Of a stretch of 64,000 nucleotides of DNA, positions 1 through 64,000 are shown piece by piece. Positions within the stretch are counted from its first letter, which is position 1. The number at the start of each line of letters is the position of its first letter. The position numbers and the translations under genes were made by a program. This DNA is from an uncultured Candidatus Saccharibacteria bacterium. Its GTDB lineage: Bacteria > Patescibacteriota > Saccharimonadia > Saccharimonadales > AWTP1-31. The stretch lies in the NCBI GenBank assembly GCA_964634445.1, contig CAZWJA010000001.1:10343-74342 (forward strand). Reading direction: 5' to 3'. The notes beneath the pieces are model-generated. The model was not told the DNA's origin, did not search any database, and saw only the letters and a list, made by a program, of their open reading frames with translations.

Positions 1-837
1 TATTGCCAGTTGAGGGCTGGCAAGTAGACATGCAGAAACTACAAATACAGCACCTAGCGGGTTACCAATCATTGGGATCAAACCGAAAATTGCTAGAATT
101 CCTGCCAGTGCCACGGCATTAACGGAAACATGTAGAAGTGTAGAAGTCACCAGTAAGAAAACTAGGAAGAAAGAGGCGGCAATTGATGCCATTATCAGCT
201 GTCCGTTAACATAACCAGTTACCATCCGGTACATCTTGTAAACCATTTCTTTCTTTTGTTCGCGCTCGTCTTCGGGGATAAGTACTGACAAGCGCTTAAG
301 CCAAGTCGGACCTTCGTTCAACATCATAAATGTCATGGCTAGAACGGCAAGAATTGAGACTAGTGTCCCAGTAACTCTGGTAAACGTGTTTAATACCGGC
401 TTGGCACCAACTCGAGAAGTAAAGTCTTTATTAAATGTGTCTATCTGCTTGTCCAAACCGTACTTTCTAACCGCTCGTCCAACAGTAGAATCTTCAGTCT
501 TTAAGTTTTGGACCGTCGACGGAATTTGACCGACGAAGTCACTAACTTGAGTTATTAAAGGCGGTATTACCAATGAAAAGAAAGTTGTTAACGCTACTAA
601 AACAGTTATGAACGCGACAGCTGTCGGCAAAGTCCGACTTTTGCCTTTCAGATGCCGAGAAACCCAGCTAACGGCAGGATTGAGAGCCATCGCCAAAAAG
701 AAAGCAACTAAAATCAAAGTAATCGGGTGGGCCAAAGCAACAATCGCTCTAAGTAGTAAGACAGATCCTAGGACTACGACGATTATTCTAAATAACGTAT
801 TATAGCTAACTGTTAATTCTGTTTTATTTTTAGTCAT
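1..837 (-). CDS. AI-2E family (PerM/UPF0118-like) membrane transporter, 3' end cut by window edge
   Basis: Hand-translated open minus-strand frame from ATG at 837 to position 1 with no stop. It has multiple hydrophobic TM segments. It is not in the ORF track because no stop codon falls inside the window. Confidence 0.5.
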   Translation of the reverse strand, partial: MTKNKTELTVSYNTLFRIIVVVLGSVLLLRAIVALAHPITLILVAFFLAMALNPAVSWVSRHLKGKSRTLPTAVAFITVLVALTTFFSLVIPPLITQVSDFVGQIPSTVQNLKTEDSTVGRAVRKYGLDKQIDTFNKDFTSRVGAKPVLNTFTRVTGTLVSILAVLAMTFMMLNEGPTWLKRLSVLIPEDEREQKKEMVYKMYRMVTGYVNGQLIMASIAASFFLVFLLVTSTLLHVSVNAVALAGILAIFGLIPMIGNPLGAVFVVSACLLASPQLAI

Positions 838-858
838 AGTCTAATTATGCCACCACAA

Positions 859-1968
859 TTATTTTATAGCCAGCTTGTTTAATGCTTGTTCATAGACGTT
901 TAGAATTTTCGGACCGATCACCTCAACATCAAATGTTTTGACGAGCCCAGATTGCCAGTCGTGAAGTGATTTAGATAAAGTTTTGTCACTTAGCAGCTTA
1001 TCCATCAGATCTGCCAGTTGCTGTGTTTTATAAGGGTCAAAAAGGACCAAAGGGTTATCATTCATTGTTGAAGCGTATCCTGGATTATTACCGGCAATAA
1101 CGACACCCGATCCGGCGGACATAGCTTCGAGCAGTACGATTCCGAAACTTTCACCTCCGGTACTTGGAAATACCGCAATGTCGGCTTGGGCTAAGAACTT
1201 CGTTTTATTTTTGTTGTCTATGAAGCCTGCGAATTTAACCCGGTCGGTTATATTTAGATCTTTGGCCATTTTTTTAAGTTTCATTTCAAGTGGACCTTTA
1301 CCGCCGATTATCAGCTGCACGTTTTTATCTTGAAGTCTGGCAAAAGCGGTTAATAAATACTTGGCGCCTTTTCGCTCGACTAAGCGACCTAAGAAAACTA
1401 TCTTCTTTTGCTTGTTCTTAACGATGTTGCTACTAGATTTAATAATCTCAACCATGTTTGGTATTACTTGGCTAGTAATTCCGGTTGTGCTGAGCATAAA
1501 GTTTTTAGCCGGGACGCTGACACTGATATAAGCATCGATTTTCTGCATCGATTTACTCGTGACCCGACTTAAAGCTTTGGCACCGGCATGGACTATCTTG
1601 GAAGCCGGAAATATATGAAACGTACTAATTATTTTTGTACCTTTTGGTGCAAGATTAATGATTCGTCCTACTAACTGAGGACTGTACGGCGTTTGGACAT
1701 GTAAAATATCGAATTGTTCCCGCTCAAGTAGCTGTTTTATCTTATTCTTATCAGCCGGGCGGGGAATGCTAAGCTTGTTTTTATTGAAGCTGACTTTGAT
1801 ATTCTTAGCCAGGCTGTGAACGTTTGGAATGTCTTTCCGCTTTGTTTCACCGACTAAAAAATGCACCTCATGGCCTTTTGTTTTTAACCAGCTACTTAAT
1901 GTCAAAACATACTGTTGGACACCATCAGGGTTGTCCAAACTGTCATCGAGAACAAAACCTATTTTCAC
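859..1968 (-). CDS. Glycosyltransferase family 1 (GT-B, GT4-like)
   Basis: C-terminal E-x7-E region ESFGIVLLEAMSAGSGVV...GNNPGY typical of GT1. Its start overlaps the upstream GT1 stop by 4 nt. Confidence 0.8.
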   Translation of the reverse strand: MKIGFVLDDSLDNPDGVQQYVLTLSSWLKTKGHEVHFLVGETKRKDIPNVHSLAKNIKVSFNKNKLSIPRPADKNKIKQLLEREQFDILHVQTPYSPQLVGRIINLAPKGTKIISTFHIFPASKIVHAGAKALSRVTSKSMQKIDAYISVSVPAKNFMLSTTGITSQVIPNMVEIIKSSSNIVKNKQKKIVFLGRLVERKGAKYLLTAFARLQDKNVQLIIGGKGPLEMKLKKMAKDLNITDRVKFAGFIDNKNKTKFLAQADIAVFPSTGGESFGIVLLEAMSAGSGVVIAGNNPGYASTMNDNPLVLFDPYKTQQLADLMDKLLSDKTLSKSLHDWQSGLVKTFDVEVIGPKILNVYEQALNKLAIK

Positions 1969-3107
1969 AAAGAAACCTTAGCGGCTTTTTTTGTTTTTAG
2001 AGCTTTTTGGTAAGCGGCTTCGTACATACTGACGACTTTTTTATAATCAAATTGCTGGACATAATCTTTTGCCCATTGCAGCCAAAGTTTTCTTATATTG
2101 GCGTCATACAGCATAATTTCCAGGCGCTGTGCGAAATCATCTTTAGATTTCGGATTAACTAAGCTAAGTTTGCCTCGCTCTGTCATTACGCTGGTATAAC
2201 CAGGATTATTTCCGCAGACCACGACTGTCCCAGCTGCCATCGCCTCTAGTAATACAATGCCGAAGCTCTCACCGTATAAAGCTGGGCTGCAATAAAGATC
2301 GCAGTTCTGCATGAGGCTTATTTTCTTTTTTTCGCTTACGAATCCCAAGAAACTTACGTCTGGAATATCGTGCCGGTCAACATAGTTTTCCAGACTGCTC
2401 CGCAGATCTCCATCGCCGGCAATAACTAACTTGGCATCGGAAAAATTCTGCCTAAGCAAGGCGTAGGCTTCGACTAAATATCTAACACCTTTTCTTTTTT
2501 CTAACCGGCCAATATATAGAATAGTTTTTTTCTTACTGGTTTGTTTAGGGCTTGTTGGCAGATAATCGGTTAGTTTGATTCCGTTTGGAATAATCTCAAT
2601 GTCAGCTTGAGGGGCATATGCCTGTGCCGTTGCTTTGGCAACTACACTGACAGCAGTTATTGCATGCAACCTAGGTTCTATGAACCTAGCAGCCGGCTTC
2701 ATTAGCTTTTCGAAAGATTTACTGACCATTCCTTCTGGCAGTGTGGCATGCATGGTACCAACATTGGCTGAAGTTGAACGGCTAAGCAACTGCATGCCCC
2801 AAACCGGAAGTCCCGGCTCGTGAAAATGCAGAACGTCGAAATTTTGTTCTTCAAACAAAGCGTCTATTTTTTCATTCGAGCGGTTGATACTGATATCGGC
2901 TTTAGTAGCAAAAGGTGTTTGGAACTCAGTCGAACCGCCCAGCAGAATAATATCCGGGTCGACTTTTTCAGGCAGTTTGCGTGGGCGAGGAGCAATAATC
3001 CTAACGTAGTGGCCACGTTTTTCTAACTCATGGGCTATTTCTTTAACGCATACCTGAACACCGCCGGGGCGGTAGTAGTTATACGGACAAACGATCCCAA
3101 TACGCAT
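1965..3107 (-). CDS. Glycosyltransferase family 1 (GT-B, GT4-like)
   Basis: ESFGIVLLEAMAAGTVVVCGNNPGY motif. Tandem paralog of the 859..1968 GT1. Confidence 0.8.
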   Translation of the reverse strand: MRIGIVCPYNYYRPGGVQVCVKEIAHELEKRGHYVRIIAPRPRKLPEKVDPDIILLGGSTEFQTPFATKADISINRSNEKIDALFEEQNFDVLHFHEPGLPVWGMQLLSRSTSANVGTMHATLPEGMVSKSFEKLMKPAARFIEPRLHAITAVSVVAKATAQAYAPQADIEIIPNGIKLTDYLPTSPKQTSKKKTILYIGRLEKRKGVRYLVEAYALLRQNFSDAKLVIAGDGDLRSSLENYVDRHDIPDVSFLGFVSEKKKISLMQNCDLYCSPALYGESFGIVLLEAMAAGTVVVCGNNPGYTSVMTERGKLSLVNPKSKDDFAQRLEIMLYDANIRKLWLQWAKDYVQQFDYKKVVSMYEAAYQKALKTKKAAKVSL

Positions 3108-3145
3108 TAAACAATATTATAGCTAAAAACGGTTTAACTGTTAAT

Positions 3146-4102
3146 TTACTTTTTACGACTGTTCTGTGATTTGGCTGCCAGCATTCTTTTCAGCTTATAT
3201 GGGATTATACTTTCTGCCTCGGAAGCTGAGGCAATCACAGTCGGACCATGCTGTTCACCTTTAGACCACAAAACCGTAACCTTGTTATAAATTACACCGA
3301 GATGCTGCTCAACAACATGGTTATCGAAATAGCGGTCGCCCTTAACCGCAATATGTACGACCGGTAAGTCTATTTTTTCATTTAGAAGATTTAGTTTAAA
3401 CATACTGACGGCAGTGTCCATATAGGTCCTAATATCATTAATCTGCCAAAGTTTGATTTCGAAATCAATCCGCTTTTTTCGTTCTTCTTCGTCGGCATCC
3501 TTCATTTTCGGATTAGTACTGGCAACCCGGTTATAGGTAGCACGGATAAAACTAGGCCGGAGGGCAACATGCTGGGCAAACGTTGCCGGCAGCCGGTTTG
3601 AGAAAATACTGGATCCGTATCTAAGTAGGAAAAAATTACGTTTGGTGAAGATAAATTCTTCATGGTGAACAAAACCAACTGCACTAATCAACAATTCAAC
3701 TTTTCCTATAAGTTCAGGGCTTCTCTGAAGCATCCGAGTAATGATTGCGAAACCTTGGCTCATTGCCATTATAGTTACTTTTTTACGCCGGTACTTGAGC
3801 TTGATAAATGCTGCCAGATAATCAGCCAAATTGTCGAAGCTTGGTTTCTCACCGATTTTGTAAAAAGAATCCATCCCGCCATAACCAGGTAAATCCGGCA
3901 TGGTAACAGCTCCGTATTTATTTAGAGCTTCAGCAAATCCGAAATGTCGCTCTAAACTAGCGTGCATACCGTAAACAAACATAATTTCGCGGGTTTTACC
4001 ACGAGGTGCAGGCATTCTTAACATGCGACCCTGCATACCGTTCATTAGCAGCGGTTCGATATAATCTTCGGGATCTTTTAAAATATTATCTGTCATCGTC
4101 AA
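3146..4102 (-). CDS. Alpha/beta-fold hydrolase
   Basis: GxSxG-type nucleophile elbow (MAMSQGFAI). Length is typical of the fold. Confidence 0.55.
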   Translation of the reverse strand: MTMTDNILKDPEDYIEPLLMNGMQGRMLRMPAPRGKTREIMFVYGMHASLERHFGFAEALNKYGAVTMPDLPGYGGMDSFYKIGEKPSFDNLADYLAAFIKLKYRRKKVTIMAMSQGFAIITRMLQRSPELIGKVELLISAVGFVHHEEFIFTKRNFFLLRYGSSIFSNRLPATFAQHVALRPSFIRATYNRVASTNPKMKDADEEERKKRIDFEIKLWQINDIRTYMDTAVSMFKLNLLNEKIDLPVVHIAVKGDRYFDNHVVEQHLGVIYNKVTVLWSKGEQHGPTVIASASEAESIIPYKLKRMLAAKSQNSRKK

Positions 4103-4174
4103 GTAAAAATGTACTTTAATTTTTACTTCTTGCCAACCATCTTATTAAAAAATGTAGTTTAGGGGGTTATACTA

Positions 4175-4978
4175 TTGGTTGTGTCAAAACTAAATAAAAG
4201 TCTATTTATCCTTCCTCCGGTTGTTTTAATATTAGTTATTATTTTGCTTACTTGGATTTTTGTTGGAAAGAAAGCAGCTGTATCTTTTAATGATCTAAGG
4301 AATTTAAAAACAGTACAAAAATCTACACCGGCACAGAACAATAAAACAGATAAGCCGTTCGACAAGAATAAAAATTCAATCACCGACCCGTCAAGTATTT
4401 GGGTAGTTGTGAATAAAATTAATCCTATTCGGCCGAACGATTATGCACCGTCAGATTTGGTCGTCCCAGATATACTGCTTCGTAACAGCAGCACCTCACC
4501 CGAGATGCTGGTCAGAAGCGAAGCCGCCTCAGCACTGAAGAAAATGTCGGATGCGGCCAATGCTGAATCTATTGGTCTGCGTCTGGCTAGTGGTTACCGG
4601 TCGTATGGTTTGCAAATCGTAATCTACAACAATTACGTAAAAACTCAAGGTCAAGCGGTTGCCGACAGCCAAAGTGCTCGTGCCGGATTCTCAGAACACC
4701 AAACCGGCCTAACTGTAGACCTAGAGCCGGCCAATCGTAAGTGTGAAATTGCAGATTGCTTTGCTGACACCGCTGAAGGTAAGTGGCTGGCTGCAAATGC
4801 TTACAAACATGGTTTTATACTTAGATATCCGCCTGATTCTCAGCCAATTGTCGGTTACAAATACGAGCCTTGGCATTTTAGATATGTCGGTACAGAACTG
4901 TCCAACGAAATGAATAAAACTGGCCAGAAATATCTAGAACGTTTTTTCGGCTTACCAGACGCACCTGATTACAATTAG
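4175..4978 (+). CDS. D-alanyl-D-alanine carboxypeptidase, VanY/M15B family, membrane-anchored
   Basis: N-terminal TM, then SGYRSY, SEHQTGLTVDL and EPWHFRY motifs typical of zinc M15B peptidases. Confidence 0.8.
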   Translation: MVVSKLNKSLFILPPVVLILVIILLTWIFVGKKAAVSFNDLRNLKTVQKSTPAQNNKTDKPFDKNKNSITDPSSIWVVVNKINPIRPNDYAPSDLVVPDILLRNSSTSPEMLVRSEAASALKKMSDAANAESIGLRLASGYRSYGLQIVIYNNYVKTQGQAVADSQSARAGFSEHQTGLTVDLEPANRKCEIADCFADTAEGKWLAANAYKHGFILRYPPDSQPIVGYKYEPWHFRYVGTELSNEMNKTGQKYLERFFGLPDAPDYN

Positions 4979-6222
4979 AAAGAGTAGGCTCGTCTTAGCC
5001 GCCAGGCATTATCCGGCATCTTTACTTGAGATTTTAATACAACTTCGCCGATCACTTTGTCGTTAAGTTTATAACCACCGACTCTTTGGCCTGGTTTTTT
5101 GTCGACTTTAATATCTTCCAATATTGGATATGCTTTTATTTTACTTCCCACCCAGCCGAAAACGGATATGTCGCTCGCCAGCACAGCTGCAGATCTTTCA
5201 CCCCATTGGCTTTGGTAATAGCCGACGGTATCTCCGCTGCTTGCCAGTTTTATATTAGTAAAGTTGTTCTTTACAGCCTCTAGCAGGGGACGAGTGTCGT
5301 TCATGGCATTGGACCTTGCTGATGCACCTAAAACTACCGCTATTACTGTTTTCTTTTGGCCATTACTTAGTGTTTTGACGGCAGAAGCCAAAAAACATCC
5401 ACCTGCTTCTTCTGTATTACCAGTTTTAATGCCGTTAATGCCGTCAGAATTCAACAGATAGTTGACATTTTTTATTTGCCCATGCACTGGGATAACTGCA
5501 TCAGTTTGGCCGACAATTTCAGATAGAACCGGTTCTTTTAGAGCTGCTTGTCCTAGCAAAATAAGATCATGCGCGGTGCTGGTAGTGTTAGGTGAAAATC
5601 CGCTGGCATCAGAAATAACTGTCTGATTCATTCCAAGCGACTTGGCAAAACTGTTAGCAAAGTCGATATATTGTTTCATGCTTCCAAATGCCCATGAAGC
5701 CATGGTATCTGCCATGTTATTAGCAGAGGGCAACATCATAGCCTGCAGTCCCTGGTACTGAGTTATTTTTTCACCTTCCTGGACGCTTACAACACTGCCG
5801 TTATTGGCTAAATAGCGGTTGTAGTAGCTAATATCGGTGCTTGTTAAGGTAATTGTTTCGCCAGTCTGCCCGGGTTTTAAAGGTTTTTTATTTAAGACTG
5901 CTAGAGCCGTTAGCGTTTTGGTGATGCTGGCAATTGGCCGAGGAGTTTGGCTTGGACTGGATGCCAGGAATCCTGAGTCCAAGTCACCAACTGCAGCTTG
6001 ACCATAACTCGGCCATCTGATATCCGGCGATCTTGGTTGATATACCAAAGATTTAGCTTCGGCTTTTAGAACTGGCAATGGCTGGTTGTACCGGACTAGA
6101 ACAACAGATGAATACAGAAGAATTAAGATCACTCCAATTATGCTGGTCAATCTCAACCAGCGGGTGGGTCTTTTTCTGACCTTACGCTTAGTCATTACCC
6201 GACGATGGTCAATAATATTCAT
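4975..6222 (-). CDS. Serine-type D-Ala-D-Ala carboxypeptidase (PBP5/DacA-like, S11), N-terminal TM anchor
   Basis: SxxK (ASITKTL), SxN (PSANN) and KTG (IKTGNT) motifs. The start is reassigned to the ATG at 6222, which has an AGGT Shine-Dalgarno sequence. The longer track ORF (to 6426) runs antisense through tRNA-Gln. Confidence 0.8.
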   Translation of the reverse strand: MNIIDHRRVMTKRKVRKRPTRWLRLTSIIGVILILLYSSVVLVRYNQPLPVLKAEAKSLVYQPRSPDIRWPSYGQAAVGDLDSGFLASSPSQTPRPIASITKTLTALAVLNKKPLKPGQTGETITLTSTDISYYNRYLANNGSVVSVQEGEKITQYQGLQAMMLPSANNMADTMASWAFGSMKQYIDFANSFAKSLGMNQTVISDASGFSPNTTSTAHDLILLGQAALKEPVLSEIVGQTDAVIPVHGQIKNVNYLLNSDGINGIKTGNTEEAGGCFLASAVKTLSNGQKKTVIAVVLGASARSNAMNDTRPLLEAVKNNFTNIKLASSGDTVGYYQSQWGERSAAVLASDISVFGWVGSKIKAYPILEDIKVDKKPGQRVGGYKLNDKVIGEVVLKSQVKMPDNAWRLRRAYSF

Positions 6223-6350
6223 TTTACCTATCTGATTATTGTTAACCCCATTATAGCAAAAGCAATATCCATAAGGGGTAAGTAGTTTGTAAAAGCAGTA
6301 GAAATAAGCTAAAATAAGCTCCGATCGCAACTCAGTAAACCAATAATTAA

Positions 6351-6425
6351 TAGGGCGTGGCCAAGTGGTAAGGCACCAGTTTTTGGTACTGGCATTCGGG
6401 GGTTCGAATCCCTCCGCCCTAGCCA
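6351..6425 (+). tRNA. tRNA-Gln (anticodon TTG)
   Basis: Manual cloverleaf fold. U1:A72 acceptor pair (TAGGGCG/CGCCCTA) as in bacterial tRNA-Gln. Anticodon stem CCAGT/ACTGG with loop TTTTGGT. T-loop TTCGAAT. Encoded G-CCA 3' end. Confidence 0.8.
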
Positions 6426-6437
6426 AGAAATATCAAA

Positions 6438-6459
6438 GACCTCTTTCGAGGTTTTTTTG
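6438..6459 (+). terminator. Rho-independent terminator after tRNA-Gln
   Basis: GACCTC-TTTC-GAGGT hairpin followed by a T7 run. Confidence 0.55.
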
Positions 6460-6553
6460 TTTATCGTTTTGACTATTTTCGCATAAGTGGTGCTTCAGAT
6501 AACAATTATTCTGCTATAATACTGCTATAGCTTTTATCAATTTGCGGGGATGG

Positions 6554-9500
6554 ATGTCCAAATATAAACATACACTTAAAAAGGTAGCTGCACATGGGCG
6601 TCGAGCCTATGTTGTTGCCAAGCCCCATGCTAAAAAGGCAGTTGGTAAAACGGTTCATCATTCTAAGAAGATAGCTAGGAAATCGTATCATTTGAGCAAA
6701 GTCGGAGCTCAAAAGAGTATTAAAAAAGCTAAGGTCGTACACAGACAAGTTGCAGTCAAGCCGCACCAGTATTTAACAGGGAAATGGGCGTTATACCGCA
6801 AGTGGCACGATTGGCGCTGGCATCAAATGACTCATTATTCTTTGCTAGGACTATATATGTTGGTCATCGGAGTTACACTTTTCAGAAGTTTTAGCTTTGT
6901 TTTGGCTGCCGATCTGTCTAACAACTGGGATTTTTCTAATGCCAGTGACTACACCTTAGATAGCGGTGTCGAAAATACTGGTTCTGCAGCAAGATTAAAA
7001 GCCCAAAATTACAGCTCAGATGCAAACACATCAGCACTTTATCATTTAGATGAATCTTCTGGTACTACTGCAAGCGACAGCTCGGCAAATGCTAATAATC
7101 TAAGCCTCCAGAATTCCCCAACTTTTGGTACTGGCAATTTAAATAATGGCCTGACCTTAAATGGCACCACCCAGTTTGGAAGTGCTAGTGACAGTAGTAG
7201 CTTGTCGCCGACCAGCCAACAAACATTAGAAGGCTGGTTCAAACCCGGAGCTACATATGACAATACAGCTAATTCAAGTCAAACTTTAATTGATAAGGGT
7301 TCTTATAAAGTCGGATTAGATAGAACATCAGGAAAGATTTATTCAGAACTTCAAAACAATAATTTAGGTAGCTGGACTAGGCAAATGGGTGGCGAAGTAA
7401 ACGGTAGCTGGTCTACGGCTCATTACCAAATCGATTCGAGCGCAAATGACGGTACTAACTACTATGTTGGTACTGGTGGTCTTGCCGGAGACGCCGAAGT
7501 TTGGAAATGGAACGGTTCATCTTGGTCTAAATTAGGTGGAGACTCTTTAAATGGCAGCTGGGCGGATTTCACTTATGAAAGCGTAACTGCCATGGAAGTA
7601 CATTCTGGAAGTCTTTTCATTGGGCTTGGTGTAAGTACTGTAGATGGCGAAGTATGGTCGTGTTCCCTGGTAAGCAACTGTTCATCATGGTCAAAAATTG
7701 CAGGTGATGGTGTAGGTATTATTGGACTAGGCTACGAAGCAATCAGGTCTATGGTAAGCCATGATGGAAAACTTTATATTGGTACCGGTGATGGTTCGAC
7801 AGGTAGCGGGACAGACGGAGATGTCTATCGTTACGAAAGTGGCACCACTTGGACACAAATCGGTGGAGATGGCCTAAACAGCGGTTGGGCCGCAAACACA
7901 AATGAAACTATCGTGGAATTAACTAGCGACGGCACAAGCTTATATGCCGGTACAGGGGGCTTACACGCAGGAGATGGCGAAGTTTGGAAATGGAACGGTA
8001 CTATTTGGACAAAGTTAGGAGGCGACGGACTAAATTCTAGCTGGAATACAGTTTATGAAACTGTAAACTCAATTATGTCCGTAGGGAGTGACCTTTATGC
8101 CGGAACCGGTAACAGCACATTAGATGCCGAAGTTTGGAAACTTAGTGGGGGAACTTGGTCTAAAATTGGCGGTGATGGAGTAGGTTCAAGTTGGAGCAGC
8201 GCTGGAATAACAAACGTCTTAGACATGGTAAATGATGGGACTAATATATATGCAACATTAGGATCAACATCCGCATTGGGACAGGTATATAGCATGCCAA
8301 TCGCCGGTAGTACCTGGACTTTAATTGGTGGAAATGCAGGTAATAATAATTCATGGACTGGTGCTAACAGCGTGGGTGCACTAGAGTATTTTAATTCTCA
8401 ACTTTATGCCACACCATGGACAAGCGGTGCGTTCGGTTCAGGAGCTTATACTTGGAACGGCTCATCGTGGACAACTATTGGGGGCGGTTATTTAAATGGT
8501 AGCTGGGGAGGCCAAAATACAGGTAATGTAAGTGCCTCGACTGTAATGAACGGAAAAATGTATGTTGGCCTTGGTGCTGGACTTAACAATGCAATGGTTT
8601 ATGAATGGGATGGCACTACAGCCAATATTATTGGTGGCGGATCAGGTGTGAACGGAAGCTGGGGAAACTGGACATATGAATCAATTACATCTATGACGGC
8701 ATACAACGGTAAGCTCTATGTAGGAACTGGAATAGGTAATGGAGATGGAGAAGTTTGGCGATGGGATTTTGGTTCGTGGACTAAAGTTGGTGGAGATGGA
8801 CTTAATAACGGTATGTCGGCTACTATCGCTACGGTCGACAGCATGACCGTTTATAAGGGCAAGTTATATGCAGGTACCGGATCGACATTGAACAACGGTC
8901 ACGTATGGGAATATGATGGATCGACATGGACTAAAGTTGCCGGTACAGGAGTAGCTAATACATTCGGCTCAAATGACGTCATGTCTATGTCTGTATATAA
9001 CGATCAATTATGTGTTGGCAATGGTGGCGCCAGCTCGCAAGCTCAAGTTTGGTGCTGGTCAGGTAGTGGGGCTTGGACAAGAATTGCCGGTGCAGGATTG
9101 AATAGCAGCTGGGCATCTACTACATCAAAATTTATGTCAGCTATGGCTATATATAATGATAAGTTATACGTTACTTTAAGTGACACATTATTAGTCAGTG
9201 AGGTTTGGTCTTGGGATGGTACAACATGGTCGCAAATCGGCGGTGCCGGATTAAATAGCGGCTGGCAAGATGGATCGTATAGTCAGATAAACGCGTTGTC
9301 AGTTTACAATGGTGATTTGTATGCTGCTACTGGTTATAAAACTACTAACGGTTCTGGCGCCGGAGATGTTTGGAGATATAACGGAACAGGCTGGACACAA
9401 ATTGGTGGGGACAACTTAAATGGCGGTTGGGGAAACACACTTGAAGTTGTTTCTACGCTAACACAATACAAAGGCAAGCTATATGCCGGCACTGGCTTTA

Positions 9501-12500
9501 CCGCAAATGCTGACGCCAACGTTTATTCTATTGGGAATAATGGCTATGTAGAATCTACTACCTCATCTTTTAATTCTTCCTGGCACCACTTTGCAGCAAG
9601 CTATAACGGATCAAGTTTTAAGTTGTACATTGATGGCACGCAGGAAGCGTCACAAAACTCCAGCTTTACAATTACCGATAATACTAAAAGCTTTTTAGTT
9701 GGAAAAGGTATAGGAAGTGCGAATGCCGGATATGGTGAAAGTTTTTTTAACGGTTCGTTAGACGAGATACGAATAAGTGATACGGCTCGTAGTAGCTTTA
9801 CTACTAAGCCATACAGTACAACCGCTCAAGGAGTTGTTCTTGCAGACTCAGTCAGGAATACCGGCGTCGAGCATTGGGATGGACTGGCATCGAGCGAAAC
9901 TGCTAATGGCGGGGCTATTTCCTACCAACTTAGTGACGATGATGGTACAACTTGGAAATATTGGACTGGCAGTGCGTGGTCGGCAGTTGGTTCGAATACG
10001 GACTCAAATAATATTTCGATTATTAATACTAATATCGCAACTTTTCCGACTACATTCGACGGTATTAAGTGGAAAGCTATACTTCTTGGCGATGGAAATC
10101 AAAGGGTGCAGTTAAATTCCGTTACCTTGACGGCAACATCAGATAGCTTAGCCCCGGAAACTAATGCATCGGCAATTACAGCTAAAAAATCTAATGGCGG
10201 TGCCAGTCTTGCGAGCAACGGATGGACTAATGGGGCATCACCATACTTTACCTGGACTGCCGGAACTGACTCGGGTTCAGATATACTAGGATACTGTTTA
10301 TACCTTGGTCAAACTGGCTCTTCTGATCCAATTTCTACTAAAGGACTACTCGGAACTAGTCCGGTTAACACTGGTGGGAATTGCCAGTTTGCGATAAGTG
10401 GCAACACGCTAGACCTCAGTCTTTCAGGTCTGCTAGGTACGGCTTTAACTTCGTCAGATGATCCATATTACCTAAATATTAAAGCGATTGATAATGCTGG
10501 AAATATTTTTGATACAAGCGAACAATTTCAATTTCGGTTCGACAATACACCGCCAACCAACCCAGGTTTTGTTTCTGCGCCATCTAGCTTTATTAATACC
10601 AAATCAGCAACCCTGACTTGGCCGACGGGCGGAGGACAGGCTGCTAATGATGACAACTCTGGAGTCGCCGGTTTGCAATACAAGATCGGAAATACTACTT
10701 GGTATGGAGATAGTCATACTGGTACAGGAGATATTAACGATCTACTGGCAAATGACGGCAATTACACTACCGTCGATCCGACCGACTTCGACAACATAAA
10801 CGATGGAGTAAACACATTTAGCTTTAGGACTTGGGACCAGGCTGGGAACATTAGTAGTAGTACAGTGACAGCTGCATTAAAAGTTAATACCAGCGGCGCA
10901 CCAAGCGAACCTCAGAACCTGCAGGCAACTCCTTCGACCAACACCACTAACTCATTTGCGTTTTCTTGGGATGCACCGGCAACGTTTAATACAACCACCG
11001 GAAATGCCGACAAACTTAGCTATTGTTATACAGTTAATACACTACCGACAGCTAACAACTGTATCTTTACGTCTGCCGGAGTAACAAGTCTAAACGCTGG
11101 GTCATACGCTACTCAACCAGGCGCTAATACCTTTTATGTTGTTGCCAAGGACGACTTCAACGCAATTAGTTATTCTAGTTACACATCCGTTACATTTACA
11201 GCCAATACATCGGCTCCGGGTATGCCCCTTAACACCGACATCGTAGACGTTTCCGTAAAATCTACTAGTAACTGGAGACTGGCTGTGACATGGGATACTC
11301 CTGACGACGTCGGCGCGGGTATAGCCAGCTACAAGCTCTACCGGTCGACAGATAACTCTGGCTTTACTCAAGTCGGAACTAGTTCTAGCACATCATTTGT
11401 CGATGCAAACCTAAGTCAGCAAACTTACTATTACAAAGTCAAAGCATGTGACAGTGCCAACAATTGTGGCGCTTATGGAACGACAGTCTCAATGCTACCG
11501 ACAGGCAAATTTACAACTCCTGCTGTAATTACCAGTGAACCGATCGTGACTAACACGACAACTAAAAAAGCAACTGTTTCCTGGTCAACAGATCGGGCTT
11601 CTGACAGTAAGATTAGCTTAGGCACCCAGAGTGGCACATACAGCCCAAGTGAAGTAGGTAATTCAGATCAAGTTACGGCTCACGTAATTGACCTCGACAA
11701 TCTAGCTGCCGGTACGACCTATTATTTCAAAACTAAGTGGACTGACGAAGACGGTAACACTGGTACAAGTCAAGAATATACCTTTACGACCTCACCAGCT
11801 CCGGTATTAAAAGAAGTCAATACTTTGTCAATTGGCTTATCTAATGCCACGATTCAGTTCACTACAAAAGATTCAGTTAAAACAGATATTAATTATGGTA
11901 AATCAGATTCATTCGGCGGAATTAAAACGATTAATACATCTAGTGTTGAATCAACTTATGCTATGGATCTGGCAGGTTTAGACGATGGAACTAAATACTT
12001 TTACCGCCTAACTATGTACGATTCAGAAGGCGGATCCTATCAAAGCAGCATCTTCTCGCTAACAACTCCTCAACGGCCTAAAATCAGCAACCTAAAATTC
12101 CAACCGGTACCAAACGAACCGACTAGCACCCAGCAGGTTACATGGACAACAAACGTAGCTACCAACTCTTCAATTAATTTCGGTAAGATTGGAACAACCG
12201 GAATTATTCAGCAGAGTCAGGAAATGAAAACAACGCACGAAATGATAATCCGAGGGCTGGAAGATGACAGCGAATACTTCTTATTTGCTGAAGGCAGGGA
12301 TGCTAATGGTAATCTAGCCACATCTGAACGCCAGGTCTTCAAAACAGCTCTAGATACTAGGGCGCCAGAAATAACAGATATTACAATTGAACCTGCTATC
12401 CGTGGCTCCGGCGTAGAAGCCAGAGGCCAGATTGTTGTTTCTTGGAAGACCGATGAACCATCTACCAGCCAGGTTGCATTCGCAGAAGGATCAAATGTAA

Positions 12501-12724
12501 GAACATTCAACAATCGGACTGCCGAAGACGGTCAACTAACAACCGAGCATCTAGTCATAGTCTCAGATTTGCCACCGAGTAAAGTCTACAGCATCGTGCC
12601 TGTTTCCCGTGATAAGGCGAGTAATACATCTTCCGCCGAACCGCACGCAGCCATTATTGGCCGGGCATCTGACAATGTACTTAATATAGTTTTAAATACT
12701 TTGAAAAAGGTTTTCGGGTTCTAA
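6554..12724 (+). CDS. Giant (about 2,050 aa) membrane-anchored surface protein with beta-propeller-like tandem repeats, a LamG-like domain and FN3-like domains
   Basis: Lys/Arg/His-rich N-terminal segment, then one TM helix. Roughly twenty 50-55 aa repeats follow with consensus G.VW.WNGS.W.K.GGDGLN. A LamG/ConA-like stretch (FKLYIDG...FNGSLDEIRIS) follows. C-terminal FN3-like units (YKLYRST..YYYKVKACD) close the protein. The track ORF starts at a TTG at 6542. The first ATG is at 6554. Confidence 0.75.
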   Translation: MSKYKHTLKKVAAHGRRAYVVAKPHAKKAVGKTVHHSKKIARKSYHLSKVGAQKSIKKAKVVHRQVAVKPHQYLTGKWALYRKWHDWRWHQMTHYSLLGLYMLVIGVTLFRSFSFVLAADLSNNWDFSNASDYTLDSGVENTGSAARLKAQNYSSDANTSALYHLDESSGTTASDSSANANNLSLQNSPTFGTGNLNNGLTLNGTTQFGSASDSSSLSPTSQQTLEGWFKPGATYDNTANSSQTLIDKGSYKVGLDRTSGKIYSELQNNNLGSWTRQMGGEVNGSWSTAHYQIDSSANDGTNYYVGTGGLAGDAEVWKWNGSSWSKLGGDSLNGSWADFTYESVTAMEVHSGSLFIGLGVSTVDGEVWSCSLVSNCSSWSKIAGDGVGIIGLGYEAIRSMVSHDGKLYIGTGDGSTGSGTDGDVYRYESGTTWTQIGGDGLNSGWAANTNETIVELTSDGTSLYAGTGGLHAGDGEVWKWNGTIWTKLGGDGLNSSWNTVYETVNSIMSVGSDLYAGTGNSTLDAEVWKLSGGTWSKIGGDGVGSSWSSAGITNVLDMVNDGTNIYATLGSTSALGQVYSMPIAGSTWTLIGGNAGNNNSWTGANSVGALEYFNSQLYATPWTSGAFGSGAYTWNGSSWTTIGGGYLNGSWGGQNTGNVSASTVMNGKMYVGLGAGLNNAMVYEWDGTTANIIGGGSGVNGSWGNWTYESITSMTAYNGKLYVGTGIGNGDGEVWRWDFGSWTKVGGDGLNNGMSATIATVDSMTVYKGKLYAGTGSTLNNGHVWEYDGSTWTKVAGTGVANTFGSNDVMSMSVYNDQLCVGNGGASSQAQVWCWSGSGAWTRIAGAGLNSSWASTTSKFMSAMAIYNDKLYVTLSDTLLVSEVWSWDGTTWSQIGGAGLNSGWQDGSYSQINALSVYNGDLYAATGYKTTNGSGAGDVWRYNGTGWTQIGGDNLNGGWGNTLEVVSTLTQYKGKLYAGTGFTANADANVYSIGNNGYVESTTSSFNSSWHHFAASYNGSSFKLYIDGTQEASQNSSFTITDNTKSFLVGKGIGSANAGYGESFFNGSLDEIRISDTARSSFTTKPYSTTAQGVVLADSVRNTGVEHWDGLASSETANGGAISYQLSDDDGTTWKYWTGSAWSAVGSNTDSNNISIINTNIATFPTTFDGIKWKAILLGDGNQRVQLNSVTLTATSDSLAPETNASAITAKKSNGGASLASNGWTNGASPYFTWTAGTDSGSDILGYCLYLGQTGSSDPISTKGLLGTSPVNTGGNCQFAISGNTLDLSLSGLLGTALTSSDDPYYLNIKAIDNAGNIFDTSEQFQFRFDNTPPTNPGFVSAPSSFINTKSATLTWPTGGGQAANDDNSGVAGLQYKIGNTTWYGDSHTGTGDINDLLANDGNYTTVDPTDFDNINDGVNTFSFRTWDQAGNISSSTVTAALKVNTSGAPSEPQNLQATPSTNTTNSFAFSWDAPATFNTTTGNADKLSYCYTVNTLPTANNCIFTSAGVTSLNAGSYATQPGANTFYVVAKDDFNAISYSSYTSVTFTANTSAPGMPLNTDIVDVSVKSTSNWRLAVTWDTPDDVGAGIASYKLYRSTDNSGFTQVGTSSSTSFVDANLSQQTYYYKVKACDSANNCGAYGTTVSMLPTGKFTTPAVITSEPIVTNTTTKKATVSWSTDRASDSKISLGTQSGTYSPSEVGNSDQVTAHVIDLDNLAAGTTYYFKTKWTDEDGNTGTSQEYTFTTSPAPVLKEVNTLSIGLSNATIQFTTKDSVKTDINYGKSDSFGGIKTINTSSVESTYAMDLAGLDDGTKYFYRLTMYDSEGGSYQSSIFSLTTPQRPKISNLKFQPVPNEPTSTQQVTWTTNVATNSSINFGKIGTTGIIQQSQEMKTTHEMIIRGLEDDSEYFLFAEGRDANGNLATSERQVFKTALDTRAPEITDITIEPAIRGSGVEARGQIVVSWKTDEPSTSQVAFAEGSNVRTFNNRTAEDGQLTTEHLVIVSDLPPSKVYSIVPVSRDKASNTSSAEPHAAIIGRASDNVLNIVLNTLKKVFGF

Positions 12725-12726
12725 TT

Positions 12727-13500
12727 ATGAATCAGCCATTAATCAGCGCCAATAATATTGAGCAAACTTTCATTGTTGGTGAAGAATCAATTCCCGTTCT
12801 GCATAAAAGTAGTTTTACCATTCATACCAATACATTTAATATTATCTACGGACCATCCGGTTCAGGTAAGTCGACGCTTCTAAATGTACTGAGCGGAATT
12901 CAACAACCAACTAAGGGCAATATTCTGTATGGCAACCAAGATATTTACGAACTGCCGGGAAAAGATTTGGCTTTCTTTAGAGCTAAGAGGCTTGGTGTCG
13001 TTTACCAGCAGAACTATTGGATTAGTAGCTTAAACGTAATTGAAAACGTAGCTATCCCACTATTATTTTTAGGCTATACCAGGCGGGCAGCTATGAAGCC
13101 AGCCATGGACGCTCTGCAAAGGGTAGATATGGCAACCTATGCCAAGAAAAATCCACAGTTTCTGTCTGGGGGAGAACAGCAAAGAGTTGCAATGGCAAGA
13201 GCAATTGTTAGCGACCCTGATTACATTATTGCCGACGAGCCGACCGGAAGCCTTGATACTCTGAACGGAGACATGATTATGTCGCTGTTAAGGAGCTACA
13301 GTGTCGACCTGCACAGAACTATTATTCTGGTTACGCATAATATGGAATATCTGCCGTTAGCCGACAATTTAATTCATATCAAGGATGGTCAATGCCAAGA
13401 AATGGCTAATGATGATATTCACAAGACCACTGAGTCATTATTCAAGGAAATGAAGTCGCGAATTACTCGATATGCGGAGGCCAAAGCTCATGGTATTTAA
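12727..13500 (+). CDS. ABC transporter ATP-binding protein (MacB/LolD-like)
   Basis: Walker A GPSGSGKST, ABC signature LSGGEQQRVAMARA, Walker B IIADEPT. Confidence 0.85.
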   Translation: MNQPLISANNIEQTFIVGEESIPVLHKSSFTIHTNTFNIIYGPSGSGKSTLLNVLSGIQQPTKGNILYGNQDIYELPGKDLAFFRAKRLGVVYQQNYWISSLNVIENVAIPLLFLGYTRRAAMKPAMDALQRVDMATYAKKNPQFLSGGEQQRVAMARAIVSDPDYIIADEPTGSLDTLNGDMIMSLLRSYSVDLHRTIILVTHNMEYLPLADNLIHIKDGQCQEMANDDIHKTTESLFKEMKSRITRYAEAKAHGI

Positions 13501-14710
13501 TTCTAATCAAACTAAAATGCACCATATCCACGAGCGCACGCTTTTTTATATGGCTTGGCGGAACGTTACTAGTAAAAAGCTCAGGTCATTCCTTACCATT
13601 GCCGGCATAGTTATAGGTATTGGGTCAATTTCTTTCTTGATTTCTTTTGGCTTGGGTTTGCAGCAATTGGTAACTAAAAATGTTATTGGTGACAAGTCGA
13701 TAAAATCGATTGAAATTACCAGCCCGAATTCTAGAATAATTAAACTAGATACAAAAGCTGTTAACAAAATCAGAAGCTTCCCCCATGTCAGTAAAACCGG
13801 AGTCGAGTACTCATTCCCATCCAGTATAGGGCTGAAGGGTGGGGGAATTGATTCAGTAATTTATGGTATTGACCAGGCATTTCAGGAAACCACTTCACTA
13901 GATTTAACAGATGGACGACTGCTTAACAACAAAGACAACCGTTCTGTCGTAATTAGTAAAACTGCACTAAAATCTCTTGGAATTACAGAAGCGAAAAAAG
14001 CCTTGAATCAAAAATTAAACATTATTGTACCACTCAGTTTCGCGGACGTAAAAGTACCCGATCTAAAAGAAGATTTTACGATTGTAGGGGTAATAGATTC
14101 TGGTACTAATAATGAAGTTTTTATCCCTAGTACAGTATTTGACGTATTAGGAATACCGACTTACAAACAGGTAAAAGTAATTGCTGATGATACTAAGAAT
14201 ATTTCTGCACTTAGAAAACAGATCGAGAGCAGCGGCTTTCAAACCAGTTCGCCAATCGACACACTGGACCAGATAAACCAGCTGTTCAAGTTCTTTAATA
14301 TTGTCCTAGCCGGTTTTGGTGGTATTGGAATTATTGTAGCAATACTTGGTATGTTCAATACACTGACTATTTCTCTCCTAGAGCGGACAAAAGAAATCGG
14401 CTTAATGATCACACTAGGAGGTCGCAAGCGCGACATGCGCCGATTGTTTATGATCGAATCGATCTTGCTGTCTTTCATCGGGGCAATTGTTGGGCTCATC
14501 TTCTCCTATACCGGTAGCCGGATTGTGAATTTTCTAGTTAATAAAAATGCTCAAAGCAGGGTAAATCAAAGGTTCGAAATATTTTCAATGCCACTATGGT
14601 TAATGATTTGCCTAACTTTGTTTATGGTTGTGGTCGGACTTATAGTTTCCTACTTTCCGGCACGACGGGCTCAGAAGATTAACCCGATCGATGCGCTTAG
14701 ACGCGAATAA
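13472..14710 (+). CDS. ABC transporter permease, FtsX/MacB-like
   Basis: N-terminal TM, large periplasmic domain, C-terminal 3-TM FtsX-like region. Adjacent to the ABC ATPase. The true start may be an internal ATG at 13490 or 13517. Confidence 0.7.
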   Translation: MRRPKLMVFNSNQTKMHHIHERTLFYMAWRNVTSKKLRSFLTIAGIVIGIGSISFLISFGLGLQQLVTKNVIGDKSIKSIEITSPNSRIIKLDTKAVNKIRSFPHVSKTGVEYSFPSSIGLKGGGIDSVIYGIDQAFQETTSLDLTDGRLLNNKDNRSVVISKTALKSLGITEAKKALNQKLNIIVPLSFADVKVPDLKEDFTIVGVIDSGTNNEVFIPSTVFDVLGIPTYKQVKVIADDTKNISALRKQIESSGFQTSSPIDTLDQINQLFKFFNIVLAGFGGIGIIVAILGMFNTLTISLLERTKEIGLMITLGGRKRDMRRLFMIESILLSFIGAIVGLIFSYTGSRIVNFLVNKNAQSRVNQRFEIFSMPLWLMICLTLFMVVVGLIVSYFPARRAQKINPIDALRRE

Positions 14711-14763
14711 TACTGGACCGGCTTATTTTACCGGAGCAATAAAAGCGTTTATACTAATCTGTA

Positions 14764-15954
14764 ATGAATCATAAAACAAAAATTGTGATACTCGGCGGCG
14801 GTTTCGCAGGCATAAAAGCCTTGCATGAACTTCATAAGAATAAAAATCTGGAAATTACGTTAATTACTGACCAGGAAACATTCCGTTACGGTGCCACTAT
14901 CTGGCGAGCAGCAACCGGATATTTAAAAGATACGTCTTACATCCCGATCAAGTCTTTAATGCCAGTATCAGAAAATGTCAGATTGGTACTTGACCAAGCT
15001 GTAAGAATAGACCGAGAATCAAAATTAGTCACGACTAAAAGCCACGAAAAATTTAATTACGACTACTGCATAATTGGGTTAGGGGTAGTAACTAGTTATT
15101 TTGGCATAGATGGTTTAGAAGAATTCTCATATAGCGTGAAATCCAGTGCTGGGTTTGATAAATTCCGACAACATCTACACGACCTACTGTTGGAAGACAA
15201 AACACTAGACACAAACTACGTTGTGGTCGGTGCTGGACCTACAGGTGTCGAGTTGGCAGCCGCGCTTAAAAGTTACTTAAAAACTGTCGCTAAGCAGCAC
15301 AAACTAAAGCGCACGCATGTTAACATGGATCTGATCGAAGCGGCACCGAAAGTTTTACCAATGCTAAGCCCTAAAGCTTCCAAACTCGTTCATAAAAGAT
15401 TAGTTAAATTAGGAGTCAGAGTAATGACTGGCAAGGTAGTTGAGGGCGAAACTACGACAACGCTAAAAGTCGGCGATATGAAGATTCCTACCAAGACTGT
15501 CATTTGGACTGCCGGGGTTACAAACAACCCATTTTTTAACGACAATAATAGCCAATTCACACTAAATGAAAAAAAACGAGTAGTAGTTGATGACTATTTG
15601 AAAGTAGACAAATCCGTATTTGTAATCGGCGACAGTGCCGCAACAGCTTATAGTGGCCTGGCATTGACCGCATTGCATAATGCCAACTACGTCAGCAATT
15701 GCATACTTAAAGAACTTGATAAGAAATCAGTCAGACCATACAAGCCACTCAAACCGATTACAATTATTCCAATCGGGGAGGGCTGGTCGCTGCTGCAGTG
15801 GAGAAAGATAGTCTTTGCCGGCAGATTTGCCAGCTTCTTGCGATCAATTTACGACTTTATCGGCTACAGTGAAATAGTTGGTAGTAAAAAAGCTTTTAAT
15901 ATCTGGCTGAAACGCAATCAAAAGCATGAAGAATGTCGATTGTGCCGGTCATAG
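14764..15954 (+). CDS. ndh: Type II NADH dehydrogenase / FAD-dependent pyridine nucleotide-disulfide oxidoreductase
   Basis: Two Rossmann dinucleotide motifs: IVILGGGFAG and VVVGAGPTGVELAAAL. Confidence 0.7.
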   Translation: MNHKTKIVILGGGFAGIKALHELHKNKNLEITLITDQETFRYGATIWRAATGYLKDTSYIPIKSLMPVSENVRLVLDQAVRIDRESKLVTTKSHEKFNYDYCIIGLGVVTSYFGIDGLEEFSYSVKSSAGFDKFRQHLHDLLLEDKTLDTNYVVVGAGPTGVELAAALKSYLKTVAKQHKLKRTHVNMDLIEAAPKVLPMLSPKASKLVHKRLVKLGVRVMTGKVVEGETTTTLKVGDMKIPTKTVIWTAGVTNNPFFNDNNSQFTLNEKKRVVVDDYLKVDKSVFVIGDSAATAYSGLALTALHNANYVSNCILKELDKKSVRPYKPLKPITIIPIGEGWSLLQWRKIVFAGRFASFLRSIYDFIGYSEIVGSKKAFNIWLKRNQKHEECRLCRS

Positions 15955-15994
15955 GTGTTTTTAGTTAGCTGTTAAAGCAAGTACAATACATACA

Positions 15995-18900
15995 ATGTCA
16001 GAATTTGAAGAGGCGTATAAACAGCTCAACAGCGAGCAAAGAAAAGCTGTCGATTTAATCGATGGAGCGGTTTTGGTTGTGGCTGGGCCTGGTACCGGCA
16101 AGACACAGCTGTTGAGCATGCGAGTAGCAAACATTCTTAAAAAAACCGATACTAATGCCAGTAATATCTTGTGTCTAACCTTTACTAACAAGGCGGCCAT
16201 TAATATGCGTGAACGTCTGTTGAGTCTGACGGGCGGTGAAGCTAAGAATGTCAACGTCAAAACTTTCCATAGTTTTGCAGCCGAGCTTATGAATATGTAC
16301 CCAGATTCTTTTTGGAACGGTGCCAGGCTGTCGACTGCTCCAGATACAACCCAGATAGAAATAATCCAAACCATTCTCGGGCAACTGCCTCTAAAAGATC
16401 CTTTGGCTCTCCGGTTTGCTGGTGGATTTACTGCCGGCAAAGATGTCCAGAATGCTTTAAAGTACGTCAAGGAAGCTGGACTTACACCGGCTAAGTTAAA
16501 GTCTTTAATTAAAGCTAATTTGGCTTACATTGACCTAATCGAAAAAGATTTGTCGGAAATATTAAGTGCAACATTAAGCTACAAAAACCTGAATAATTTA
16601 GTCACGCAAATCGACAAGCTACCGAACCAGGGATTAAGTGAAAACTTAGAACCACTTCTCGATCTAGGCAAGCTGATTAAAGAAAGTCTAGACTTTGCCG
16701 TCGAACAAGATGATGAAACAAACAAGACTAAGCATACCGGCAAATGGAAGCAGAAATGGATCCAATCAGTTGACGGTGTTAAAGGAATGCATAAGGAAAG
16801 GGAAAGAAACAAGTGGTGGCTAAGCTTAGCAGACGTATATGCCAGCTACCGGCAAATGCTGCATGAGCGCGGTTATTATGATTACTCGGATATGATAGTC
16901 GAAGTAATAACCCAGCTTCAAAATAAGCCGCATATGCGTTCAGATGTGCAGGAACAATTCCAGTACGTGTTAATCGACGAGTTTCAGGATACAAATGCGG
17001 CCCAGCTGCAGCTGTCGCATTTAATCGCCGATCATGCCGATACCGATAATCCGAATATTATGGCAGTTGGCGACGACGACCAGTCTATTTACAAGTTCAA
17101 TGGGGCCGAGCTAAATAACATGCTGTCGTTCCGACGCAGCTATCCAAAGTCAAAGACTATAGTCCTGACCGACAACTACCGGTCCAGCCAGAAGCTTCTC
17201 AATACGTCGTCTAAAATTATTTCCCAAATAGAAGACCGTTTAGTAACTCGAGATGCAAGCTTGATTAAAGACCTGAGAGCCAAAAACGAGCCGAAAACAA
17301 AAGGGGTAATTACGCACTTAAGTTTTACAACTGAAGATCAAGAACTTTATGAGATTACCAAGCAAATAGTAAAAAAGTATAAGTCTGGTAATACCTCAAT
17401 TGCTGTTTTGGCCCGCGACCATGCCAGTCTGCGCAGGATGGCGGCAAGTTTAAATAGAAGCAAAATACCAATCAGTTATGAACAGCAAAATAACATATTA
17501 GAACACAGCTCAGTAATTCAGATTCACTTGATTTGCTCTATGCTTCAAGCGATAAATGCTGGCGATAGGTCACTATCTAGCCAGTACCTTAGCCAAATCC
17601 TACGCCACCCAATGTGGCAGATTAAACCCGAAAAACTGTGGCAAATAGCAGTCGATAACTACCGAAAAAATGACTGGCTGGATTATTTGTTGAAATCTAC
17701 TGACAACAATTTATCGGCAATCGCCAAGTGGCTAGTTTGGTTGGCGCAGAAAGCCAGCCAGGAACAATTAGCAGTCATATTGGAATACGTCATTGGGTTG
17801 AGGGCTGGAGAACATTTAACCAGCCCGATACAGGCATACTACTTAGCTAACAAAAAAATAGATACCTCATATCTGTCGTCCTTATCTTCCGTCCGAATAT
17901 TAATAAGCCTGGCTAATGACTTCAGTCGTTCGCAATCAGCAAGTCTAGAAGACTTCGTGAATTTTATTCAGCTGAGTATCGACACAAACGAGCTAATTGC
18001 TGACGAATCAGTCTTCATTACCGGCAGCCATGCAGTAGAACTACTTACCGTACACAAAGCAAAAGGCCTTGAGTTTGACATCGTATATATAATTAATGCC
18101 ATCGATTCAAATTGGAAGCCGAATGCCGGTGGCCGAAAGAGTCCGTCGAACCTGCCGCTACAACCGGCCGGTGACGACCTGGATGACTATGCCAGATTGA
18201 TGTATGTTGCAGTTACCCGTGCTCGGCATTCGCTAATTGTGGCTAGCTACCGTCAAGACATTAACGGCAAAGACGTCATGGCGTCGCCGCTGCTAATCGA
18301 CGCTTTGGAAGTAGCTGAGATACCAAATTCAGATGACGAAACAAACATTGAGGTGCTTGAAAACAGCCTGACTTGGCCATCGCTTAATATTGAAGACGAA
18401 AAATTAAATCTAAAGTCCAGGATTGAAAAATATTCACTCAGTGCAACTGGACTATTAGACTTTCTGGACGTCAGTAAAGGCGGACCGCAAATCTTTCTGG
18501 AACGGCATTTACTTTCGCTGCCTCAAGCCAAGTCTTCTAGCATGGCTTTTGGTACGGCCGTCCATGAAGCAATGGAATTCGCTCAGATTTCAGTCAATTC
18601 TAATAACTTAAATTTAAAAAAAGTTATTGATGTCTACGAAAATTCTATCCGCAGGCAAAACTTGCCAGTAACCGAAGAGCAACGCTACCAAGAATACGGA
18701 GTCGAGCTAATTGAAAAGTTGCTAAGCAGCGATACCTTCTGGTTGGGCAAAGGTAATCTACCGGAGCAGGTTATTGGTGATGTCTTAATAGGCAAAGCAA
18801 AACTTAACGGCACGATCGATCGGATTGCAGTCAAAGACGACGAATTGACGATTATCGATTACAAGACTGGTAAGCCGCTTAGCAGTTTTATTACCCGTGA

Positions 18901-19210
18901 TCAGAACAAAGCGATTAAAGCCTGGCGACATAGAATGCAGCTTATCTTTTACGCTATGCTGGCTAGAAACAGCAACCGGTTTAATATTAAAAATATTAAA
19001 GGGCAGATGTGGTATTTGGAAGCAAGTAGCCCAAAAGAGCTAATCCGCGAGTACATTCCAAGTAAAGATGAAATATTAAGACTGGAAAAATTATCCCAGG
19101 TCATATGGGAAAAGATTACTAGTCTGAATCTGCCTAATACATTGAACTACAGCAATGACTACTCTGGCATACAGGCTTTCGAGCAGGATCTGCTGGACAA
19201 AAAAATATGA
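15995..19210 (+). CDS. UvrD/PcrA-family SF1 helicase fused to a C-terminal PD-(D/E)xK nuclease domain (AddA/RecB-like)
   Basis: Q-motif/Walker A (AVDLIDGAVLVVAGPGTGKT), Walker B DEFQDTN, helicase motifs to residue about 750. A C-terminal D..D.K nuclease-like segment follows (DRIAVKDDELTIIDYKTGK). Confidence 0.75.
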   Translation: MSEFEEAYKQLNSEQRKAVDLIDGAVLVVAGPGTGKTQLLSMRVANILKKTDTNASNILCLTFTNKAAINMRERLLSLTGGEAKNVNVKTFHSFAAELMNMYPDSFWNGARLSTAPDTTQIEIIQTILGQLPLKDPLALRFAGGFTAGKDVQNALKYVKEAGLTPAKLKSLIKANLAYIDLIEKDLSEILSATLSYKNLNNLVTQIDKLPNQGLSENLEPLLDLGKLIKESLDFAVEQDDETNKTKHTGKWKQKWIQSVDGVKGMHKERERNKWWLSLADVYASYRQMLHERGYYDYSDMIVEVITQLQNKPHMRSDVQEQFQYVLIDEFQDTNAAQLQLSHLIADHADTDNPNIMAVGDDDQSIYKFNGAELNNMLSFRRSYPKSKTIVLTDNYRSSQKLLNTSSKIISQIEDRLVTRDASLIKDLRAKNEPKTKGVITHLSFTTEDQELYEITKQIVKKYKSGNTSIAVLARDHASLRRMAASLNRSKIPISYEQQNNILEHSSVIQIHLICSMLQAINAGDRSLSSQYLSQILRHPMWQIKPEKLWQIAVDNYRKNDWLDYLLKSTDNNLSAIAKWLVWLAQKASQEQLAVILEYVIGLRAGEHLTSPIQAYYLANKKIDTSYLSSLSSVRILISLANDFSRSQSASLEDFVNFIQLSIDTNELIADESVFITGSHAVELLTVHKAKGLEFDIVYIINAIDSNWKPNAGGRKSPSNLPLQPAGDDLDDYARLMYVAVTRARHSLIVASYRQDINGKDVMASPLLIDALEVAEIPNSDDETNIEVLENSLTWPSLNIEDEKLNLKSRIEKYSLSATGLLDFLDVSKGGPQIFLERHLLSLPQAKSSSMAFGTAVHEAMEFAQISVNSNNLNLKKVIDVYENSIRRQNLPVTEEQRYQEYGVELIEKLLSSDTFWLGKGNLPEQVIGDVLIGKAKLNGTIDRIAVKDDELTIIDYKTGKPLSSFITRDQNKAIKAWRHRMQLIFYAMLARNSNRFNIKNIKGQMWYLEASSPKELIREYIPSKDEILRLEKLSQVIWEKITSLNLPNTLNYSNDYSGIQAFEQDLLDKKI

Positions 19211-19240
19211 GCCTCATTTTTAATTTTGAGGCTCAAATAT
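19208..19240. terminator. Bidirectional rho-independent terminator between convergent helicase and aquaporin genes
   Basis: Perfect 9-bp stem TGAGCCTCA/TGAGGCTCA with a T/A-rich loop and T/A runs on both sides. Confidence 0.6.
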
Positions 19241-19269
19241 TAACTAGTTTTGTGTAACCCAGTATCTAA

Positions 19270-20022
19270 CTAGCGTCGGCGTCGAGCTGCCGGCTTCTTT
19301 TTTGTAGCACTTCTGGAAGAAGCAGCCTTTGAGCTGCTACTTCGCTTGATAACCGACTTTGAACTGGTGACTCGGTTGAATGAGCTAAATGAAGCTCGTT
19401 TATACAAAGTTTCTTCTGCGAATAGTAGTGCGTATAAGTTCATGCCGACAATTGATCCGACAATTGGACCAAGAGCATACGCTTTGTTCCAAGACTGCAA
19501 ACCGATTGCAACTGCTGGGTTAAGAATTCCGTTGCTGGCAAGCGACGCAACCAAAATACCAATAGTTAGCGAACCGCCGATAGCAAATGCTAAGCGACCA
19601 CCTTCGTATTTTTGGTATATAGCTGATGCTACGCCGAATCCGAAGATCAAAGCACCAATTGCTTCAGCAATAAAGATTTTTAAATCTGGAGCATTAGCGA
19701 TACTTTCAATATTCCGTCCCATCAAATAATTGATTAACAGAAACGCCAAGTAACCACCGAGCATTTGGAATGTGATGTAACTAATTGCTGTAAGCGTTTT
19801 TACTTTGCGAATTGTCCATAAACCGAGCGTAATTGCTGGGTTTACGTGCGCACCTGACGTTGCCCCAATTGTTAAGGTTAATAAACCGAGCGTGATACCG
19901 GCTGCTAAACCACCGAACAATGGAAAAGATGTCCGTGCCACCATTGAATACACGGCTGTAACCAACACCATTACACCCATTAGCTCCGCCAAGACCATAG
20001 CGAATTTTAGTCTACTAAACAT
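19270..20022 (-). CDS. MIP-family channel (aquaporin/GlpF-like) with a basic C-terminal tail
   Basis: Two NPA boxes (HVNPAITLG, NPAVAIG), six hydrophobic segments, C-terminal KKKPAARRRR. Confidence 0.8.
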   Translation of the reverse strand: MFSRLKFAMVLAELMGVMVLVTAVYSMVARTSFPLFGGLAAGITLGLLTLTIGATSGAHVNPAITLGLWTIRKVKTLTAISYITFQMLGGYLAFLLINYLMGRNIESIANAPDLKIFIAEAIGALIFGFGVASAIYQKYEGGRLAFAIGGSLTIGILVASLASNGILNPAVAIGLQSWNKAYALGPIVGSIVGMNLYALLFAEETLYKRASFSSFNRVTSSKSVIKRSSSSKAASSRSATKKKPAARRRR

Positions 20023-20108
20023 TGAACCCTCCTTAAAGAATAACTAATGCTTAAACAATAATAGTTTTGAGCATTTAATGCAAATATTTGGTGTCGTAGT
20101 ATTTACTA

Positions 20109-20648
20109 CTAGGAGAGGAACTCTGAACTAATTTCACCTACATGCTGATTTCTGCCAAGCGTACCAGTACCAGCCAAGGCTAGCTGATCGGCAACGATCA
20201 CACCCCGCAAATACTCCTCTTGGTTTCTAGATACAACTTGCAAAAGGCTTCGTCCGTATCTGACATTTTGCCAGAAATTCATGATGTCCGTATCTTGATT
20301 GAATTTATCTTTTAAGACTAGAGTATTTTCAGAATCAACTAAAATTAATCCTTGCTCGTCATGCCCGTGGTTGTCGTGGTCATGATCAACGTCCAAATGC
20401 ATTACTGCCTCATCGCCGGCAAGTTCTTTTACGACATCGATCATTTTGTCCTCAGTAAAGCTAGATGTTTTATTCAACATCATAAAAGTTGATTCAGCAC
20501 CAGCTTTAATCATGTCTAATAGATGTGGCTGTTTAGTAGCTACAAATTTTGCACGACTTCCAAGAAAACGATTGACATCATCAAAAGACTCGACAAGCGT
20601 TTCTACGACCGACTTTGCTCCTCGAGCCATACCGCATTCACGGTGCAT
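20109..20648 (-). CDS. Hypothetical protein (His/Asp-rich segment HLDVDHDHDNHGHDE)
   Basis: ORF only. No confident motif. Confidence 0.35.
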   Translation of the reverse strand: MHRECGMARGAKSVVETLVESFDDVNRFLGSRAKFVATKQPHLLDMIKAGAESTFMMLNKTSSFTEDKMIDVVKELAGDEAVMHLDVDHDHDNHGHDEQGLILVDSENTLVLKDKFNQDTDIMNFWQNVRYGRSLLQVVSRNQEEYLRGVIVADQLALAGTGTLGRNQHVGEISSEFLS

Positions 20649-20722
20649 ACCAATTCCGAAATTTGCTTTTATTAATTCTTGATTAATTGTATAGAACTGC
20701 TCGATCGGATCGTCAATACCTT

Positions 20723-21100
20723 TTAGTATTGAAAAACTAGCAATTGAGCGACAATCGGTGTAAACAAACTCGGACCACCGATAACTTTTGGTCGAGGGTC
20801 AGGTTTAGTTTTCGCCTCCGTCATCAAAAAGTTCCTACCGTCCATGCAGACACCGTTTATTTGGCGGTAATCAGGGGCGTAAATTAAGTAGTTGCCGGCA
20901 ATAAGCTGTAAGTTTTTAGTGAAATCTTCTTGTTTAACGTGTGTTGCTTCAATATTTCCTTTACCGAAATTTATCCTACCTAAGTATGTAGCTATAGATC
21001 CGTAAATTAATTCATGATCCGGCTGAACGTCTATCGTCATAACTTCTTCATCCCCTTGGTTTTTTACAAAATTAATTCTATTTTCTGGTGAACCCGACAT
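20723..21100 (-). CDS. Hypothetical protein
   Basis: ORF only. In a different frame from the 20109..20648 ORF 75 nt downstream. A frameshifted single gene cannot be excluded. Confidence 0.3.
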   Translation of the reverse strand: MSGSPENRINFVKNQGDEEVMTIDVQPDHELIYGSIATYLGRINFGKGNIEATHVKQEDFTKNLQLIAGNYLIYAPDYRQINGVCMDGRNFLMTEAKTKPDPRPKVIGGPSLFTPIVAQLLVFQY

Positions 21101-21193
21101 ACTTCTCCGATATTTGTTATTAAATTAACACAAGGATTCATTCTAAAAAACTTAGCTGGATTTTTCAAGTAGTTTATTCAGCTGTTTTATTTT

Positions 21194-21622
21194 CTATACT
21201 TTTCTTTTTCGTCTGCGCAAGCTGGCTACTTGCAGTCTGACAGCTTGGCGGTCGATTAGCTGCTGGGCATGCTGCAGGGAAACAGTATCCTTGGCTTCTT
21301 TAACTAAGTTCTTAGCTTGTTCTAACGCTTTTTGGGCTTCGGCTTCGTTAATTTCGTCTTCGTTATCAGCTTCGTCTACAAGCACTCGTACTTTGTTGTC
21401 GGCTATTTCTATTACACCACCGTTGGATGCAAAATGCTCAAGTCGGCTGTCCGGATCACCAGCTTTTTTTCTAACAGTTATTACTCCAGGCACAGCTAGA
21501 CTAACTAACGGCATATGATTCGGAAATACAGCGATATATCCATCTTTGGTCGGAAGTACGACTTCAAAAACTTCTTGACTGTATTTTGTGCCATCTAGAG
21601 TAACTAATTCAAATTGAATCAT
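21194..21622 (-). CDS. atpC: F1Fo ATP synthase epsilon subunit
   Basis: Last gene of the atp operon. N-terminal beta-sandwich sequence typical of epsilon (LVTLDG..VPTKDGYIAV). Confidence 0.8.
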   Translation of the reverse strand: MIQFELVTLDGTKYSQEVFEVVLPTKDGYIAVFPNHMPLVSLAVPGVITVRKKAGDPDSRLEHFASNGGVIEIADNKVRVLVDEADNEDEINEAEAQKALEQAKNLVKEAKDTVSLQHAQQLIDRQAVRLQVASLRRRKRKV

Positions 21623-22077
21623 AAATAAGCCTCATTTTTTTGAGCAGCTAGTTGCTCGTTATGATCCAGCATACTGCAAACAATTGTCGATTCAGCCATT
21701 AGGCAGACGAGTTTCATAAGATTGCTTGTGTCGTAGGGAATAAAGCTGTCGACTAGTTCTTGGACAATTATGTCTTCACGAATACTATTAGCGGGCGAAT
21801 TATCTCTCCAACGAGCCTCGAAATTATCCATTCGTAGTCGGTCGAATTGGTAATCGTAGTAGTAGCCGTTTCTAACTTCCAATTTAGCTGCATCACCGAC
21901 ATTTTTTGCCTGAGGGTACCGCTTGCTAGTCCAAGCATAAAAACCATCGCGCAAAATCTGGTGCTGCCGGCTCCATCCCGGTTTCAAGCTGTAAGGCTGG
22001 TTGTTACCGTTAGCCATTTGTAATTTCCCCATATTCTGCTGGCGAATCAGAGAATTGAATTGCCGCATCTGCCACAC
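21619..22077 (-). CDS. Hypothetical protein embedded between atpD and atpC (downstream part of a possible frameshifted gene)
   Basis: GTG-initiated ORF that overlaps the upstream 83-aa ORF by 68 nt in another frame. Its stop overlaps the atpC start. Confidence 0.35.
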   Translation of the reverse strand: MWQMRQFNSLIRQQNMGKLQMANGNNQPYSLKPGWSRQHQILRDGFYAWTSKRYPQAKNVGDAAKLEVRNGYYYDYQFDRLRMDNFEARWRDNSPANSIREDIIVQELVDSFIPYDTSNLMKLVCLMAESTIVCSMLDHNEQLAAQKNEAYL

Positions 22078-22260
22078 TTCTAACTTGACCGTATAGTCTT
22101 TCTATTGCTGATTGGTCGAAATCGCCTGTTCCAGTCCGCACATTATGCATGAAGGCTTCTAATTCAGCCGGCGTGACATCATGCCGTTCTACTACCGGCT
22201 TGGGCTCGTAACCGCGGTCAATGTAACCGCCGGTGGTTCCAGTGCAAGTTCCAGCTTCCA

Positions 22261-22261
<1 letters not shown>
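22010..22261 (-). CDS. Hypothetical protein embedded between atpD and atpC (upstream part)
   Basis: ATG overlaps the atpD stop (TAATGG). Gly/Thr-rich N-terminus. Ends inside the next ORF. Confidence 0.35.
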
Positions 22262-24071
<1,810 letters not shown>

Positions 24072-24120
24072 TAGTTAATCTCCCTTATTTCTAATTCTGA
24101 TCTTACATATATCATAAATC

Positions 24121-24987
24121 TCACTTTATCGCCTCAGCTCCACCGGTTATTTCTGCTAGTTCCTGAGTGATTGCCGCTTGCCGGGCAGTGTTGAAGGCAA
24201 GGGTAAGGTCATCTATCAAATCACTGGCATTGTCAGTCGCATTCTTCATAGCCAACATGCGCATGGATTGTTCTGAGGCAATAGACTCCATCAAAGCTTG
24301 GCTAAGCTGAGATTCTATTAGGCGTTCTGTAATCTGCTCAAGTACGGCTTTTGGTGACGGTTCAAAGACGGCTTCCTCTAGATCCGGAATTACTGGATCG
24401 GTTACATAAGCTGCCGGCAGGATTCGCTCGACTGTTACTTCCTGGTTAATGCTAGACTTGTAATCGGTATATATTAAATCTAGAGCATCTATATCCTTAT
24501 CCGTAAACAGCTTAGTGACTGTATCAAGAATCGGCCGGATATCATTGGCCGAGGGATTGTCAGGGAAGTTCTCGTAAGCTGCAATTACATTGACACCCTC
24601 AAACCGGACTATAAACCTAGCACCTTGCTTACCGATTACTATTACCTGACTGGAAATTCCAGTTTCTTTGTCGGCCATTAGTTCTTTTGTAACTTGTTTC
24701 AAAACATTGCTGTTATATGCACCCGCAAGTCCGCGGTTGCTGGTTACAATTAAATGCAGACGAGTTTTAATAGTCCGCTTATCATATAACGGATGGCTTT
24801 TTACATCTGTAAGTTCTCGTAGACGGGCAAGAATTTGCCTGGCAAGGTTACGATAGTCGCGGCTGCGCAAAGCCAGCTCTTGAGCCCGTCGCATCTTGGA
24901 AGCGCTAACTAGCTCCATCGCTTTGGTAATCTGGCGAGTGCTCTTAACGCTTCCGATGCGTTGCTTAAGTTGCTGACGGCTAGCCAT
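24121..24987 (-). CDS. atpG: F1Fo ATP synthase gamma subunit
   Basis: Position in operon, length 288 aa, and N- and C-terminal coiled-coil helices typical of gamma. Confidence 0.85.
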   Translation of the reverse strand: MASRQQLKQRIGSVKSTRQITKAMELVSASKMRRAQELALRSRDYRNLARQILARLRELTDVKSHPLYDKRTIKTRLHLIVTSNRGLAGAYNSNVLKQVTKELMADKETGISSQVIVIGKQGARFIVRFEGVNVIAAYENFPDNPSANDIRPILDTVTKLFTDKDIDALDLIYTDYKSSINQEVTVERILPAAYVTDPVIPDLEEAVFEPSPKAVLEQITERLIESQLSQALMESIASEQSMRMLAMKNATDNASDLIDDLTLAFNTARQAAITQELAEITGGAEAIK

Positions 24988-25504
24988 TTGCTTCTCCGTC
25001 TGCAGGAATATGATCTATCCCTTTTTCAAGCATTACTACTTCCGCGGCCATTCTTGTTGAACTTAATGTGACTTCTTCCGAATATCCTTCTTCCATACCG
25101 CGGCTGTATGCTCGACCTAGAAATGAAAAGAAATTCTCTTTAAAAACATCAGCACTATTTTCAAAATATTCACCTTCAATAGCATCATCCCTTAGGCTAG
25201 CAAGTGTTAGTTCAAAATCGATATCTGAAACTTGTCTTGCTAATAGACCATAATCAGTTACCATTTGGCGATGTGCATCCAAAAATTTAATTGAAGCAGC
25301 ACCAGCTTCTGGATCATCCATGAGTGCAGTGACTGTTGCATCTTGAATTTCAACACCGGAACCTAACAAGGCATCACGCCTTTTTACAAAATCATCATGA
25401 CGTTTTCTAGCGTAAGGATTTTCTTTCATTTTATTGACCGCGTAATACGCACTAACAATAGTTTTTTGTTCTTCTGGTTGGAATAAACTTAAATACTCGG
25501 ACAT
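24980..25504 (-). CDS. Hypothetical acidic protein between atpA and atpG
   Basis: ATG overlaps the atpA stop (TAATG). Its stop overlaps the atpG start (ATGGCTAG). No recognizable domain. Confidence 0.4.
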   Translation of the reverse strand: MSEYLSLFQPEEQKTIVSAYYAVNKMKENPYARKRHDDFVKRRDALLGSGVEIQDATVTALMDDPEAGAASIKFLDAHRQMVTDYGLLARQVSDIDFELTLASLRDDAIEGEYFENSADVFKENFFSFLGRAYSRGMEEGYSEEVTLSSTRMAAEVVMLEKGIDHIPADGEANG

Positions 25505-27036
25505 TAGTCTTCCTTAAATCCTTCAACAATATCTTTGGCCACGCCTAAAATTGCTTTCTTAGTTTCGTCGCTTGGCTTGTCACCTTTGTTTAGCTCTTCC
25601 ACGACTTTCTTGTGTCGGGCACTTAGCTCATGAAGCATTGCTGCTTGAGCCGGCTTGATCTTAGCAACTGGGATGTTGTCAAAAGCTCCTTCAGTTGCTG
25701 CCATTAGTGATGCTGTTTGTTCAGCGATAGACAGCGGACTGTATTGAGGCTGCTTAAGCAGTTCGGTTAGTCTTTGTCCGCGTTCGATCTTGGCCTTGGT
25801 TTCTGCATCTAGATCGCTTCCAAACTGCGCAAAAGCGGCAAGTTCCCGGAACTGAGCAAGATCAAGTCGGAGCGAACCAGCAACACTTTTTACAGCTTTA
25901 GTTTGGGCCGAACCACCAACACGGGAAACCGACAAACCAACTGAAACAGCCGGTCGGATACCTTGGTTAAACAGGTTTGTTTCCATGAAGATCTGACCGT
26001 CGGTAATAGAGATAACGTTGGTTGGGATATAGGCTGATATATCTCCAGCTTGAGTTTCAATGATTGGCAGGGCAGTTAATGACCCACCGCCTTTGGCATC
26101 GCTCATTTTTGCCGCTCGCTCTAGCAGGCGAGAGTGCAGGTAGAAAACATCACCCGGGTAGGCTTCACGTCCTGGTGGACGGCGAAGCAGTAACGACATT
26201 TGCCGGTAGGCCACAGCGTGCTTACTTAGGTCGTCGTAAGTTATCAGCGCGTGCTGGCCATTGTCTCTAAAATATTCGCCGATAGCGGCACCGGCGTACG
26301 GTGCTAAGTACTGCATTGAAGCTGGGTCGGCTGCACTGGTTGCTACGACTATAGTCTGGTCCATGACGCCTTCGCGCTTCAATCGCTCGATTATTCTAGC
26401 GACTTTACTCAACTTTTGTCCAACTGCAACATAGATATTGATAACTCCGGTTTTCTGCTTGGCCTGGTTGATCATGGTGTCGACTGCAATTGCAGTCTTA
26501 CCAGTCTGACGGTCGCCAATAATCAGCTCACGCTGGCCTCGGCCGATCGGTACCATAGCGTCTATAGCCATGATTCCGGTCATTAATGGTTCGCCAACGC
26601 TTTTTCGATCTAAGACTCCAGGTGCAATCTGTTCGACCAAGCCAAACTTCTTAGATTTAATTGGGCCTTTGTTATCTAGCGGGCGACCTAAAGGGTCGAC
26701 AACACGGCCAACAAGTTCTGGGCCAACTGGGATTTCCATGACTCGTCCGGTTAGTTTGGCCCGCATGCCAGCCTTAACTTCAACGTCTTCGCCCATCAGT
26801 ACGGCACCAATTTCACCTTCTTGCAAGTTCAAAGCGAATGCTGGCACTGGCTTGCCAGTGCCTTCAATTTCAATCATTTCGTTGTAGCCACAGTTCTGCA
26901 AACCGTAGATCCAAGCAATACCATCACCAACTCGGGTAACAATACCAACGCTTTCAATCTCTGGGCTATGCTTCAGCTCCTCGATTGCTCGACGAATGTC
27001 GGCGCTTAGTTCCTTAATATTAATGTCAGTTGCCAT
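25504..27036 (-). CDS. atpA: F1Fo ATP synthase alpha subunit
   Basis: Walker A GDRQTGKT. Length 510 aa. Confidence 0.95.
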
Positions 27037-27051
27037 GTTTAATCTTTCTCC

Positions 27052-27444
27052 TTATACCAATGTCTTTAGTCGCTGTAATTGCCGGCGTACGGTTAAATCT
27101 AGGCTCGAGTCAGCTGTTTCACAGCGCACGCCGCCAATTACATTCGGATTAATTGTTAATTCTAATACTATTTTCTTGGCACTACTTTGTGCCTTAAATA
27201 TATCTGTAATCTGTTGTTCTAATACGGGTTCGATTGCTCGGGCAGCCGTAACATGAACATACAAAATTCCTTCGCTCTCATAAAGCTTCTTCTCAACGTC
27301 ACGGATGATTGCTTTTAGGTCGCCAATACGGCGTTCTTCTACCAAATAGGCAGCTAATGAGTTGGTCACGTCCTTAATTTCTTTGCCGGACTTTAGATCT
27401 GACAGAATTGCACGGGCGATAACAGCATTAGTTTCCTTAGCCAT
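27052..27444 (-). CDS. atpH: F1Fo ATP synthase delta (OSCP) subunit, short form
   Basis: Position between atpF and atpA. C-terminal IGGVRCE...DLTVRRQLQRL resembles the delta C-terminus. At 130 aa it is shorter than typical delta. Confidence 0.6.
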   Translation of the reverse strand: MAKETNAVIARAILSDLKSGKEIKDVTNSLAAYLVEERRIGDLKAIIRDVEKKLYESEGILYVHVTAARAIEPVLEQQITDIFKAQSSAKKIVLELTINPNVIGGVRCETADSSLDLTVRRQLQRLKTLV

Positions 27445-27450
27445 AATTAA

Positions 27451-27993
27451 TTACGCCCGTACTCTTTCTATCTTGTCTAGTGCTCTTTGAATTAGGCTAG
27501 CGTCTTTCTTAGCGTCAACTTTTTCATGAATAATGACTTCAGTGGCTTCACTGACTAGTGCCAGCATTTCACCGCGCAGCTGGTTTCGTGCCTTGTCCAT
27601 CTCGCGTTTGATCCGGCCTTCAGCGTCTTTCAGCATTGTATCTACTTTCTTAGAAGCACTAACCTCTGCCGCCTTAATCATTGTGCTCGATTCCTTGTTG
27701 GCGTTGGCAATAATTGCATCAGCTTCGGTCCTAGCTTTTTGGTGGAGCTTCTGTAGCTCAACTTCAAATTCAGCCTGCTTCTTCTGCATAGAAATACCAA
27801 GGTCAACGCCCGAGTCGATCGTCTTGCGTCGTTCTTCAAGCGTATTGACGATATTAGTCAGCGCGAATTTCTTGATCAAGAAAAACAAAAGCAAAAATAC
27901 GCCGGCCTGCATCAAGATTACCTTGATGTCTAGTCCCAGTACCGCGATGCCTTCTTTCTCTTCGGCTGCAAATTGTATTAATGAACTAATCAT
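27451..27993 (-). CDS. atpF: F1Fo ATP synthase b subunit
   Basis: N-terminal TM helix followed by a long charged helix. Operon position. Confidence 0.75.
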   Translation of the reverse strand: MISSLIQFAAEEKEGIAVLGLDIKVILMQAGVFLLLFFLIKKFALTNIVNTLEERRKTIDSGVDLGISMQKKQAEFEVELQKLHQKARTEADAIIANANKESSTMIKAAEVSASKKVDTMLKDAEGRIKREMDKARNQLRGEMLALVSEATEVIIHEKVDAKKDASLIQRALDKIERVRA

Positions 27994-28061
27994 TTATTTC
28001 CTTTATTTTGTTTTAGAACGGAGCAGGGCGGCGAACCGCCCAAGTTTAATCTGTTGCTCGT

Positions 28062-28310
28062 CTATTTAACAATGATACCGGCTGCTAATGTCAGCAGGGC
28101 GGTAACTTCGATCATTGCCGCGATAATAATAACCTGGCTCGCAGCCTTACCAGCTTCCGGGTTACGTCCTAAAGCTTTCATATAAGCTTGTCCGACCATA
28201 CCCAGTCCGATAGCAGCACCGACCATGCCGATACCGACCATGAATGACTTGCTGTTGAAGGGACCTGATCCGGTTGCTTCAGCAGCTACTTTTGTTAGTA
28301 ATGGTGCCAT
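28062..28310 (-). CDS. atpE: F1Fo ATP synthase c subunit
   Basis: 82-aa two-helix hairpin with Gly-rich helix 1 (GIGMVGAAIGLGMVG). Confidence 0.85.
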   Translation of the reverse strand: MAPLLTKVAAEATGSGPFNSKSFMVGIGMVGAAIGLGMVGQAYMKALGRNPEAGKAASQVIIIAAMIEVTALLTLAAGIIVK

Positions 28311-28380
28311 TTATTTAAACTCCTTATTTTGTACCGCAAGCACCCTGGCAAGCCAGAGAAAATTCTCACGGATATTAATA

Positions 28381-29277
28381 TTAATGGCTAACATCTCCCT
28401 CGAGCTTCGCGACCACAGGGTCGGTTTCGTGGGCAGGATGTTCGTCGTCATGGCCGTGGCTAATTGCCAGACCTAGGTATGTAGCGGCAAGTACGGTAAA
28501 GACATACGCCTGAATGCCCGCTACAAGCATTTCAAATATGGCGATTGGTAGAATTGTAAACGATCTGAAGTCTTTGCCGATGTAGGCGAATATTCCGATT
28601 AAAATCTCACCCAGGGCGGTATTAAGAAACAGCCTAAGGCTGAGGCTTAAGACGCGGGTGAACTCTCCGAAAACTTCCAATATGCCGATAAAAAGGTTGA
28701 TCGGGTTGAGCGGCTTGTCGGTAAAGTAGTGTTTAAGGTGACCGATAAAACCGGATTCCTTAATCGACAAGTACTGGACTGTAATAATAGCTATTAGCGC
28801 CATTGCGATCGTGCCGTTAAGATCAGCTGTAAACGGACGTAGCAGAGGAACATTTCCTTCATGTGTAGTTGCGAAAACTCCAGGACCTACAATTGGCAAT
28901 AACCCCATTAGATTGGAGAAAATAATAAATAAGAAGAACGTCCCAAAGATTGGTGCATATTGGACCGCTTTAGCGCGTGAGCCTAATGGGCCTTCGACCA
29001 GCCCGATAATAAACTCGGCAATAATCTCAATCACTTGGTTGATTCCTCTTGCGGCTTTGATATGGATTTTAGTTTTAGCAAATATCAGCCACATTACCAG
29101 CAGTGCTGCACAGATCGCTCCGTAAATAAAAGAATTACTGATCGGCAAACCATGCCAAGTAAAAATATTCTCAGGACTAATAGAAATATGTAGGTCTTCG
29201 GCTGCAAAACGGCTAAACGGATTAGCTAAAGAAATAAGGGAATTTAGCATAGACCTCCAGTGGGTTGACACTCCCAA
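28381..29277 (-). CDS. atpB: F1Fo ATP synthase a subunit
   Basis: Polytopic membrane protein with the conserved stator Arg region LSLSLRLFLN. Confidence 0.85.
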   Translation of the reverse strand: MGVSTHWRSMLNSLISLANPFSRFAAEDLHISISPENIFTWHGLPISNSFIYGAICAALLVMWLIFAKTKIHIKAARGINQVIEIIAEFIIGLVEGPLGSRAKAVQYAPIFGTFFLFIIFSNLMGLLPIVGPGVFATTHEGNVPLLRPFTADLNGTIAMALIAIITVQYLSIKESGFIGHLKHYFTDKPLNPINLFIGILEVFGEFTRVLSLSLRLFLNTALGEILIGIFAYIGKDFRSFTILPIAIFEMLVAGIQAYVFTVLAATYLGLAISHGHDDEHPAHETDPVVAKLEGDVSH

Positions 29278-29326
29278 GAGTTCGTCGTCTTACCTAAGGC
29301 GGCGGTTCGTATACTCATCTCCGTGC

Positions 29327-29362
29327 ATTATAACAGGAGTCAGGACGCTACTGCAACAGCTT
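29327..29362 (-). promoter_or_regulatory. Putative sigma70-type promoter of the atp operon (extended -10 TGTTATAAT, -35-like TTGCAG)
   Basis: Minus-strand TGTTATAAT at 29327-29335 with TTGCAG 18 nt upstream, about 45 nt ahead of the atpB start. Confidence 0.4.
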
Positions 29363-29423
29363 TTTGATTGGATTAATAAAACCTGTTTTTGTTCACCTTA
29401 AACTTAATCAATTAAGTTATAAA

Positions 29424-29432
29424 TGGTATAAT
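29424..29432 (+). promoter_or_regulatory. Extended -10 element TGGTATAAT immediately upstream of the glutaredoxin-like gene; implies a leaderless transcript
   Basis: TGGTATAAT ends 6 nt before the ATG at 29439. Confidence 0.4.
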
Positions 29433-29438
29433 CTAAGC

Positions 29439-29666
29439 ATGATAACTCTTTACACGTCACCAGCCTGCGCTTACTGCCACATGGCTCGTGAATACCTTAA
29501 ATCCAAGAAGCTCAAATTTAAGGAATATGACATCAGCGACAATCCTAAGGCACTCGACTTCGTACTAAACAAAGTCGGGCAGGCAGCAACCCCAGTACTT
29601 GATATCGACGGGACTATAATTCTAGGCTTCAACCGGCCGCAGATTGACTTAGCACTGCGCAAATAA
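29439..29666 (+). CDS. Glutaredoxin-like protein (NrdH/Grx family)
   Basis: N-terminal CxxC redox motif (SPACAYCHMAREYL) in an about 75-aa thioredoxin-fold-sized protein. Start moved to the internal ATG at 29439, directly downstream of a -10 element. Confidence 0.65.
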   Translation: MITLYTSPACAYCHMAREYLKSKKLKFKEYDISDNPKALDFVLNKVGQAATPVLDIDGTIILGFNRPQIDLALRK

Positions 29667-29771
29667 CTATTACTTAGTGATTTTTATCACACGCTATATT
29701 TAGTGTATGTGCTTTACACAACACCACTACTGTTATATAATCCACTTGGAGAATAACTTTGGAGGTCCTCA

Positions 29772-30422
29772 ATGAGTCAGCCCAATCCAGTAGGAGTTAC
29801 TGTGCCAGATCATGAAAGGCATCTCAATATTGTGCCAACAATGCCCGAAGTAGCTGAAATTGTAATTCCAGATTATGAAGTTACTGAATATAGCGTAGAG
29901 AGTTTAACTAGTCCTAATGACCCAATGGTCTCAATGATCGACATGACTCTTTTTGATAACCGAAAATGGATGCACGGATACGAAATTGCCGGTGCTGAAG
30001 TAGTTCCTGACCGCGAATCAAGGCTACGAGTTGTTCGAAATGTTATCGGCATCTTTCCGGAGTATCAAGATTTTGGGCGCGTCAGTCCTAATACACTCTT
30101 GAGTCATGCAAAATATCTGGAGCATTCAAAAAGAACAATTAATAAAGTGTCAAAATCAGTGGCAGAACACTTAAGCGACAGAGGTCAATCTTCAATTGAT
30201 GAAGTCTTCCTTCGTCTAGTTGAGGCAAAAGATCCGCTAGCCGTAACGCTGGCTAGAATCTATCAGGATCCTCAGATTAACGAGCGGGTATTTGCTAGTA
30301 TCTATCGTGATTCTATTGTCGCCTTTCATAGGGATGAAGTTAAGAACCTGATCGATTTGCAACTAAATAAGCTTCGCATAGGAAAAGTAGTAATAGAAAA
30401 GCAAGTTGAACCCACAAACTAG
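29772..30422 (+). CDS. Hypothetical protein
   Basis: ORF only. Confidence 0.4.
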   Translation: MSQPNPVGVTVPDHERHLNIVPTMPEVAEIVIPDYEVTEYSVESLTSPNDPMVSMIDMTLFDNRKWMHGYEIAGAEVVPDRESRLRVVRNVIGIFPEYQDFGRVSPNTLLSHAKYLEHSKRTINKVSKSVAEHLSDRGQSSIDEVFLRLVEAKDPLAVTLARIYQDPQINERVFASIYRDSIVAFHRDEVKNLIDLQLNKLRIGKVVIEKQVEPTN

Positions 30423-30448
30423 ATCACAAACGCTGATACAATTAGTGC

Positions 30449-31018
30449 ATGAGTTTTGATGGTTATAAAACTAAAGATTCAGTAGTAATTGTTTACACCG
30501 GAGACAACAAAGGCAAAACCAGTGCTTCTTTAGGACTCATGGTCCGAGCTTTAGGCAACCGCTGGAACGTAGCTTTTATTCAGTTCATCAAATACTGGGG
30601 CGTTGGTGAGCATGTTTTTATTCGGGATATTAGTAGCCTTTATAAAAACCATGTCTACTTTTATAAGGGTGGCAAAGGTTTTTACAAAGCTGGCGACCTA
30701 AGCCCTCAGAATATTAGCGAAGAAATGCACAAGCAGGCTGCAAAAGAAACGTACGATCAAGCTTATTTAGCAGCCACCAACGGCAAATACGACCTGGTTA
30801 TCTGCGATGAAATCAACAATGCCGTAAACGACGGCTTGATTACCAAGGCCATGCTCAAAAAACTAATTAAAGACAAGTCTGCCAAAACCAGCCTGTGCCT
30901 GACTGGCAGGAATTTCCCCAAAGACTTGCTTGAATATGTAGATATCGCCACAGAGATGAAGAAGATCAAGCACCATTTCGACGACAAGTTCCTAGCTAAT
31001 CCGGGAATAGACTATTAA
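30449..31018 (+). CDS. Cob(I)alamin adenosyltransferase-like P-loop protein (CobA/CobO/BtuR family)
   Basis: VIVYTGDNKGKTSASLGLMVRALG...VAFIQFIKY matches the CobA-type GxGKGKTTAAxG...QFxKG signature. Confidence 0.6.
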   Translation: MSFDGYKTKDSVVIVYTGDNKGKTSASLGLMVRALGNRWNVAFIQFIKYWGVGEHVFIRDISSLYKNHVYFYKGGKGFYKAGDLSPQNISEEMHKQAAKETYDQAYLAATNGKYDLVICDEINNAVNDGLITKAMLKKLIKDKSAKTSLCLTGRNFPKDLLEYVDIATEMKKIKHHFDDKFLANPGIDY

Positions 31019-31067
31019 TGTATAGATCTTTATTTGCATATAATTCAGATCGGTTTAGCATATTATT

Positions 31068-31589
31068 ATGAGCCAACCGACTTTATACCTCATGCTTGGA
31101 TACCCGGGTTCGGGCAAAACAACAGCCAGCAAGGCGATTGCCAAAGTCGCTCATGCGGTGCATCTGTGGGCCGACCATGAAAGGCGGTTGAAGTTTAAAG
31201 CTCCAACTTACGGGCATCAGGAAAATCTTAGACTATATGATGACTTGAACCACAAGACCAAAGTCCTGCTCACAGAAGGTAAAAGCGTTGTCTTTGATAC
31301 CAACTTCAACTTCTACAAAGACCGCCAGCATCTGCGGAAAATTGCCAAAGACTGCGGTGCAGAAACAAAACTTATTTGGGTTAAAACCGATAAGAAAATA
31401 GCCAAGCAAAGAGCAACCGAAGATGCCCACCTTCAGGAGACTAGGGTGCTCGGTAACATGCCGCCGGAAGAATTTGACCGAATGTCCGGCAACATGGAAA
31501 AACCCCGCGGTGGCGAAAAATATATTGAACTAGACGGCACTAAAATTACTAAAAGCTATGTCGCTGACAAATTAGATATTGTCGTTTAG
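31068..31589 (+). CDS. P-loop NTPase/kinase (AAA_33/zeta-toxin-like fold)
   Basis: Walker A GYPGSGKTT near the N-terminus. Small single-domain size. Confidence 0.5.
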   Translation: MSQPTLYLMLGYPGSGKTTASKAIAKVAHAVHLWADHERRLKFKAPTYGHQENLRLYDDLNHKTKVLLTEGKSVVFDTNFNFYKDRQHLRKIAKDCGAETKLIWVKTDKKIAKQRATEDAHLQETRVLGNMPPEEFDRMSGNMEKPRGGEKYIELDGTKITKSYVADKLDIVV

Positions 31590-31669
31590 TCTTTTTTATC
31601 ATTTATCTAGTCCGTCAATATTATTTTGTAATTAAAGTATAATTAGCTGAATCAAGCGAGGGTATCTTA

Positions 31670-32233
31670 ATGGCTAGAAGGAAAAAGGCAAAGCGGACTT
31701 TGATAATTACTATTATTGCGCTGTGCCTGGCTTTCGCCCAGCAGAAAGGCTATCTCCAGCCGATCGAGCAGAAAGCATCTCAAAACCAGCCAGGATTATA
31801 TAAAGTTACGACCTTCACCGACGGTGACACGATAACGATTGATATGAACGGTACGGAAGAAAAAGTCAGGTTTATCGGGGTCGATACGCCTGAAACTCAC
31901 GATCCAAGAAAAAGTGTTCAGTGTTTCGGTATGGCGGCCGCTAATTACACTAAAAACCTAATCGGGCTAAATCGGGTTAGGTTAGAGTCAGATCCAACCA
32001 ACACCAACCGGGATCGCTACAACCGGCTGCTTAGATATGTTTACTTGCCAGATGGCAGATTAGTCAATGCCGAAATAATTAAGCAGGGCTACGGCTTCGC
32101 CTACACTTACTTTCCATTTACTAAGCTGGATGAGTTTGTCAGCTACCAAAAAGAAGCTGAGATGAATAAATTAGGTCTGTGGGGCAGCTGTACTATTACT
32201 TCTGAAGACAATGGCCAGGTTCACACCGATTGA
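31670..32233 (+). CDS. Membrane-anchored thermonuclease (staphylococcal nuclease/SNase-like)
   Basis: N-terminal TM, then GDTITID..VRFIGVDTPE and RYNRLLRYVYL...NAEIIKQGYG motifs of the SNase fold. Confidence 0.7.
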   Translation: MARRKKAKRTLIITIIALCLAFAQQKGYLQPIEQKASQNQPGLYKVTTFTDGDTITIDMNGTEEKVRFIGVDTPETHDPRKSVQCFGMAAANYTKNLIGLNRVRLESDPTNTNRDRYNRLLRYVYLPDGRLVNAEIIKQGYGFAYTYFPFTKLDEFVSYQKEAEMNKLGLWGSCTITSEDNGQVHTD

Positions 32234-32235
32234 AT

Positions 32236-33078
32236 TTATTGAAATGGCTGGGGACGGGGCTTATTGGGATTAGTAAACAATTTCTTGAGCGAAAATCTGT
32301 GCTTGTCTGCGTCATAAGCTAGAACCAACGGCCTCAGGAAAATATAGCCGACAAAGTAGGCGACAATGGCGATATAGCCACCTATAGTCTTGATCCCATG
32401 GCGAGTGTAGGTAAGATTGCTAAGCCGAATATAGCGGTAGAAATTTTTCGGCGTATCAGAGTAACGCCGGGCTGACATTCCAGCTCGGAGGTTAATGTCG
32501 TATCGGATTTTTCTTTTATGTTTAAACAAATGAATTGCGATGTCGGCATCTTCATATATATAGTCGATATGGCATAGTTCACTGCGAATAAAGTCCCAAT
32601 CTGTCTTTCTAATTGCCATATTAGTTCCAAACAAAAACGGCCAGTTTTTCTCATGCTTGTATAAAATATTCTTAAAGAAATCCTCAACCCAATGATTCTG
32701 CGGCGACAGCGGCATATCGTACCAGTGGCTGGATCCGGTGACAGCAGCAATAGAATCGTCGGACATTATCTTGATAGCCGTCTCGGTCCAATTTGGCTCA
32801 AGCTTGGTATCGGCGTCAATTCGGCCGATAATGTCAGACTTAGCAGCATTGAAGCCAGTAGTCCTGGCATATAGCGTACCTTGTTTGCTTTCGGTGATTA
32901 CTCTTACGAAAGCAAATGACTTGGCAACTTTGAGCGTTGAGTCGGTTGAATTGTTATCGACAACAATAACCTCATCCGGCATATGAGTTTGCTTAGCAAC
33001 CGAATCCAAGCAGTGTTTTAAGGCGTATTCTTCGTTATATACTGGTATAATCAAAGATAATGTTAATGCTTTTTTCAT
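32236..33078 (-). CDS. Glycosyltransferase family 2
   Basis: LSLIIPVYNEE, VIVVDNNSTDST, and the DxD region IGRIDADT. Confidence 0.75.
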   Translation of the reverse strand: MKKALTLSLIIPVYNEEYALKHCLDSVAKQTHMPDEVIVVDNNSTDSTLKVAKSFAFVRVITESKQGTLYARTTGFNAAKSDIIGRIDADTKLEPNWTETAIKIMSDDSIAAVTGSSHWYDMPLSPQNHWVEDFFKNILYKHEKNWPFLFGTNMAIRKTDWDFIRSELCHIDYIYEDADIAIHLFKHKRKIRYDINLRAGMSARRYSDTPKNFYRYIRLSNLTYTRHGIKTIGGYIAIVAYFVGYIFLRPLVLAYDADKHRFSLKKLFTNPNKPRPQPFQ

Positions 33079-33125
33079 AAGTTAATTAAGTCATAACCAT
33101 TGGTTTATTATTATAAAGACTATTC

Positions 33126-34322
33126 ATGAAACAAAAAAATAATAAGTTAGCCGTCAGGGCTGAACTGCTAAAAGAAAAGGTGCTGTTCAAGTCCCGCTAC
33201 GGGGAAAAAGAAGAGCGCATGTATTTGCGTTTAGCTAAGAAGTTTAGGCTGGAGAAACCTAAATACTGGTGGCGGGAGCAGGGTATAATAACAAAAATAT
33301 TCTGCACGCTGCTGGCAATATTAATCCTAATGGTAAGTTCAGCATATGGTATCGCCCGCTGGTATATCCACACTCAGAGCCACAAGGAATTCAAGTTTGG
33401 TACATCTTTTATACCGAGCTATGCCCGTTACTTCGGTCTCCAGCCGGAAGAAACCATGCAGGCTATGATCAGCGACCTTGGAATAAGGCATTTCCGGCTG
33501 GTCAGCTATTGGGAAGATATTGAGAAAACGCCTGGGCAATATGACTTCAAGGAACTCGACTGGCAGTTCAGAAAAGCCGAGGCTTCTAATTCTACCGTCA
33601 GCTTAAGCATTGGGCTGCGTCAGCCACGCTGGCCGGAATGCCATCAGCCGGAGTGGACCAAGACACAGACTAAGGACGTCTGGTACCCGCAGTTAAAAGA
33701 AGTTATGCGTAAAACCATCGACCGCTACAAAACTAGTCCGGCATTGGAGAGTTACCAGTTGGAAAACGAATTCTTCCTAAAAGTATTCGGCGAATGCACG
33801 GACTTCGACCGCGACCGATTAATAGACGAATTTAACTACGTAAAAGCACTGGATCCAAACCATACGGTTATTATTGCCAGAAGCAACAATGCCTGGGGTA
33901 TTCCGATCGGCCAGCCACAGGCTGACAAATTTGGCGTTTCCGTATACAAGCGGGTTTGGGATAAGGCAGTCACTAAACGCTACTTTGAATATCCTTTCCC
34001 AGCCTGGTTCTACGCCTTTTTAGCCGGTTCCGGAAAAATAGTTACCGGCAAGGATTTGATCATCCATGAGCTACAAACAGAACCGTGGGGGCCAAACAAG
34101 GGTATCACCGAGATTTCGATAGAAGAACAAAATAAGTCACTTAACGCCGAGCGACTGGCTGATCGGATTGCTTACGGCAAAGCAACTGGTATGCGTGAAG
34201 TAGATCTTTGGGGTGTTGAAATGTGGTATTGGCGCAAAACCAAACTAAATGACCCGAGTCTTTGGGAATCGGGTAAAAAGGCATTGCATGACCAACAATG
34301 CTACCAATGCTATAACAAGTGA
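33126..34322 (+). CDS. Putative clan GH-A (TIM-barrel) glycoside hydrolase with N-terminal TM anchor
   Basis: QLENEFF (candidate acid/base NE) and HELQTEPWG (candidate nucleophile Glu). Paralog of the next gene. Confidence 0.5.
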   Translation: MKQKNNKLAVRAELLKEKVLFKSRYGEKEERMYLRLAKKFRLEKPKYWWREQGIITKIFCTLLAILILMVSSAYGIARWYIHTQSHKEFKFGTSFIPSYARYFGLQPEETMQAMISDLGIRHFRLVSYWEDIEKTPGQYDFKELDWQFRKAEASNSTVSLSIGLRQPRWPECHQPEWTKTQTKDVWYPQLKEVMRKTIDRYKTSPALESYQLENEFFLKVFGECTDFDRDRLIDEFNYVKALDPNHTVIIARSNNAWGIPIGQPQADKFGVSVYKRVWDKAVTKRYFEYPFPAWFYAFLAGSGKIVTGKDLIIHELQTEPWGPNKGITEISIEEQNKSLNAERLADRIAYGKATGMREVDLWGVEMWYWRKTKLNDPSLWESGKKALHDQQCYQCYNK

Positions 34323-34334
34323 TATAAATAAGTA

Positions 34335-35228
34335 ATGGAAGAAAACCTGTTTGGTGCCAGCCTATCTGTAAAACAGTGCCGAAACTTCGGTATAAATGAT
34401 CTGGAGGTATTAAAAGCAGCAATTACTGAACTGCATATCATACGCTTCAGGCTAATGAGCTACTGGAATGAGATTGAAAAGTCACCCGGCAAATATGACT
34501 TTAAATATTTAGATCGTCAGATCAGAACGGTCGAAAGCTACGGCGGCGAAGTTACACTCTGTTTAGGAGTACGCCAGCCAAGATGGCCTGAGAGCCATTG
34601 GCCAAATTGGACTGAGAAAGTAAGTCAAGCCAAAAGAAACAGGGATTTAATAAAGTTTATTAAATTAACTGTTAACCGATACAAGGATAGCTCAACTATC
34701 TCCAGCTGGCAGCTGGAGAACGAAGCTTTGCTGAAATCCTTCGGGGAAAAGGGAGACTTCAATCGAAAACGGTTAATTCAGGAATACGAACTCGTCAAAA
34801 AGCTGGATCCGACACGTCCATTAATAATGTCGACCAGTACCTCGTGGGGTATCCCACTCAGAAACCCGATTCCGGATACAGTCGGCTTCTCGTATTACAG
34901 GATTACGCATGATAACAACGAATACCGGCATTCTATTTACATGCCTTGGGTGTTTAGCTTGAGGGCATTTCTAATTAATTTTATCTGGCGCAGGCCAAGT
35001 TTTATCCATGAGCTGCAAGCAGAACCATGGGGACCTATGAACATATGGGAAATGGACGCGCAGGAACAGGCTAAATCCATGAACGAAGATATACTTGCGA
35101 GTAATATTAAAGCAGCCATTAAAACAAAGTTGTTTCCGATAGATTTTTGGGGTCTGGAATGGTGGTACTGGCTGAAACAAAACAACGACAATGATATTTG
35201 GAATAAAGTAAAAGAACTTACTAAATAA
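34335..35228 (+). CDS. Putative clan GH-A glycoside hydrolase (paralog of the upstream gene, no TM)
   Basis: Collinear similarity to 33126..34322 (FRLMSYWNEIEKSPGKYDF, VRQPRWPE, QLENEAL, HELQAEPWG). Confidence 0.5.
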   Translation: MEENLFGASLSVKQCRNFGINDLEVLKAAITELHIIRFRLMSYWNEIEKSPGKYDFKYLDRQIRTVESYGGEVTLCLGVRQPRWPESHWPNWTEKVSQAKRNRDLIKFIKLTVNRYKDSSTISSWQLENEALLKSFGEKGDFNRKRLIQEYELVKKLDPTRPLIMSTSTSWGIPLRNPIPDTVGFSYYRITHDNNEYRHSIYMPWVFSLRAFLINFIWRRPSFIHELQAEPWGPMNIWEMDAQEQAKSMNEDILASNIKAAIKTKLFPIDFWGLEWWYWLKQNNDNDIWNKVKELTK

Positions 35229-35278
35229 TATATTATATACTTTGTCGAGTTTAAAATATCGGTTACAATGTACTAGTT

Positions 35279-35749
35279 ATGCCTAAGAAGAAACCCACAC
35301 AGTCTAAAACCATTTCCAATCGTCGAGCCCGGCATGATTATGCTATCGACGACAGCTTGCTCGTGGGCATGATTCTGACTGGTGCCGAGACTAAATCCCT
35401 GCGGCACGGCCATGGCCAGCTTAGGGGAGCCTACGTTACTGTCAAAGACGACGAGCTTTGGCTAATTAATGCCACCATTTCCTCAATGCCGGGAATAAAC
35501 ATTCCTGAATCCGACCAAACAAGAAGTCGTAAACTGCTGGCCAAAAGAAAAGAAATCGACAAATTAATTGCCAGTAAAAAGCAGGGCCAGACAATAGTGC
35601 CACTGGAAATACTGACAAGAGGCAGATTTATTAAGCTCAGGATTGCTGCCGGCAAAGGCAAGAAGCACTACGACAAAAGAGAAACGTTAAAGAAACGGGA
35701 TGAGACTCGTCAAGCAAATGCAGCTATAAAGAATCGGGTTCGCGCGTGA
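35279..35749 (+). CDS. smpB: SsrA-binding protein SmpB
   Basis: N-terminal NRRARHDY, and K-rich C-terminal tail typical of SmpB. Confidence 0.85.
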   Translation: MPKKKPTQSKTISNRRARHDYAIDDSLLVGMILTGAETKSLRHGHGQLRGAYVTVKDDELWLINATISSMPGINIPESDQTRSRKLLAKRKEIDKLIASKKQGQTIVPLEILTRGRFIKLRIAAGKGKKHYDKRETLKKRDETRQANAAIKNRVRA

Positions 35750-36261
35750 GTCCGGATAAAGCCGATGAGAAAATTGCCGTTGTAGATGACAAAGGCAATA
35801 TTCTAAAGTTAGTTACCCGAGGTGAAATAGCAGATAACTATACCTGGCGGATCATATGCGTATGGATAGAGAACGATAACGGACAAGTGCTACTTCAGCA
35901 AAGATCATACAAGAAAAGATTAGGACCTGGACTCTGGACCTGTGCCGTTGAAGGAACCGTGGAAGGCAATGACACTTTTGAGACTACGGCCAATAGGGAA
36001 ATAGTGGAAGAAATAGGATTAACTGAATTTAAGCTCGTAAAAGCTAATAAAGTCTTATATAAAGCTGAACTTGGATCAAGATTAGCACAAGGGTACAAGG
36101 TTAAATGCAATTGGCCAATAGAGAAGTTTTCACCGCAAGAAAGTGAAGTTGAACAGCTTAAGTGGGTAAAACGAAATGAAGTTATACAAAAACTACAGAA
36201 TAATGATCCGGATTTTCCAAAAGCCGGCAAAGTCTGGCTAGATATGTTTAATCTTGTTTAA
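35746..36261 (+). CDS. NUDIX hydrolase
   Basis: Nudix box GTVEGNDTFETTANREIVEEIGL (Gx5Ex7REUxEExGU). Confidence 0.75.
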   Translation: MSPDKADEKIAVVDDKGNILKLVTRGEIADNYTWRIICVWIENDNGQVLLQQRSYKKRLGPGLWTCAVEGTVEGNDTFETTANREIVEEIGLTEFKLVKANKVLYKAELGSRLAQGYKVKCNWPIEKFSPQESEVEQLKWVKRNEVIQKLQNNDPDFPKAGKVWLDMFNLV

Positions 36262-36330
36262 AAAGCCATATCTACGGTATAATTCATCGGTTACAATCAG
36301 TTTAGATTAGTAAAGTACTTTTAATTTTAT

Positions 36331-36405
36331 TCCCGGGTAGCTCAATGGTGGAGCAAGAAGCTGTTAACTTCGAGGTTGTCGGTTCGAGTCCGACCCCGGG
36401 AGCCA
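36331..36405 (+). tRNA. tRNA-Asn (anticodon GTT)
   Basis: Manual cloverleaf fold. Acceptor TCCCGGG/CCCGGGA. D-stem GCTC/GAGC. Anticodon loop CTGTTAA. T-arm GTCGG-TTCGAGT-CCGAC. Encoded G-CCA. Confidence 0.85.
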
Positions 36406-36545
36406 GAGCAAGCAGTGAAAATCGCAGACCGGTTTCCAAGACCGAAAAGCACTTTCACTCCTTGCTCACCAAGGAAGTAAGATTGCCGATAACAAGGTTA
36501 CGATGTTGGAACCACCAGGAATGGTGGTTCTTTCATTTTTACCTC
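36399..36545 (+). repeat. Repeat unit R1: tRNA-Asn 3' end plus an about 140-nt structured downstream region
   Basis: A long-range stem (36406-36420 with 36453-36467) and a terminal hairpin plus T-run (36508-36540). A homologous copy R2 lies at 57247-57385. An internal partial copy lies at 36584-36623. Confidence 0.6.
36508..36540 (+). terminator. Rho-independent terminator downstream of tRNA-Asn
   Basis: GGAACCACC-AGGAAT-GGTGGTTC hairpin followed by TTTCATTTTT. Confidence 0.6.
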
Positions 36546-36663
36546 TGTTATTCAGTTATAACCGCGACTTGTCCAGCCCGAAGGAAGCAAGCAATGAAAA
36601 AACAGACCTGGTTCCTAGACCCGTCCTTTTACTGATTCAAAGAAAAAATGCGAGCTAGCTATG

Positions 36664-37527
36664 TCAGCTGAGACTGTGCATGAAACTTTTAATTTGCAAA
36701 TTCACATAATCGGGCTTCTCAGCCATCAATAAATGACCAGTGCCTTCCACAATATGAGTCCGTGTTGGTTGAAGGCGTTCGCAAAATTGCAGCCCATTTG
36801 CTAAAGGCAGAACACGATTTTGTTGACCCCAAAAGACCATGGTAGGAGGTAAGTGTGTTGGTCGAGCAAAATCATGACTGAATTTATTAAACGAAGATAG
36901 GCCTCTCTTCAGGTTTAGTCGTGACATTGTTTGTGTTGGGCTATGGGCCTCTTTACTCTCCGCTAGAAAAACTGGATCTGTAGGATTAGGCAGGGCCGCA
37001 TAGTTGGTGCGCACGGCGGTCGTAATCACACCAGGAATGTACTCAATCGTTTTCTGTGTAGCCACGTGAATCGGTTTTAAAAAACCAGGTAACGGTAAGC
37101 TCGCTAAGCGCACCAAAGGTGTCATCATGTCATGACCACCACAGAGATTAAACAAAATCAAAGCCTTCAGCCGTGAAGAATTTCGAATGCCATACTCAAG
37201 GGCGGCCGCTGCACCCACACAGTTGCCAACTAATGTAACATTCTTTAGACTGAGTTTCGATAAAATTTCATCAGTCATTTGAGTATAAAAATCGAGACCG
37301 TAAGTTACATTTGGACGATCCGAAGCACCGCACCCTAGCATATCAAAAGCAAACACACGATATTTTTTAGCGAAATACTGTATTTGATAGTGCCAGATCC
37401 AGTGCCCACTGCCACCATTGTGCAGAAACAGCATTGGCTCACCAGATCCGACCTCTATGTATTTAACAGTTCCTGAACCCAGGGATAGGCTTTTCATAAT
37501 AAAGACAGTATACATTCGGGAATTCAT
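36664..37527 (-). CDS. Alpha/beta-fold hydrolase (Cys in the nucleophile elbow: GNCVG)
   Basis: HNGGSGH oxyanion-hole-like N-terminus, nucleophile elbow LVGNCVGAAAAL, C-terminal His (GTGHLLM). Confidence 0.55.
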   Translation of the reverse strand: MNSRMYTVFIMKSLSLGSGTVKYIEVGSGEPMLFLHNGGSGHWIWHYQIQYFAKKYRVFAFDMLGCGASDRPNVTYGLDFYTQMTDEILSKLSLKNVTLVGNCVGAAAALEYGIRNSSRLKALILFNLCGGHDMMTPLVRLASLPLPGFLKPIHVATQKTIEYIPGVITTAVRTNYAALPNPTDPVFLAESKEAHSPTQTMSRLNLKRGLSSFNKFSHDFARPTHLPPTMVFWGQQNRVLPLANGLQFCERLQPTRTHIVEGTGHLLMAEKPDYVNLQIKSFMHSLS

Positions 37528-37637
37528 GATTACGTAAAAAGTTTTCTCTGAGTAGACCCATTTTCCAGATAATCGTTTATACTTACAATTAATAAAGTTC
37601 TGTTACCCTCGGTAGACTAAACTGCCCTAATCTAAAT

Positions 37638-38423
37638 ATGTCCAATCAAACTAGTACAATTGCCAAGAAAATGCACGGATCCGGCCAGCCGGTTGTATTG
37701 CTCCATGGGTTTGCACACTCGCACAAGTATTGGAACAAAGTGGTTAGACATATGCCACATGACAAATTTCATATCATTACACCTGATAGCATCGGATTTG
37801 GGATGTCGGACAAACCCACAGAACTAAACTATGACATCGATGACCATTCTGAAGAACTCGTAAGGGCACTCTTGAAACACGTTAGTCAGCCAGTAATTCT
37901 AGTTGGACACTCCATGGGCGCAATGATAGCGCTTAGAATCGCCAAACATCACCCACATTTAGTTCAAAAGCTTATTTTGATAAATCCTCCTCTTTTCACA
38001 AGTCCAGAGCATGCAAGACGCGTGATAATGAGTAAGCTGCCGCTACTTTACAAGGCTTATATTGGGAGACTAGGCATAGTTATCCACTCCATGAGAGATA
38101 GCTGGTTCATGGACTTTCTGCATACAACTTTATTGGCAAAAAATCCCGACTTGAGAGATATTGTCACTGATTACTTAAGTCACACGAGACGATCATTCAT
38201 CTATACCTTGCGAAACACCATATTTGCATACTCAATGTACGATGATCTCCGAGAACTCAAGACAAATACAAAATACATCTACTGCCCCAATGACCCATTC
38301 TACGACCCGGCATCACTTGCTTTCTTCAGTAAATATCCGAATATGCAAGCAGTTAAAATCTCTGGTGGCCACAAGATACCCTATGTTAATGCAGAACAGG
38401 TCGTTCATGAGATATGCGCTTAA
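37638..38423 (+). CDS. Alpha/beta-fold hydrolase
   Basis: HGFAHS oxyanion region, GHSMG nucleophile elbow, C-terminal GGHKIPY catalytic His region. Confidence 0.65.
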   Translation: MSNQTSTIAKKMHGSGQPVVLLHGFAHSHKYWNKVVRHMPHDKFHIITPDSIGFGMSDKPTELNYDIDDHSEELVRALLKHVSQPVILVGHSMGAMIALRIAKHHPHLVQKLILINPPLFTSPEHARRVIMSKLPLLYKAYIGRLGIVIHSMRDSWFMDFLHTTLLAKNPDLRDIVTDYLSHTRRSFIYTLRNTIFAYSMYDDLRELKTNTKYIYCPNDPFYDPASLAFFSKYPNMQAVKISGGHKIPYVNAEQVVHEICA

Positions 38424-38441
38424 AAAGGATGGGGGCTAAGT

Positions 38442-39011
38442 ATGCAACCATATCTGATCTTATTTTTCTTAAACTTCCTTGAAGGGTCTGTTATTACTCT
38501 TGGTGCTGGCCTATCTGCGCAGGCTACCCATCTTGACTACTGCTTAGCCCTACTGACTCTCATCACCGCCGACATCGTCAGTGATCTTTTCTACTATGGT
38601 TTGGGTAGATTTGGTGGGGGTATCCTTCACACAAAGTATGCAAGAATAATTGGCGTCACAGAGCATCATCTAGATTTGGTCGAAAGCTATTATTCGAAGC
38701 ATGGTAAAATTACGCTTTTCTTTGCTAAAATGTCTGACCTTCTAGCAATGCCAGCAGTGATCATTGCTGGTGCTATAAAGATGAAGCTCCGCGACTATAT
38801 TGCAGTCAGTGTTGTGACGTCCATTCTTAAAGCCGTTCTATTATTCTCAGCCGGATACTTACTCGGGAACAGTCTAGGCCGTAATGGTTTAGTGCTTATA
38901 CAAAATATGCTTAGCGGTCTATTTATTCTAATTTTAACAATCTTTATATTCCGCTATTTCTATGTCAAGATTAGACAAGATAAGGCTCTCAAAAGGAAAC
39001 TACGTCAGTAA
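38442..39011 (+). CDS. Small polytopic membrane protein (DedA/VTT-like?)
   Basis: Four to five hydrophobic segments. The family assignment is weak. Confidence 0.35.
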   Translation: MQPYLILFFLNFLEGSVITLGAGLSAQATHLDYCLALLTLITADIVSDLFYYGLGRFGGGILHTKYARIIGVTEHHLDLVESYYSKHGKITLFFAKMSDLLAMPAVIIAGAIKMKLRDYIAVSVVTSILKAVLLFSAGYLLGNSLGRNGLVLIQNMLSGLFILILTIFIFRYFYVKIRQDKALKRKLRQ

Positions 39012-39013
39012 TT

Positions 39014-39781
39014 ATGCAGCAAACTAAGCCATTATTTTGGGTTGTTATACCGTTCTTCAACGAGCAAAAGCTCATACTAAAAACTCTTGAGGCTTTAGAG
39101 CAGCAGAGTGATACAGATTTTGCGATGGTGTTAGTAAATAATATGAGCACCGACAAGTCCCCTCAAATTGTTCGGACATTTATTAAGCAACACCCAAGAC
39201 TAAATATCCATTTAATTAACGAGAAGCAGAAAGGCACTGGTGCAGCATCTGACACTGGCTTTCGTTATGCGATTCAACACGGCGCAACCATTGTTGCAAG
39301 AACTGATGCAGACGCATTGCCGTGCAAAGATTGGGTGCGTTTACTCAAACATGAGTTTGCAACCGGGGCACGTTTTGTTGGTGGGAGGTTGGCAGCACGA
39401 ACCGATGAACCAAACTACCGTTGGTATGACGGCTTCATCACCGCTATATTCGTGCGTATTTTTGAGCCTGCGCCGCGTATTTTCTACAAACGCCCAGGTC
39501 AACGCTATCCACTCTTTATGGTACCGGGTTTAAACATGGCTATAGACGCAAAATTATACTTGGAGGTGGACGGCTTTCCACGCTCAAGCATTGACGATAC
39601 AGACGAGGATCTTGAGCTACACCTAAAGGTTTGTCAGATTATTGATAAGTCACAAGCTCGCCTTAATAAGCAAGCACTCGTCTACGGCTCTATTCGGAAA
39701 GCGAAATCAATGGGTTATCTGAATATCATACTGTGGTACTGGAGTCGTAAACATAAACCGGACGTTATTGATGTCCGCTAG
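39014..39781 (+). CDS. Glycosyltransferase family 2
   Basis: VVIPFFNEQ, LVNNMSTDKS, DADALP (DxD). Confidence 0.7.
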   Translation: MQQTKPLFWVVIPFFNEQKLILKTLEALEQQSDTDFAMVLVNNMSTDKSPQIVRTFIKQHPRLNIHLINEKQKGTGAASDTGFRYAIQHGATIVARTDADALPCKDWVRLLKHEFATGARFVGGRLAARTDEPNYRWYDGFITAIFVRIFEPAPRIFYKRPGQRYPLFMVPGLNMAIDAKLYLEVDGFPRSSIDDTDEDLELHLKVCQIIDKSQARLNKQALVYGSIRKAKSMGYLNIILWYWSRKHKPDVIDVR

Positions 39782-40355
39782 TGCGCCAATTGCTTACATC
39801 TGTGTTATTCCAAAGACTGAGGTACATAACTATGTATCCACTCCTATGCCAGCTCATTACGAGGGTACGATTCGAGATGAATCAAGAATGGGCTATGCAA
39901 TTCTTGCAAATATATTAAAAAACAAATTCGGTGTCACCCATCATGTTAAAAATATACTCGCGAAGCCAAATGGCAAGCCTTACATTAAAGATAGTTCGAT
40001 TTGTTTTAACATTGCATACAGTCAGGATTATGTAGCTTGTGCAGTCGGCCAGCAAGAGATCGGTATTGACATTGAGCAGCCAAGAGAACTACACCCTAAA
40101 TTAATACTCAAACTACTGACCCCCGAAGAAATTGATGATGGCGTGGATCCGCTTCGGGCGTGGGTCATAAAGGAAGCATACAGCAAACTACTCGGCGCTG
40201 GACTGGCACTTGGTTTCGCATCAATATCAGTTGACACAATACTAGGCAGACAGCCACATTTTATTGTCCCGAACAAACTGTATACCTGTGCAGTTTTTTA
40301 CGAGAATCCAAACACAATGGTAAAGATCCAATATACACTTGAGGATACATTATGA
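39768..40355 (+). CDS. 4'-phosphopantetheinyl transferase (Sfp-type)
   Basis: PPTase motifs FNIAYSQDYVACAV, GIDIEQ and WVIKEAYSKLLG. Confidence 0.75.
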   Translation: MMSASAPIAYICVIPKTEVHNYVSTPMPAHYEGTIRDESRMGYAILANILKNKFGVTHHVKNILAKPNGKPYIKDSSICFNIAYSQDYVACAVGQQEIGIDIEQPRELHPKLILKLLTPEEIDDGVDPLRAWVIKEAYSKLLGAGLALGFASISVDTILGRQPHFIVPNKLYTCAVFYENPNTMVKIQYTLEDTL

Positions 40356-41332
40356 AGCGAGTACTGATAACAGGCGCAACGGGCTTTTTGGGCAGTTACA
40401 CAGTTGCAGAGTTTAGTAAGCACGGGTATTACGTTATAGCGACTGGGCGCGATCAGGAAAAGCTTGCTAAGCTCAAACCTGCCGCAAACGAGACAATCAC
40501 ATGTGACTTGAGCAACCTAGCTAAAAAACGCGTGAAGGCGGATGTGGTCGTGCATATTGCAGCACTATCTACTATCTGGGGCAGTTGGGCCGACTTTTAT
40601 AATGCGAACGTCCTTGGTACACAACAGGTTATCTGGTTTTGCCAGAAAAACGCTATCAAAAAATTAGTGTTTATATCATCACCAAGTATTTATTCAAGCA
40701 GACAGCATCGCCTAAATATTCACGAATCAGCGTATAACCCGAAAAATAAGCTTAATAACTACATTCGCTCAAAAATTGCTGCCGAGAAATTGGTGCAAGC
40801 GGCCAATAATAACAACCTGCATACTGTCATTTTAAGACCACGTGGCATTTTCGGAATCGGCGATACCAGCATCGTGCCACGTTTAATCAAGGCGAATAAC
40901 ACCATTGGCCTACCGCTTATTAATAATGGCCAAAACCAGGTTGATATGACCTGTGTTGAAAATGTGGCCCACGCCATACGCTTAGCCGTGGAGTCTCAAA
41001 AAGCGAACGGACACACATACAATATTACCAACGGTGAGCCGCGCTCCTTTAAGGACATTACCGAGAAACTCCTTAAAGATATCAACCAAAAACCTCGCTA
41101 CAAACGCTTATCTCCAAACAGTCTCTATGCCATGGCTACAGTTTTGGAGCATGCCTATCGTTTGTTACGTATACCTAACGAACCAGCCATAACAAGATAT
41201 ACTGTGTGTACGCTGGGTTATTCGCAGACACTTGATATATCTAGTGCAAGGAAAGACTTAGGCTATGCACCGATAATTAGTCTTAACGCAGGACTTAAGA
41301 AATATGCCGACAACTACACAAAAAATAACTAG
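40352..41332 (+). CDS. NAD-dependent epimerase/dehydratase family (extended SDR)
   Basis: N-terminal ITGATGFLGS Rossmann motif and YIRSK (YxxxK) catalytic motif. Confidence 0.75.
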   Translation: MKRVLITGATGFLGSYTVAEFSKHGYYVIATGRDQEKLAKLKPAANETITCDLSNLAKKRVKADVVVHIAALSTIWGSWADFYNANVLGTQQVIWFCQKNAIKKLVFISSPSIYSSRQHRLNIHESAYNPKNKLNNYIRSKIAAEKLVQAANNNNLHTVILRPRGIFGIGDTSIVPRLIKANNTIGLPLINNGQNQVDMTCVENVAHAIRLAVESQKANGHTYNITNGEPRSFKDITEKLLKDINQKPRYKRLSPNSLYAMATVLEHAYRLLRIPNEPAITRYTVCTLGYSQTLDISSARKDLGYAPIISLNAGLKKYADNYTKNN

Positions 41333-42116
41333 TGTGCAGTATTACAACTGTGGGAATTGTGTGAACAGGCTTGGCTTTGTATATCGAAATCAGAGTTTTC
41401 AAAAACGCGTGTTCCCGTCAGGGGTATTTTTGATTAAGCATTCAAAGTATGGTTACGTATTGTTTGACACAGGCTATTCGCTCAATATCTACAAAACAGG
41501 TTGGCGTGGTTGGCTCTATCGACTATTAAACCCGACTCATGTCAGCCGGGAGGAAGAGATTGACGTCCAGCTTAAAAAAGATGGTATTACACCAAAAGAC
41601 ATTCAATATGTAGTTTTATCACATCTCCATCCAGACCACATTGGCGGTTTAAAATTCTTTAACCAGAGCCAGTTTATTATCACTAAAGATAGCTACCGCG
41701 CATATCAACATCCACACACTACAGATCTTCTTTTTCCGGCACTGCTGCCAAATTGGTTTGAGTCACACATCCTGAAGTTAGAAGATATGCAGCTAAAGCT
41801 AGCTACGCACACTGGGTTGGCTGGCTACGATTTATTTGGCGATGGCACGCTAATTCTCACACCGCTCGAAGGTCACACAAATGGCCATTTAGGGGCATTT
41901 ATCCCTGGTGAATTATTGCTAGCCGGCGATGCTTGTTGGGGCGAAGATCTCATGAAGCCGTCAAGAAACATGCGTCGTATTATTAACCTAATTCATCATG
42001 ACCACGGAGCGTTTTTGAAGACACTACATACACTGAGCCGCCTTAAGCAGCAAGGAGTAAGGTTATGCTTCAGCCATGACCAATATGAACAGAAGGAACT
42101 TCTGCGTGCAAAATAA
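41304..42116 (+). CDS. MBL-fold metallo-hydrolase
   Basis: HLHPDHIGG (HxHxDH) zinc-binding motif. Confidence 0.65.
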   Translation: MPTTTQKITSVQYYNCGNCVNRLGFVYRNQSFQKRVFPSGVFLIKHSKYGYVLFDTGYSLNIYKTGWRGWLYRLLNPTHVSREEEIDVQLKKDGITPKDIQYVVLSHLHPDHIGGLKFFNQSQFIITKDSYRAYQHPHTTDLLFPALLPNWFESHILKLEDMQLKLATHTGLAGYDLFGDGTLILTPLEGHTNGHLGAFIPGELLLAGDACWGEDLMKPSRNMRRIINLIHHDHGAFLKTLHTLSRLKQQGVRLCFSHDQYEQKELLRAK

Positions 42117-43401
42117 ACTCACAACACTCCGTTATTTTGCAGAAACACGCTGGTTCAAGAAATTTAATTCGCGGAAAGAACTCCAGACATTTCAGGAAAA
42201 AATGGTCATAAAACATATGGCATTTCTTAAAGATAATTCACCTTTTTTCGCTAAGCTTCCCCTGATTACGAATATGGATGAGTTCAAACAGCTGCCGCTC
42301 ATGGACAAATCTGTGATGATGAAGGATTTTAATGCCATGAATACACTTGGGTTAGATAAAGACAGGGCGTTAAAAATCGCTATCAAAAGTGAGAAGTCAC
42401 GAAACTTCACGCCTACTTATAACAGCATATCGGTTGGTCTTTCGTCAGGAACAAGTGGACACAGGGGCTTATTCTTAGTAAGCGACAAGGAGCGTAGTGC
42501 TTGGGCTGGCGCGGTACTCGGTAAATACCTACCACCAGGGAAGCCATTTGGTCACCGTATTGCGTTCTTTCTGCGCGCCAACAACAACCTGTATGAAACT
42601 ATTAACTCTCGTTTTATTACGTTTCGTTATTTTGACATCTATAAGGATATGTCTAAAAACCTTAACGAGCTTGCAAGTTATCAACCATCTATAATTGTCG
42701 CCCCACCGTCAGTACTTAGTGTTATAGCCAATCAACTTGAAACAGGAGAATTATCAATACATCCCCATAAGATTATCTCTGTAGCCGAAGTATTAAACCC
42801 TCGAGATGAATTGCGTTTTAAAAAAGTATTTAGCCAGGGTATTATTTTTCAGGCCTATCAATGTACTGAGGGCTTTCTAGCCCATACCTGCCAGCAAGGC
42901 TCGCTGCACCTTAATGAAGACACTGTCTACGTTGAGAAGGAATTTCTAGACGCAAAGCGGTTTGTGCCCATAATTACCGATTTTCGGCGACGTTCGCAGC
43001 CAATCATACGTTATCGACTAAACGACATACTGGTTTTATCAAAAAAGCATTGCTCTTGTGGCAGCGCTATGACAGCTATTGAGCGCATCGAAGGTCGTGA
43101 AGATGATATTTTCCTATTCAAAAACCAAGCCGGTGAAACCGTCCAAGTATTCTCGGACATGATTGGACGCTGTATGCTCTATGTTAAAAATATAAAAGAT
43201 TACCGAGTAGTACAGACCGATTACACAAAATTAGTTATCCATCTGGATGATATAAATGCAAACACTAAGCAGGCGATAAGACACGAGATCACTAAACTTG
43301 CCCAAAAACTATCCTTTAAGACGCCAGAATTGGAATTTGTGGCCTATGAGCTCGATTTGAGTAGAAAATTAAAGCGAATTGAGAGACAATTTAGTAAATG
43401 A
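42076..43401 (+). CDS. Adenylate-forming enzyme, PaaK / coenzyme F390 synthetase-like (ANL superfamily)
   Basis: LSSGTSGHRG P-loop-like AMP-binding motif, typical of PaaK/F390-synthetase/LuxE-like acyl-adenylate ligases. Confidence 0.6.
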   Translation: MTNMNRRNFCVQNKLTTLRYFAETRWFKKFNSRKELQTFQEKMVIKHMAFLKDNSPFFAKLPLITNMDEFKQLPLMDKSVMMKDFNAMNTLGLDKDRALKIAIKSEKSRNFTPTYNSISVGLSSGTSGHRGLFLVSDKERSAWAGAVLGKYLPPGKPFGHRIAFFLRANNNLYETINSRFITFRYFDIYKDMSKNLNELASYQPSIIVAPPSVLSVIANQLETGELSIHPHKIISVAEVLNPRDELRFKKVFSQGIIFQAYQCTEGFLAHTCQQGSLHLNEDTVYVEKEFLDAKRFVPIITDFRRRSQPIIRYRLNDILVLSKKHCSCGSAMTAIERIEGREDDIFLFKNQAGETVQVFSDMIGRCMLYVKNIKDYRVVQTDYTKLVIHLDDINANTKQAIRHEITKLAQKLSFKTPELEFVAYELDLSRKLKRIERQFSK

Positions 43402-44339
43402 ATAGTATAAGAAATTGCCGTATTGCAGGCTATGGTACGTATTTACCTAAGCAAACCGTAGAGTTTGAGGGGCAGACACGCTATCGAATATCTGGAGACG
43501 AAGATCAACTATCCATGGCTGTAGCTGCGTGCAAACAGGCTCTCGAAACTGCAAAACTAGATATTAATAATATCGACTGCATCGTCTCTGCCAGCGCTGT
43601 CGGCATCCAACCTATCCCATCTACGGCAGCACTGATCCATGAACAGCTTGCCCTCGGTACTAGTATTCCCGCACTCGACATCAACACAACGTGCACCAGC
43701 TTTCTAACGTCGTTAGACACAATGTCATACCTTGTTGCAGCTGGTCGCTATAAAAATGTTCTTATAGTTTCCAGTGAGGTTGGCTCGCTAGGCTTAAACC
43801 CTAAGCAACGGGAAAGCTATGAGCTATTCTCTGATGGTGCTGCAGCAATTGTGTTATCAACCCACACTGAACCATCCCAGGGAATTATTGCCAGTATGCA
43901 GTCAACGTGGTCTGAGGGCGCACATTCAACTGAAATCAGAGGTGGATTAACTGGCTTTCATCCAAAAAATTACAGTGAAGAAACCAAAGAAGATTACATG
44001 TTTGATATGGATGGTCGAACGGTTTTGCGTATTGCCGCAACGCATTTGCCAGAAATGTTTAACGAATTTATGACTAATTACGGTATTGGCTTTAAAGATG
44101 TTGACGTTATCATCCCACACCAGGCGAGCCGCGCACTGGATATGATCATGCGGCGTATGGGAGCACCGACCGGGAGCTACATTAACTGGGTACCGGAATA
44201 CGGCAATATGGTTTCAGCGTCAGTGCCATTTATTCTTTGTAAGCTTCTTGCAGACGGTAAGCTACAGAGAGGCGATAAAGTGTTATTATGTGGGACAGCC
44301 GCAGGTCTCACTGCGAATATTGTTGTGATGGAGGTTTAA
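43398..44339 (+). CDS. 3-oxoacyl-ACP synthase III-like (FabH/KAS III family)
   Basis: Active-site Cys context NTTCTSF, then HQASRAL (His) and GNMVSASVP (Asn). Collinear with FabH. Confidence 0.75.
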   Translation: MNSIRNCRIAGYGTYLPKQTVEFEGQTRYRISGDEDQLSMAVAACKQALETAKLDINNIDCIVSASAVGIQPIPSTAALIHEQLALGTSIPALDINTTCTSFLTSLDTMSYLVAAGRYKNVLIVSSEVGSLGLNPKQRESYELFSDGAAAIVLSTHTEPSQGIIASMQSTWSEGAHSTEIRGGLTGFHPKNYSEETKEDYMFDMDGRTVLRIAATHLPEMFNEFMTNYGIGFKDVDVIIPHQASRALDMIMRRMGAPTGSYINWVPEYGNMVSASVPFILCKLLADGKLQRGDKVLLCGTAAGLTANIVVMEV

Positions 44340-44340
44340 T

Positions 44341-44580
44341 ATGTTAGAAGATGTTCAAGAAATTATTTACAAAGAGTTTGATATTGAAATAGATAAGCTC
44401 ACTCCTGAGGCAAATCTCAGGAATGATCTACACATTGACAGTATGGCGGCAGTGAATTTGTCTTTTGAGATTGAAGATCGTTTCAAGATTAAAGTTACCG
44501 ACGAAGAACTTGCTGGTCTTACTACTATTAACGACATTTTAAAGCTTATCGAATCTAAAGGTGTATCAGGAAAAAACTAA
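44341..44580 (+). CDS. Acyl carrier protein
   Basis: 79 aa with the phosphopantetheine attachment motif DLHIDSMAAVNL (DSx). Confidence 0.8.
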   Translation: MLEDVQEIIYKEFDIEIDKLTPEANLRNDLHIDSMAAVNLSFEIEDRFKIKVTDEELAGLTTINDILKLIESKGVSGKN

Positions 44581-45511
44581 CCGACCAGTCTTCTTATACC
44601 CCGGGCAAGGTGAATTGCAGGTTGGTATTGGTCGTGACATTTATGATCATAGTCAAGCTGCCCGCGAAGTATTTGATGTTAACCCGGAGCTAAAAGAATT
44701 ATGTTTTAGTGGTCCTCACGAAACACTCAACGATCCATATAATAATCAAGCTGCTAACTTTTTAGCCTGGATGGCCATAAGCGCAGCACTGGGAGAAGTA
44801 AATATACAGCCCGGAGCATTAGCGGGACAAAGCCTCGGTGAGTATGGCGCACTCTGCAGTGCTGGCTCCTTTAGTATTAAGGACGCTCTACCGATGCTAA
44901 AAGAGCGAGCAAGGCTTATGACCGAGCTGATTCCAGCTGATAGTGGCATGCATGCCATACTAGGCCTAGGCGCTACTACAGTCGAAACCCTCTGTCAGAA
45001 AGTATCCACAGCCGAAAGACCTTGCCAGGTAGCTATTTACAGTACAGCTGACAGGAATGTCATCACCGGCAATAAAACTGCTGTTACAAAATGTGCCGAA
45101 CTATGTGCTGAAGCTGGTGGCAAAACAATGCCTGTACGAGTTGCACGTGCTTTTCATTCATCACTAGGGCAACCAGCTAAAGAAGCGTTTGCCGAAGTCT
45201 TAAAAGACTTTCCAATTGCACAACCAAATCGTCCTGTCTACTACAATCGTGATGGGTCGAATGAATGTGAAGATATTGCTGGCATGTTGGCCGACCAGCT
45301 CATGAGCCCAGTCTACTTAGTAAAAGTAATCCAAAACTTGCTTGACGATGGCTACAGACAATTTATTAAAATCGGACCTGGTGGATTCTTTGGGGATGCT
45401 GTACGAACAATTGCGCACAATCAGAATATTGATATACAGATCTACAGTGTTGAGTCATTCGAAGATATTAACCAATTAGTCTTGAGGTTGAAAGAAGATG
45501 CGTATGCTTAA
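44561..45511 (+). CDS. ACP S-malonyltransferase-like acyltransferase (FabD family)
   Basis: GQGELQVG N-terminal motif, GQSLGEY active-site Ser motif, ARAFHS (His). Confidence 0.75.
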   Translation: MYQEKTNRPVFLYPGQGELQVGIGRDIYDHSQAAREVFDVNPELKELCFSGPHETLNDPYNNQAANFLAWMAISAALGEVNIQPGALAGQSLGEYGALCSAGSFSIKDALPMLKERARLMTELIPADSGMHAILGLGATTVETLCQKVSTAERPCQVAIYSTADRNVITGNKTAVTKCAELCAEAGGKTMPVRVARAFHSSLGQPAKEAFAEVLKDFPIAQPNRPVYYNRDGSNECEDIAGMLADQLMSPVYLVKVIQNLLDDGYRQFIKIGPGGFFGDAVRTIAHNQNIDIQIYSVESFEDINQLVLRLKEDAYA

Positions 45512-46745
45512 GCGACGCGTTGTGATTACGGGCATTGGAGTAGTGTCAGCCATCGGTAATGACACAAAATCTTTTTGGGATAGTATCAAAATGGGTACGT
45601 GTGGCATTGATTCTATTACCTCGTTTGATGCTACTAAGTCACCAGTTAAGCTGGCTGCTGAGATTAAGTCACTCGACAGCGAACAGTATTTTGAAGCACG
45701 AGACATCAAACATAACGCACGCTTTATGTTACTGGCGCGTATAGCGGCGCAAGAAGCCTACCACATGAGCGGCTTAGGGAACGTCAGTATTGACCGTGAT
45801 CGTTTTGGCGTGTTTGTTTCTTCAAGCATTGGCGGGATTGAAGTGTTGGAAGCCAACCAGCTGGCATTTATGCAGACAGATTCTCCGCGTGTTTCTCCAT
45901 ATCTAATCCCAAGCACACTTGTTAACTTAGCATCAGGTGCAATTGCCATCGACGTTCAGGCACATGGCAGCAATATGGCAGTAGTAACAGCCTGCGCTAG
46001 CGGTGCCAATTCCATCGGTGAAGCTTTTCTGAAGATTCAGCAAGGTTCACACGACGTTATTCTAGCTGGTGCGAGTGACGCAGCCATTACACCGCTATCA
46101 CTAGCAGGTTTCGCAGCTATGCGCGCTATGCATACTGGTGACGATCCGAACCGAGCCTGCATACCATTCGATAAGGAACGCAGTGGCACCGTTATGGGTG
46201 AAGGAGCAGGCATATTGGTACTTGAAGATCTTGAACACGCTCTAAAACGTAAGGCAACTATCTTGGGTGAGATTGTAGGGTACGGCACAAACTGCGACGC
46301 GTTTAGCATCACCTCACCCGAGCTTGAGGGTACGACCATTAGCAAAGCAATGCATAACGCAATTGATAGCGCCTCTGTCAGGATTGAGGAAATTGACTAT
46401 ATAAATGCCCACGGTACCGCAACGGTATTAAACGACAGTACCGAGAGCTTGGCTATCCAAAAAGTCTTTGGAGCACATACTAAAAATGTCTTAGTCTCTT
46501 CCACAAAGTCCATGACCGGCCATACACTTGGTGCGAGCGGAGCAATTGAAGCCATTGTGTGCTTGAAAGCATTGCAGGAGAACTTTGCGCCCCCTACGAT
46601 TAATTACCAGTCAGCTGACCCGAAGTGTGATTTAAACCTTGTAGTAAACAAGGGGGTTGATAAAGAGCTAAACCTCGTTTTATCTAACTCGTTCGGCTTT
46701 GGTGGGCATAATGCCAGTTTAATTTTCAAAAAATGGCAAGTATAG
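45498..46745 (+). CDS. 3-oxoacyl-ACP synthase I/II-like (FabF/KAS II family)
   Basis: Active-site Cys context VVTACASGANSIG, then NAHGTAT and GHTLGASGA His motifs. Confidence 0.85.
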   Translation: MRMLKRRVVITGIGVVSAIGNDTKSFWDSIKMGTCGIDSITSFDATKSPVKLAAEIKSLDSEQYFEARDIKHNARFMLLARIAAQEAYHMSGLGNVSIDRDRFGVFVSSSIGGIEVLEANQLAFMQTDSPRVSPYLIPSTLVNLASGAIAIDVQAHGSNMAVVTACASGANSIGEAFLKIQQGSHDVILAGASDAAITPLSLAGFAAMRAMHTGDDPNRACIPFDKERSGTVMGEGAGILVLEDLEHALKRKATILGEIVGYGTNCDAFSITSPELEGTTISKAMHNAIDSASVRIEEIDYINAHGTATVLNDSTESLAIQKVFGAHTKNVLVSSTKSMTGHTLGASGAIEAIVCLKALQENFAPPTINYQSADPKCDLNLVVNKGVDKELNLVLSNSFGFGGHNASLIFKKWQV

Positions 46746-48391
46746 ACACCCCCTGTAACATATCTACACTTAAGGCGATGCTGCGCCAAAGTACTGAGCG
46801 CTATGCTAATCAGACAGCATTTCATCTCGCAGACGGTTCTCATATTACCTACAAGGAATTTGCCGAGGATATAGACGCACTTGGTACTGCACTCATTAAC
46901 GCCAAAAGAAAACCAAAACGCATCGGTATTATTGGCGCGAACTCCTACGAATGGGGGCTTGCGTACCTTGCAACTATGAATGGTGCTGGTATTGCTGTAT
47001 CACTGGATAAAGAATTAACTAAACGAGAGCTGCTCGATTCTGTTGAACGAATCAAGCTTGATACAATTTTTTACTCTGATGATATCGCTCACAAAGTCCT
47101 AGCTACAAAGAAACAAGGCATTATTAAAACCTATATATCCATGTCACCCGACTCTAAAGAACAAACCATACAAGCACTCATTGAGCTCGGAAAACAAGCA
47201 CCAAAGAGAAACAGGCGTGCTTACCAGCAGATTAAAATTGATCCCGATGCGCTAGCGGCATTACTTTTTACATCAGGGACTACATCTCAATCAAAAATTG
47301 TCATGCTTTCACACAGGAATATTACAGCTGACCTTATACACGGCACGGCACATTTCAATCTGAGTCCAAGTGACCGTTTCTTATCAATTCTGCCAATGCA
47401 TCACATGTTTGAATGCGTAGCAGGTTTTTTGGCACCTTTGTACTCAGGTAGCTCAATCTATTTCAGCCAAGGTATTCGCCACATTGGACGAGAATTTAAG
47501 GAGCAGAAACCAACGGTGGTCATTTGTGTTCCTCGTGTCATCGAAGCCCTTTCTGGTAAGATCTGGAAAGGCATTCGTGAACAAGGTAAGGAACAGATTG
47601 TTCGAAGACTAATGTCTACTACTAATACTTTAGATAGGTTTGGGCTGCATATAAAACGGAAAGTTTTTGCAAAAGTTCACCATGAGCTCGGTGGAAATAT
47701 TCGCTTCTTCCTGAGTGGGGCAGCTAGTCTCAATTTAAAAACAGCCGAAGATATGACTCAGCTTGGTTTTACCATTTTTCAAGGCTACGGACTGACTGAA
47801 TGTTCACCCGCAGTTGCTATTTCCTATTATGGGAATAATGACCCTGACTCAGTTGGCCCGCCGTTAGCAGAAACGGATATATACATAGATAGGCCTAATG
47901 CTGATGGTAATGGAGAAATACTCATAAAAGGCCCGCAGGTCATGCTCGGCTATTATCAGAACAAAGCAGCCACCAAGCAAGTCATGCACAATGGCTATTT
48001 CCGAACAGGTGATATAGGCCAGATTAAGCAAAATGGCAGTCTAAAAATTATTGGACGCCTCAAAAATGTAATTGTTACAAGTGGCGGAAAGAAAATATAT
48101 CCTGAGGAATTGGAGTCTTTGTTATTGCAAAGCCCGGCTATAAAAGACGTCGTGGTTCATGGAGTAGAACACAACCATGGTATGCAGATCTGTGCGTCGG
48201 TAGTCCTTGCCGAAAATGAAAGCCCTACACAGAAACGGCAACTTGAAAAGACGGCAAGATCCCATATCAAGGCCATCAATAATAATCTTGCGAAATACGA
48301 ACAGATACACACCATCAAAATCCGAAACACCGATTTTGTGAGAACATCTACACTCAAAGTAAAAAGACACCTAATAAGTGCCTCTCAATAA
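46733..48391 (+). CDS. Long-chain acyl-CoA synthetase / fatty acyl-AMP ligase (AMP-binding, FadD-like)
   Basis: FTSGTTSQSKIVMLSH (AMP-binding motif I), GYGLTE, YFRTGDIG, GRLKNVIVTSGGKKIYPEELE. Confidence 0.8.
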   Translation: MASIDTPCNISTLKAMLRQSTERYANQTAFHLADGSHITYKEFAEDIDALGTALINAKRKPKRIGIIGANSYEWGLAYLATMNGAGIAVSLDKELTKRELLDSVERIKLDTIFYSDDIAHKVLATKKQGIIKTYISMSPDSKEQTIQALIELGKQAPKRNRRAYQQIKIDPDALAALLFTSGTTSQSKIVMLSHRNITADLIHGTAHFNLSPSDRFLSILPMHHMFECVAGFLAPLYSGSSIYFSQGIRHIGREFKEQKPTVVICVPRVIEALSGKIWKGIREQGKEQIVRRLMSTTNTLDRFGLHIKRKVFAKVHHELGGNIRFFLSGAASLNLKTAEDMTQLGFTIFQGYGLTECSPAVAISYYGNNDPDSVGPPLAETDIYIDRPNADGNGEILIKGPQVMLGYYQNKAATKQVMHNGYFRTGDIGQIKQNGSLKIIGRLKNVIVTSGGKKIYPEELESLLLQSPAIKDVVVHGVEHNHGMQICASVVLAENESPTQKRQLEKTARSHIKAINNNLAKYEQIHTIKIRNTDFVRTSTLKVKRHLISASQ

Positions 48392-48410
48392 CTGCAGGCC
48401 TAGCAAGCAG

Positions 48411-49688
48411 TTATGCATAAAATTCCAGCTTTGATTCTCTAATTTGCAGTTTTGTTTCTATTCCTGCAGTTAATGCCGTTTTCTCGCTCTCTGTGCCATT
48501 TGTCAGCACATATCGGGCATATTCTACAAACGGATCGTCAAGCCGCTGGTCGACCTTGTAGTGCGTGAATAATGTTTTTGTAACATACATGTGCTTGTCA
48601 ACTTTGGCTCGTAATTTATCCGATATTTTGATCTGTTCATGATGTTGCTCGATAAAGTCCTGAAGTAACACACATAAATTGTCTTCGTTGACATATTTTT
48701 CGTTACAGTTCGGATCTTTGCGTCGAGTGCAGTTGTAGTAAACAAATCGTTTTATATCGCCACTTTTGAGCGTCTTAAATTTATCTTGGGCCGTAATATC
48801 TGCATCGCACTGTCCACACTTGAACAACCCCCGAAATGCGAAAGTCTTTGAGCCCCAAACCCCTTTGTTAACACCCCTAGTTTCTTGTACAAGGTCAAAC
48901 AGTTCCTTTGAGATAAGTGGCTTGTGCGCCCCGTCATACCAAGGCGCATCCGGCGCCTCAGGATATTGGAATCTGCCGTAGTAGAACGGTGTGCTTAGAA
49001 TCACAAGAATTTGGCTTACACTAATAGGTCTACCGGAACGGTTAGTAAATCCTTGCTCATCAAGCCAGGCCTTTAGCCTACGACCACTCCAGCGCTCATA
49101 TCCCGCCTTTTGAAACGCCTCACGAATCAGATCAGCTCGGTCAGGATCAAAGATTATGTCGTTGACACCTCCGAAAGCCCTGTTCATATAGCCGAGCGGG
49201 GCTACACCGGGCCGCCAACCCATCTCACATTTGGTACGAATACCACGCTTGACGTTGATGCTTTTATTGTCGTTCTCGAGTTTGGCTTGCGAGCAGAGGA
49301 TCATGAGCAAAAATTTCTCATTCGGACTATTGGTAAATGTCTGTGAATAAGTTCGAATATGTAGTAGCTTGTGTTGGTCCATTAGATCGACGACCGCACC
49401 CAAGTCTCCAGCATTTCGACTTAGACGATCTGGTGCCCACGTCAGGATTGCGTTGTATTCATCGTTTGCTAAACCAGCCAGCATTTTGTTATATACGGGT
49501 CGTTTACCTGAATCTTTGGCTGAATGACTCTCTTGCAATTCACAAACAACATTCAGACCTTCATTTTCGGCTAAGGCTCGCATCTCGGCGAGCTGTGAGT
49601 CGATAGACATAGCCTGGCGCTCATCGGATTCGCTCGACTTCCGAGCATACAGGCAGTATTTGAGTGTTGGTTGATTATTGTCCAGCAT
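48411..49688 (-). CDS. Large serine recombinase (resolvase/invertase N-domain + recombinase domain + zinc ribbon)
   Basis: N-terminal catalytic region CLYARKSSESDERQAMSIDSQ. C-terminal Cys cluster CGQCDADI...YYNCTRRKD. About 75% identical to the truncated copy at 58117..58779. Confidence 0.8.
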   Translation of the reverse strand: MLDNNQPTLKYCLYARKSSESDERQAMSIDSQLAEMRALAENEGLNVVCELQESHSAKDSGKRPVYNKMLAGLANDEYNAILTWAPDRLSRNAGDLGAVVDLMDQHKLLHIRTYSQTFTNSPNEKFLLMILCSQAKLENDNKSINVKRGIRTKCEMGWRPGVAPLGYMNRAFGGVNDIIFDPDRADLIREAFQKAGYERWSGRRLKAWLDEQGFTNRSGRPISVSQILVILSTPFYYGRFQYPEAPDAPWYDGAHKPLISKELFDLVQETRGVNKGVWGSKTFAFRGLFKCGQCDADITAQDKFKTLKSGDIKRFVYYNCTRRKDPNCNEKYVNEDNLCVLLQDFIEQHHEQIKISDKLRAKVDKHMYVTKTLFTHYKVDQRLDDPFVEYARYVLTNGTESEKTALTAGIETKLQIRESKLEFYA

Positions 49689-49750
49689 GGCTTTTTACCT
49701 ACCAAAGTAATGCCGCAGATCGATAGAGAAAGCTAGTACTTTTTGCAATA

Positions 49751-49780
49751 AAAAGAGCCGCATGCACCACGGCTCCTTTT
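49751..49780 (-). terminator. Rho-independent terminator after the DUF4352-like gene
   Basis: AAAAGAGCCG-CATGCACCA-CGGCTCCTTTT hairpin with U-runs on both strands. Confidence 0.55.
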
Positions 49781-49794
49781 ACTTCTTATTTTTA

Positions 49795-50379
49795 CTATTG
49801 AAGGCTTACTTTAATACCACCCGAGTAGGCGCTATCATGCAATTCAGCGACAGTTGGCGTTACATCTTTTGGTACATCAAAGACGATAGTACCTTCCACG
49901 CTATTGCCAGGATTGATATCGCTGTACCAACTACTACCTTGTGGGGCAGCGTAGAGGGTTGCAGTATCGTCAGCTGAGTATTCCTTATTAGCTGCATCTA
50001 GCAGCTTCTGATTAGCTGAGAATAGGCTCTGCTTTTCGTTACCGATGTTCTTAACACTCACATTCAGCAGACAGTATTGACCCTGTGCTGTTTTGGTCAA
50101 GTATTGGTTGGTGCCGACTGAAGCTTCGCCACACTTGATGCTTTTGACTATGAATTCGAACTTACCGTCTCGAACGGCTGCACCGATCTTAGCCGCTTCA
50201 GCTTTTGCTTCGGTTTTGGCTTCTTGCTTGTTGTTGCTTGAGCCTGTCGATGACTTGCTACCACCACCCGCCGCACTCGCTACTATACCTATAGCTACAA
50301 AAGCCAAGATTACGGTTAATATTTTATGTCTTTTGAACCAGTTTGCTTTTTGGTCTGCCATATTTCCTCCTTCTGGCAT
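49795..50379 (-). CDS. Secreted/membrane-anchored DUF4352-like protein
   Basis: N-terminal TM, Ser/Gly/Lys-rich linker, then a C-terminal beta-rich domain with the FVVKS..G...V.V.V.N.G pattern of DUF4352. Confidence 0.5.
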   Translation of the reverse strand: MPEGGNMADQKANWFKRHKILTVILAFVAIGIVASAAGGGSKSSTGSSNNKQEAKTEAKAEAAKIGAAVRDGKFEFIVKSIKCGEASVGTNQYLTKTAQGQYCLLNVSVKNIGNEKQSLFSANQKLLDAANKEYSADDTATLYAAPQGSSWYSDINPGNSVEGTIVFDVPKDVTPTVAELHDSAYSGGIKVSLQ

Positions 50380-50589
50380 TTAATTAATGTCTCAGGAGGC
50401 TGGCCTATATATTAAAAGCGACAGCCACGCTGGACTGTCTAGGACCCAAACAAGCGCTTTCACGCCTATTCTTTTTTACGTAGCTGCCGCTTTCATGGCA
50501 TGAAGCTACGCATATAATGCTCGCTGTTAACGCTTGCTTGAATCCTAGACATGTTCCATTGTACTGCCAACAGATAAAGAAACCTAGCC

Positions 50590-52095
50590 CTACAGTTCGT
50601 CTCTATACCTAAGACCATAGATTCTCTTCATCTCAGAGCTACCCCAGAAGCCCCAACCCATAACAACGGTCCACAAGACATTAGTCTGAATGTAGTTCAG
50701 CGCCATCGAAACAGCATCAGCCAAATCGTCGTGCTTCTCAACCCCAAAACCTACCAGCTGTTGAATAACTTCCTGTATATTTCTGTCTTTAGGGAAGTAG
50801 ACTGCTCCTTGTTGGAATAGTGGGCTTGCGAGCTGTAAACGAGCCCGCTTGTCGGTATGAATTTTCACGCCTTTAGCCTTAAGACCTCGGTCTTGCAGTT
50901 GCTCTACAACAGCAGCCTGATACTGTACTTGTTCCACCAGCACGACAGGGTTGCATTCTCGTTTTAACGTCTCGTTCATCGCGACAATTGATTCTAGTGT
51001 TTCGAGATGTGTCATGCGCTTGTTAATAAAGCGCGAATCGATGTAATAGCAACGATCCTCGGGCTTATAGCCAAAGACATGAACTATCACAATTGCCGTG
51101 CAGTCAGCAGTGGCTTTTTGTGAAATTGCTAGATCGACTGATATAAAGGAATTAATGTACTGATTCTTAGGAATCTTGGCCGGTAATTCATCATAATACC
51201 GTATCCATCCGCCATCAATGACCTGATCATCGTCTGGAATAATCCGAAGCATATACTCACGTTCCCAGGCAATTTTGTTGCCGACAGCCCGCATAAGTGT
51301 ACGGAGTGCTAGCTTATCAGGGTATTTGCCTGGCCAGGTACTCTTGTCCCTTACCAGTATTGGAAATTCATAATACAATCCATCAATTTCATCATTTTCG
51401 ATGCGTTCCTTAAGGCGCATGAGTAGTGAGTCCTCATGTAACAAGTTACCGATAGCTATGCGCTTAGTGTTCGTATCGCCAGCAGGAATGATTTCACTGG
51501 TATACCAATCAAAGGTTTTGTTGCGACCTTCACGAGTTTTTACGGAAGCCATGTCTTCTACGTCATCGGCAATAATCAGGTCAGGACGATAAGCACCGTG
51601 GCGGATGCCTCGAACACTCTGCTCGGTACTGATTGCCGTGATGCGAGCATTGTACTTAGGAATGTAGAGCGAGGTTGAGCCCCATTCCTCGCGCTGTTCC
51701 ATGAAGGGTCCCATATCATTGGCCAGCAGTTCATTGCTTTCCAGCTCACGCTTGATGTTCATCAAGTGCACTCGAGCTTGATACTGCGTTTGGCTGGCAA
51801 TCAGCACGAACTTCTTCTGCTGTTTACCAACAATTGCCCAAATAGGGTAGCTCATTGTCATAATAGTCGACTTCGCTGATCCACGAAATGCCACTACTAC
51901 GGCCAATGGCAGCTCCTCATCTTCAGTAATAGCAAAGAGTTGCCGGTGCACATCAGCTGTTTCGTGAGTTATATAGTTCGCAAAGTAGGTTGAGAAAAAC
52001 CACTGGTGGCTTTGGGCAGTTACTTCAGCTCGTACTTTGTGGTCAGTAAATAATCGGTTCTGTAGGTCATATTTTGTTTGTTGCATCGCTGGCAT
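50590..52095 (-). CDS. Phage terminase large subunit-like protein
   Basis: Deviant Walker A (VVAFRGSAKST), Walker B-like LIIADDVED. C-terminal RNaseH-like nuclease region starts FISVDLA. Adjacent to a terS-like gene. Confidence 0.55.
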   Translation of the reverse strand: MPAMQQTKYDLQNRLFTDHKVRAEVTAQSHQWFFSTYFANYITHETADVHRQLFAITEDEELPLAVVVAFRGSAKSTIMTMSYPIWAIVGKQQKKFVLIASQTQYQARVHLMNIKRELESNELLANDMGPFMEQREEWGSTSLYIPKYNARITAISTEQSVRGIRHGAYRPDLIIADDVEDMASVKTREGRNKTFDWYTSEIIPAGDTNTKRIAIGNLLHEDSLLMRLKERIENDEIDGLYYEFPILVRDKSTWPGKYPDKLALRTLMRAVGNKIAWEREYMLRIIPDDDQVIDGGWIRYYDELPAKIPKNQYINSFISVDLAISQKATADCTAIVIVHVFGYKPEDRCYYIDSRFINKRMTHLETLESIVAMNETLKRECNPVVLVEQVQYQAAVVEQLQDRGLKAKGVKIHTDKRARLQLASPLFQQGAVYFPKDRNIQEVIQQLVGFGVEKHDDLADAVSMALNYIQTNVLWTVVMGWGFWGSSEMKRIYGLRYRDEL

Positions 52096-52519
52096 CCGTT
52101 TCTGCTAGACCAGCCAGTTGAAGGGCTCTGGAAACAGCATCAGCTTGCTCGGGGGTTAACTCTTGCTGGATTGCCTCAATACGGGCATCGACTTCTACAC
52201 GCGTTCGATATGCTCCATGATGATGCTTGAGCCAAAACATGATGGCGGTCATGTTTTGGCCTTTAATTGCACTGATCAACTGCGCTTCTGCCAAATCATT
52301 GACGACATGTGCGCTTTGCTCGATTGCTTCGTCACAGGCTTCGGCGAAAGCTTCATCGTCCTTACGCCAACGGTAGTAAGTAGCACGAGACAAGCCTAAT
52401 TGCTTGCAAGCCGCTTCAACGATTGGCGTTTTAGCCAATTTGGCCAACAATTTCTTCTTATCGGCTTCTTGATTACGACTCATAACTTGACCCGCTTCTC
52501 GCCGGTGAGCTTTTCCCAA
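52067..52519 (-). CDS. HTH DNA-binding protein, terminase small subunit-like
   Basis: ACKQLGLSRATYYRWRKDDEAF helix-turn-helix. 29-nt overlap with the TerL-like gene. Confidence 0.45.
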   Translation of the reverse strand: MGKAHRREAGQVMSRNQEADKKKLLAKLAKTPIVEAACKQLGLSRATYYRWRKDDEAFAEACDEAIEQSAHVVNDLAEAQLISAIKGQNMTAIMFWLKHHHGAYRTRVEVDARIEAIQQELTPEQADAVSRALQLAGLAETDASDATNKI

Positions 52520-53799
52520 CGTTTGAGCGCGACTTCAGCATAGACTGGCGACTTTTCCATAATGTAGCACCGGCGTTTGAGCTTCGTGCTGGCGATAAGC
52601 GTGCTACCACTACCGCAAAAGGGCTCTACTACTAGGTCGTCACGTTTAGTTAGCACTTTGATGTAGGGGACAAGGATTTCGATTGGTTTGGTACCAAAAA
52701 TTACACCTTGGCCGGAATGTTTTTCATCACTAGCCATAAAATCAATGAAATCTGTTGGCTGGTACTTTTTGCCGCCTTGGTAGCCCTCCCACTGGGGCTT
52801 GCCACCAATAGCGTAAAGTGCGGTTTCGTATTCTTCCTGCAAACCATCCAGCTCCTCATCATGGTTATATTCAACCATGCCGCTGGCACCAACCATGGCG
52901 ATATCGTGCTTACTGAAAAACTTGTACTTGGCGGCAAAGCCCTGGTGCCGGTTGGGCAAGTGCCAGACGATCATGTTTTTGACCTTCCAGTATTTTTCCA
53001 TCTCTTGCCAGATGATCCGCAGATTCTTCCAGTTCTCATATACGATGATTGAGTAGTCAGACTTGGCATACTTGGAAACGTTTGCCATCCATAGCTCGGT
53101 GAAGTTGTCGGGCAAGACGTCCGTTTCGAGGTAGCGACGATTGCGCTTTGCCCCAAAGCCAGTGACTGGTTTACCGGCACGTTTGGCATGCAGGTAGTCC
53201 AGAATATAAGGAGGGTCAGTCATACACATATCCGCTAGTTGGCCATTCATGAGTTTGTCAAAGTCTTCAGGGATGGTTGAGTCGCCGCACATCAACCGTG
53301 ACTCGCCAAGCTGGTAGACATCGCCTTTTTCAACGCTAATCTTCTTGATATCTAGTTTTTCCAGTTCTTTATTGAGGTCGAACTGCTCTGGCGTATCGAC
53401 ATCGAGATCGAAGATGTCGTCCAGCTCTTCGCTGGTGAAACCGACATCCTCTAACAGTGACTGATCGAACTCGGCTAGCAGATCATAGTCCCAGTCACCA
53501 AGGTTGCGGTTCAGTCGCAAATTCAGCTCACGCTCTTTGGCCTCATCATTGATGCTTACATATACGACTGGTACCTCCTTGTAGCCAAGGTCTTTGGCAA
53601 CCTTGAGCCGGAAGTGGCCACCGATAACGATGTTTTTGCGCTCTGGTGCGCCATTCACAATGATCGGATCGACCAGACCGAATCTTTTGATGCTCTCGGT
53701 GAGACCACTGATCGCATCTTCGCTCCACTTACGTGGATTATATGGAGCTGGGTTCAGCTCCTTTATGGTGATATGTTGGATATTGAGTTGGTCAGACAT
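52480..53799 (-). CDS. ParB-like nuclease N-domain fused to a DNA amino-methyltransferase (N6A/N4C class)
   Basis: ParB N-domain (ITIKELNPAPYNPRKW...FGLVDPIIVN). MTase motif IV CMTDPPYIL precedes motif I VVEPFCGSGSTLIA (beta-class order). AGGAGA RBS before the ATG. Confidence 0.8.
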   Translation of the reverse strand: MSDQLNIQHITIKELNPAPYNPRKWSEDAISGLTESIKRFGLVDPIIVNGAPERKNIVIGGHFRLKVAKDLGYKEVPVVYVSINDEAKERELNLRLNRNLGDWDYDLLAEFDQSLLEDVGFTSEELDDIFDLDVDTPEQFDLNKELEKLDIKKISVEKGDVYQLGESRLMCGDSTIPEDFDKLMNGQLADMCMTDPPYILDYLHAKRAGKPVTGFGAKRNRRYLETDVLPDNFTELWMANVSKYAKSDYSIIVYENWKNLRIIWQEMEKYWKVKNMIVWHLPNRHQGFAAKYKFFSKHDIAMVGASGMVEYNHDEELDGLQEEYETALYAIGGKPQWEGYQGGKKYQPTDFIDFMASDEKHSGQGVIFGTKPIEILVPYIKVLTKRDDLVVEPFCGSGSTLIASTKLKRRCYIMEKSPVYAEVALKRWEKLTGEKRVKL

Positions 53800-53887
53800 A
53801 ACGTTCTCCTTTAATGGTTATGTCTCGCAATATAAAAGGCCTCAGCCGTTAGGCGTGAGGCGAAAAATGGACGAAAAAGGGTCTAAA

Positions 53888-54523
53888 CTAGTGTAATTCT
53901 TTGATCCCAACCAATGCTATACCTTGAGTCCGTGGTCGGTGGTAGTCAAGTTCATAGCCGCGCTGTCGTAGCTGATAATTCAGGTCTTTGAAGGTCTTAT
54001 CTAAATCACCAGAGCCAATTTCTTGCTTTAAGGTTTGGTAATCTACAACAGTTGCCCGGCGCTTAAGCAGGGCGGCGAGCAATTTACCACAGCGAGACGA
54101 TGCAGGGTGCAGAACTGTTAGTTGTTTTCCGTCAATCAAGAAGAAGCCATAGGTGTCATTAGTGATTGCAAGGTGTCGGTCGTGACGCTCTTGCAATACG
54201 ACCGGCTCGGTTGGCACGAAGTAAATTGGACGAGTGGAAATTAGGAGATTGAAGGGTCTGATTAATCGTTCAATTCCTTCACGGATTTGCTCCCATATTT
54301 TCCGGTAACTCTCTTGGATAATTTCAACCATCTGACGCACCGGCTCCAACGTTTTGAGTACGGCTGACATATTTGGCAGTGCATTGATCAAGGCTGAAGA
54401 TGCTGACTGTAAGGCCAACTGGTTCGTGCTAGACAGGGTTTTGGTGGCAATACTGGTAATGGCGTCTAGATCATAGACGACACGACCATCTGCTGTAACT
54501 GATTTGAACACCTTGTCTGCCAC
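53888..54523 (-). CDS. Hypothetical protein
   Basis: ORF only. Confidence 0.4.
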   Translation of the reverse strand: MADKVFKSVTADGRVVYDLDAITSIATKTLSSTNQLALQSASSALINALPNMSAVLKTLEPVRQMVEIIQESYRKIWEQIREGIERLIRPFNLLISTRPIYFVPTEPVVLQERHDRHLAITNDTYGFFLIDGKQLTVLHPASSRCGKLLAALLKRRATVVDYQTLKQEIGSGDLDKTFKDLNYQLRQRGYELDYHRPRTQGIALVGIKELH

Positions 54524-54699
54524 TTCAATACCTCTGCTATATATTTTACCAAAGATAACTTTTTTACTTCTTATGGTATCTGGTAAATAATACTACACCT
54601 TTTAGCTAGAAAACACCAGATATAGCGGAGTATAATACTGCCAGAACGCTATAAGGTAACAAAAACACCTAAAACACGTTCACTACAACCAGGATACTT

Positions 54700-55707
54700 A
54701 TGTCAGAGCAAGGTTTTGAAATCGACTATCTCCCAGTAGGTAATGGCGACAAGAGTGGGGACGCCATAATTGTTAAGTTCGGCAATCTACACACCGGACG
54801 CCGGGAAGATTTTCAAGTATTTGTAATAGATGGTGGCACTCTTGAGGCCGGCCAAGCAATCGTCAACCACCTGTGGGAATACACCGGCAGCCTCGATATC
54901 GACCTTGTCCTAGCAACCCATCCTGATAACGATCACGTATCAGGCATTGAAGCCGTATTACTTGGCTGCAATGTGCAAGCACTGTCCATGCATATGCCAT
55001 GGCTGTTGGCCGAGCAAGCAAAGCTAGTAAAGTCTTTGGATCGTGCTCAAGAAATTTATGACATAGCCGCTAAACAGGGTGTTACGCTCTATGATCCACT
55101 GATTACGAAACGCTACTTCGATGGGGCGCTCACAGTACTTGGACCGTCAATTGAATACTATGCATCGCTATTTAACCTCTTTGATAAACCAAAACTAGCC
55201 CTGAAAGCCGGTGAGTTATCCATTACAAACACCGTTCGTGAAAGTATGGATGTAGCAACCGAGACGCTTGATCTGGCTCACAAGTATACTTCACCGACAA
55301 ATAATAGTAGTGTCATAGCGTATTTTAGCTATGCCGGGAAGGACGCACTATTTACGGGAGACGCAGGTGTTGAGGCGCTCAGTAACGCTATTGTAACCGC
55401 ACGCGAGCTTGGCATGGACATCAGTAATCTGCATTTCTTGCATGTTCCGCACCACGGTAGCTCACACAATCTTACTTCAGCGCTCATTGACTTCTTTAAC
55501 CCGAGACATTCCTTTGTCTCAGCCGCAGCCAAAGCAAAGAAGCATCCACATCCACGTGTGACCAACGCCTTTCTTAGACGAAACCTGAAGATCTTTGCTA
55601 CTAATGGCAAAGGCTTACGTAATCATCACAATGCACCAGTTCGTGCCAATTGGTCAACAGCAGCATTGGTGCCTTTTGTGTCCGAGTTCGAGGTTAGCAG
55701 TGGCTGA
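54700..55707 (+). CDS. MBL-fold hydrolase resembling the ComEC/Rec2 C-terminal domain
   Basis: THPDNDHVSG (HxHxDH) and HVPHHGSSHN motifs characteristic of the ComEC-type beta-lactamase domain. Confidence 0.6.
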   Translation: MSEQGFEIDYLPVGNGDKSGDAIIVKFGNLHTGRREDFQVFVIDGGTLEAGQAIVNHLWEYTGSLDIDLVLATHPDNDHVSGIEAVLLGCNVQALSMHMPWLLAEQAKLVKSLDRAQEIYDIAAKQGVTLYDPLITKRYFDGALTVLGPSIEYYASLFNLFDKPKLALKAGELSITNTVRESMDVATETLDLAHKYTSPTNNSSVIAYFSYAGKDALFTGDAGVEALSNAIVTARELGMDISNLHFLHVPHHGSSHNLTSALIDFFNPRHSFVSAAAKAKKHPHPRVTNAFLRRNLKIFATNGKGLRNHHNAPVRANWSTAALVPFVSEFEVSSG

Positions 55708-56374
55708 TAAATACGATAGGGAGGCACGATTTGCACCAGCTATCTTATGTTCGGCGCCATTTGTTGCAGTTGGTTTCTACATGCTCAGTCAGGTTGATCT
55801 GGAGTTTTGGAAATTAATATTTACTCTCGGCGTCGGCGGAGTGACCATGACATACGCCTTGTATCAACTCGCATTTCACAGCTGCCGCTGGGCCGGTAAA
55901 TATTTGGAGGAGAAACTTTTTGACGAAGGTCGTAGCTTTCCAACGACCAGCTTCTTATTAGACAACGACAACACATGCAGTGCTGATCGCAAGGTCGCAA
56001 TTATCAAGAAGTTAAAGTCGGATTTTGGGATCGATCTTAAAGGTAAGACCGAGGATTCGTTGCAGAACAGAATTGTGATTCATGAGGCTATTGGGCAGAT
56101 TCGTAAAAAGTTCTTCAAAAAAGATACTTTGCTATTACAACGCAATATTCAATTCGGCTTTGCAAAGAACCTTACGGGTGGCTCAGCTGTGGCTGCGATA
56201 GTATCAGGGCTTGGGTTGATTGTTTGTTCAATCTTCAGTGCCACTGTCGCCTCACAAACGCTCGCAATACTACTAGGCATTTATACGGTGATGACTATCG
56301 TTAGTCTTTGGGCTACAAGATTCACAGCCAAACACTACGCAATCACATTGTTTGATGAATTCCTTGGAAGCTGA
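55595..56374 (+). CDS. Hypothetical membrane protein
   Basis: Several hydrophobic segments. ORF only. Confidence 0.35.
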   Translation: MLLMAKAYVIITMHQFVPIGQQQHWCLLCPSSRLAVADKYDREARFAPAILCSAPFVAVGFYMLSQVDLEFWKLIFTLGVGGVTMTYALYQLAFHSCRWAGKYLEEKLFDEGRSFPTTSFLLDNDNTCSADRKVAIIKKLKSDFGIDLKGKTEDSLQNRIVIHEAIGQIRKKFFKKDTLLLQRNIQFGFAKNLTGGSAVAAIVSGLGLIVCSIFSATVASQTLAILLGIYTVMTIVSLWATRFTAKHYAITLFDEFLGS

Positions 56375-56411
56375 CAGCAAAATAGTCCCTCTCTCGCAAG
56401 AATGTCAGGGA

Positions 56412-56996
56412 CTATTTCGCTTTTATAGTAACATGTTGTTGCTTGAGCTTATTTCTCTCCTCTTGAAGCCGCCGTTCTTCATCTATAACATCAGCAATAT
56501 TTGGATTGTCTTTGCGCAGAATAATGAAAGGGCCGTGTGGAATTGGTCTAGCCTTAATCTTACCTTGGCGGATAAGCTTACGAATTGTTTGGGTGTGCAG
56601 CCCAGATTTCCATGATAGAGTGGCGTCAGGGATGGACTTTTTGTGATCCCAGTCGCCACAAAGCGATCCTGGAATCTTCTTTTTGTTAACAGCATCTTGG
56701 CAATTTATACATTTAAAGCCCCATTTGTCATACCAACCGTCTTCTTCATAGACACTACGGCCACAAAGGGAGCAGTTTCGGCCTTCGCCAGCCATCGAAA
56801 AGCCCTTTGGTTCGGTCTCAAGCCGCTTCTTCAGGGCACGTTGCTTCATGTCCATCTCAACCAATGTGTCGACAAAACCGATCAGGTTTCGAGCAGCCTC
56901 TTCGTATTCGGCGTCAGTTTCGTACTTTATGTCTTTTTCTTCGCAGATTTCCTTAAATTCTTTTAGGTGTTTTTCGGTAATCTTGTAATACTTCAT
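56412..56996 (-). CDS. Hypothetical protein with Cys-rich zinc-ribbon-like segment
   Basis: CSLCGRS...CINCQ...CGDW cysteine cluster. Probable start is the ATG at 56996 (MKYYKITEKH) rather than the upstream TTG of the track. Confidence 0.4.
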   Translation of the reverse strand: MKYYKITEKHLKEFKEICEEKDIKYETDAEYEEAARNLIGFVDTLVEMDMKQRALKKRLETEPKGFSMAGEGRNCSLCGRSVYEEDGWYDKWGFKCINCQDAVNKKKIPGSLCGDWDHKKSIPDATLSWKSGLHTQTIRKLIRQGKIKARPIPHGPFIILRKDNPNIADVIDEERRLQEERNKLKQQHVTIKAK

Positions 56997-57149
56997 TGGA
57001 CTGCTCCTTTCGCTTCTTATCCGTGTAAATATCGAGTAGTAGTTCCGCAAACGCCATGGCGTCTCGCTTCATCAATTCTTCTCGGGTTAACTTGTGCGGC
57101 TTTTGTTTGGGTTTCTTCGATAACTTCGCCATAAAGCACCTCCTTCGTC

Positions 57150-57254
57150 TACTAAAAATGAGACACTTCTGACTATAGGCCTGCTGTGTCTCATTCGTCT
57201 CATTTTAGGTACCATAACTCCTTAGAAAGGTCCGTGACCTGTATGCGGAGCCAG
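57150..57254. repeat. Island-end repeat (copy 1): hairpin AAAATGAGACAC...GTGTCTCATT plus half-site CGTCTCATTTT plus degenerate tRNA-Asn 3' remnant
   Basis: About 75% similar to 62742-62835. 57226-57254 resembles tRNA-Asn positions 49-76 (GTCCGTGACC..GCGGAGCCA against GTCGGTTCGAGTCCGACCCCGGGAGCCA). Confidence 0.55.
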
Positions 57255-57385
57255 AGCCAGCAGTGAAATATAGTGACCAGTTCCCGTGATCTGTCCTTGA
57301 TTCACTCCTGACTCAGACAAGAAAGATGCTAGCCTTAACAACTAGCAAAAAATGTTGGAACCACCTGAAAGGGTGGTTTTTACAT
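57247..57385 (+). repeat. Repeat unit R2, homolog of the tRNA-Asn downstream region R1
   Basis: Shares GGAGCCAGAGC-AGCAGTGAAA, the internal TTCACTCCT segment and the GGAACCACC..GGTGGTT T-run hairpin with R1. About 70% identity overall. Confidence 0.55.
57357..57382 (+). terminator. Rho-independent terminator-like hairpin in R2
   Basis: GGAACCACC-TGAAAG-GGTGGTTTTT. Same stem as the R1 terminator but a different loop. Confidence 0.5.
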
Positions 57386-57509
57386 ATTCATCTCTGAAAT
57401 AAAGTTCTAGAGCCGACCTGTCCCCTATACGGGGGCTGGACAACCGAAAACCTGACCTGGTTCCATGATCTGTTCCTACCGACTAATTACTAAGTTATAA
57501 TTAAACGCA

Positions 57510-58154
57510 ATGAAACAGTATATTCTACTAGATTGGGATGGTAATTTAGCGAAGACCTTAGATATTTGGCTGGATGCCTGTAGAGTTGCACTTGAGAATC
57601 AAGGCGTTCATAAAACCGATGAAGAAATTGGTTCAAGCTTTGGACAATTTACTCATTACATGAAGGATTGGGGCGTTCCTGACATTGATCGAGCCATAGC
57701 CGAGGCAGATGTAATTGCCAAGAAAAAGCTACCCGATGTAGATCTTTACCCAGATGCTTTGATTGTTCTCGAAACACTTAAAAAGAGTGGCAAGAAGCTG
57801 GCCCTCATAACAACTTCACCTCACGAGAACATTGCACATCTTCTTGAAAAACATGGGCTCAAAGAAACATTCGATACCATTGTGGCTGCCGACGACACAG
57901 CAAATCATAAGCCACACCCTGAACCGCTAGAAGTCGCCTTAAGCAGACTTGGTGGGAGTAAGAGTGAAGCAGTGATGATTGGTGATTCCGATAAGGATTT
58001 GGGTGCCGCACAAAATGCCGAGATTGACTCAGTGCTCTTTTACCCCGATGAACATAGAAGGTTTTATGATCTAGAAAAGCTCAAAACTTTAAACCCAACT
58101 CACATTGTCAGTGATTTTAAAGAGGTGCTTGAGATAGTTGATCGACAAGCTTGA
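57510..58154 (+). CDS. HAD-superfamily hydrolase (phosphatase-like)
   Basis: Motif I LLDWDGNL (DxDG), and motif IV IGDSDKD. Confidence 0.7.
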   Translation: MKQYILLDWDGNLAKTLDIWLDACRVALENQGVHKTDEEIGSSFGQFTHYMKDWGVPDIDRAIAEADVIAKKKLPDVDLYPDALIVLETLKKSGKKLALITTSPHENIAHLLEKHGLKETFDTIVAADDTANHKPHPEPLEVALSRLGGSKSEAVMIGDSDKDLGAAQNAEIDSVLFYPDEHRRFYDLEKLKTLNPTHIVSDFKEVLEIVDRQA

Positions 58155-58779
58155 TATTTGAGTTCTCAATTTGTAGTTTTGTAACTATCCCTTCCGCGAA
58201 TGCTGTCATCTCGCTTTCAGTTCCTTTTGTAAGCACATATCTAGAGTATTCGATGAGCGGTATGTCTAGTTCACGTTCAACTTTGTAGTGGTTGAAAAGG
58301 GTGCTAGTAACGTTGTGGTGTTTCTCGGCTTTGGCCATCAGTTTGTCGCTGAACCGCATTTTTTCGTGATTAGCTTCAATGAATTCTAGTAGCTTTTCGC
58401 AGAGTGTTGGTTCATTGATGTATTTCTCAGGACAGTTTGGATCTTTGCGTCTGGTGCAATTGTAGTAGATGAACCGCTTAACTTCACCACTTTTTAATGT
58501 CTTATACTTATCCTGAGCAGTTATATCAGCTCCGCACCGACCACACTTTAGTAGACCTCTGAAGGCAAACGTCTTTGAACCCCAGACCCCCTTATAGGCA
58601 CCTTTGCTCAGCTGTACTTGGTCATAGAGCTCCTTAGATATCAGCGGTTTGTGCGCACCTTGGTACCATGGTGCATCAGGAGCTTCGGGATATTGAAACT
58701 TACCGTAGTAGAAGGGGGTACTTAGTATCACCAGTACCTGACTTAGGCTTACCTGAGCTAAGTTTGTAGGCAGTCGCAA
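58117..58779 (-). pseudogene. Truncated large serine recombinase (C-terminal recombinase/zinc-ribbon part only)
   Basis: The 220 aa are collinear with residues about 215-425 of the 48411..49688 recombinase and about 75% identical to them. The catalytic N-domain is absent. A pyridoxamine-oxidase-like gene follows where the N-terminus should be. Confidence 0.7.
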
Positions 58780-58809
58780 GAAAGTGACGGCCTAAGTTAT
58801 ACTTTAATT

Positions 58810-59256
58810 ATGGACGAAAAAGTAAAAACATTGCTCCAGACAATTCGGTATGCAACTATCTCCACTATCGATAGTGATGGTAAACCGTGGGCTGCACCAG
58901 TTTGGTATGTATTTGACGAAGATCACAACATCTACTGGTGGTCACCGACAGAAGCTCAGCACTCCAAAAATATTGCAGACAACCCTGATGTTTATATAAC
59001 TGTATTTGATTCAACCGCGCCAGAGAGCGATGGGTTTGGGTTATATATGCGAGCAGAAGCTGGAGTAGTCGCCGGTGATGAACTCGATTCGGCTATTAGC
59101 TTGTATAACCAATCGACGAAAATATTTAAGCTAAGTCGAAAAAACTGCACTGATGATGCGCCCACGAGAATGTATAAAGCGAACATTCTGCAGAAGTGGG
59201 TTAATGATGGTACTGAACAAGATGGCTTCTATATTGATAAGCGGGTTCAAGTATGA
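58810..59256 (+). CDS. Pyridoxamine 5'-phosphate oxidase-like FMN-binding split-barrel protein
   Basis: YATISTIDSDGKPWAAPVWYVFDEDHNIYWWS pattern typical of the PNPOx-like fold. Confidence 0.6.
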   Translation: MDEKVKTLLQTIRYATISTIDSDGKPWAAPVWYVFDEDHNIYWWSPTEAQHSKNIADNPDVYITVFDSTAPESDGFGLYMRAEAGVVAGDELDSAISLYNQSTKIFKLSRKNCTDDAPTRMYKANILQKWVNDGTEQDGFYIDKRVQV

Positions 59257-60116
59257 ATACCATAGTGATCACCTCAACTCCAGAGCTTTGGAAAGAAGCG
59301 CAAAAGACTGGTGAGTACACACGCTCAACTATTGACTCAACACTCGAAGAAGTTGGGTTTATCCATGCTACTAACCCAGATCAGACAATCGCAATGCTTA
59401 ATCGGCACTTCACCGAAAGGAATGACATACTACTACTTGTCGTTGGTCTCGATAAAGTTAAGCCCGAAGTAAGATTCGAAGCACCGTTAAGTAGTAGCGC
59501 TGGCATCTACCCGCATATATACGGGCCACTAAATGTAGATGCAGTTATTGATACCTACATGCCTACCAAGGATTCGTCGGGAAAATTCACAGATTCTAGG
59601 CTAAAAACTGTCCACGACAGCACTACTCCAACTCCTGGCCAGCAAGTTATTACGGCTTGCGCGTTTATTCACCAAGAGTTTAATGGCGTGCAGAAAGTCT
59701 TTATGGCTAAGCGAGCTGACACTAAAAAGTTTTTGCCAGGTGTGTATGAATTACCTGGTGGGCATATTGATTTCGGAGAAACCACTGAAGATGGTTTGGT
59801 GCGTGAGATCCAAGAAGAGTTTGGTGTAACTGTACGCCTCGGCGACCCTTTTGCAGTCTTTACTTACCAAAATGAAGTTAAAGGTTCGCATTCCATTGAG
59901 GTCATTTACTTTGCTCAGCTTATTGATCCAGACACAGATGTAAAACCAAACCCAGAAGACCACAGCACTTGTGGCTGGTTTAGCGAAGCAGAACTGCCTC
60001 AAACCTTTGTGAGCGAGAAAGATATCGAGGACGATGAAGTAAAAGCAATCTACCGAGGCTTTGATTTGCTTAAAGGTGGTTCACTTGACTTTGGCGCAGA
60101 TCGAGAGGTGCTATGA
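59253..60116 (+). CDS. Two-domain protein: N-terminal DUF952-like domain fused to a C-terminal NUDIX hydrolase
   Basis: N-terminal about 110 aa resemble DUF952. C-terminal Nudix box GGHIDFGETTEDGLVREIQEEFGV. Confidence 0.6.
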   Translation: MNTIVITSTPELWKEAQKTGEYTRSTIDSTLEEVGFIHATNPDQTIAMLNRHFTERNDILLLVVGLDKVKPEVRFEAPLSSSAGIYPHIYGPLNVDAVIDTYMPTKDSSGKFTDSRLKTVHDSTTPTPGQQVITACAFIHQEFNGVQKVFMAKRADTKKFLPGVYELPGGHIDFGETTEDGLVREIQEEFGVTVRLGDPFAVFTYQNEVKGSHSIEVIYFAQLIDPDTDVKPNPEDHSTCGWFSEAELPQTFVSEKDIEDDEVKAIYRGFDLLKGGSLDFGADREVL

Positions 60117-60781
60117 AAAGACACTACATAATCTACTCACACGGCTTCGGAGTTCGTAAAGATGATCGTGGTCTCATGACAGATATTGCTGCAGCTTTAC
60201 CTGAGTGCGAACATATTCTTTTTGACTACAATACTTTTGACGAAGTCACCAACACTATGACGGTCAGTCCACTTAATGCTCAAGTTGCGAAACTGAAAGA
60301 GAAGCTTGAAAGCCTTGGGAACGATCCTAATACAACTATTGATCTAGTCGCTCACTCTCAGGGTTGCATCGTTGCTGCAATTGCAAAGCCAACGAATGTA
60401 CGAAAGATGTTATTTCTTGCCCCGCCAGATAACCTAGATAAAGACAAACTTATTAAATTCTTCGGTGATCGGCCGGGGAGCCAAATTAATGTAGAGGGGG
60501 AGTCTCGCATTCCACGACGTGATGGGACAACTACTATTATTCCTGCATCCTACTGGAGGAGTATTGAAGCACCACAACCCATACGACTCTATAACCGACT
60601 ACCTGCTCACTCTGAGGTCAAATTCTATATTGCCAATGACGATGAAGTACTTGGCATGTCCAACTTTGACCAGACTGATCAAGCAATAGAGTTAATTCAA
60701 GTGCCTGGGAACCACGATTTTAATGGTGAATACAGAAAACCACTTTTGGAGATGCTAAAACAGGAGGTAGAAGATGTCTAG
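60113..60781 (+). CDS. Alpha/beta-fold hydrolase (esterase/lipase-like)
   Basis: Nucleophile elbow LVAHSQGCIV (GxSxG). Small single-domain size. Confidence 0.6.
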   Translation: MKRHYIIYSHGFGVRKDDRGLMTDIAAALPECEHILFDYNTFDEVTNTMTVSPLNAQVAKLKEKLESLGNDPNTTIDLVAHSQGCIVAAIAKPTNVRKMLFLAPPDNLDKDKLIKFFGDRPGSQINVEGESRIPRRDGTTTIIPASYWRSIEAPQPIRLYNRLPAHSEVKFYIANDDEVLGMSNFDQTDQAIELIQVPGNHDFNGEYRKPLLEMLKQEVEDV

Positions 60782-61508
60782 GGTATCAATTCTCCAATGG
60801 AATATTTGGTATCTCGAAGACATTAAGAATATTGCTCAATTCTTGAGTGAAAACAAAGCGGATGTAATTTGCTTGCAAGAGCTTACGATCAACTTCGATA
60901 AGCAAAACAATATTCATACACCAAACTATATTGCCGAGCAACTTGGCTGCCATGTCTATTTTCAAGAAATAGCTTTTGCAGGTAAAGAGATGAAGCTCGC
61001 CAATGCCGTGTTTAGTAAATATCCAATCACGAATACTAGAACAGTCTGGGTAAATAAGGATCAAGGCTCTGGCAATTTTGACGATGAAAACCGTGCCTAT
61101 GTTGAAGCCACGCTTGATGTAGGTGGGGAAGAACTGACGATCGGTACGGTTCACATGTCATACACGCATAAATTTGAACCATCGGAGCGCAAACTAGCTG
61201 AAACTACGAATCTAGTTGAAGCAATTGAGCAAAACAAGAAACGATTCGTGCTAACAGGGGACTTTAATGCCGTACCAGGATCTCAAGTACTTACTGCTAT
61301 TGAACAGGCTTTAACGAACTGTGGTCCAGAATATAGTGTAAATACTTGGACGACAAAGCCATTTTCTTACGGTGGCTTTGAAGCAAATACATTAGATTGG
61401 CGACTAGACTATATATTTGCTACGAATGACATTAAAGCTTCTAAAGCACAAATTCTAAGTACCAGTTACTCTGATCATCTACCTGTTTTAGTTGAAATTG
61501 AACTATGA
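60774..61508 (+). CDS. Endonuclease/exonuclease/phosphatase (EEP) family protein
   Basis: ILQWNIWY, VICLQEL, TGDFNAVP and SDHLPVLVEI motifs of the EEP fold. Confidence 0.7.
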   Translation: MSRVSILQWNIWYLEDIKNIAQFLSENKADVICLQELTINFDKQNNIHTPNYIAEQLGCHVYFQEIAFAGKEMKLANAVFSKYPITNTRTVWVNKDQGSGNFDDENRAYVEATLDVGGEELTIGTVHMSYTHKFEPSERKLAETTNLVEAIEQNKKRFVLTGDFNAVPGSQVLTAIEQALTNCGPEYSVNTWTTKPFSYGGFEANTLDWRLDYIFATNDIKASKAQILSTSYSDHLPVLVEIEL

Positions 61509-62746
61509 AGAAAGAGTTCCTCACATTTCCAAGAAGTGCAAAACTCTATCTGGTAAGCCAATTTTTATTGAGTGGCTACTATACTTGGCCATTCTGGTAT
61601 GGATTTGCCAGTGGTAGGATAACAGCTTCGCAGTTCGGTATTTACCTAGCTATTGTATATATCGTTGGGCTTATATCTGAAGTTCCTACAGGTGCATTTG
61701 CGGATAGATATGGTAGAAAACTCAGTGCAGTTATCGGTGCCATAGGTGGTGCGCTAATACCGCTCATTGTTTTTGTTGGTGGTAACTTCACTGCCTATAT
61801 CATTGCTGGGGTTATCTCCGGTATAAGTAGTGCTTTTGTAAGCGGAAGTCTCGAATCGTTAATACGAGATTTGCCGAATATGAGCAAAGAGCTGTATCGC
61901 AAGATTATGGTACAAGACACGTTCTTTTACCAAAGTGGCTTAATTGTTTCGTCTGCCGTGGGTGGTTTTATGTACAGTCTTAGTCATCCTTTGCCATTTG
62001 TAGCACAGGCGGCATCATTTATTCTCGCGGCAATCGTGATTGCGCAGATATCATCCGAAGGTGAAGTTATTGCAGTGCGCGAATCATCAGCAGATACAAC
62101 CAGAAGAACACGACTAAAGGAATATATCGGTAGCACAAAAGAGGGCTTCTTACATCTATTTAAAGCTAAGATTATCAGACCGCTGATTGTATTTGGATGC
62201 ACATTGAGTATTCTGATGTGGCTTTGTATTGAATATATAAATGAAGCAGCAATGATTCATTACGATATTCAGCCAGAATTGAGGGGATTGTTAATTGCGG
62301 GTACAAAAGTGATTGCGTTACTAATTCTCAACACCATCGTTATCAAAAGAGTTAAGACCGATGAACAGAAACTACTATATCTGCTCTTTATGACACTCGG
62401 GGTATTTAGCCTCTACTCACTTGGCGTTAAGAGTATCTTCTTACTAGCCTTCCTCGGATTTAACCTCGTATCGTCCATTAACTCCAACTTTATAAAACCA
62501 ATTCTGCACGATCACATCGAGAGCAAGTGGCGAGCTACTTCAATTAGTGCTTACAGTTTCGTTTCAAACCTAGTCCAAGCTATTGCAAGTGTTGGGGTTG
62601 GCTTTATGTTACAAAAACAAGGTGTGATTTTTGTACAGCGAGCCTTTCTTGCACTCTTCGTTCTTGTGGCACTGCCGGCGTTGCTTATTTACCTGCCGCG
62701 TACTAAGCCTGGAGAAAAGTCCACGCAAAACCCTGTTATCTCCTAA
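61505..62746 (+). CDS. MFS-type transporter
   Basis: About 12 hydrophobic segments. Loop motif GAFADRYGRK between TM2 and TM3. Confidence 0.65.
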   Translation: MKKEFLTFPRSAKLYLVSQFLLSGYYTWPFWYGFASGRITASQFGIYLAIVYIVGLISEVPTGAFADRYGRKLSAVIGAIGGALIPLIVFVGGNFTAYIIAGVISGISSAFVSGSLESLIRDLPNMSKELYRKIMVQDTFFYQSGLIVSSAVGGFMYSLSHPLPFVAQAASFILAAIVIAQISSEGEVIAVRESSADTTRRTRLKEYIGSTKEGFLHLFKAKIIRPLIVFGCTLSILMWLCIEYINEAAMIHYDIQPELRGLLIAGTKVIALLILNTIVIKRVKTDEQKLLYLLFMTLGVFSLYSLGVKSIFLLAFLGFNLVSSINSNFIKPILHDHIESKWRATSISAYSFVSNLVQAIASVGVGFMLQKQGVIFVQRAFLALFVLVALPALLIYLPRTKPGEKSTQNPVIS

Positions 62747-62835
62747 AAAGCGAGACATTCTCATAACATGCCACTTTGTGTCTCATTTATCTTGTTTATA
62801 CCTGTTAAAGAGTTCGTGACCTGTCCGCAGAGCCA
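62742..62835. repeat. Island-end repeat (copy 2) with degenerate tRNA-Asn 3' remnant
   Basis: AAAAGCGAGACAT...GTGTCTCATTT...AGAGTTCGTGACCTGTCCGCAGAGCCA. Homologous to 57150-57254. Confidence 0.5.
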
Positions 62836-62908
62836 AGCTGGAATAGTCGAAGTCAGAAGAATTGATTCAGTTCTAACTATTTACTTACACAGACTGGAAC
62901 TGAAACTA

Positions 62909-63307
62909 CTAAATCCTTTGCACACCACAGTCATTACAATTTAAGCTTCTGTAACCATTCGAATCGTTTATATAGCGCACCCTTACTCTATCTCCTACTT
63001 TGATAGATGATACATTAACTGAGAAGCTACCATACGCAACTAATCCAGTACTGGTTGCAAATGTGTCTTTGAAGTCTATGGTAATGGTAGAGCCGCTGTC
63101 GCAACTCACTATTTTGATGGGAGTTATATTGCCATTTTTGTCCATCTCTTCTCCTCCAACGCAATCTGTAAATTTACTTGTCACAATGCCCGTAAAAGTG
63201 TCTTGACTTGGTACAGCTTTTCGGTCAATTAGAAATATAGTGATTATGACACAAACGACGGTGAGTAAAGTCAGTATAAATATGACTTTTTTATTTACTT
63301 TAACCAT
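62909..63307 (-). CDS. Small secreted/membrane-anchored hypothetical protein
   Basis: N-terminal TM/signal segment. ORF only. Confidence 0.4.
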   Translation of the reverse strand: MVKVNKKVIFILTLLTVVCVIITIFLIDRKAVPSQDTFTGIVTSKFTDCVGGEEMDKNGNITPIKIVSCDSGSTITIDFKDTFATSTGLVAYGSFSVNVSSIKVGDRVRVRYINDSNGYRSLNCNDCGVQRI

Positions 63308-63414
63308 AGTTCAATAATACCATTTATTAAACATTCACTTAGAGCATAAGGGAAGCTAGATTTAATACAGTTTCAACTTCCTATAACGTTATGCATCAAA
63401 TACATTTGGAATAA

Positions 63415-63954
63415 TTAATCTATTAATACAGTCAAATTCGGTAACTTATTCTTAATAGCACTCAGGTCGTTGTTTGATACATTTGGATTTCCTCGTAAAT
63501 CTAGTGTTTCTAAATTCTTTAGATTTCCAATTTCATTCGGTAAACCGGACAGATCGTTATTAGCAAAATTAGCTAGTTTCAGCTTGCTCAGCTGGCCGAT
63601 TTCAGCTGGTATACCAGTCATCTTATTATCCGATGCAATTAAAACTTCCAGGTTTACTAGTTTTCTTATCTCGCCTGGCAATGAACCTGTTAAATTATTA
63701 TTACTGACATTTAGCCTAGTAGCAGCTTTATCGTCTAAAATATTTTGCGAAATTTTAGTTAGTCCTTTATTAGAAAGGTCGATTGTTTTACCGCTGCTTT
63801 TAGCAGAACTTGATGCCTGCTCACTTATTGTTGTACTTGATTTATTATTACCATTGTCTTTTGAGTTATCCTTAGCAAATATAAGATAGCCCATTACGCC
63901 GATTGCTAGAACTAAAACCCCAATTAGAAAATTCTTCATGTTTATATTATACAA
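63415..63954 (-). CDS. Secreted leucine-rich-repeat (LRR) protein
   Basis: N-terminal signal/TM, Ser/Asn-rich linker, then five to six LxxLxLxxNxL repeats (LTGSLPGEIRKLVNLEVL...). Confidence 0.7.
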   Translation of the reverse strand: MYNINMKNFLIGVLVLAIGVMGYLIFAKDNSKDNGNNKSSTTISEQASSSAKSSGKTIDLSNKGLTKISQNILDDKAATRLNVSNNNLTGSLPGEIRKLVNLEVLIASDNKMTGIPAEIGQLSKLKLANFANNDLSGLPNEIGNLKNLETLDLRGNPNVSNNDLSAIKNKLPNLTVLID

Positions 63955-64000
63955 GCACCTAGGGTAGAAGTATTTAGTACTTTGTTTAAATCTAATTTGA

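Follow-up and report, generated by a model that had tools for sequence, protein, structure and literature searches.

Two related islands, probably moved by large serine recombinases, lie head-to-tail at the 3' end of a Saccharibacteria tRNA-Asn gene

PICIs and other phage satellites integrate site-specifically and combine a core of 9-12 kb, holding packaging genes without a virion set, with an integrase at one end, a regulator and operator at the other, and defence cargo. They have tyrosine integrases and a primase-replication initiator with an origin, and are subject to helper-phage de-repression. Three-domain serine recombinases are found in SPbeta (SprA), A118, TP901-1, phiC31 and Bxb1, elements that integrate into protein-coding genes or intergenic sites; such prophages have short attachment (att) sites of imperfect dyad symmetry, with a small common core and no long flanking repeats, and int lies beside attP. 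The target of the Ralstonia filamentous phage phiRSM is presumably a tRNA-Ser gene, at its 3' end. The phiRSM recombinase is a serine-family site-specific integrase (PMC7192596). The enzyme is resolvase-sized and without Recombinase and Zn-ribbon domains. Use of t(m)RNA genes has been recorded for 44.5% of tyrosine-integrase versus 4.9% of serine-integrase elements, and a large serine integrase at such a gene was described in 2020 as previously unreported and needing proof (PMC7192596). The tycheposons and tRNA-linked additive islands of Prochlorococcus, a host with a streamlined genome, are small elements that integrate site-specifically at the 3' ends of tRNA genes, and form tandem arrays whose newest and most variable units are tRNA-proximal; metabolic and defence genes travel on them, some of the elements having cargo and some being PICI-like. 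A tyrosine recombinase is used by 910 of 937 tycheposons, which leave partial tRNA copies (bioRxiv 10.1101/2020.12.28.424599), and many carry primase/helicase replication modules.

The window analysed here is a stretch of 64,000 nucleotides from a Saccharibacteria (TM7) chromosome, the host being identified from the synteny of SmpB, NUDIX and tRNA-Asn. The 3' end of its tRNA-Asn gene probably carries two related islands, arranged head-to-tail and moved by large serine recombinases (LSRs); on the sequence comparisons below, 36406-62835 is most likely a tandem array of two integrative elements, A and B, of one LSR-mobilised family. With tycheposons the family shares the setting at tRNA 3' ends of a streamlined genome, the arrays and the metabolic and defence cargo; with PICIs it shares the core size, the packaging genes without a virion set, the defence cargo and, in cargo-free relatives, an integrase at one end opposite a regulator and operator. 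It differs from tycheposons in its LSR integrase, its lack of tRNA duplications and of any replication module found here, its TerL/TerS/ParB-methylase core and its Saccharibacteria host, and from classical PICIs in having a full-length TerL, which is unusual for them. The domain architecture and form of att site are those of serine-integrase prophages, whereas the LSR is short (425 aa) and the arrays imply that hybrid sites are tolerated as targets. The island family is a fresh variant of an already known kind of element, and it matters because serine recombinases are seldom documented at tRNA genes. The features of the locus are as follows.

36331-36405, plus strand: intact tRNA-Asn(GTT) (ARAGORN; Rfam 63.6 bits)
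36406-36624, plus: P' zone of element A, the element-borne left end
36664-48391, plus: cargo slot 1 of element A, a 12-kb ACP-dependent lipid/polyketide-like cluster
48411-49688, minus: intact large serine recombinase, 425 aa (Resolvase, Recombinase and Zn-ribbon domains)
49795-53799, minus: conserved core genes of element A, comprising the next four entries
49795-50379, minus: DUF4352 protein
50590-52095, minus: TerL
52067-52519, minus: TerS-like HTH protein
52480-53799, minus: ParB-N6/N4 DNA methylase
53888-56374, mixed strands: variable slot 2 of element A, with a 211-aa ORF (minus), an MBL-fold protein (plus) and a 259-aa ORF (plus)
56412-57132, minus: end-proximal regulator or excisionase-like gene (weak HTH_17 match)
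57157-57253, plus: right end of element A
57254-57473, plus: P' zone of element B
57510-58154, plus: HAD hydrolase, cargo slot 1 of element B
58117-58779, minus: truncated serine recombinase of element B, without catalytic domain
58810-62746, plus: 4 kb of non-phage, metabolic genes occupying what is left of the gutted element B (PNPOx-like, DUF952-NUDIX, hydrolase-like, EEP nuclease/phosphatase, MFS transporter)
62750-62835, plus: right end of element B, a degenerate operator repeat and P half-site
62836-62908, plus: B' arm, the putative displaced ancestral trailer of tRNA-Asn, homologous to the post-tRNA sequence of locus L007

ARAGORN and Rfam agree with the initial annotation that the tRNA gene is intact. 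Its terminal GAGCCA (36400-36405) recurs at 57248-57253 and 62830-62835, the middle copy ending at 57253 and not at 57254 as first given, and these three repeated att junctions bound two units, the distal one decayed. It had been proposed that related genomes be searched for an empty site, and L007 provides one: its tRNA-Asn, identical over the 3' 30 nt, is joined directly to a homologue of 62836-62908. The segment 36406-62835 is therefore inserted DNA, in two units, and the intact tRNA together with an empty site in a relative is the pattern of a tycheposon-like array. Copies of the B' trailer also occur in L008, L003 and L069; its terminator hairpin and T-run are decayed in the window. Past this 73-nt trailer the right flank has no synteny with any relative compared, so the empty-site case rests on short sequence, though it is replicated four-fold.

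The homologous end repeats described initially are real. The 28 nt ahead of the middle and distal junctions match at 22/28 positions (the next best match in the window is 18), and homology reaches about 100 nt upstream (57150-57253 against 62740-62835). The left ends are homologous over about 220 nt (36406-36624 against 57254-57473; 75-78%, constant register), so that not only the right ends but also the left ends are common to both units; this left-end homology had been overlooked. The reported hairpin is present at the right end of element A as the inverted repeat AATGAGACAC (57157) and GTGTCTCATT (57186), and only in part at the distal end, where GTGTCTCATT is kept (62778) and its partner has decayed to GCGAGACAT (62750).

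The same repeats had been read as degenerate remnants of the tRNA 3' end. They match it at 15/28 and 16/28 positions, which by itself is chance level (78 and 21 of the 127,946 28-mers in the window do as well) and consists mostly of GAGCCA and GGT(T/C)CG, yet they are 80-92% alike in elements of other genomes (L026, L044, L045, L050, L069 and L006). The P arm is conserved in L010 too, and L069 carries two copies. Decayed duplicates of the tRNA 3' end were rejected as their origin; judged from sequence, the supposed remnants are the P half of an attachment site for a serine recombinase, a conserved half carried by the element, with the sequence AAAGGTCCGTGACCTGTATGCGGAGCCA in element A (57226-57253, core 57248-57253) and AGAGTTCGTGACCTGTCCGCAGAGCCA in element B (62809-62835, core 62830-62835). 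The 3' part of tRNA-Asn forms the B half-site of attL, with its core at 36400-36405. All four half-site types bear RGKTC 21-25 nt from the junction in dyad symmetry; in the tRNA half-site it is provided by the universal T-loop GGTTC (GGTTCGA, 19-25 nt ahead of the junction in tRNA-Asn). GAGCCA is the only shared core and there is no long direct repeat. The P half-site would resemble the tRNA because one recombinase must bind both.

The P' zone of element A contains a two-stem hairpin (36406-36467) that shows covariation and has AGACCnnGTTCCnnGACC as its apical motif, followed by a terminator (36508-36531) and a partial internal repeat (36541-36624) like a P-arm/P' junction. In the LSR (48411-49688, minus), PF00239, PF07508 and PF13408 all score above cut-off, giving the three-domain architecture; the protein matches the phrog_95 integrase (6e-60) and its N-terminus shows the YARKSSESDERQ motif. 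The closest solved LSRs are weak matches only (E about 1e-6), as are SprA and TP901-1 integrase. The gene content first described (LSR, terminase-like genes, ParB-methylase) was found as stated, and the LSR does lie mid-island. This position is no anomaly, cargo lying between the LSR gene and attL, and neither is the presence of serine-type recombinases only, the LSR being the integrase of this element family. A composite element A, joined near 49.75 kb, had also been suggested and was rejected: no att-like junction lies there, and the order TerL-DUF4352-LSR is kept in L026, L027, L044 and L054. Relatives place defence genes where element A has slot 2. The gene at 56412-57132 (minus) reads as two overlapping ORFs (56953-57132 and 56412-57050) and is 61% identical to the P-arm-adjacent gene of L026 and 57% to that of L045. 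No recombination directionality factor was recognised, this HTH_17-like gene being a candidate only. The arrangement AATGAGACAC-N19-GTGTCTCATT (57157-57195) is likely the operator/promoter of the leftward gene.

Element B begins with a P' zone that has a hairpin (57254-57314) and a weakened terminator near 57357-57380 and that forms, with the P arm of element A, a P|P' (attP-like) junction between the units. Its truncated recombinase aligns over 202 C-terminal residues at 71% identity with residues 222-423 of the intact LSR and is thus a relative, not the copy of the same recombinase that it was taken for. That the distal element is decaying was correctly recognised: its recombinase is truncated, the HTH gene is lost and the operator is degenerate, a gradient of decay that extends to the B' terminator.

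The association of LSR and tRNA extends well beyond the window. The same recombinase (62-87% identity) is convergent to tRNA-Asn at a distance of 0.25-8.6 kb in 15 related loci (L037-L043, L045-L048, L050, L052, L054 and L055) and in L005; LSR clades about 50% identical lie likewise beside tRNA-Gln, Asn, Trp and Ser, and convergent linkage holds in more than 25 loci. The integrase gene is thus near the attachment site, 0.25 kb from attL in L037, L041 and L005 and up to 8.6 kb in relatives; larger gaps come from inserted cargo, and that of 12 kb here arises because a variable cargo slot sits between the LSR 3' end and P'. The P' zone accompanies the LSR rather than the tRNA: in L037 and L041 it adjoins the LSR, at the middle junction of the window and inside L043 and L069 it occurs without a tRNA, and L007 does not have it. 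From the first base past GAGCCA, P' is the same in L054 (attL) as in L044/L026 (P|P'). The L026 and L044 contigs diverge about 100 bp past the junction, and their P|P' sequences are therefore probably tandem-array junctions, not free attP. No excised or circular form was found, and no contig had a terminal overlap.

In gene content the family combines terminase genes with defence cargo. Like phage satellites, which span about 10-15 kb, its members have packaging genes (TerS with or without TerL) and no virion genes: portal, capsid and tail genes were found in none of about 40 loci, including two that are bounded at each end, L045 and L050, where the distance between tRNA and P arm is 12.2 kb and 11.4 kb; element A has a core of 8.8 kb. 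A Pfam and PHROGs scan of all ORFs of at least 80 aa in 48.4-57.3 kb gave no virion or lysis genes, and the unit is not an intact temperate tailed prophage. The sole 'tail protein' match was the MBL-fold domain of 54700-55707. No replication module was found either: scans of the window element, L045, L030, L050 and L026 turned up neither a primase nor a replication-initiator domain, and the helicase domains seen are parts of restriction-like proteins. With terminase but no capsid or tail genes the family looks satellite-like in sequence, and its lifestyle may be that of a satellite; no helper phage came to light. Several relatives are classed as viral in IMG/VR.

Three other histories have to be weighed. 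Classical tyrosine-integrase accretion would make the sequences at 57226 and 62809 decayed tRNA 3' copies and the serine recombinases passengers. It is the usual mechanism at tRNA genes, by the frequencies quoted above, and in relatives other elements at this tRNA (L006, L008) do produce exact copies, 17-18 nt long, of its 3' end; an internal junction of L043 contains a true fragment of a tRNA 3' end. However, no tyrosine recombinase is encoded in 36-64 kb (no Phage_integrase match), the junctions lack partial tRNA copies, the half-sites are dyad-symmetric, and LSR and tRNA are linked in all the convergent loci noted. The end repeats are moreover conserved where tRNA T-arms differ, and therefore point to selection on the element sequence instead of decay of a host copy. 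We consider this account very improbable.

A single event, either the one-off insertion of a dimeric or duplicated element or a local tandem duplication, with later divergence of the two copies and decay of one, would explain why both units have the same end architecture and orientation, and would avoid the problem of a canonical LSR entering an occupied site. It is nonetheless quite unlikely: elements A and B differ as much (LSR 71% aa, P' 75-78% nt) as A does from elements of other genomes, their cargo is unrelated, and arrays with unlike neighbours recur in L026/L044, L043, L069 and L058. Another possibility, also unlikely, is that one or two tailed prophages have lost former capsid and tail genes and persist as chromosome-fixed debris with no present mobility. 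TerL, TerS and ParB-methylase are typical of phage late operons, relatives have been classed as viral, and element B is clearly debris; yet portal, capsid and tail genes are absent even from the two-end-bounded L050 and L045, and what relatives carry between their core genes is restriction-modification, HEPN, TIR-like, reverse-transcriptase and metabolic genes. Many genomes keep the core genes in the same order and at 60-90% protein identity, a sign of a small, self-contained element under selection.

In the favoured reading of two successive LSR-mobilised elements, the attachment site would be centred on the CCA end of tRNA-Asn, giving the layout tRNA(B)|P' ... element A ... P|P' ... element B ... 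P|B'. Strand exchange would take place within or beside GAGCCA, and the tRNA would stay intact for that reason; the element would supply a new structured trailer and terminator (P'), and integration would push the old trailer (B') to the far end. Element A, tRNA-proximal and with its intact LSR and TerL/TerS/ParB-methylase, would be the later arrival and may still be mobile, its point of entry being the junction tRNA|P' of element B; the latter, as the older of the two, would since have lost its LSR catalytic domain and body. Canonical LSRs recombine only attP x attB. Entry of a second element into an occupied attL would be non-canonical, and we infer it only from the likeness of the half-sites and the order of the array; the tandem arrays suggest that hybrid sites can be targets, a departure from the canon.

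More tentatively, Saccharibacteria/CPR may host a class of capsid-less, terminase-bearing, satellite-like islands moved by a clade of short LSRs. The T-loop GGTTC, 21-25 nt from the CCA end, might then act as a half-site, allowing target switching among tRNA-Asn, Gln, Trp and Ser and re-use of occupied sites; the trailer would be swapped for a conserved, covarying hairpin and a terminator, possibly a small RNA made only when integrated. Were this so, defence systems and an ACP-dependent lipid pathway would be shuttled among organisms whose lipids are thought to come from hosts. The lipid-synthesis cargo is notable since Saccharibacteria are thought unable to make their own. Slot 1 of element A encodes two alpha/beta hydrolases, VTT/DedA, GT2, PPTase, NAD-epimerase/reductase, an MBL-fold protein, an AMP-binding-like protein, KAS III, ACP (44341-44580), an acyltransferase, a FabF-like KS and an acyl-AMP ligase. 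This cluster is 88% identical at the nucleotide level to one in another LSR element, L090, the LSR of which is only 51% identical to that of the window.

Upstream of the tRNA-Asn(GTT) gene lie the ATP synthase operon, smpB and a NUDIX gene. A SmpB search returned Candidatus Saccharibacteria genomes with identities of up to 81%, most of which keep tRNA-Asn downstream of smpB, and an exact SmpB look-up found only two short metagenome contigs of the same strain. The initial annotation had described tandem islands accreted at this tRNA, which was correct in outline, and had proposed a search for empty sites in relatives. Such a site was found in L007 (loci with L numbers are related loci or contigs fetched for comparison), in which the 3' 30 nt of the tRNA are the same as in the window and are followed directly by AGCCATGTTAGATGAAGTCAGAAC...GTTCTGACTTTTT...AACTGAAAC, a homologue of window 62836-62908. 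Positions 36406-62835 are therefore inserted DNA. The homologous trailer is also present in L008, L003 and L069. Past its 73 nt none of the fetched relatives keeps synteny with the window, so the case for an empty site depends on a short sequence, though one seen in four genomes. The terminator stem and T-run of the window copy have decayed, as expected of a trailer that no longer follows a tRNA. The features of the array are:

36331-36405: intact tRNA-Asn(GTT) (ARAGORN and Rfam)
36400-36405: GAGCCA, junction 1, at the tRNA end
36664-48391: ACP-dependent lipid or polyketide-like cluster, comprising two alpha/beta hydrolases, VTT/DedA, GT2, PPTase, NAD-epimerase/reductase, MBL-fold protein, AMP-binding-like protein, KAS III, ACP (44341-44580), acyltransferase, FabF-like KS and acyl-AMP ligase
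48411-49688, minus strand: three-domain large serine recombinase (LSR), 425 aa
49795-53799, minus strand: DUF4352, TerL, TerS-like and ParB-methylase genes
53888-56374: three genes, unassigned or MBL
56412-57132, minus strand: weak HTH_17 gene adjoining the right end
57248-57253: GAGCCA, junction 2
57510-58154: HAD hydrolase of unit B
58117-58779, minus strand: LSR fragment lacking the catalytic domain; its protein is 71% identical to that of the intact LSR
58810-62746: PNPOx, DUF952-NUDIX, hydrolase-like, EEP and MFS genes of unit B
62830-62835: GAGCCA, junction 3

The island genes include no tyrosine recombinase and no gene for a portal, capsid or tail. The HTH gene at 56412-57132 consists of a 59-aa ORF and a 212-aa ORF in another frame that overlap by about 100 nt, a split also seen in the end-proximal HTH gene of L026; it may represent two genes or a conserved frameshift.

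The 28-nt stretches that end with the GAGCCA of junctions 2 and 3 match each other at 22 of 28 positions (all other 28-mers in the window reach 18 or fewer), and the right-end homology extends about 100 nt upstream of both junctions, including an inverted repeat, AATGAGACAC/GTGTCTCATT, with a perfect copy at 57157/57186 and a half-decayed one at 62750/62778. The left ends, 36406-36624 and 57254-57473 (about 220 nt), are absent from the initial annotation and are 75-78% alike in constant register. Homologous right ends together with homologous left ends give the pattern tRNA / left end ... right end / left end ... right end / flank, which delimits unit A (36406-57253) and unit B (57254-62835). 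The middle end repeat of the initial annotation is present and ends one base earlier than reported, with GAGCCA at 57248-57253.

Two further proposals, that the right-end repeats are degenerate tRNA remnants and that island A is a composite joined near 49.75 kb, were not borne out. The right ends resemble the tRNA 3' end weakly, at 15/28 and 16/28 positions, scores attained at chance level by 78 and 21 of the 127,946 28-mers in the window. Copies of the right-end arm (P) that are 80-92% alike are present in L026, L044, L045, L050, L069 (twice), L006 and L010, genomes whose host tRNAs differ in the T-arm. At about 49.75 kb there was neither a P arm nor a match to the element left end (P'), and the composite reading was rejected. 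We also considered that 36406-36624 might be the native tRNA trailer, since L014 and L011 carry it without an LSR; this was rejected as well, as the sequence is missing from the empty site of L007 and adjoins the LSR where a tRNA is absent. P' is found beside the LSR in L037 and L041, and without a tRNA at the middle junction of the window, inside L043 and inside L069. It thus travels with the LSR and not with the tRNA.

L054, in which P' follows the tRNA, and L044 and L026, in which it follows P, have the same P' from the first base past GAGCCA, so that exchange is predicted to lie within GGAGCCA or at its edge. When the arms were stacked, RGKTC was found 21-25 nt from the junction in all four half-site types: as GGTTCGA in the tRNA T-loop of the tRNA-side half-site (B), as AGTTCGT in P, and, in reverse complement, as CGGTCTG or TGGTCAC in P' and as AGTTCTG in the displaced ancestral trailer (B'). 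By eye, no useful inverted repeats were found inside single att sites, and the symmetry is visible only in stacks of many arms. This arrangement is the imperfect dyad expected of a serine-integrase site, and it explains the tRNA-like look of the P arm. In distant LSR clades GACC lies at +17 to +23 after tRNA-Gln, Trp, Ser and Asn. We infer that the universal T-loop may be a fixed anchor that eases target switching.

On the evidence of gene linkage, the LSR is the predicted integrase of these islands. The same core adjoins tRNA-Asn in L005 (LSR 63%, TerL 78%, ParB-methylase 85%), where the LSR stop codon is 240 bp from the tRNA. An exact-protein look-up of the window LSR gave zero matches, and a metagenome scan yielded 53 LSR loci. 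A convergent tRNA-Asn was present 0.25 to 8.6 kb from the LSR at every locus with a full-length gene of at least 69% identity, enough downstream DNA and no P/P' junction (L037-L043, L045-L048, L050, L052, L054 and L055, L038 and L039 being the same sequence). LSR clades of about 50% identity have the same arrangement beside other tRNA genes:

tRNA-Gln: L057, L060, L061, L063, L064, L086
tRNA-Asn: L068, L071-L073, L075, L080
tRNA-Trp: L029, L070
tRNA-Ser: L034

The varied distance between LSR and tRNA indicates that the 'mid-island' position of the LSR, remarked on in the initial annotation, is due to a slot of variable content that separates the 3' end of the LSR gene from the left end. This slot is empty in L037, L041 and L005. 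In unit A it is occupied by the 12-kb cluster, in unit B by an HAD gene and in L026 (2516-4989) by an APH-type kinase and an ABC-F ATPase, both gene types associated with antibiotic resistance. Tyrosine integrases are the classic users of tRNA genes as targets. Mageeney et al. (2020; PMC7192596) placed 14 of 297 serine-integrase elements at t(m)RNA genes, and described the use of such genes by large serine integrases as not reported before and still requiring proof. In the present set more than 25 loci place a coherent LSR clade at the 3' ends of tRNA genes, and mimicry of the T-loop offers a plausible logic for recognition; the LSRs are short, with compact and well-defined sites, and may interest genome engineers.

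Unit A is intact and tRNA-proximal whereas unit B is gutted and distal, an order that fits growth from the tRNA side and is the same as in Prochlorococcus islands, which grow at that side. Such growth would need the LSR to accept tRNA/P' as a target, which is non-canonical; this is plausible, as P' and B' have the distal motif in common. L026, L044, L043, L069 and L058 likewise have P/P' junctions or more than one P arm. L026 and L044 share 93% identity as far as about 100 bp beyond the P/P' junction and are unrelated from there on, so these are probably array junctions and are not claimed as free attP. Terminal overlap marking a free or circular form was absent in every whole contig examined, and the ParB-methylase scan did not recover the remainder of the L026 contig.

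Several individual loci show further variation. In L058, ...CTCACTCCCAGCCA arms homologous to one another are present several times, an indication of arrays at tRNA-Gln too. The close relative L069, with the same B' trailer, has P arms at two sites, an internal P' zone and a truncated LSR (8870, 11198-11338, 15373); one unit lies downstream of B', where the left arm of the junction is not a tRNA, and may occupy a secondary site. At L043 12091-12130 an internal junction beside the LSR joins a genuine tRNA-Asn 3' fragment (GGTTCGAATCCAGCCCCGGGAGCCA) to P', 7.5 kb from an intact tRNA/P'. Exact direct repeats of 17-18 nt of the tRNA-Asn 3' end (L006 11143-11160 / 11291-11308; L008 10678-10694 / 10853-10869) enclose mini-inserts of about 150-175 bp, and a separate terminator comes after each mini-insert; the repeats are the signature of a different, tyrosine-integrase-like element at the same tRNA. 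The window itself has a tRNA-Gln(TTG) at 6351-6425, a tRNA of the kind beside which a sister LSR clade lies. A 2060-aa ORF (6542-12724) comes after it, and no recombinase is nearby.

Two units with both ends in place are 12.2 kb (L045) and 11.4 kb (L050) long, and the core order is HTH - slot - ParB-methylase - TerS - (TerL) - slot - LSR - slot - att. The slots carry defence-like and metabolic genes, including:

L037 183-5087: type ISP restriction-modification
L030 1464-7422: MmeI-like restriction-modification enzyme, helicase and T5orf172
L045 878-5709: HEPN, T5orf172-ResIII and Eco57I-type methylase
L050: TIR-like protein and DUF6119
L084 4235-9849: type III restriction-modification
L034 11496-17608: reverse transcriptase, VWA and AAA_5 proteins

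Structural genes were found at none of the family loci, nor was a replication module or helper phage found for the family. With its defence cargo and no structural genes, it looks like a satellite or defence island and not a prophage. Saccharibacteria have genomes of about 1 Mb, and few routes by which they gain genes are known. The LSR family marks a recurrent hotspot in these bacteria and is a vehicle for defence and resistance-like genes and for the 12-kb lipid cluster. Bulk predictions of Saccharibacteria prophages give no detail on att sites or integrases (PMC10746230), and a literature search on Saccharibacteria with genomic island, tRNA and recombinase found no matching papers; the LSR islands are a previously undescribed variant of tRNA-linked integrative islands.

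The KS of the window cluster is FabF-like, 56-59% identical to Firmicutes FabF, with no relatives in viral contigs. L090 (1255-12879) carries the same cluster, at 88% nucleotide identity over 9.3 kb, between TerS/ParB-methylase and a different LSR (51% identical), in another slot than in the window; the cluster has therefore moved between elements. In Saccharibacteria, ACP/KS/KAS III/AT/PPTase/acyl-AMP-ligase clusters were seen at window 36664-48391, in L090 and in L091-L096. L094-L096 have a reduced PPTase-ACP-AT-KS-ligase module within a polysaccharide locus, which hints at lipidation of an envelope glycan. The cluster, if functional, bears on the view that Saccharibacteria epibionts cannot build their own acyl lipids.

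P' opens with a two-stem hairpin directly 3' of GAGCCA, with the apical motif AGACCnnGTTCCnnGACC; single-sequence folds gave the same hairpin in 19 of 19 copies (window 36406-36467 and 57254-57314, and 17 more in L011-L069). RNAalifold on the MAFFT alignment returned the terminator only, since one subgroup was shifted by 1 nt, a shift left in place by covariance-model realignment, and the hairpin was assessed instead by single-sequence folds and a hand-given structure. In the alignment 87% of cells pair (81% in shuffles), 11-12 pairs have double changes (stem variants include GTGAAA/TTTCAC, GAGAA/TTCTC, GGTAAAT/ATTTACC and GTTAAA/TTTAAC), and the covariation score of 0.28-0.30, against 0.19, was reached by 0 of 500 shuffles. 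A conserved terminator follows (36508-36531). Rfam has no family in 36-64 kb besides tRNA, and the covarying hairpin of the trailer is a candidate for a new RNA element. We read hairpin and terminator as a putative replacement tRNA trailer, possibly giving an RNA made only in the integrated element. The P-side inverted repeat, upstream of the HTH gene that reads leftward, is conserved in sequence, not covarying, and most likely serves as an operator.

L002 (logan SRR19591715), from another sample, is 100% identical to window 36000-36428 and stops 23 nt into P'; this may be an assembly break from the repeat, or strain heterogeneity at the tRNA/P' junction. Past the array, at 62909-64000, GC falls to 34% and two minus-strand ORFs encode a 132-aa product without assignment and an LRR protein. 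No homologues of these genes were found near tRNA-Asn in relatives, and the segment may be another variable region.

Follow-up and report, generated by a model that had tools for sequence, protein, structure and literature searches.

Several known systems come close to the locus described here. OleABCD and the lipstatin (LstABCD) and nocardiolactone (NltABCD) systems use fatty-acyl thioester substrates and combine a thiolase-fold condensing enzyme with an OleD-family NAD(P)H reductase, an ATP-dependent adenylate-forming enzyme and a hydrolase. The head-to-head pyrone ketosynthases MxnB and CorB (with PpyS/PyrS) act on carrier-bound beta-ketoacyl substrates and belong to large trans-AT PKS clusters. 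In the PqsABCDE alkylquinolone operon, which uses FAS-derived acyl chains, an acid-activating ligase and FabH-like condensing enzymes stand beside an MBL-fold hydrolase, the thioesterase PqsE. Beta-keto lipids also arise without a reductive cycle, both in the barley Cer-cqu beta-diketone pathway, where a hydrolase intercepts 3-ketoacyl-ACP, and from type III PKS alkylpyrone synthases (M. tuberculosis PKS18, Azotobacter ArsBC), which combine a long-chain starter with malonyl units.

We analysed a 64,000-nucleotide stretch of DNA from an uncultured Candidatus Saccharibacteria bacterium (the window), which carries the following 13-gene cluster.

36664..37527, minus strand: alpha/beta hydrolase 1 (Pfam/NCBIfam)
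37638..38423, plus strand: alpha/beta hydrolase 2 (abh2; Pfam/NCBIfam), opening the plus-strand operon
38442..39011, plus strand: DedA/VTT-family membrane protein, weak UptA-like match
39014..39781, plus strand: GT2 glycosyltransferase, overlapping the PPTase start by 14 nt
39768..40355, plus strand: Sfp-type 4'-phosphopantetheinyl transferase (PPTase), helper; GIDIEQ, WVIKEAYSK
40352..41332, plus strand: extended SDR, OleD-like beta-keto reductase homologue, core gene 1
41304..42116, plus strand: MBL-fold hydrolase, closest to AttM/GcL-type lactonases, core gene 2
42076..43401, plus strand: TIGR02304 F390-synthetase-related (F390rel), PaaK-fold adenylate-forming enzyme, core gene 3
43398..44339, plus strand: KAS III of FabH/MxnB/CorB type, C99-H241-N270 triad, core gene 4
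44341..44580, plus strand: acyl carrier protein (ACP), helper; AcpP-like, Ser34 in DSM
44561..45511, plus strand: FabD-like malonyl-CoA:ACP transacylase (AT), helper; GQS91LGE, R118, AFHS
45498..46745, plus strand: FabF-type KAS II, helper; Cys-His-His intact
46733..48391, plus strand: ANL-family acyl-CoA(/ACP) ligase (FadD), helper; long-chain FACS-like in NCBIfam

ORFs, Pfam and NCBIfam agree on this gene content. All 13 domain assignments and every quoted motif hold, including the PPTase, KS and AT assignments of the original prediction, which had however counted eleven co-directional plus-strand genes where there are 12 of 13. From abh2 through FadD (37638 to 48391) neighbouring genes overlap or lie no more than 18 nt apart, so that this stretch forms one operon-like block. 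Alpha/beta hydrolase 1 accompanies the block in loci L008/L097 and L096.

The heart of the cluster is the SDR-MBL-F390rel-KAS III block, a conserved functional core found across phyla for which we found no published function in the literature. The original prediction did not recognise this block; it had named a FabH-like KAS III, an ACP, a FabD-like acyltransferase and a FabF-like KAS II as the core, and of these only the KAS III belongs to the conserved block. The SDR (GATGFLGS; Y137xxxK141) has OleD as its best family in all five lineages tested (146-240 bits), followed by HpnA (73-138 bits) and GalE (51-78 bits), and a dedicated keto-reductase homologue is thus present, although its score of 220 is far under the 580 set as equivalog cutoff for OleD. 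Its earlier assignment as a sugar epimerase was rejected, as OleD (2-alkyl-3-oxoalkanoate reductase) outscores both other families throughout. The MBL hydrolase (HLHPDH; H107xH109xD111H112) has lactonases of the AHL and delta-lactone type as its closest characterised relatives. The F390rel enzyme scores 537 bits against a TIGR02304 cutoff of 252 and carries the motif SSGTSG; its predicted structure (pLDDT 87) has the fold of PaaK, BT_0428 and NatL2, and its start likely lies near 42106 (the database copy has 431 aa). A profile of the KAS III family scores 260 bits on MxnB, 243 on CorB, 234 on FabH and about 103 on OleA, and the KAS III shares an insertion with MxnB/CorB, its closest solved relatives along with PpyS/PyrS. 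Its Ile73 occupies the position of the Glu that serves as catalytic base in OleA, PpyS and NocG (PMC9486936). As the lead of MxnB/CorB over FabH is modest, the profile scores leave a plain FabH-type reaction equally possible.

The locus resembles each known system only in part. Compared with OleABCD, the KAS III resembles FabH/MxnB and has no catalytic Glu, the adenylating enzyme is of PaaK/F390 type rather than OleC, the hydrolase has an MBL fold where OleB is an alpha/beta hydrolase, and the cluster is ACP-dependent and glycosyltransferase-associated. MxnB and CorB share the Cys-His-Asn triad but serve large clusters; here the operon is minimal, with four genes, and its KAS III, nearly as similar to ordinary FabH, accompanies a reductase, an MBL enzyme and a ligase. 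The resemblance to PqsABCDE is one of logic only, since there is no anthranilate logic here, the MBL enzyme is lactonase-like and not PqsE-like, and a reductase and glycosyltransferase are present. For Cer-cqu and the type III PKSs the likeness is likewise confined to chemical logic, their enzymes coming from different families (type III PKS, alpha/beta hydrolase).

Among the best 80 GTDB loci from species representatives, the SDR-MBL-F390rel triad was found wherever the sequence is complete, and KAS III adjoins it in all lineages except the loci of Corynebacterium MAGs (four of the 80) and the truncated contig L012. Carriers of the core include oral streptococci, Microbacterium and Fusobacterium, as well as 674 of 5,426 complete E. 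coli genomes, and the core is plasmid-borne in Bacillus, Paenibacillus, Pontibacillus, Ketogulonicigenium and Pseudomonas. Saccharibacteria account for a handful of these 80 loci, with their copies falling into two separate clades; the cluster is not a core trait but an accessory island of rare occurrence.

In most Gram-positive and Saccharibacterial loci a lipid-type glycosyltransferase lies next to the core. Its family differs between lineages: Saccharibacteria have GT2 or GT4 (GT2 being conserved upstream of the core in clade A), while GT4 occurs in Corynebacterium (MGlcDAG-synthase-like), Microbacterium and Jonesia, GT1 in Streptococcus (macrolide-GT-like), and GT21 in Fusobacterium and Enterococcus. 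This association suggests that the core product is a glycolipid. Proteobacterial core loci have no adjacent glycosyltransferase, and glycosylation may therefore be a lineage-specific decoration. Alternatively, the GT2 and the DedA protein, which may be a flippase for lipids or polyprenyl phosphate, could serve some envelope-glycan function with no relation to the core beyond its place on the island.

The remaining enzymes (PPTase, ACP, AT, FabF and acyl ligase) accompany the core only in Saccharibacteria and some reduced Firmicute MAGs and are always embedded within the four-gene core operon, while hosts with a known fatty-acid synthase of their own carry the core alone. We consider them accessory helpers, presumably restricted to hosts lacking FAS II. 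They are bona fide homologues of type II FAS components (FabD, FabH, FabF, AcpP, AcpS), with malonyl-type motifs in the AT and an AcpP-like ACP. The PKS-like label of the original prediction lacks phylogenetic support: the KS is a housekeeping-type FabF, scoring 540 bits against an equivalog cutoff of 494 and matching B. subtilis FabF (419 bits) over actinorhodin KS (266 bits); FabF proteins of Bacillus and Streptococcus are its closest relatives. The best solved relatives of the acyl ligase are MatB malonyl-CoA synthetases. Unlike type II FAS, the kit has an Sfp-type rather than AcpS-type PPTase, is borne on a mobile island inside the operon of another pathway, and lacks FabG, FabZ/A and FabI. 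The annotated helper loci L001/L002, L003/L004, L088 and L096/L097 contain no KR, DH or ER, and domains of the adh_short/KR, FabA/FabZ hot-dog, enoyl reductase and ACC types are absent from the scanned window ORFs of at least 110 aa (the scan covered ORFs other than those of ATP-synthase alpha and beta, with PHROGs as the sole library for three prophage ORFs). The predicted absence of FabG, FabZ/A and FabI from the window is borne out among these ORFs, as is the description of a self-contained, ACP-dependent specialised-lipid cluster. The helper set lacks the AT in locus L014. The helper kit comes with or without acetyl-CoA carboxylase, whose genes are inserted together with biotin ligase in L003, L013, L015 and L020. 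Neither the cluster nor the window encodes an ACC to supply malonyl-CoA, which counts against the flow proposed below.

The best explanation, which as a whole we judge to have about an even chance of being right from sequence comparison, is that a serine-recombinase island carries the 13-gene segment as its cargo, and that this cargo consists of the four-enzyme core and a portable kit replacing a missing FAS II. In most bacteria the core would draw upon FAS II intermediates; here the helper kit is read as the putative source of malonyl- and 3-oxoacyl-ACP. In step 1, a scavenged host-derived fatty acid would be activated by the ligase, the PPTase would yield holo-ACP and the AT malonyl-ACP, and in step 2 FabF would condense acyl-ACP with malonyl-ACP to 3-oxoacyl-ACP, where the chain would halt because there is no dehydratase or enoyl reductase. 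These two steps rest on well-established family functions; we infer steps 3 to 6, the order of which is guesswork. The KAS III would carry out a second Claisen condensation of the beta-keto intermediate with a second acyl chain or malonyl-ACP, giving a branched or di-keto acyl product (step 3), and the OleD-like SDR would reduce the beta-keto group to a hydroxyl (step 4). The MBL enzyme may release the thioester or open a lactone, and the PaaK-like enzyme may convert the carboxylate to acyl-AMP for lactonisation or ester transfer (step 5), with the adjacent GT2 then adding a sugar to the product and DedA perhaps aiding its membrane crossing (step 6). The end product would be a glycolipid or lactone lipid, non-canonical and partly reduced, with a role in the envelope or in host interaction rather than a bulk membrane fatty acid. 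As originally predicted, beta-keto or beta-hydroxy groups are probably retained in it, and its glycosylation is likewise probable. Saccharibacteria, parasites that are presumably poor in fatty-acid synthesis, would then probably make one special lipid themselves, likely a sugar-linked one.

Other readings of the same genes seem less probable. In an Ole-like beta-lactone or olefin pathway, which we think unlikely, the KAS III would produce a 2-alkyl-3-oxo acid by head-to-head joining of two acyl chains, the SDR would reduce this acid, the PaaK-like enzyme would act as a non-homologous beta-lactone synthetase, and the MBL or alpha/beta hydrolases would open or decarboxylate the lactone. The enzyme classes do correspond one for one and OleD is the top SDR family in every lineage tested, yet the SDR misses the equivalog cutoff, the F390rel enzyme lacks homology to OleC, and the KAS III is remote from OleA and has Ile73 in place of the catalytic base. 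Both alpha/beta hydrolases give weak haloalkane-dehalogenase-type matches, as OleB would, but the OleB model itself gave no match. Corynebacterium, where 2-alkyl-3-oxo acyl chains are made by Pks13, has dropped KAS III while retaining SDR, MBL and F390rel, in keeping with such a pathway. It is also improbable that the product is an alkyl-alpha-pyrone or lactone signal, for which a 3,5-dioxo or 2-acyl-3-oxo chain made by the ketosynthases would lactonise (compare MxnB, CorB, PpyS and the type III PKS alkylpyrones), with the MBL lactonase tuning or recycling the signal. A triketide or dialkylpyrone would require exactly FabF and KAS III without KR, DH or ER, and the insertion shared with MxnB/CorB and the lactonase-like MBL enzyme fit; but the margin over FabH is small, the SDR and adenylating enzyme would have no obvious role, no receptor or regulator gene is conserved beside the core, and the glycosyltransferase association favours a structural glycolipid.

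That association, together with DedA (UptA-like) and GT2 in the same operon, would also suit the acylation of an envelope glycan or glycolipid, in which the KAS III-like or PaaK-like enzyme puts a short beta-hydroxy or beta-keto acyl group on the sugar of the adjacent glycosyltransferase. CerJ-type KAS III acyltransferases and O-antigen N-acyl modification cassettes offer precedents, and the PaaK-family enzymes NatL2, AjiA1 and ClxA form esters and amides. We nevertheless find this quite improbable, since the condensing triad of the KAS III is complete, the proteobacterial core does without a glycosyltransferase, and in E. coli the neighbours of the core are lipid-modifying (PAP2, a fatty-acid hydroxylase family protein and a desaturase). 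A salvage route supplying fatty acids to membrane phospholipids appears quite doubtful too. Here the ligase, ACP and PPTase would turn host fatty acids into acyl-ACP for elongation by FabF and KAS III, with reductive enzymes encoded outside the cluster. The housekeeping character of FabF and ACP agrees with this, and recycling of host lipids has been reported in Patescibacteria (PMC12455944), but FabG, FabZ and FabI are missing from every annotated helper locus and the scanned window ORFs, the helpers always sit inside the core operon, and the island is a rare accessory one.

As to the proposed island, its boundaries and mobility genes are as follows.

36331..36405, plus strand: tRNA-Asn (GTT), from ARAGORN, Rfam and alignment
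36399..36624, unstranded: left imperfect direct repeat of about 226 nt, proposed island boundary
48411..49688, minus strand: large serine recombinase (Resolvase, Recombinase and Zn ribbon by domain search)
49795..57050, unstranded: prophage remnant, within the repeat-bounded segment after the serine recombinase
57247..57473, unstranded: right imperfect repeat copy, proposed right boundary of a composite island
58117..58779, minus strand: second serine-recombinase gene, truncated, 72% DNA identity to 48684-48983

In the alignment the left repeat starts with the final 7 nt of the tRNA; it is about 77% identical to the right copy and contains a hairpin and the motif GACCTGGTTCC-N2-GAYCYGT, which has three matches against zero expected. 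The same cargo is carried by two different serine recombinases, and this, with the tRNA-adjacent insertion and flanking repeats, supports mobility of the island; the earlier view of a mobile element beside tRNA-Asn in a Saccharibacteria-type genome thus stands. The truncated second recombinase gene points to repeated integration at the site. The prophage remnant, which was overlooked in the original prediction, encodes DUF4352/phrog_806, large and small terminase subunits, a ParB-methyltransferase, a tail-like MBL-fold protein and unknown ORFs, and by sharing the repeat-bounded segment with the serine recombinase it indicates a composite island. In locus L011, too, a large serine recombinase adjoins FadD.

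At the centre of the thirteen-gene block at 36664-48391 lie four adjacent, co-directional genes (40352-44339) that encode, in this order, an extended SDR, an MBL hydrolase, an F390-synthetase-related adenylating enzyme (F390rel) and a KAS III. The same four genes occur together elsewhere, and form a conserved block. The surrounding genes are as follows.

36331-36405, tRNA-Asn, flanking the block
36664-37527, minus strand, alpha/beta hydrolase
37638-38423, plus strand, second alpha/beta hydrolase
38442-39011, plus strand, DedA/VTT protein
39014-39781, plus strand, GT2 glycosyltransferase
39768-40355, plus strand, Sfp-type PPTase
40352-41332, plus strand, extended SDR
41304-42116, plus strand, MBL hydrolase
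42076-43401, plus strand, F390rel (TIGR02304; full-length, 537.5 bits against the NCBIfam curated cutoff of 251.9)
43398-44339, plus strand, KAS III
44341-44580, plus strand, ACP
44561-45511, plus strand, FabD-like acyltransferase (AT)
45498-46745, plus strand, FabF (TIGR03150 fabF, 540 bits against an equivalog cutoff of 494)
46733-48391, plus strand, ANL acyl ligase
48411-49688, large serine recombinase, flanking the block

All thirteen open reading frames match the original prediction in their coordinates, each domain assignment was confirmed by Pfam and NCBIfam, with the PPTase, KS and AT assignments all supported by these searches, and every motif quoted for the proteins was found along with the expected catalytic residues. 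Twelve of the thirteen genes, rather than eleven, lie on the plus strand, and within 37638-48391 neighbouring genes overlap or stand at most 18 nt apart. FabG, FabZ/A and FabI had been predicted to be absent from both cluster and window, and no such protein, nor any resembling acetyl-CoA carboxylase, turned up when the window ORFs of 110 aa or longer, all but those of ATP-synthase alpha and beta, were scanned, three prophage ORFs being compared with PHROGs only.

The cluster shares with housekeeping type II FAS a KS that is a FabF orthologue by TIGR03150, but has no FabG-type ketoreductase, hot-dog dehydratase or enoyl reductase, in line with the claim that it does not serve housekeeping fatty-acid synthesis. 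The label "PKS-like" fared less well. The single KS is of the FabF type, nearest to the FabF proteins of Bacillus, Listeria and Streptococcus (419-390 bits, with B. subtilis at 419), and the actinorhodin KS comes well behind them at 266 bits. Domain searches with Pfam and NCBIfam found neither CLF nor cyclase domains in the cluster, nor is there a KS-alpha/KS-beta pair. Both the aromatic type II PKS and the aryl-polyene readings were rejected on the lack of CLF, KR and DH and on the FabF-type KS. By these criteria the cluster is neither housekeeping FAS nor an aromatic type II PKS, nor, judged in the same way (below), an Ole cluster, and we rate it as a FAS-derived specialised-lipid gene cluster.

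The SDR had been read as an epimerase/dehydratase. When SDRs from Saccharibacteria, Streptococcus, E. coli, Bacillus and Corynebacterium were scored against protein families, the best match in every lineage was OleD (2-alkyl-3-oxoalkanoate reductase; 146-240 bits, all far under the equivalog cutoff of 580 and hence a likeness at the level of homologues), followed by HpnA (73-138 bits) and GalE (51-78 bits), an order on which we reject the sugar-epimerase reading. Among solved structures, a decarboxylating sterol-4-alpha-carboxylate 3-dehydrogenase matches the SDR best. The MBL enzyme has an intact HxHxDH site, and its nearest characterised relatives are AttM/GcL-type lactonases and 4-pyridoxolactonase. 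The AlphaFold model of F390rel (pLDDT 87) has a PaaK-family AMP-ligase fold, with BT_0428, PaaK1/2, NatL2, AjiA1, ClxA and 2-hydroxyisobutyryl-CoA ligase as neighbours, from which we infer that F390rel would activate a carboxylate.

The KAS III retains Cys99-His241-Asn270. An N-terminal segment of about 18 residues is missing from this protein in Saccharibacteria, Streptococcus, Fusobacterium and Microbacterium and is kept in the module versions of Bacillus, E. coli and Pseudomonas. The equivalent stretch of FabH contains the CoA-adenine-binding residues Trp32 and Arg36, and its loss may point to the use of ACP-bound instead of CoA primers. In family profile scoring, MxnB (260 bits) and CorB (243 bits) are followed by Aquifex FabH (234 bits) and the OleA structures (about 103 bits); the margin of MxnB and CorB over FabH is small, and an insertion is common to the KAS III and these two head-to-head pyrone-forming ketosynthases. 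OleA has its catalytic Glu base some 25 residues ahead of the Cys, and PpyS and NocG also carry this base (PMC9486936); the KAS III has Ile73 at that position. Judged by these alignments and scores, the KAS III is FabH/MxnB-like, not OleA-like.

F390rel has 5,648 relatives at E<=1e-10 among the candidates scored, and we compared the DNA around it in 80 species-representative genomes as well as in several loci from metagenomes and plasmids. The core is carried by mitis-group and parasanguinis streptococci, Enterococcus, Microbacterium, Jonesia, Stomatobaculum and Fusobacterium vincentii, by megaplasmids of Bacillus mycoides, Paenibacillus and Pontibacillus, and by replicons of Ketogulonicigenium, Pseudomonas, Paracoccus, Ralstonia and Burkholderia. 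Its gene order is permuted in Bacillales and Proteobacteria, where KAS III comes first. Among complete E. coli genomes it is present in 674 of 5,426 (about 12%), including UPEC, ABU 83972 and NRG 857C. In these genomes it takes a seven-gene form, which in locus L006 lies between narI and purU in the order KAS III, SDR, MBL, F390rel, PAP2 phosphatase, sterol-desaturase-/fatty-acid-hydroxylase-family protein and acyl-CoA desaturase. Full-text literature searches returned no account of the module, its E. coli version included, or of the Saccharibacterial ACP/KS cluster; as comparators they yielded PMC9486936 and papers on MxnB and CorB. A phage-borne auxiliary gene was considered and rejected, as neither an F390rel relative nor the module was found in IMG/VR viral contigs; an anti-phage defence system was likewise rejected, since PADLOC gave no match to the core genes, GT2 or ligase.

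Comparison of these loci also suggests what the core consumes. Hosts known to possess FAS II have the four core genes alone. Among the loci compared, the complete helper set (PPTase, ACP, AT, FabF and ligase) is confined to Saccharibacteria (the window and loci L001/L002, L008/L097, L011, L014, L088 and L096) and one second group, comprising a Bacilli MAG, an Erysipelotrichaceae MAG, a MAG labelled Bacteroidaceae and the Saccharibacterial loci L018 and L020. In this second group accB, accC and accD/A are additionally inserted between ACP and AT, and a biotin ligase is also present in three loci (L003, L015 and L020). L014, from a Saccharimonadia MAG, departs from the full set in that AT is missing and the KS directly follows the ACP; a GT4, not a GT2, lies upstream of its PPTase. 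No annotated helper-carrying version has a FabG-type ketoreductase, dehydratase or enoyl reductase. The AT has malonyl-type motifs, and the ligase matches long-chain FACS (252 bits) and malonyl-CoA synthase (182 bits) in NCBIfam, with MatB malonyl-CoA synthetases as its best solved relatives. Most simply read, the core would require malonyl-ACP together with acyl- or 3-oxoacyl-ACP, and the helper genes would be a portable kit supplying both in hosts that presumably lack FAS II.

Four Corynebacterium MAG loci (L009, L010, L017 and L089) have GT4, SDR, MBL and F390rel without KAS III. Corynebacterium is not known to have FAS II, and its 2-alkyl-3-oxo acyl chains are made by Pks13; the absence of KAS III fits such a genus and offers a lead.

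In most loci from Gram-positive bacteria and Saccharibacteria a glycosyltransferase stands directly beside the core, and its family varies by lineage: GT2 in the Saccharibacterial group that includes the window, GT4 in Corynebacterium, Microbacterium, Jonesia and L014 (and, by weaker matches of 22-23% identity, in L018 and L020), a GT1 of macrolide-GT-like type in Streptococcus, and GT21 in Fusobacterium and Enterococcus, the latter with an additional GT1. Synthases of monoglucosyl-diacylglycerol and GlcNAc-phosphatidylglycerol are what the Corynebacterium GT4 resembles. Proteobacterial versions of the module have no glycosyltransferase. Since the glycosyltransferase has been replaced non-orthologously beside a constant core, the pattern argues that the product of the module, or its acceptor, is a glycosylated lipophilic molecule.

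Based on these assignments, it is possible to propose a route for the whole cluster. The ligase would activate a scavenged fatty acid, the PPTase would produce holo-ACP, and the AT would load malonyl-ACP for FabF to form 3-oxoacyl-ACP. KAS III would carry out a further Claisen condensation, either with malonyl-ACP or by joining two chains, the OleD-like SDR would reduce the beta-keto group, and the MBL and PaaK-like enzymes would release the acid and re-activate (or lactonise) it before the GT2 glycosylates the product, whose export may be assisted by DedA. Taken as a single claim from ligase to glycosylation, we consider this route evenly poised between right and wrong.

The cluster probably works by Ole-like or pyrone-like logic. 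An Ole-like route to a beta-lactone or olefin has the OleD-like SDR in its favour, but Ole pathways use an OleA-type thiolase with the Glu base, where the KAS III has Ile73. The ANL ligase and the two alpha/beta hydrolases, candidate counterparts of OleC and OleB, give generic FACS, MatB and dehalogenase-type matches and lie outside the conserved core. We think this route unlikely. An alkylpyrone or lactone signal, for which the MxnB/CorB likeness and the lactonase relatives of the MBL enzyme could be cited, seems to us a similarly poor prospect, the score margin over FabH being small. The adjoining glycosyltransferase could instead indicate acylation of a sugar in an envelope glycan or glycolipid; with proteobacterial modules free of any glycosyltransferase, we regard this as rather less probable still. 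Plain fatty-acid salvage has the housekeeping-type FabF in its favour and, against it, the lack of FabG, FabZ and FabI in the annotated helper-carrying loci; we give it equally little credence.

In a neighbour-joining tree of concatenated SDR, MBL and F390rel (994 columns, 300 bootstraps), the window, L008, L001 and L088 form a clade (100%) that groups with L014 and Corynebacterium at 76%, and L018 and L020 form another (100%), nested along with Stomatobaculum inside the clade of ACC-carrying Firmicute MAGs (97%). The Saccharibacterial copies came out as monophyletic in 0% of bootstrap replicates. With the copies in two clades, this simple distance tree therefore suggests at least two acquisitions by Saccharibacteria, and would place one of them near the Actinobacteria, the phylum of known Saccharibacterial hosts.

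The most far-reaching reading is this: that the core leads from FAS II intermediates, by a route so far undescribed, to a new class of lipid, partly reduced, branched or lactone-forming and usually glycosylated, common to oral streptococci, Actinobacteria, Fusobacterium, the B. cereus group and the E. coli carriers; that in FAS-less episymbionts this route became autonomous when fused to a stripped-down "mini-FAS" making only the beta-ketoacyl-ACP building block; and that Saccharibacteria acquired it on two or more occasions, one of them from a lineage close to their actinobacterial hosts. As a joint statement we advance this tentatively, and believe it somewhat more apt to fail than to hold. 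If true, it would represent the first case of ACP-dependent lipid synthesis in Saccharibacteria, a group usually portrayed as incapable of making fatty acids and reliant on the lipids of its hosts. For a transferable cluster to bring its own ACP, PPTase, malonyl transacylase and FabF solely to feed a specialised module would mean that reduced parasites can still build a bespoke lipid, one that may be important where epibiont and host meet. Many human-associated bacteria carry the four-gene core (mitis-group streptococci, uropathogenic-type E. coli and Fusobacterium among them), and as comparison with the Saccharibacterial and reduced-Firmicute versions suggests its input (malonyl-ACP and 3-oxoacyl-ACP, with no reductive cycle), its chemistry is directly testable.

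The original prediction also placed the cluster on a mobile element, a view strengthened by its insertion next to tRNA-Asn, the flanking repeats, the serine recombinase and the differing context of its relatives. We regard the lipid block as a putative integrative island mobilised by the large serine recombinase. An imperfect direct repeat of 226 nt (about 77% identity) lies at 36399-36624 and 57247-57473, the left copy starting in the last 7 nt, at the 3' end, of tRNA-Asn. Each copy contains a GC-rich hairpin and the motif GACCTGGTTCC-N2-GAYCYGT, which has 3 matches in the window against 0 expected by chance and may be a recombinase or att-related site; no credible Rfam match for an ncRNA was found in the repeat. 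In the bracketed 21 kb the lipid block and the serine recombinase are accompanied by a decayed prophage (49795-57050). It encodes both terminase subunits (large and small), a fusion of ParB with a DNA methyltransferase, a DUF4352/phrog_806 protein and, at 54700-55707, an MBL-fold ORF resembling a tail protein; neither capsid nor portal genes were recognised in it. Just outside the right repeat, a truncated serine-recombinase paralogue (58117-58779, minus strand; 72% DNA identity to 48684-48983) suggests repeated integrations at a tRNA-Asn hot spot. GC content is flat across the cluster (0.42-0.44), giving no compositional signal of an island, and a promoter and terminator scan did not rise above chance.

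Relatives of the island occupy varied sites. For a strain free of the island, an exact look-up of SmpB yielded only contigs shorter than 2 kb, which would not span an empty site. In L011, whose proteins are 94-98% identical, the same recombinase adjoins the ligase and a repeat copy lies 3 kb further on; in L096 all 13 genes of the block recur, but the serine recombinase lies on the opposite side and is a different one (52% identity). The block directly follows tRNA-Ser in L008/L097, is flanked by tyrosine integrases in L003, and stands in further, different contexts in L001 and L088. Protein identity between the window and L096 is 58-80% for the left genes and 88-96% for the right genes, and against L001 it is 93% for the GT2 and 52% for the PPTase. 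Because gene-by-gene identities of 36664-48391 with L001, L008 and L096 are mosaic in this way, they indicate that cluster variants have probably recombined among different Saccharibacteria.

Elsewhere in the window, a giant ORF of 2,060 aa (6542-12724, plus strand) probably encodes a surface protein; towards its C-terminus it has domains of the fibronectin-III and purple-acid-phosphatase N-terminal types. The body of the ORF at 4975-6426 (minus strand) is a D-Ala-D-Ala carboxypeptidase (Peptidase_S11); as listed, this ORF crosses a tRNA-Gln on the opposite strand (6351-6425), and its true start therefore lies further downstream.
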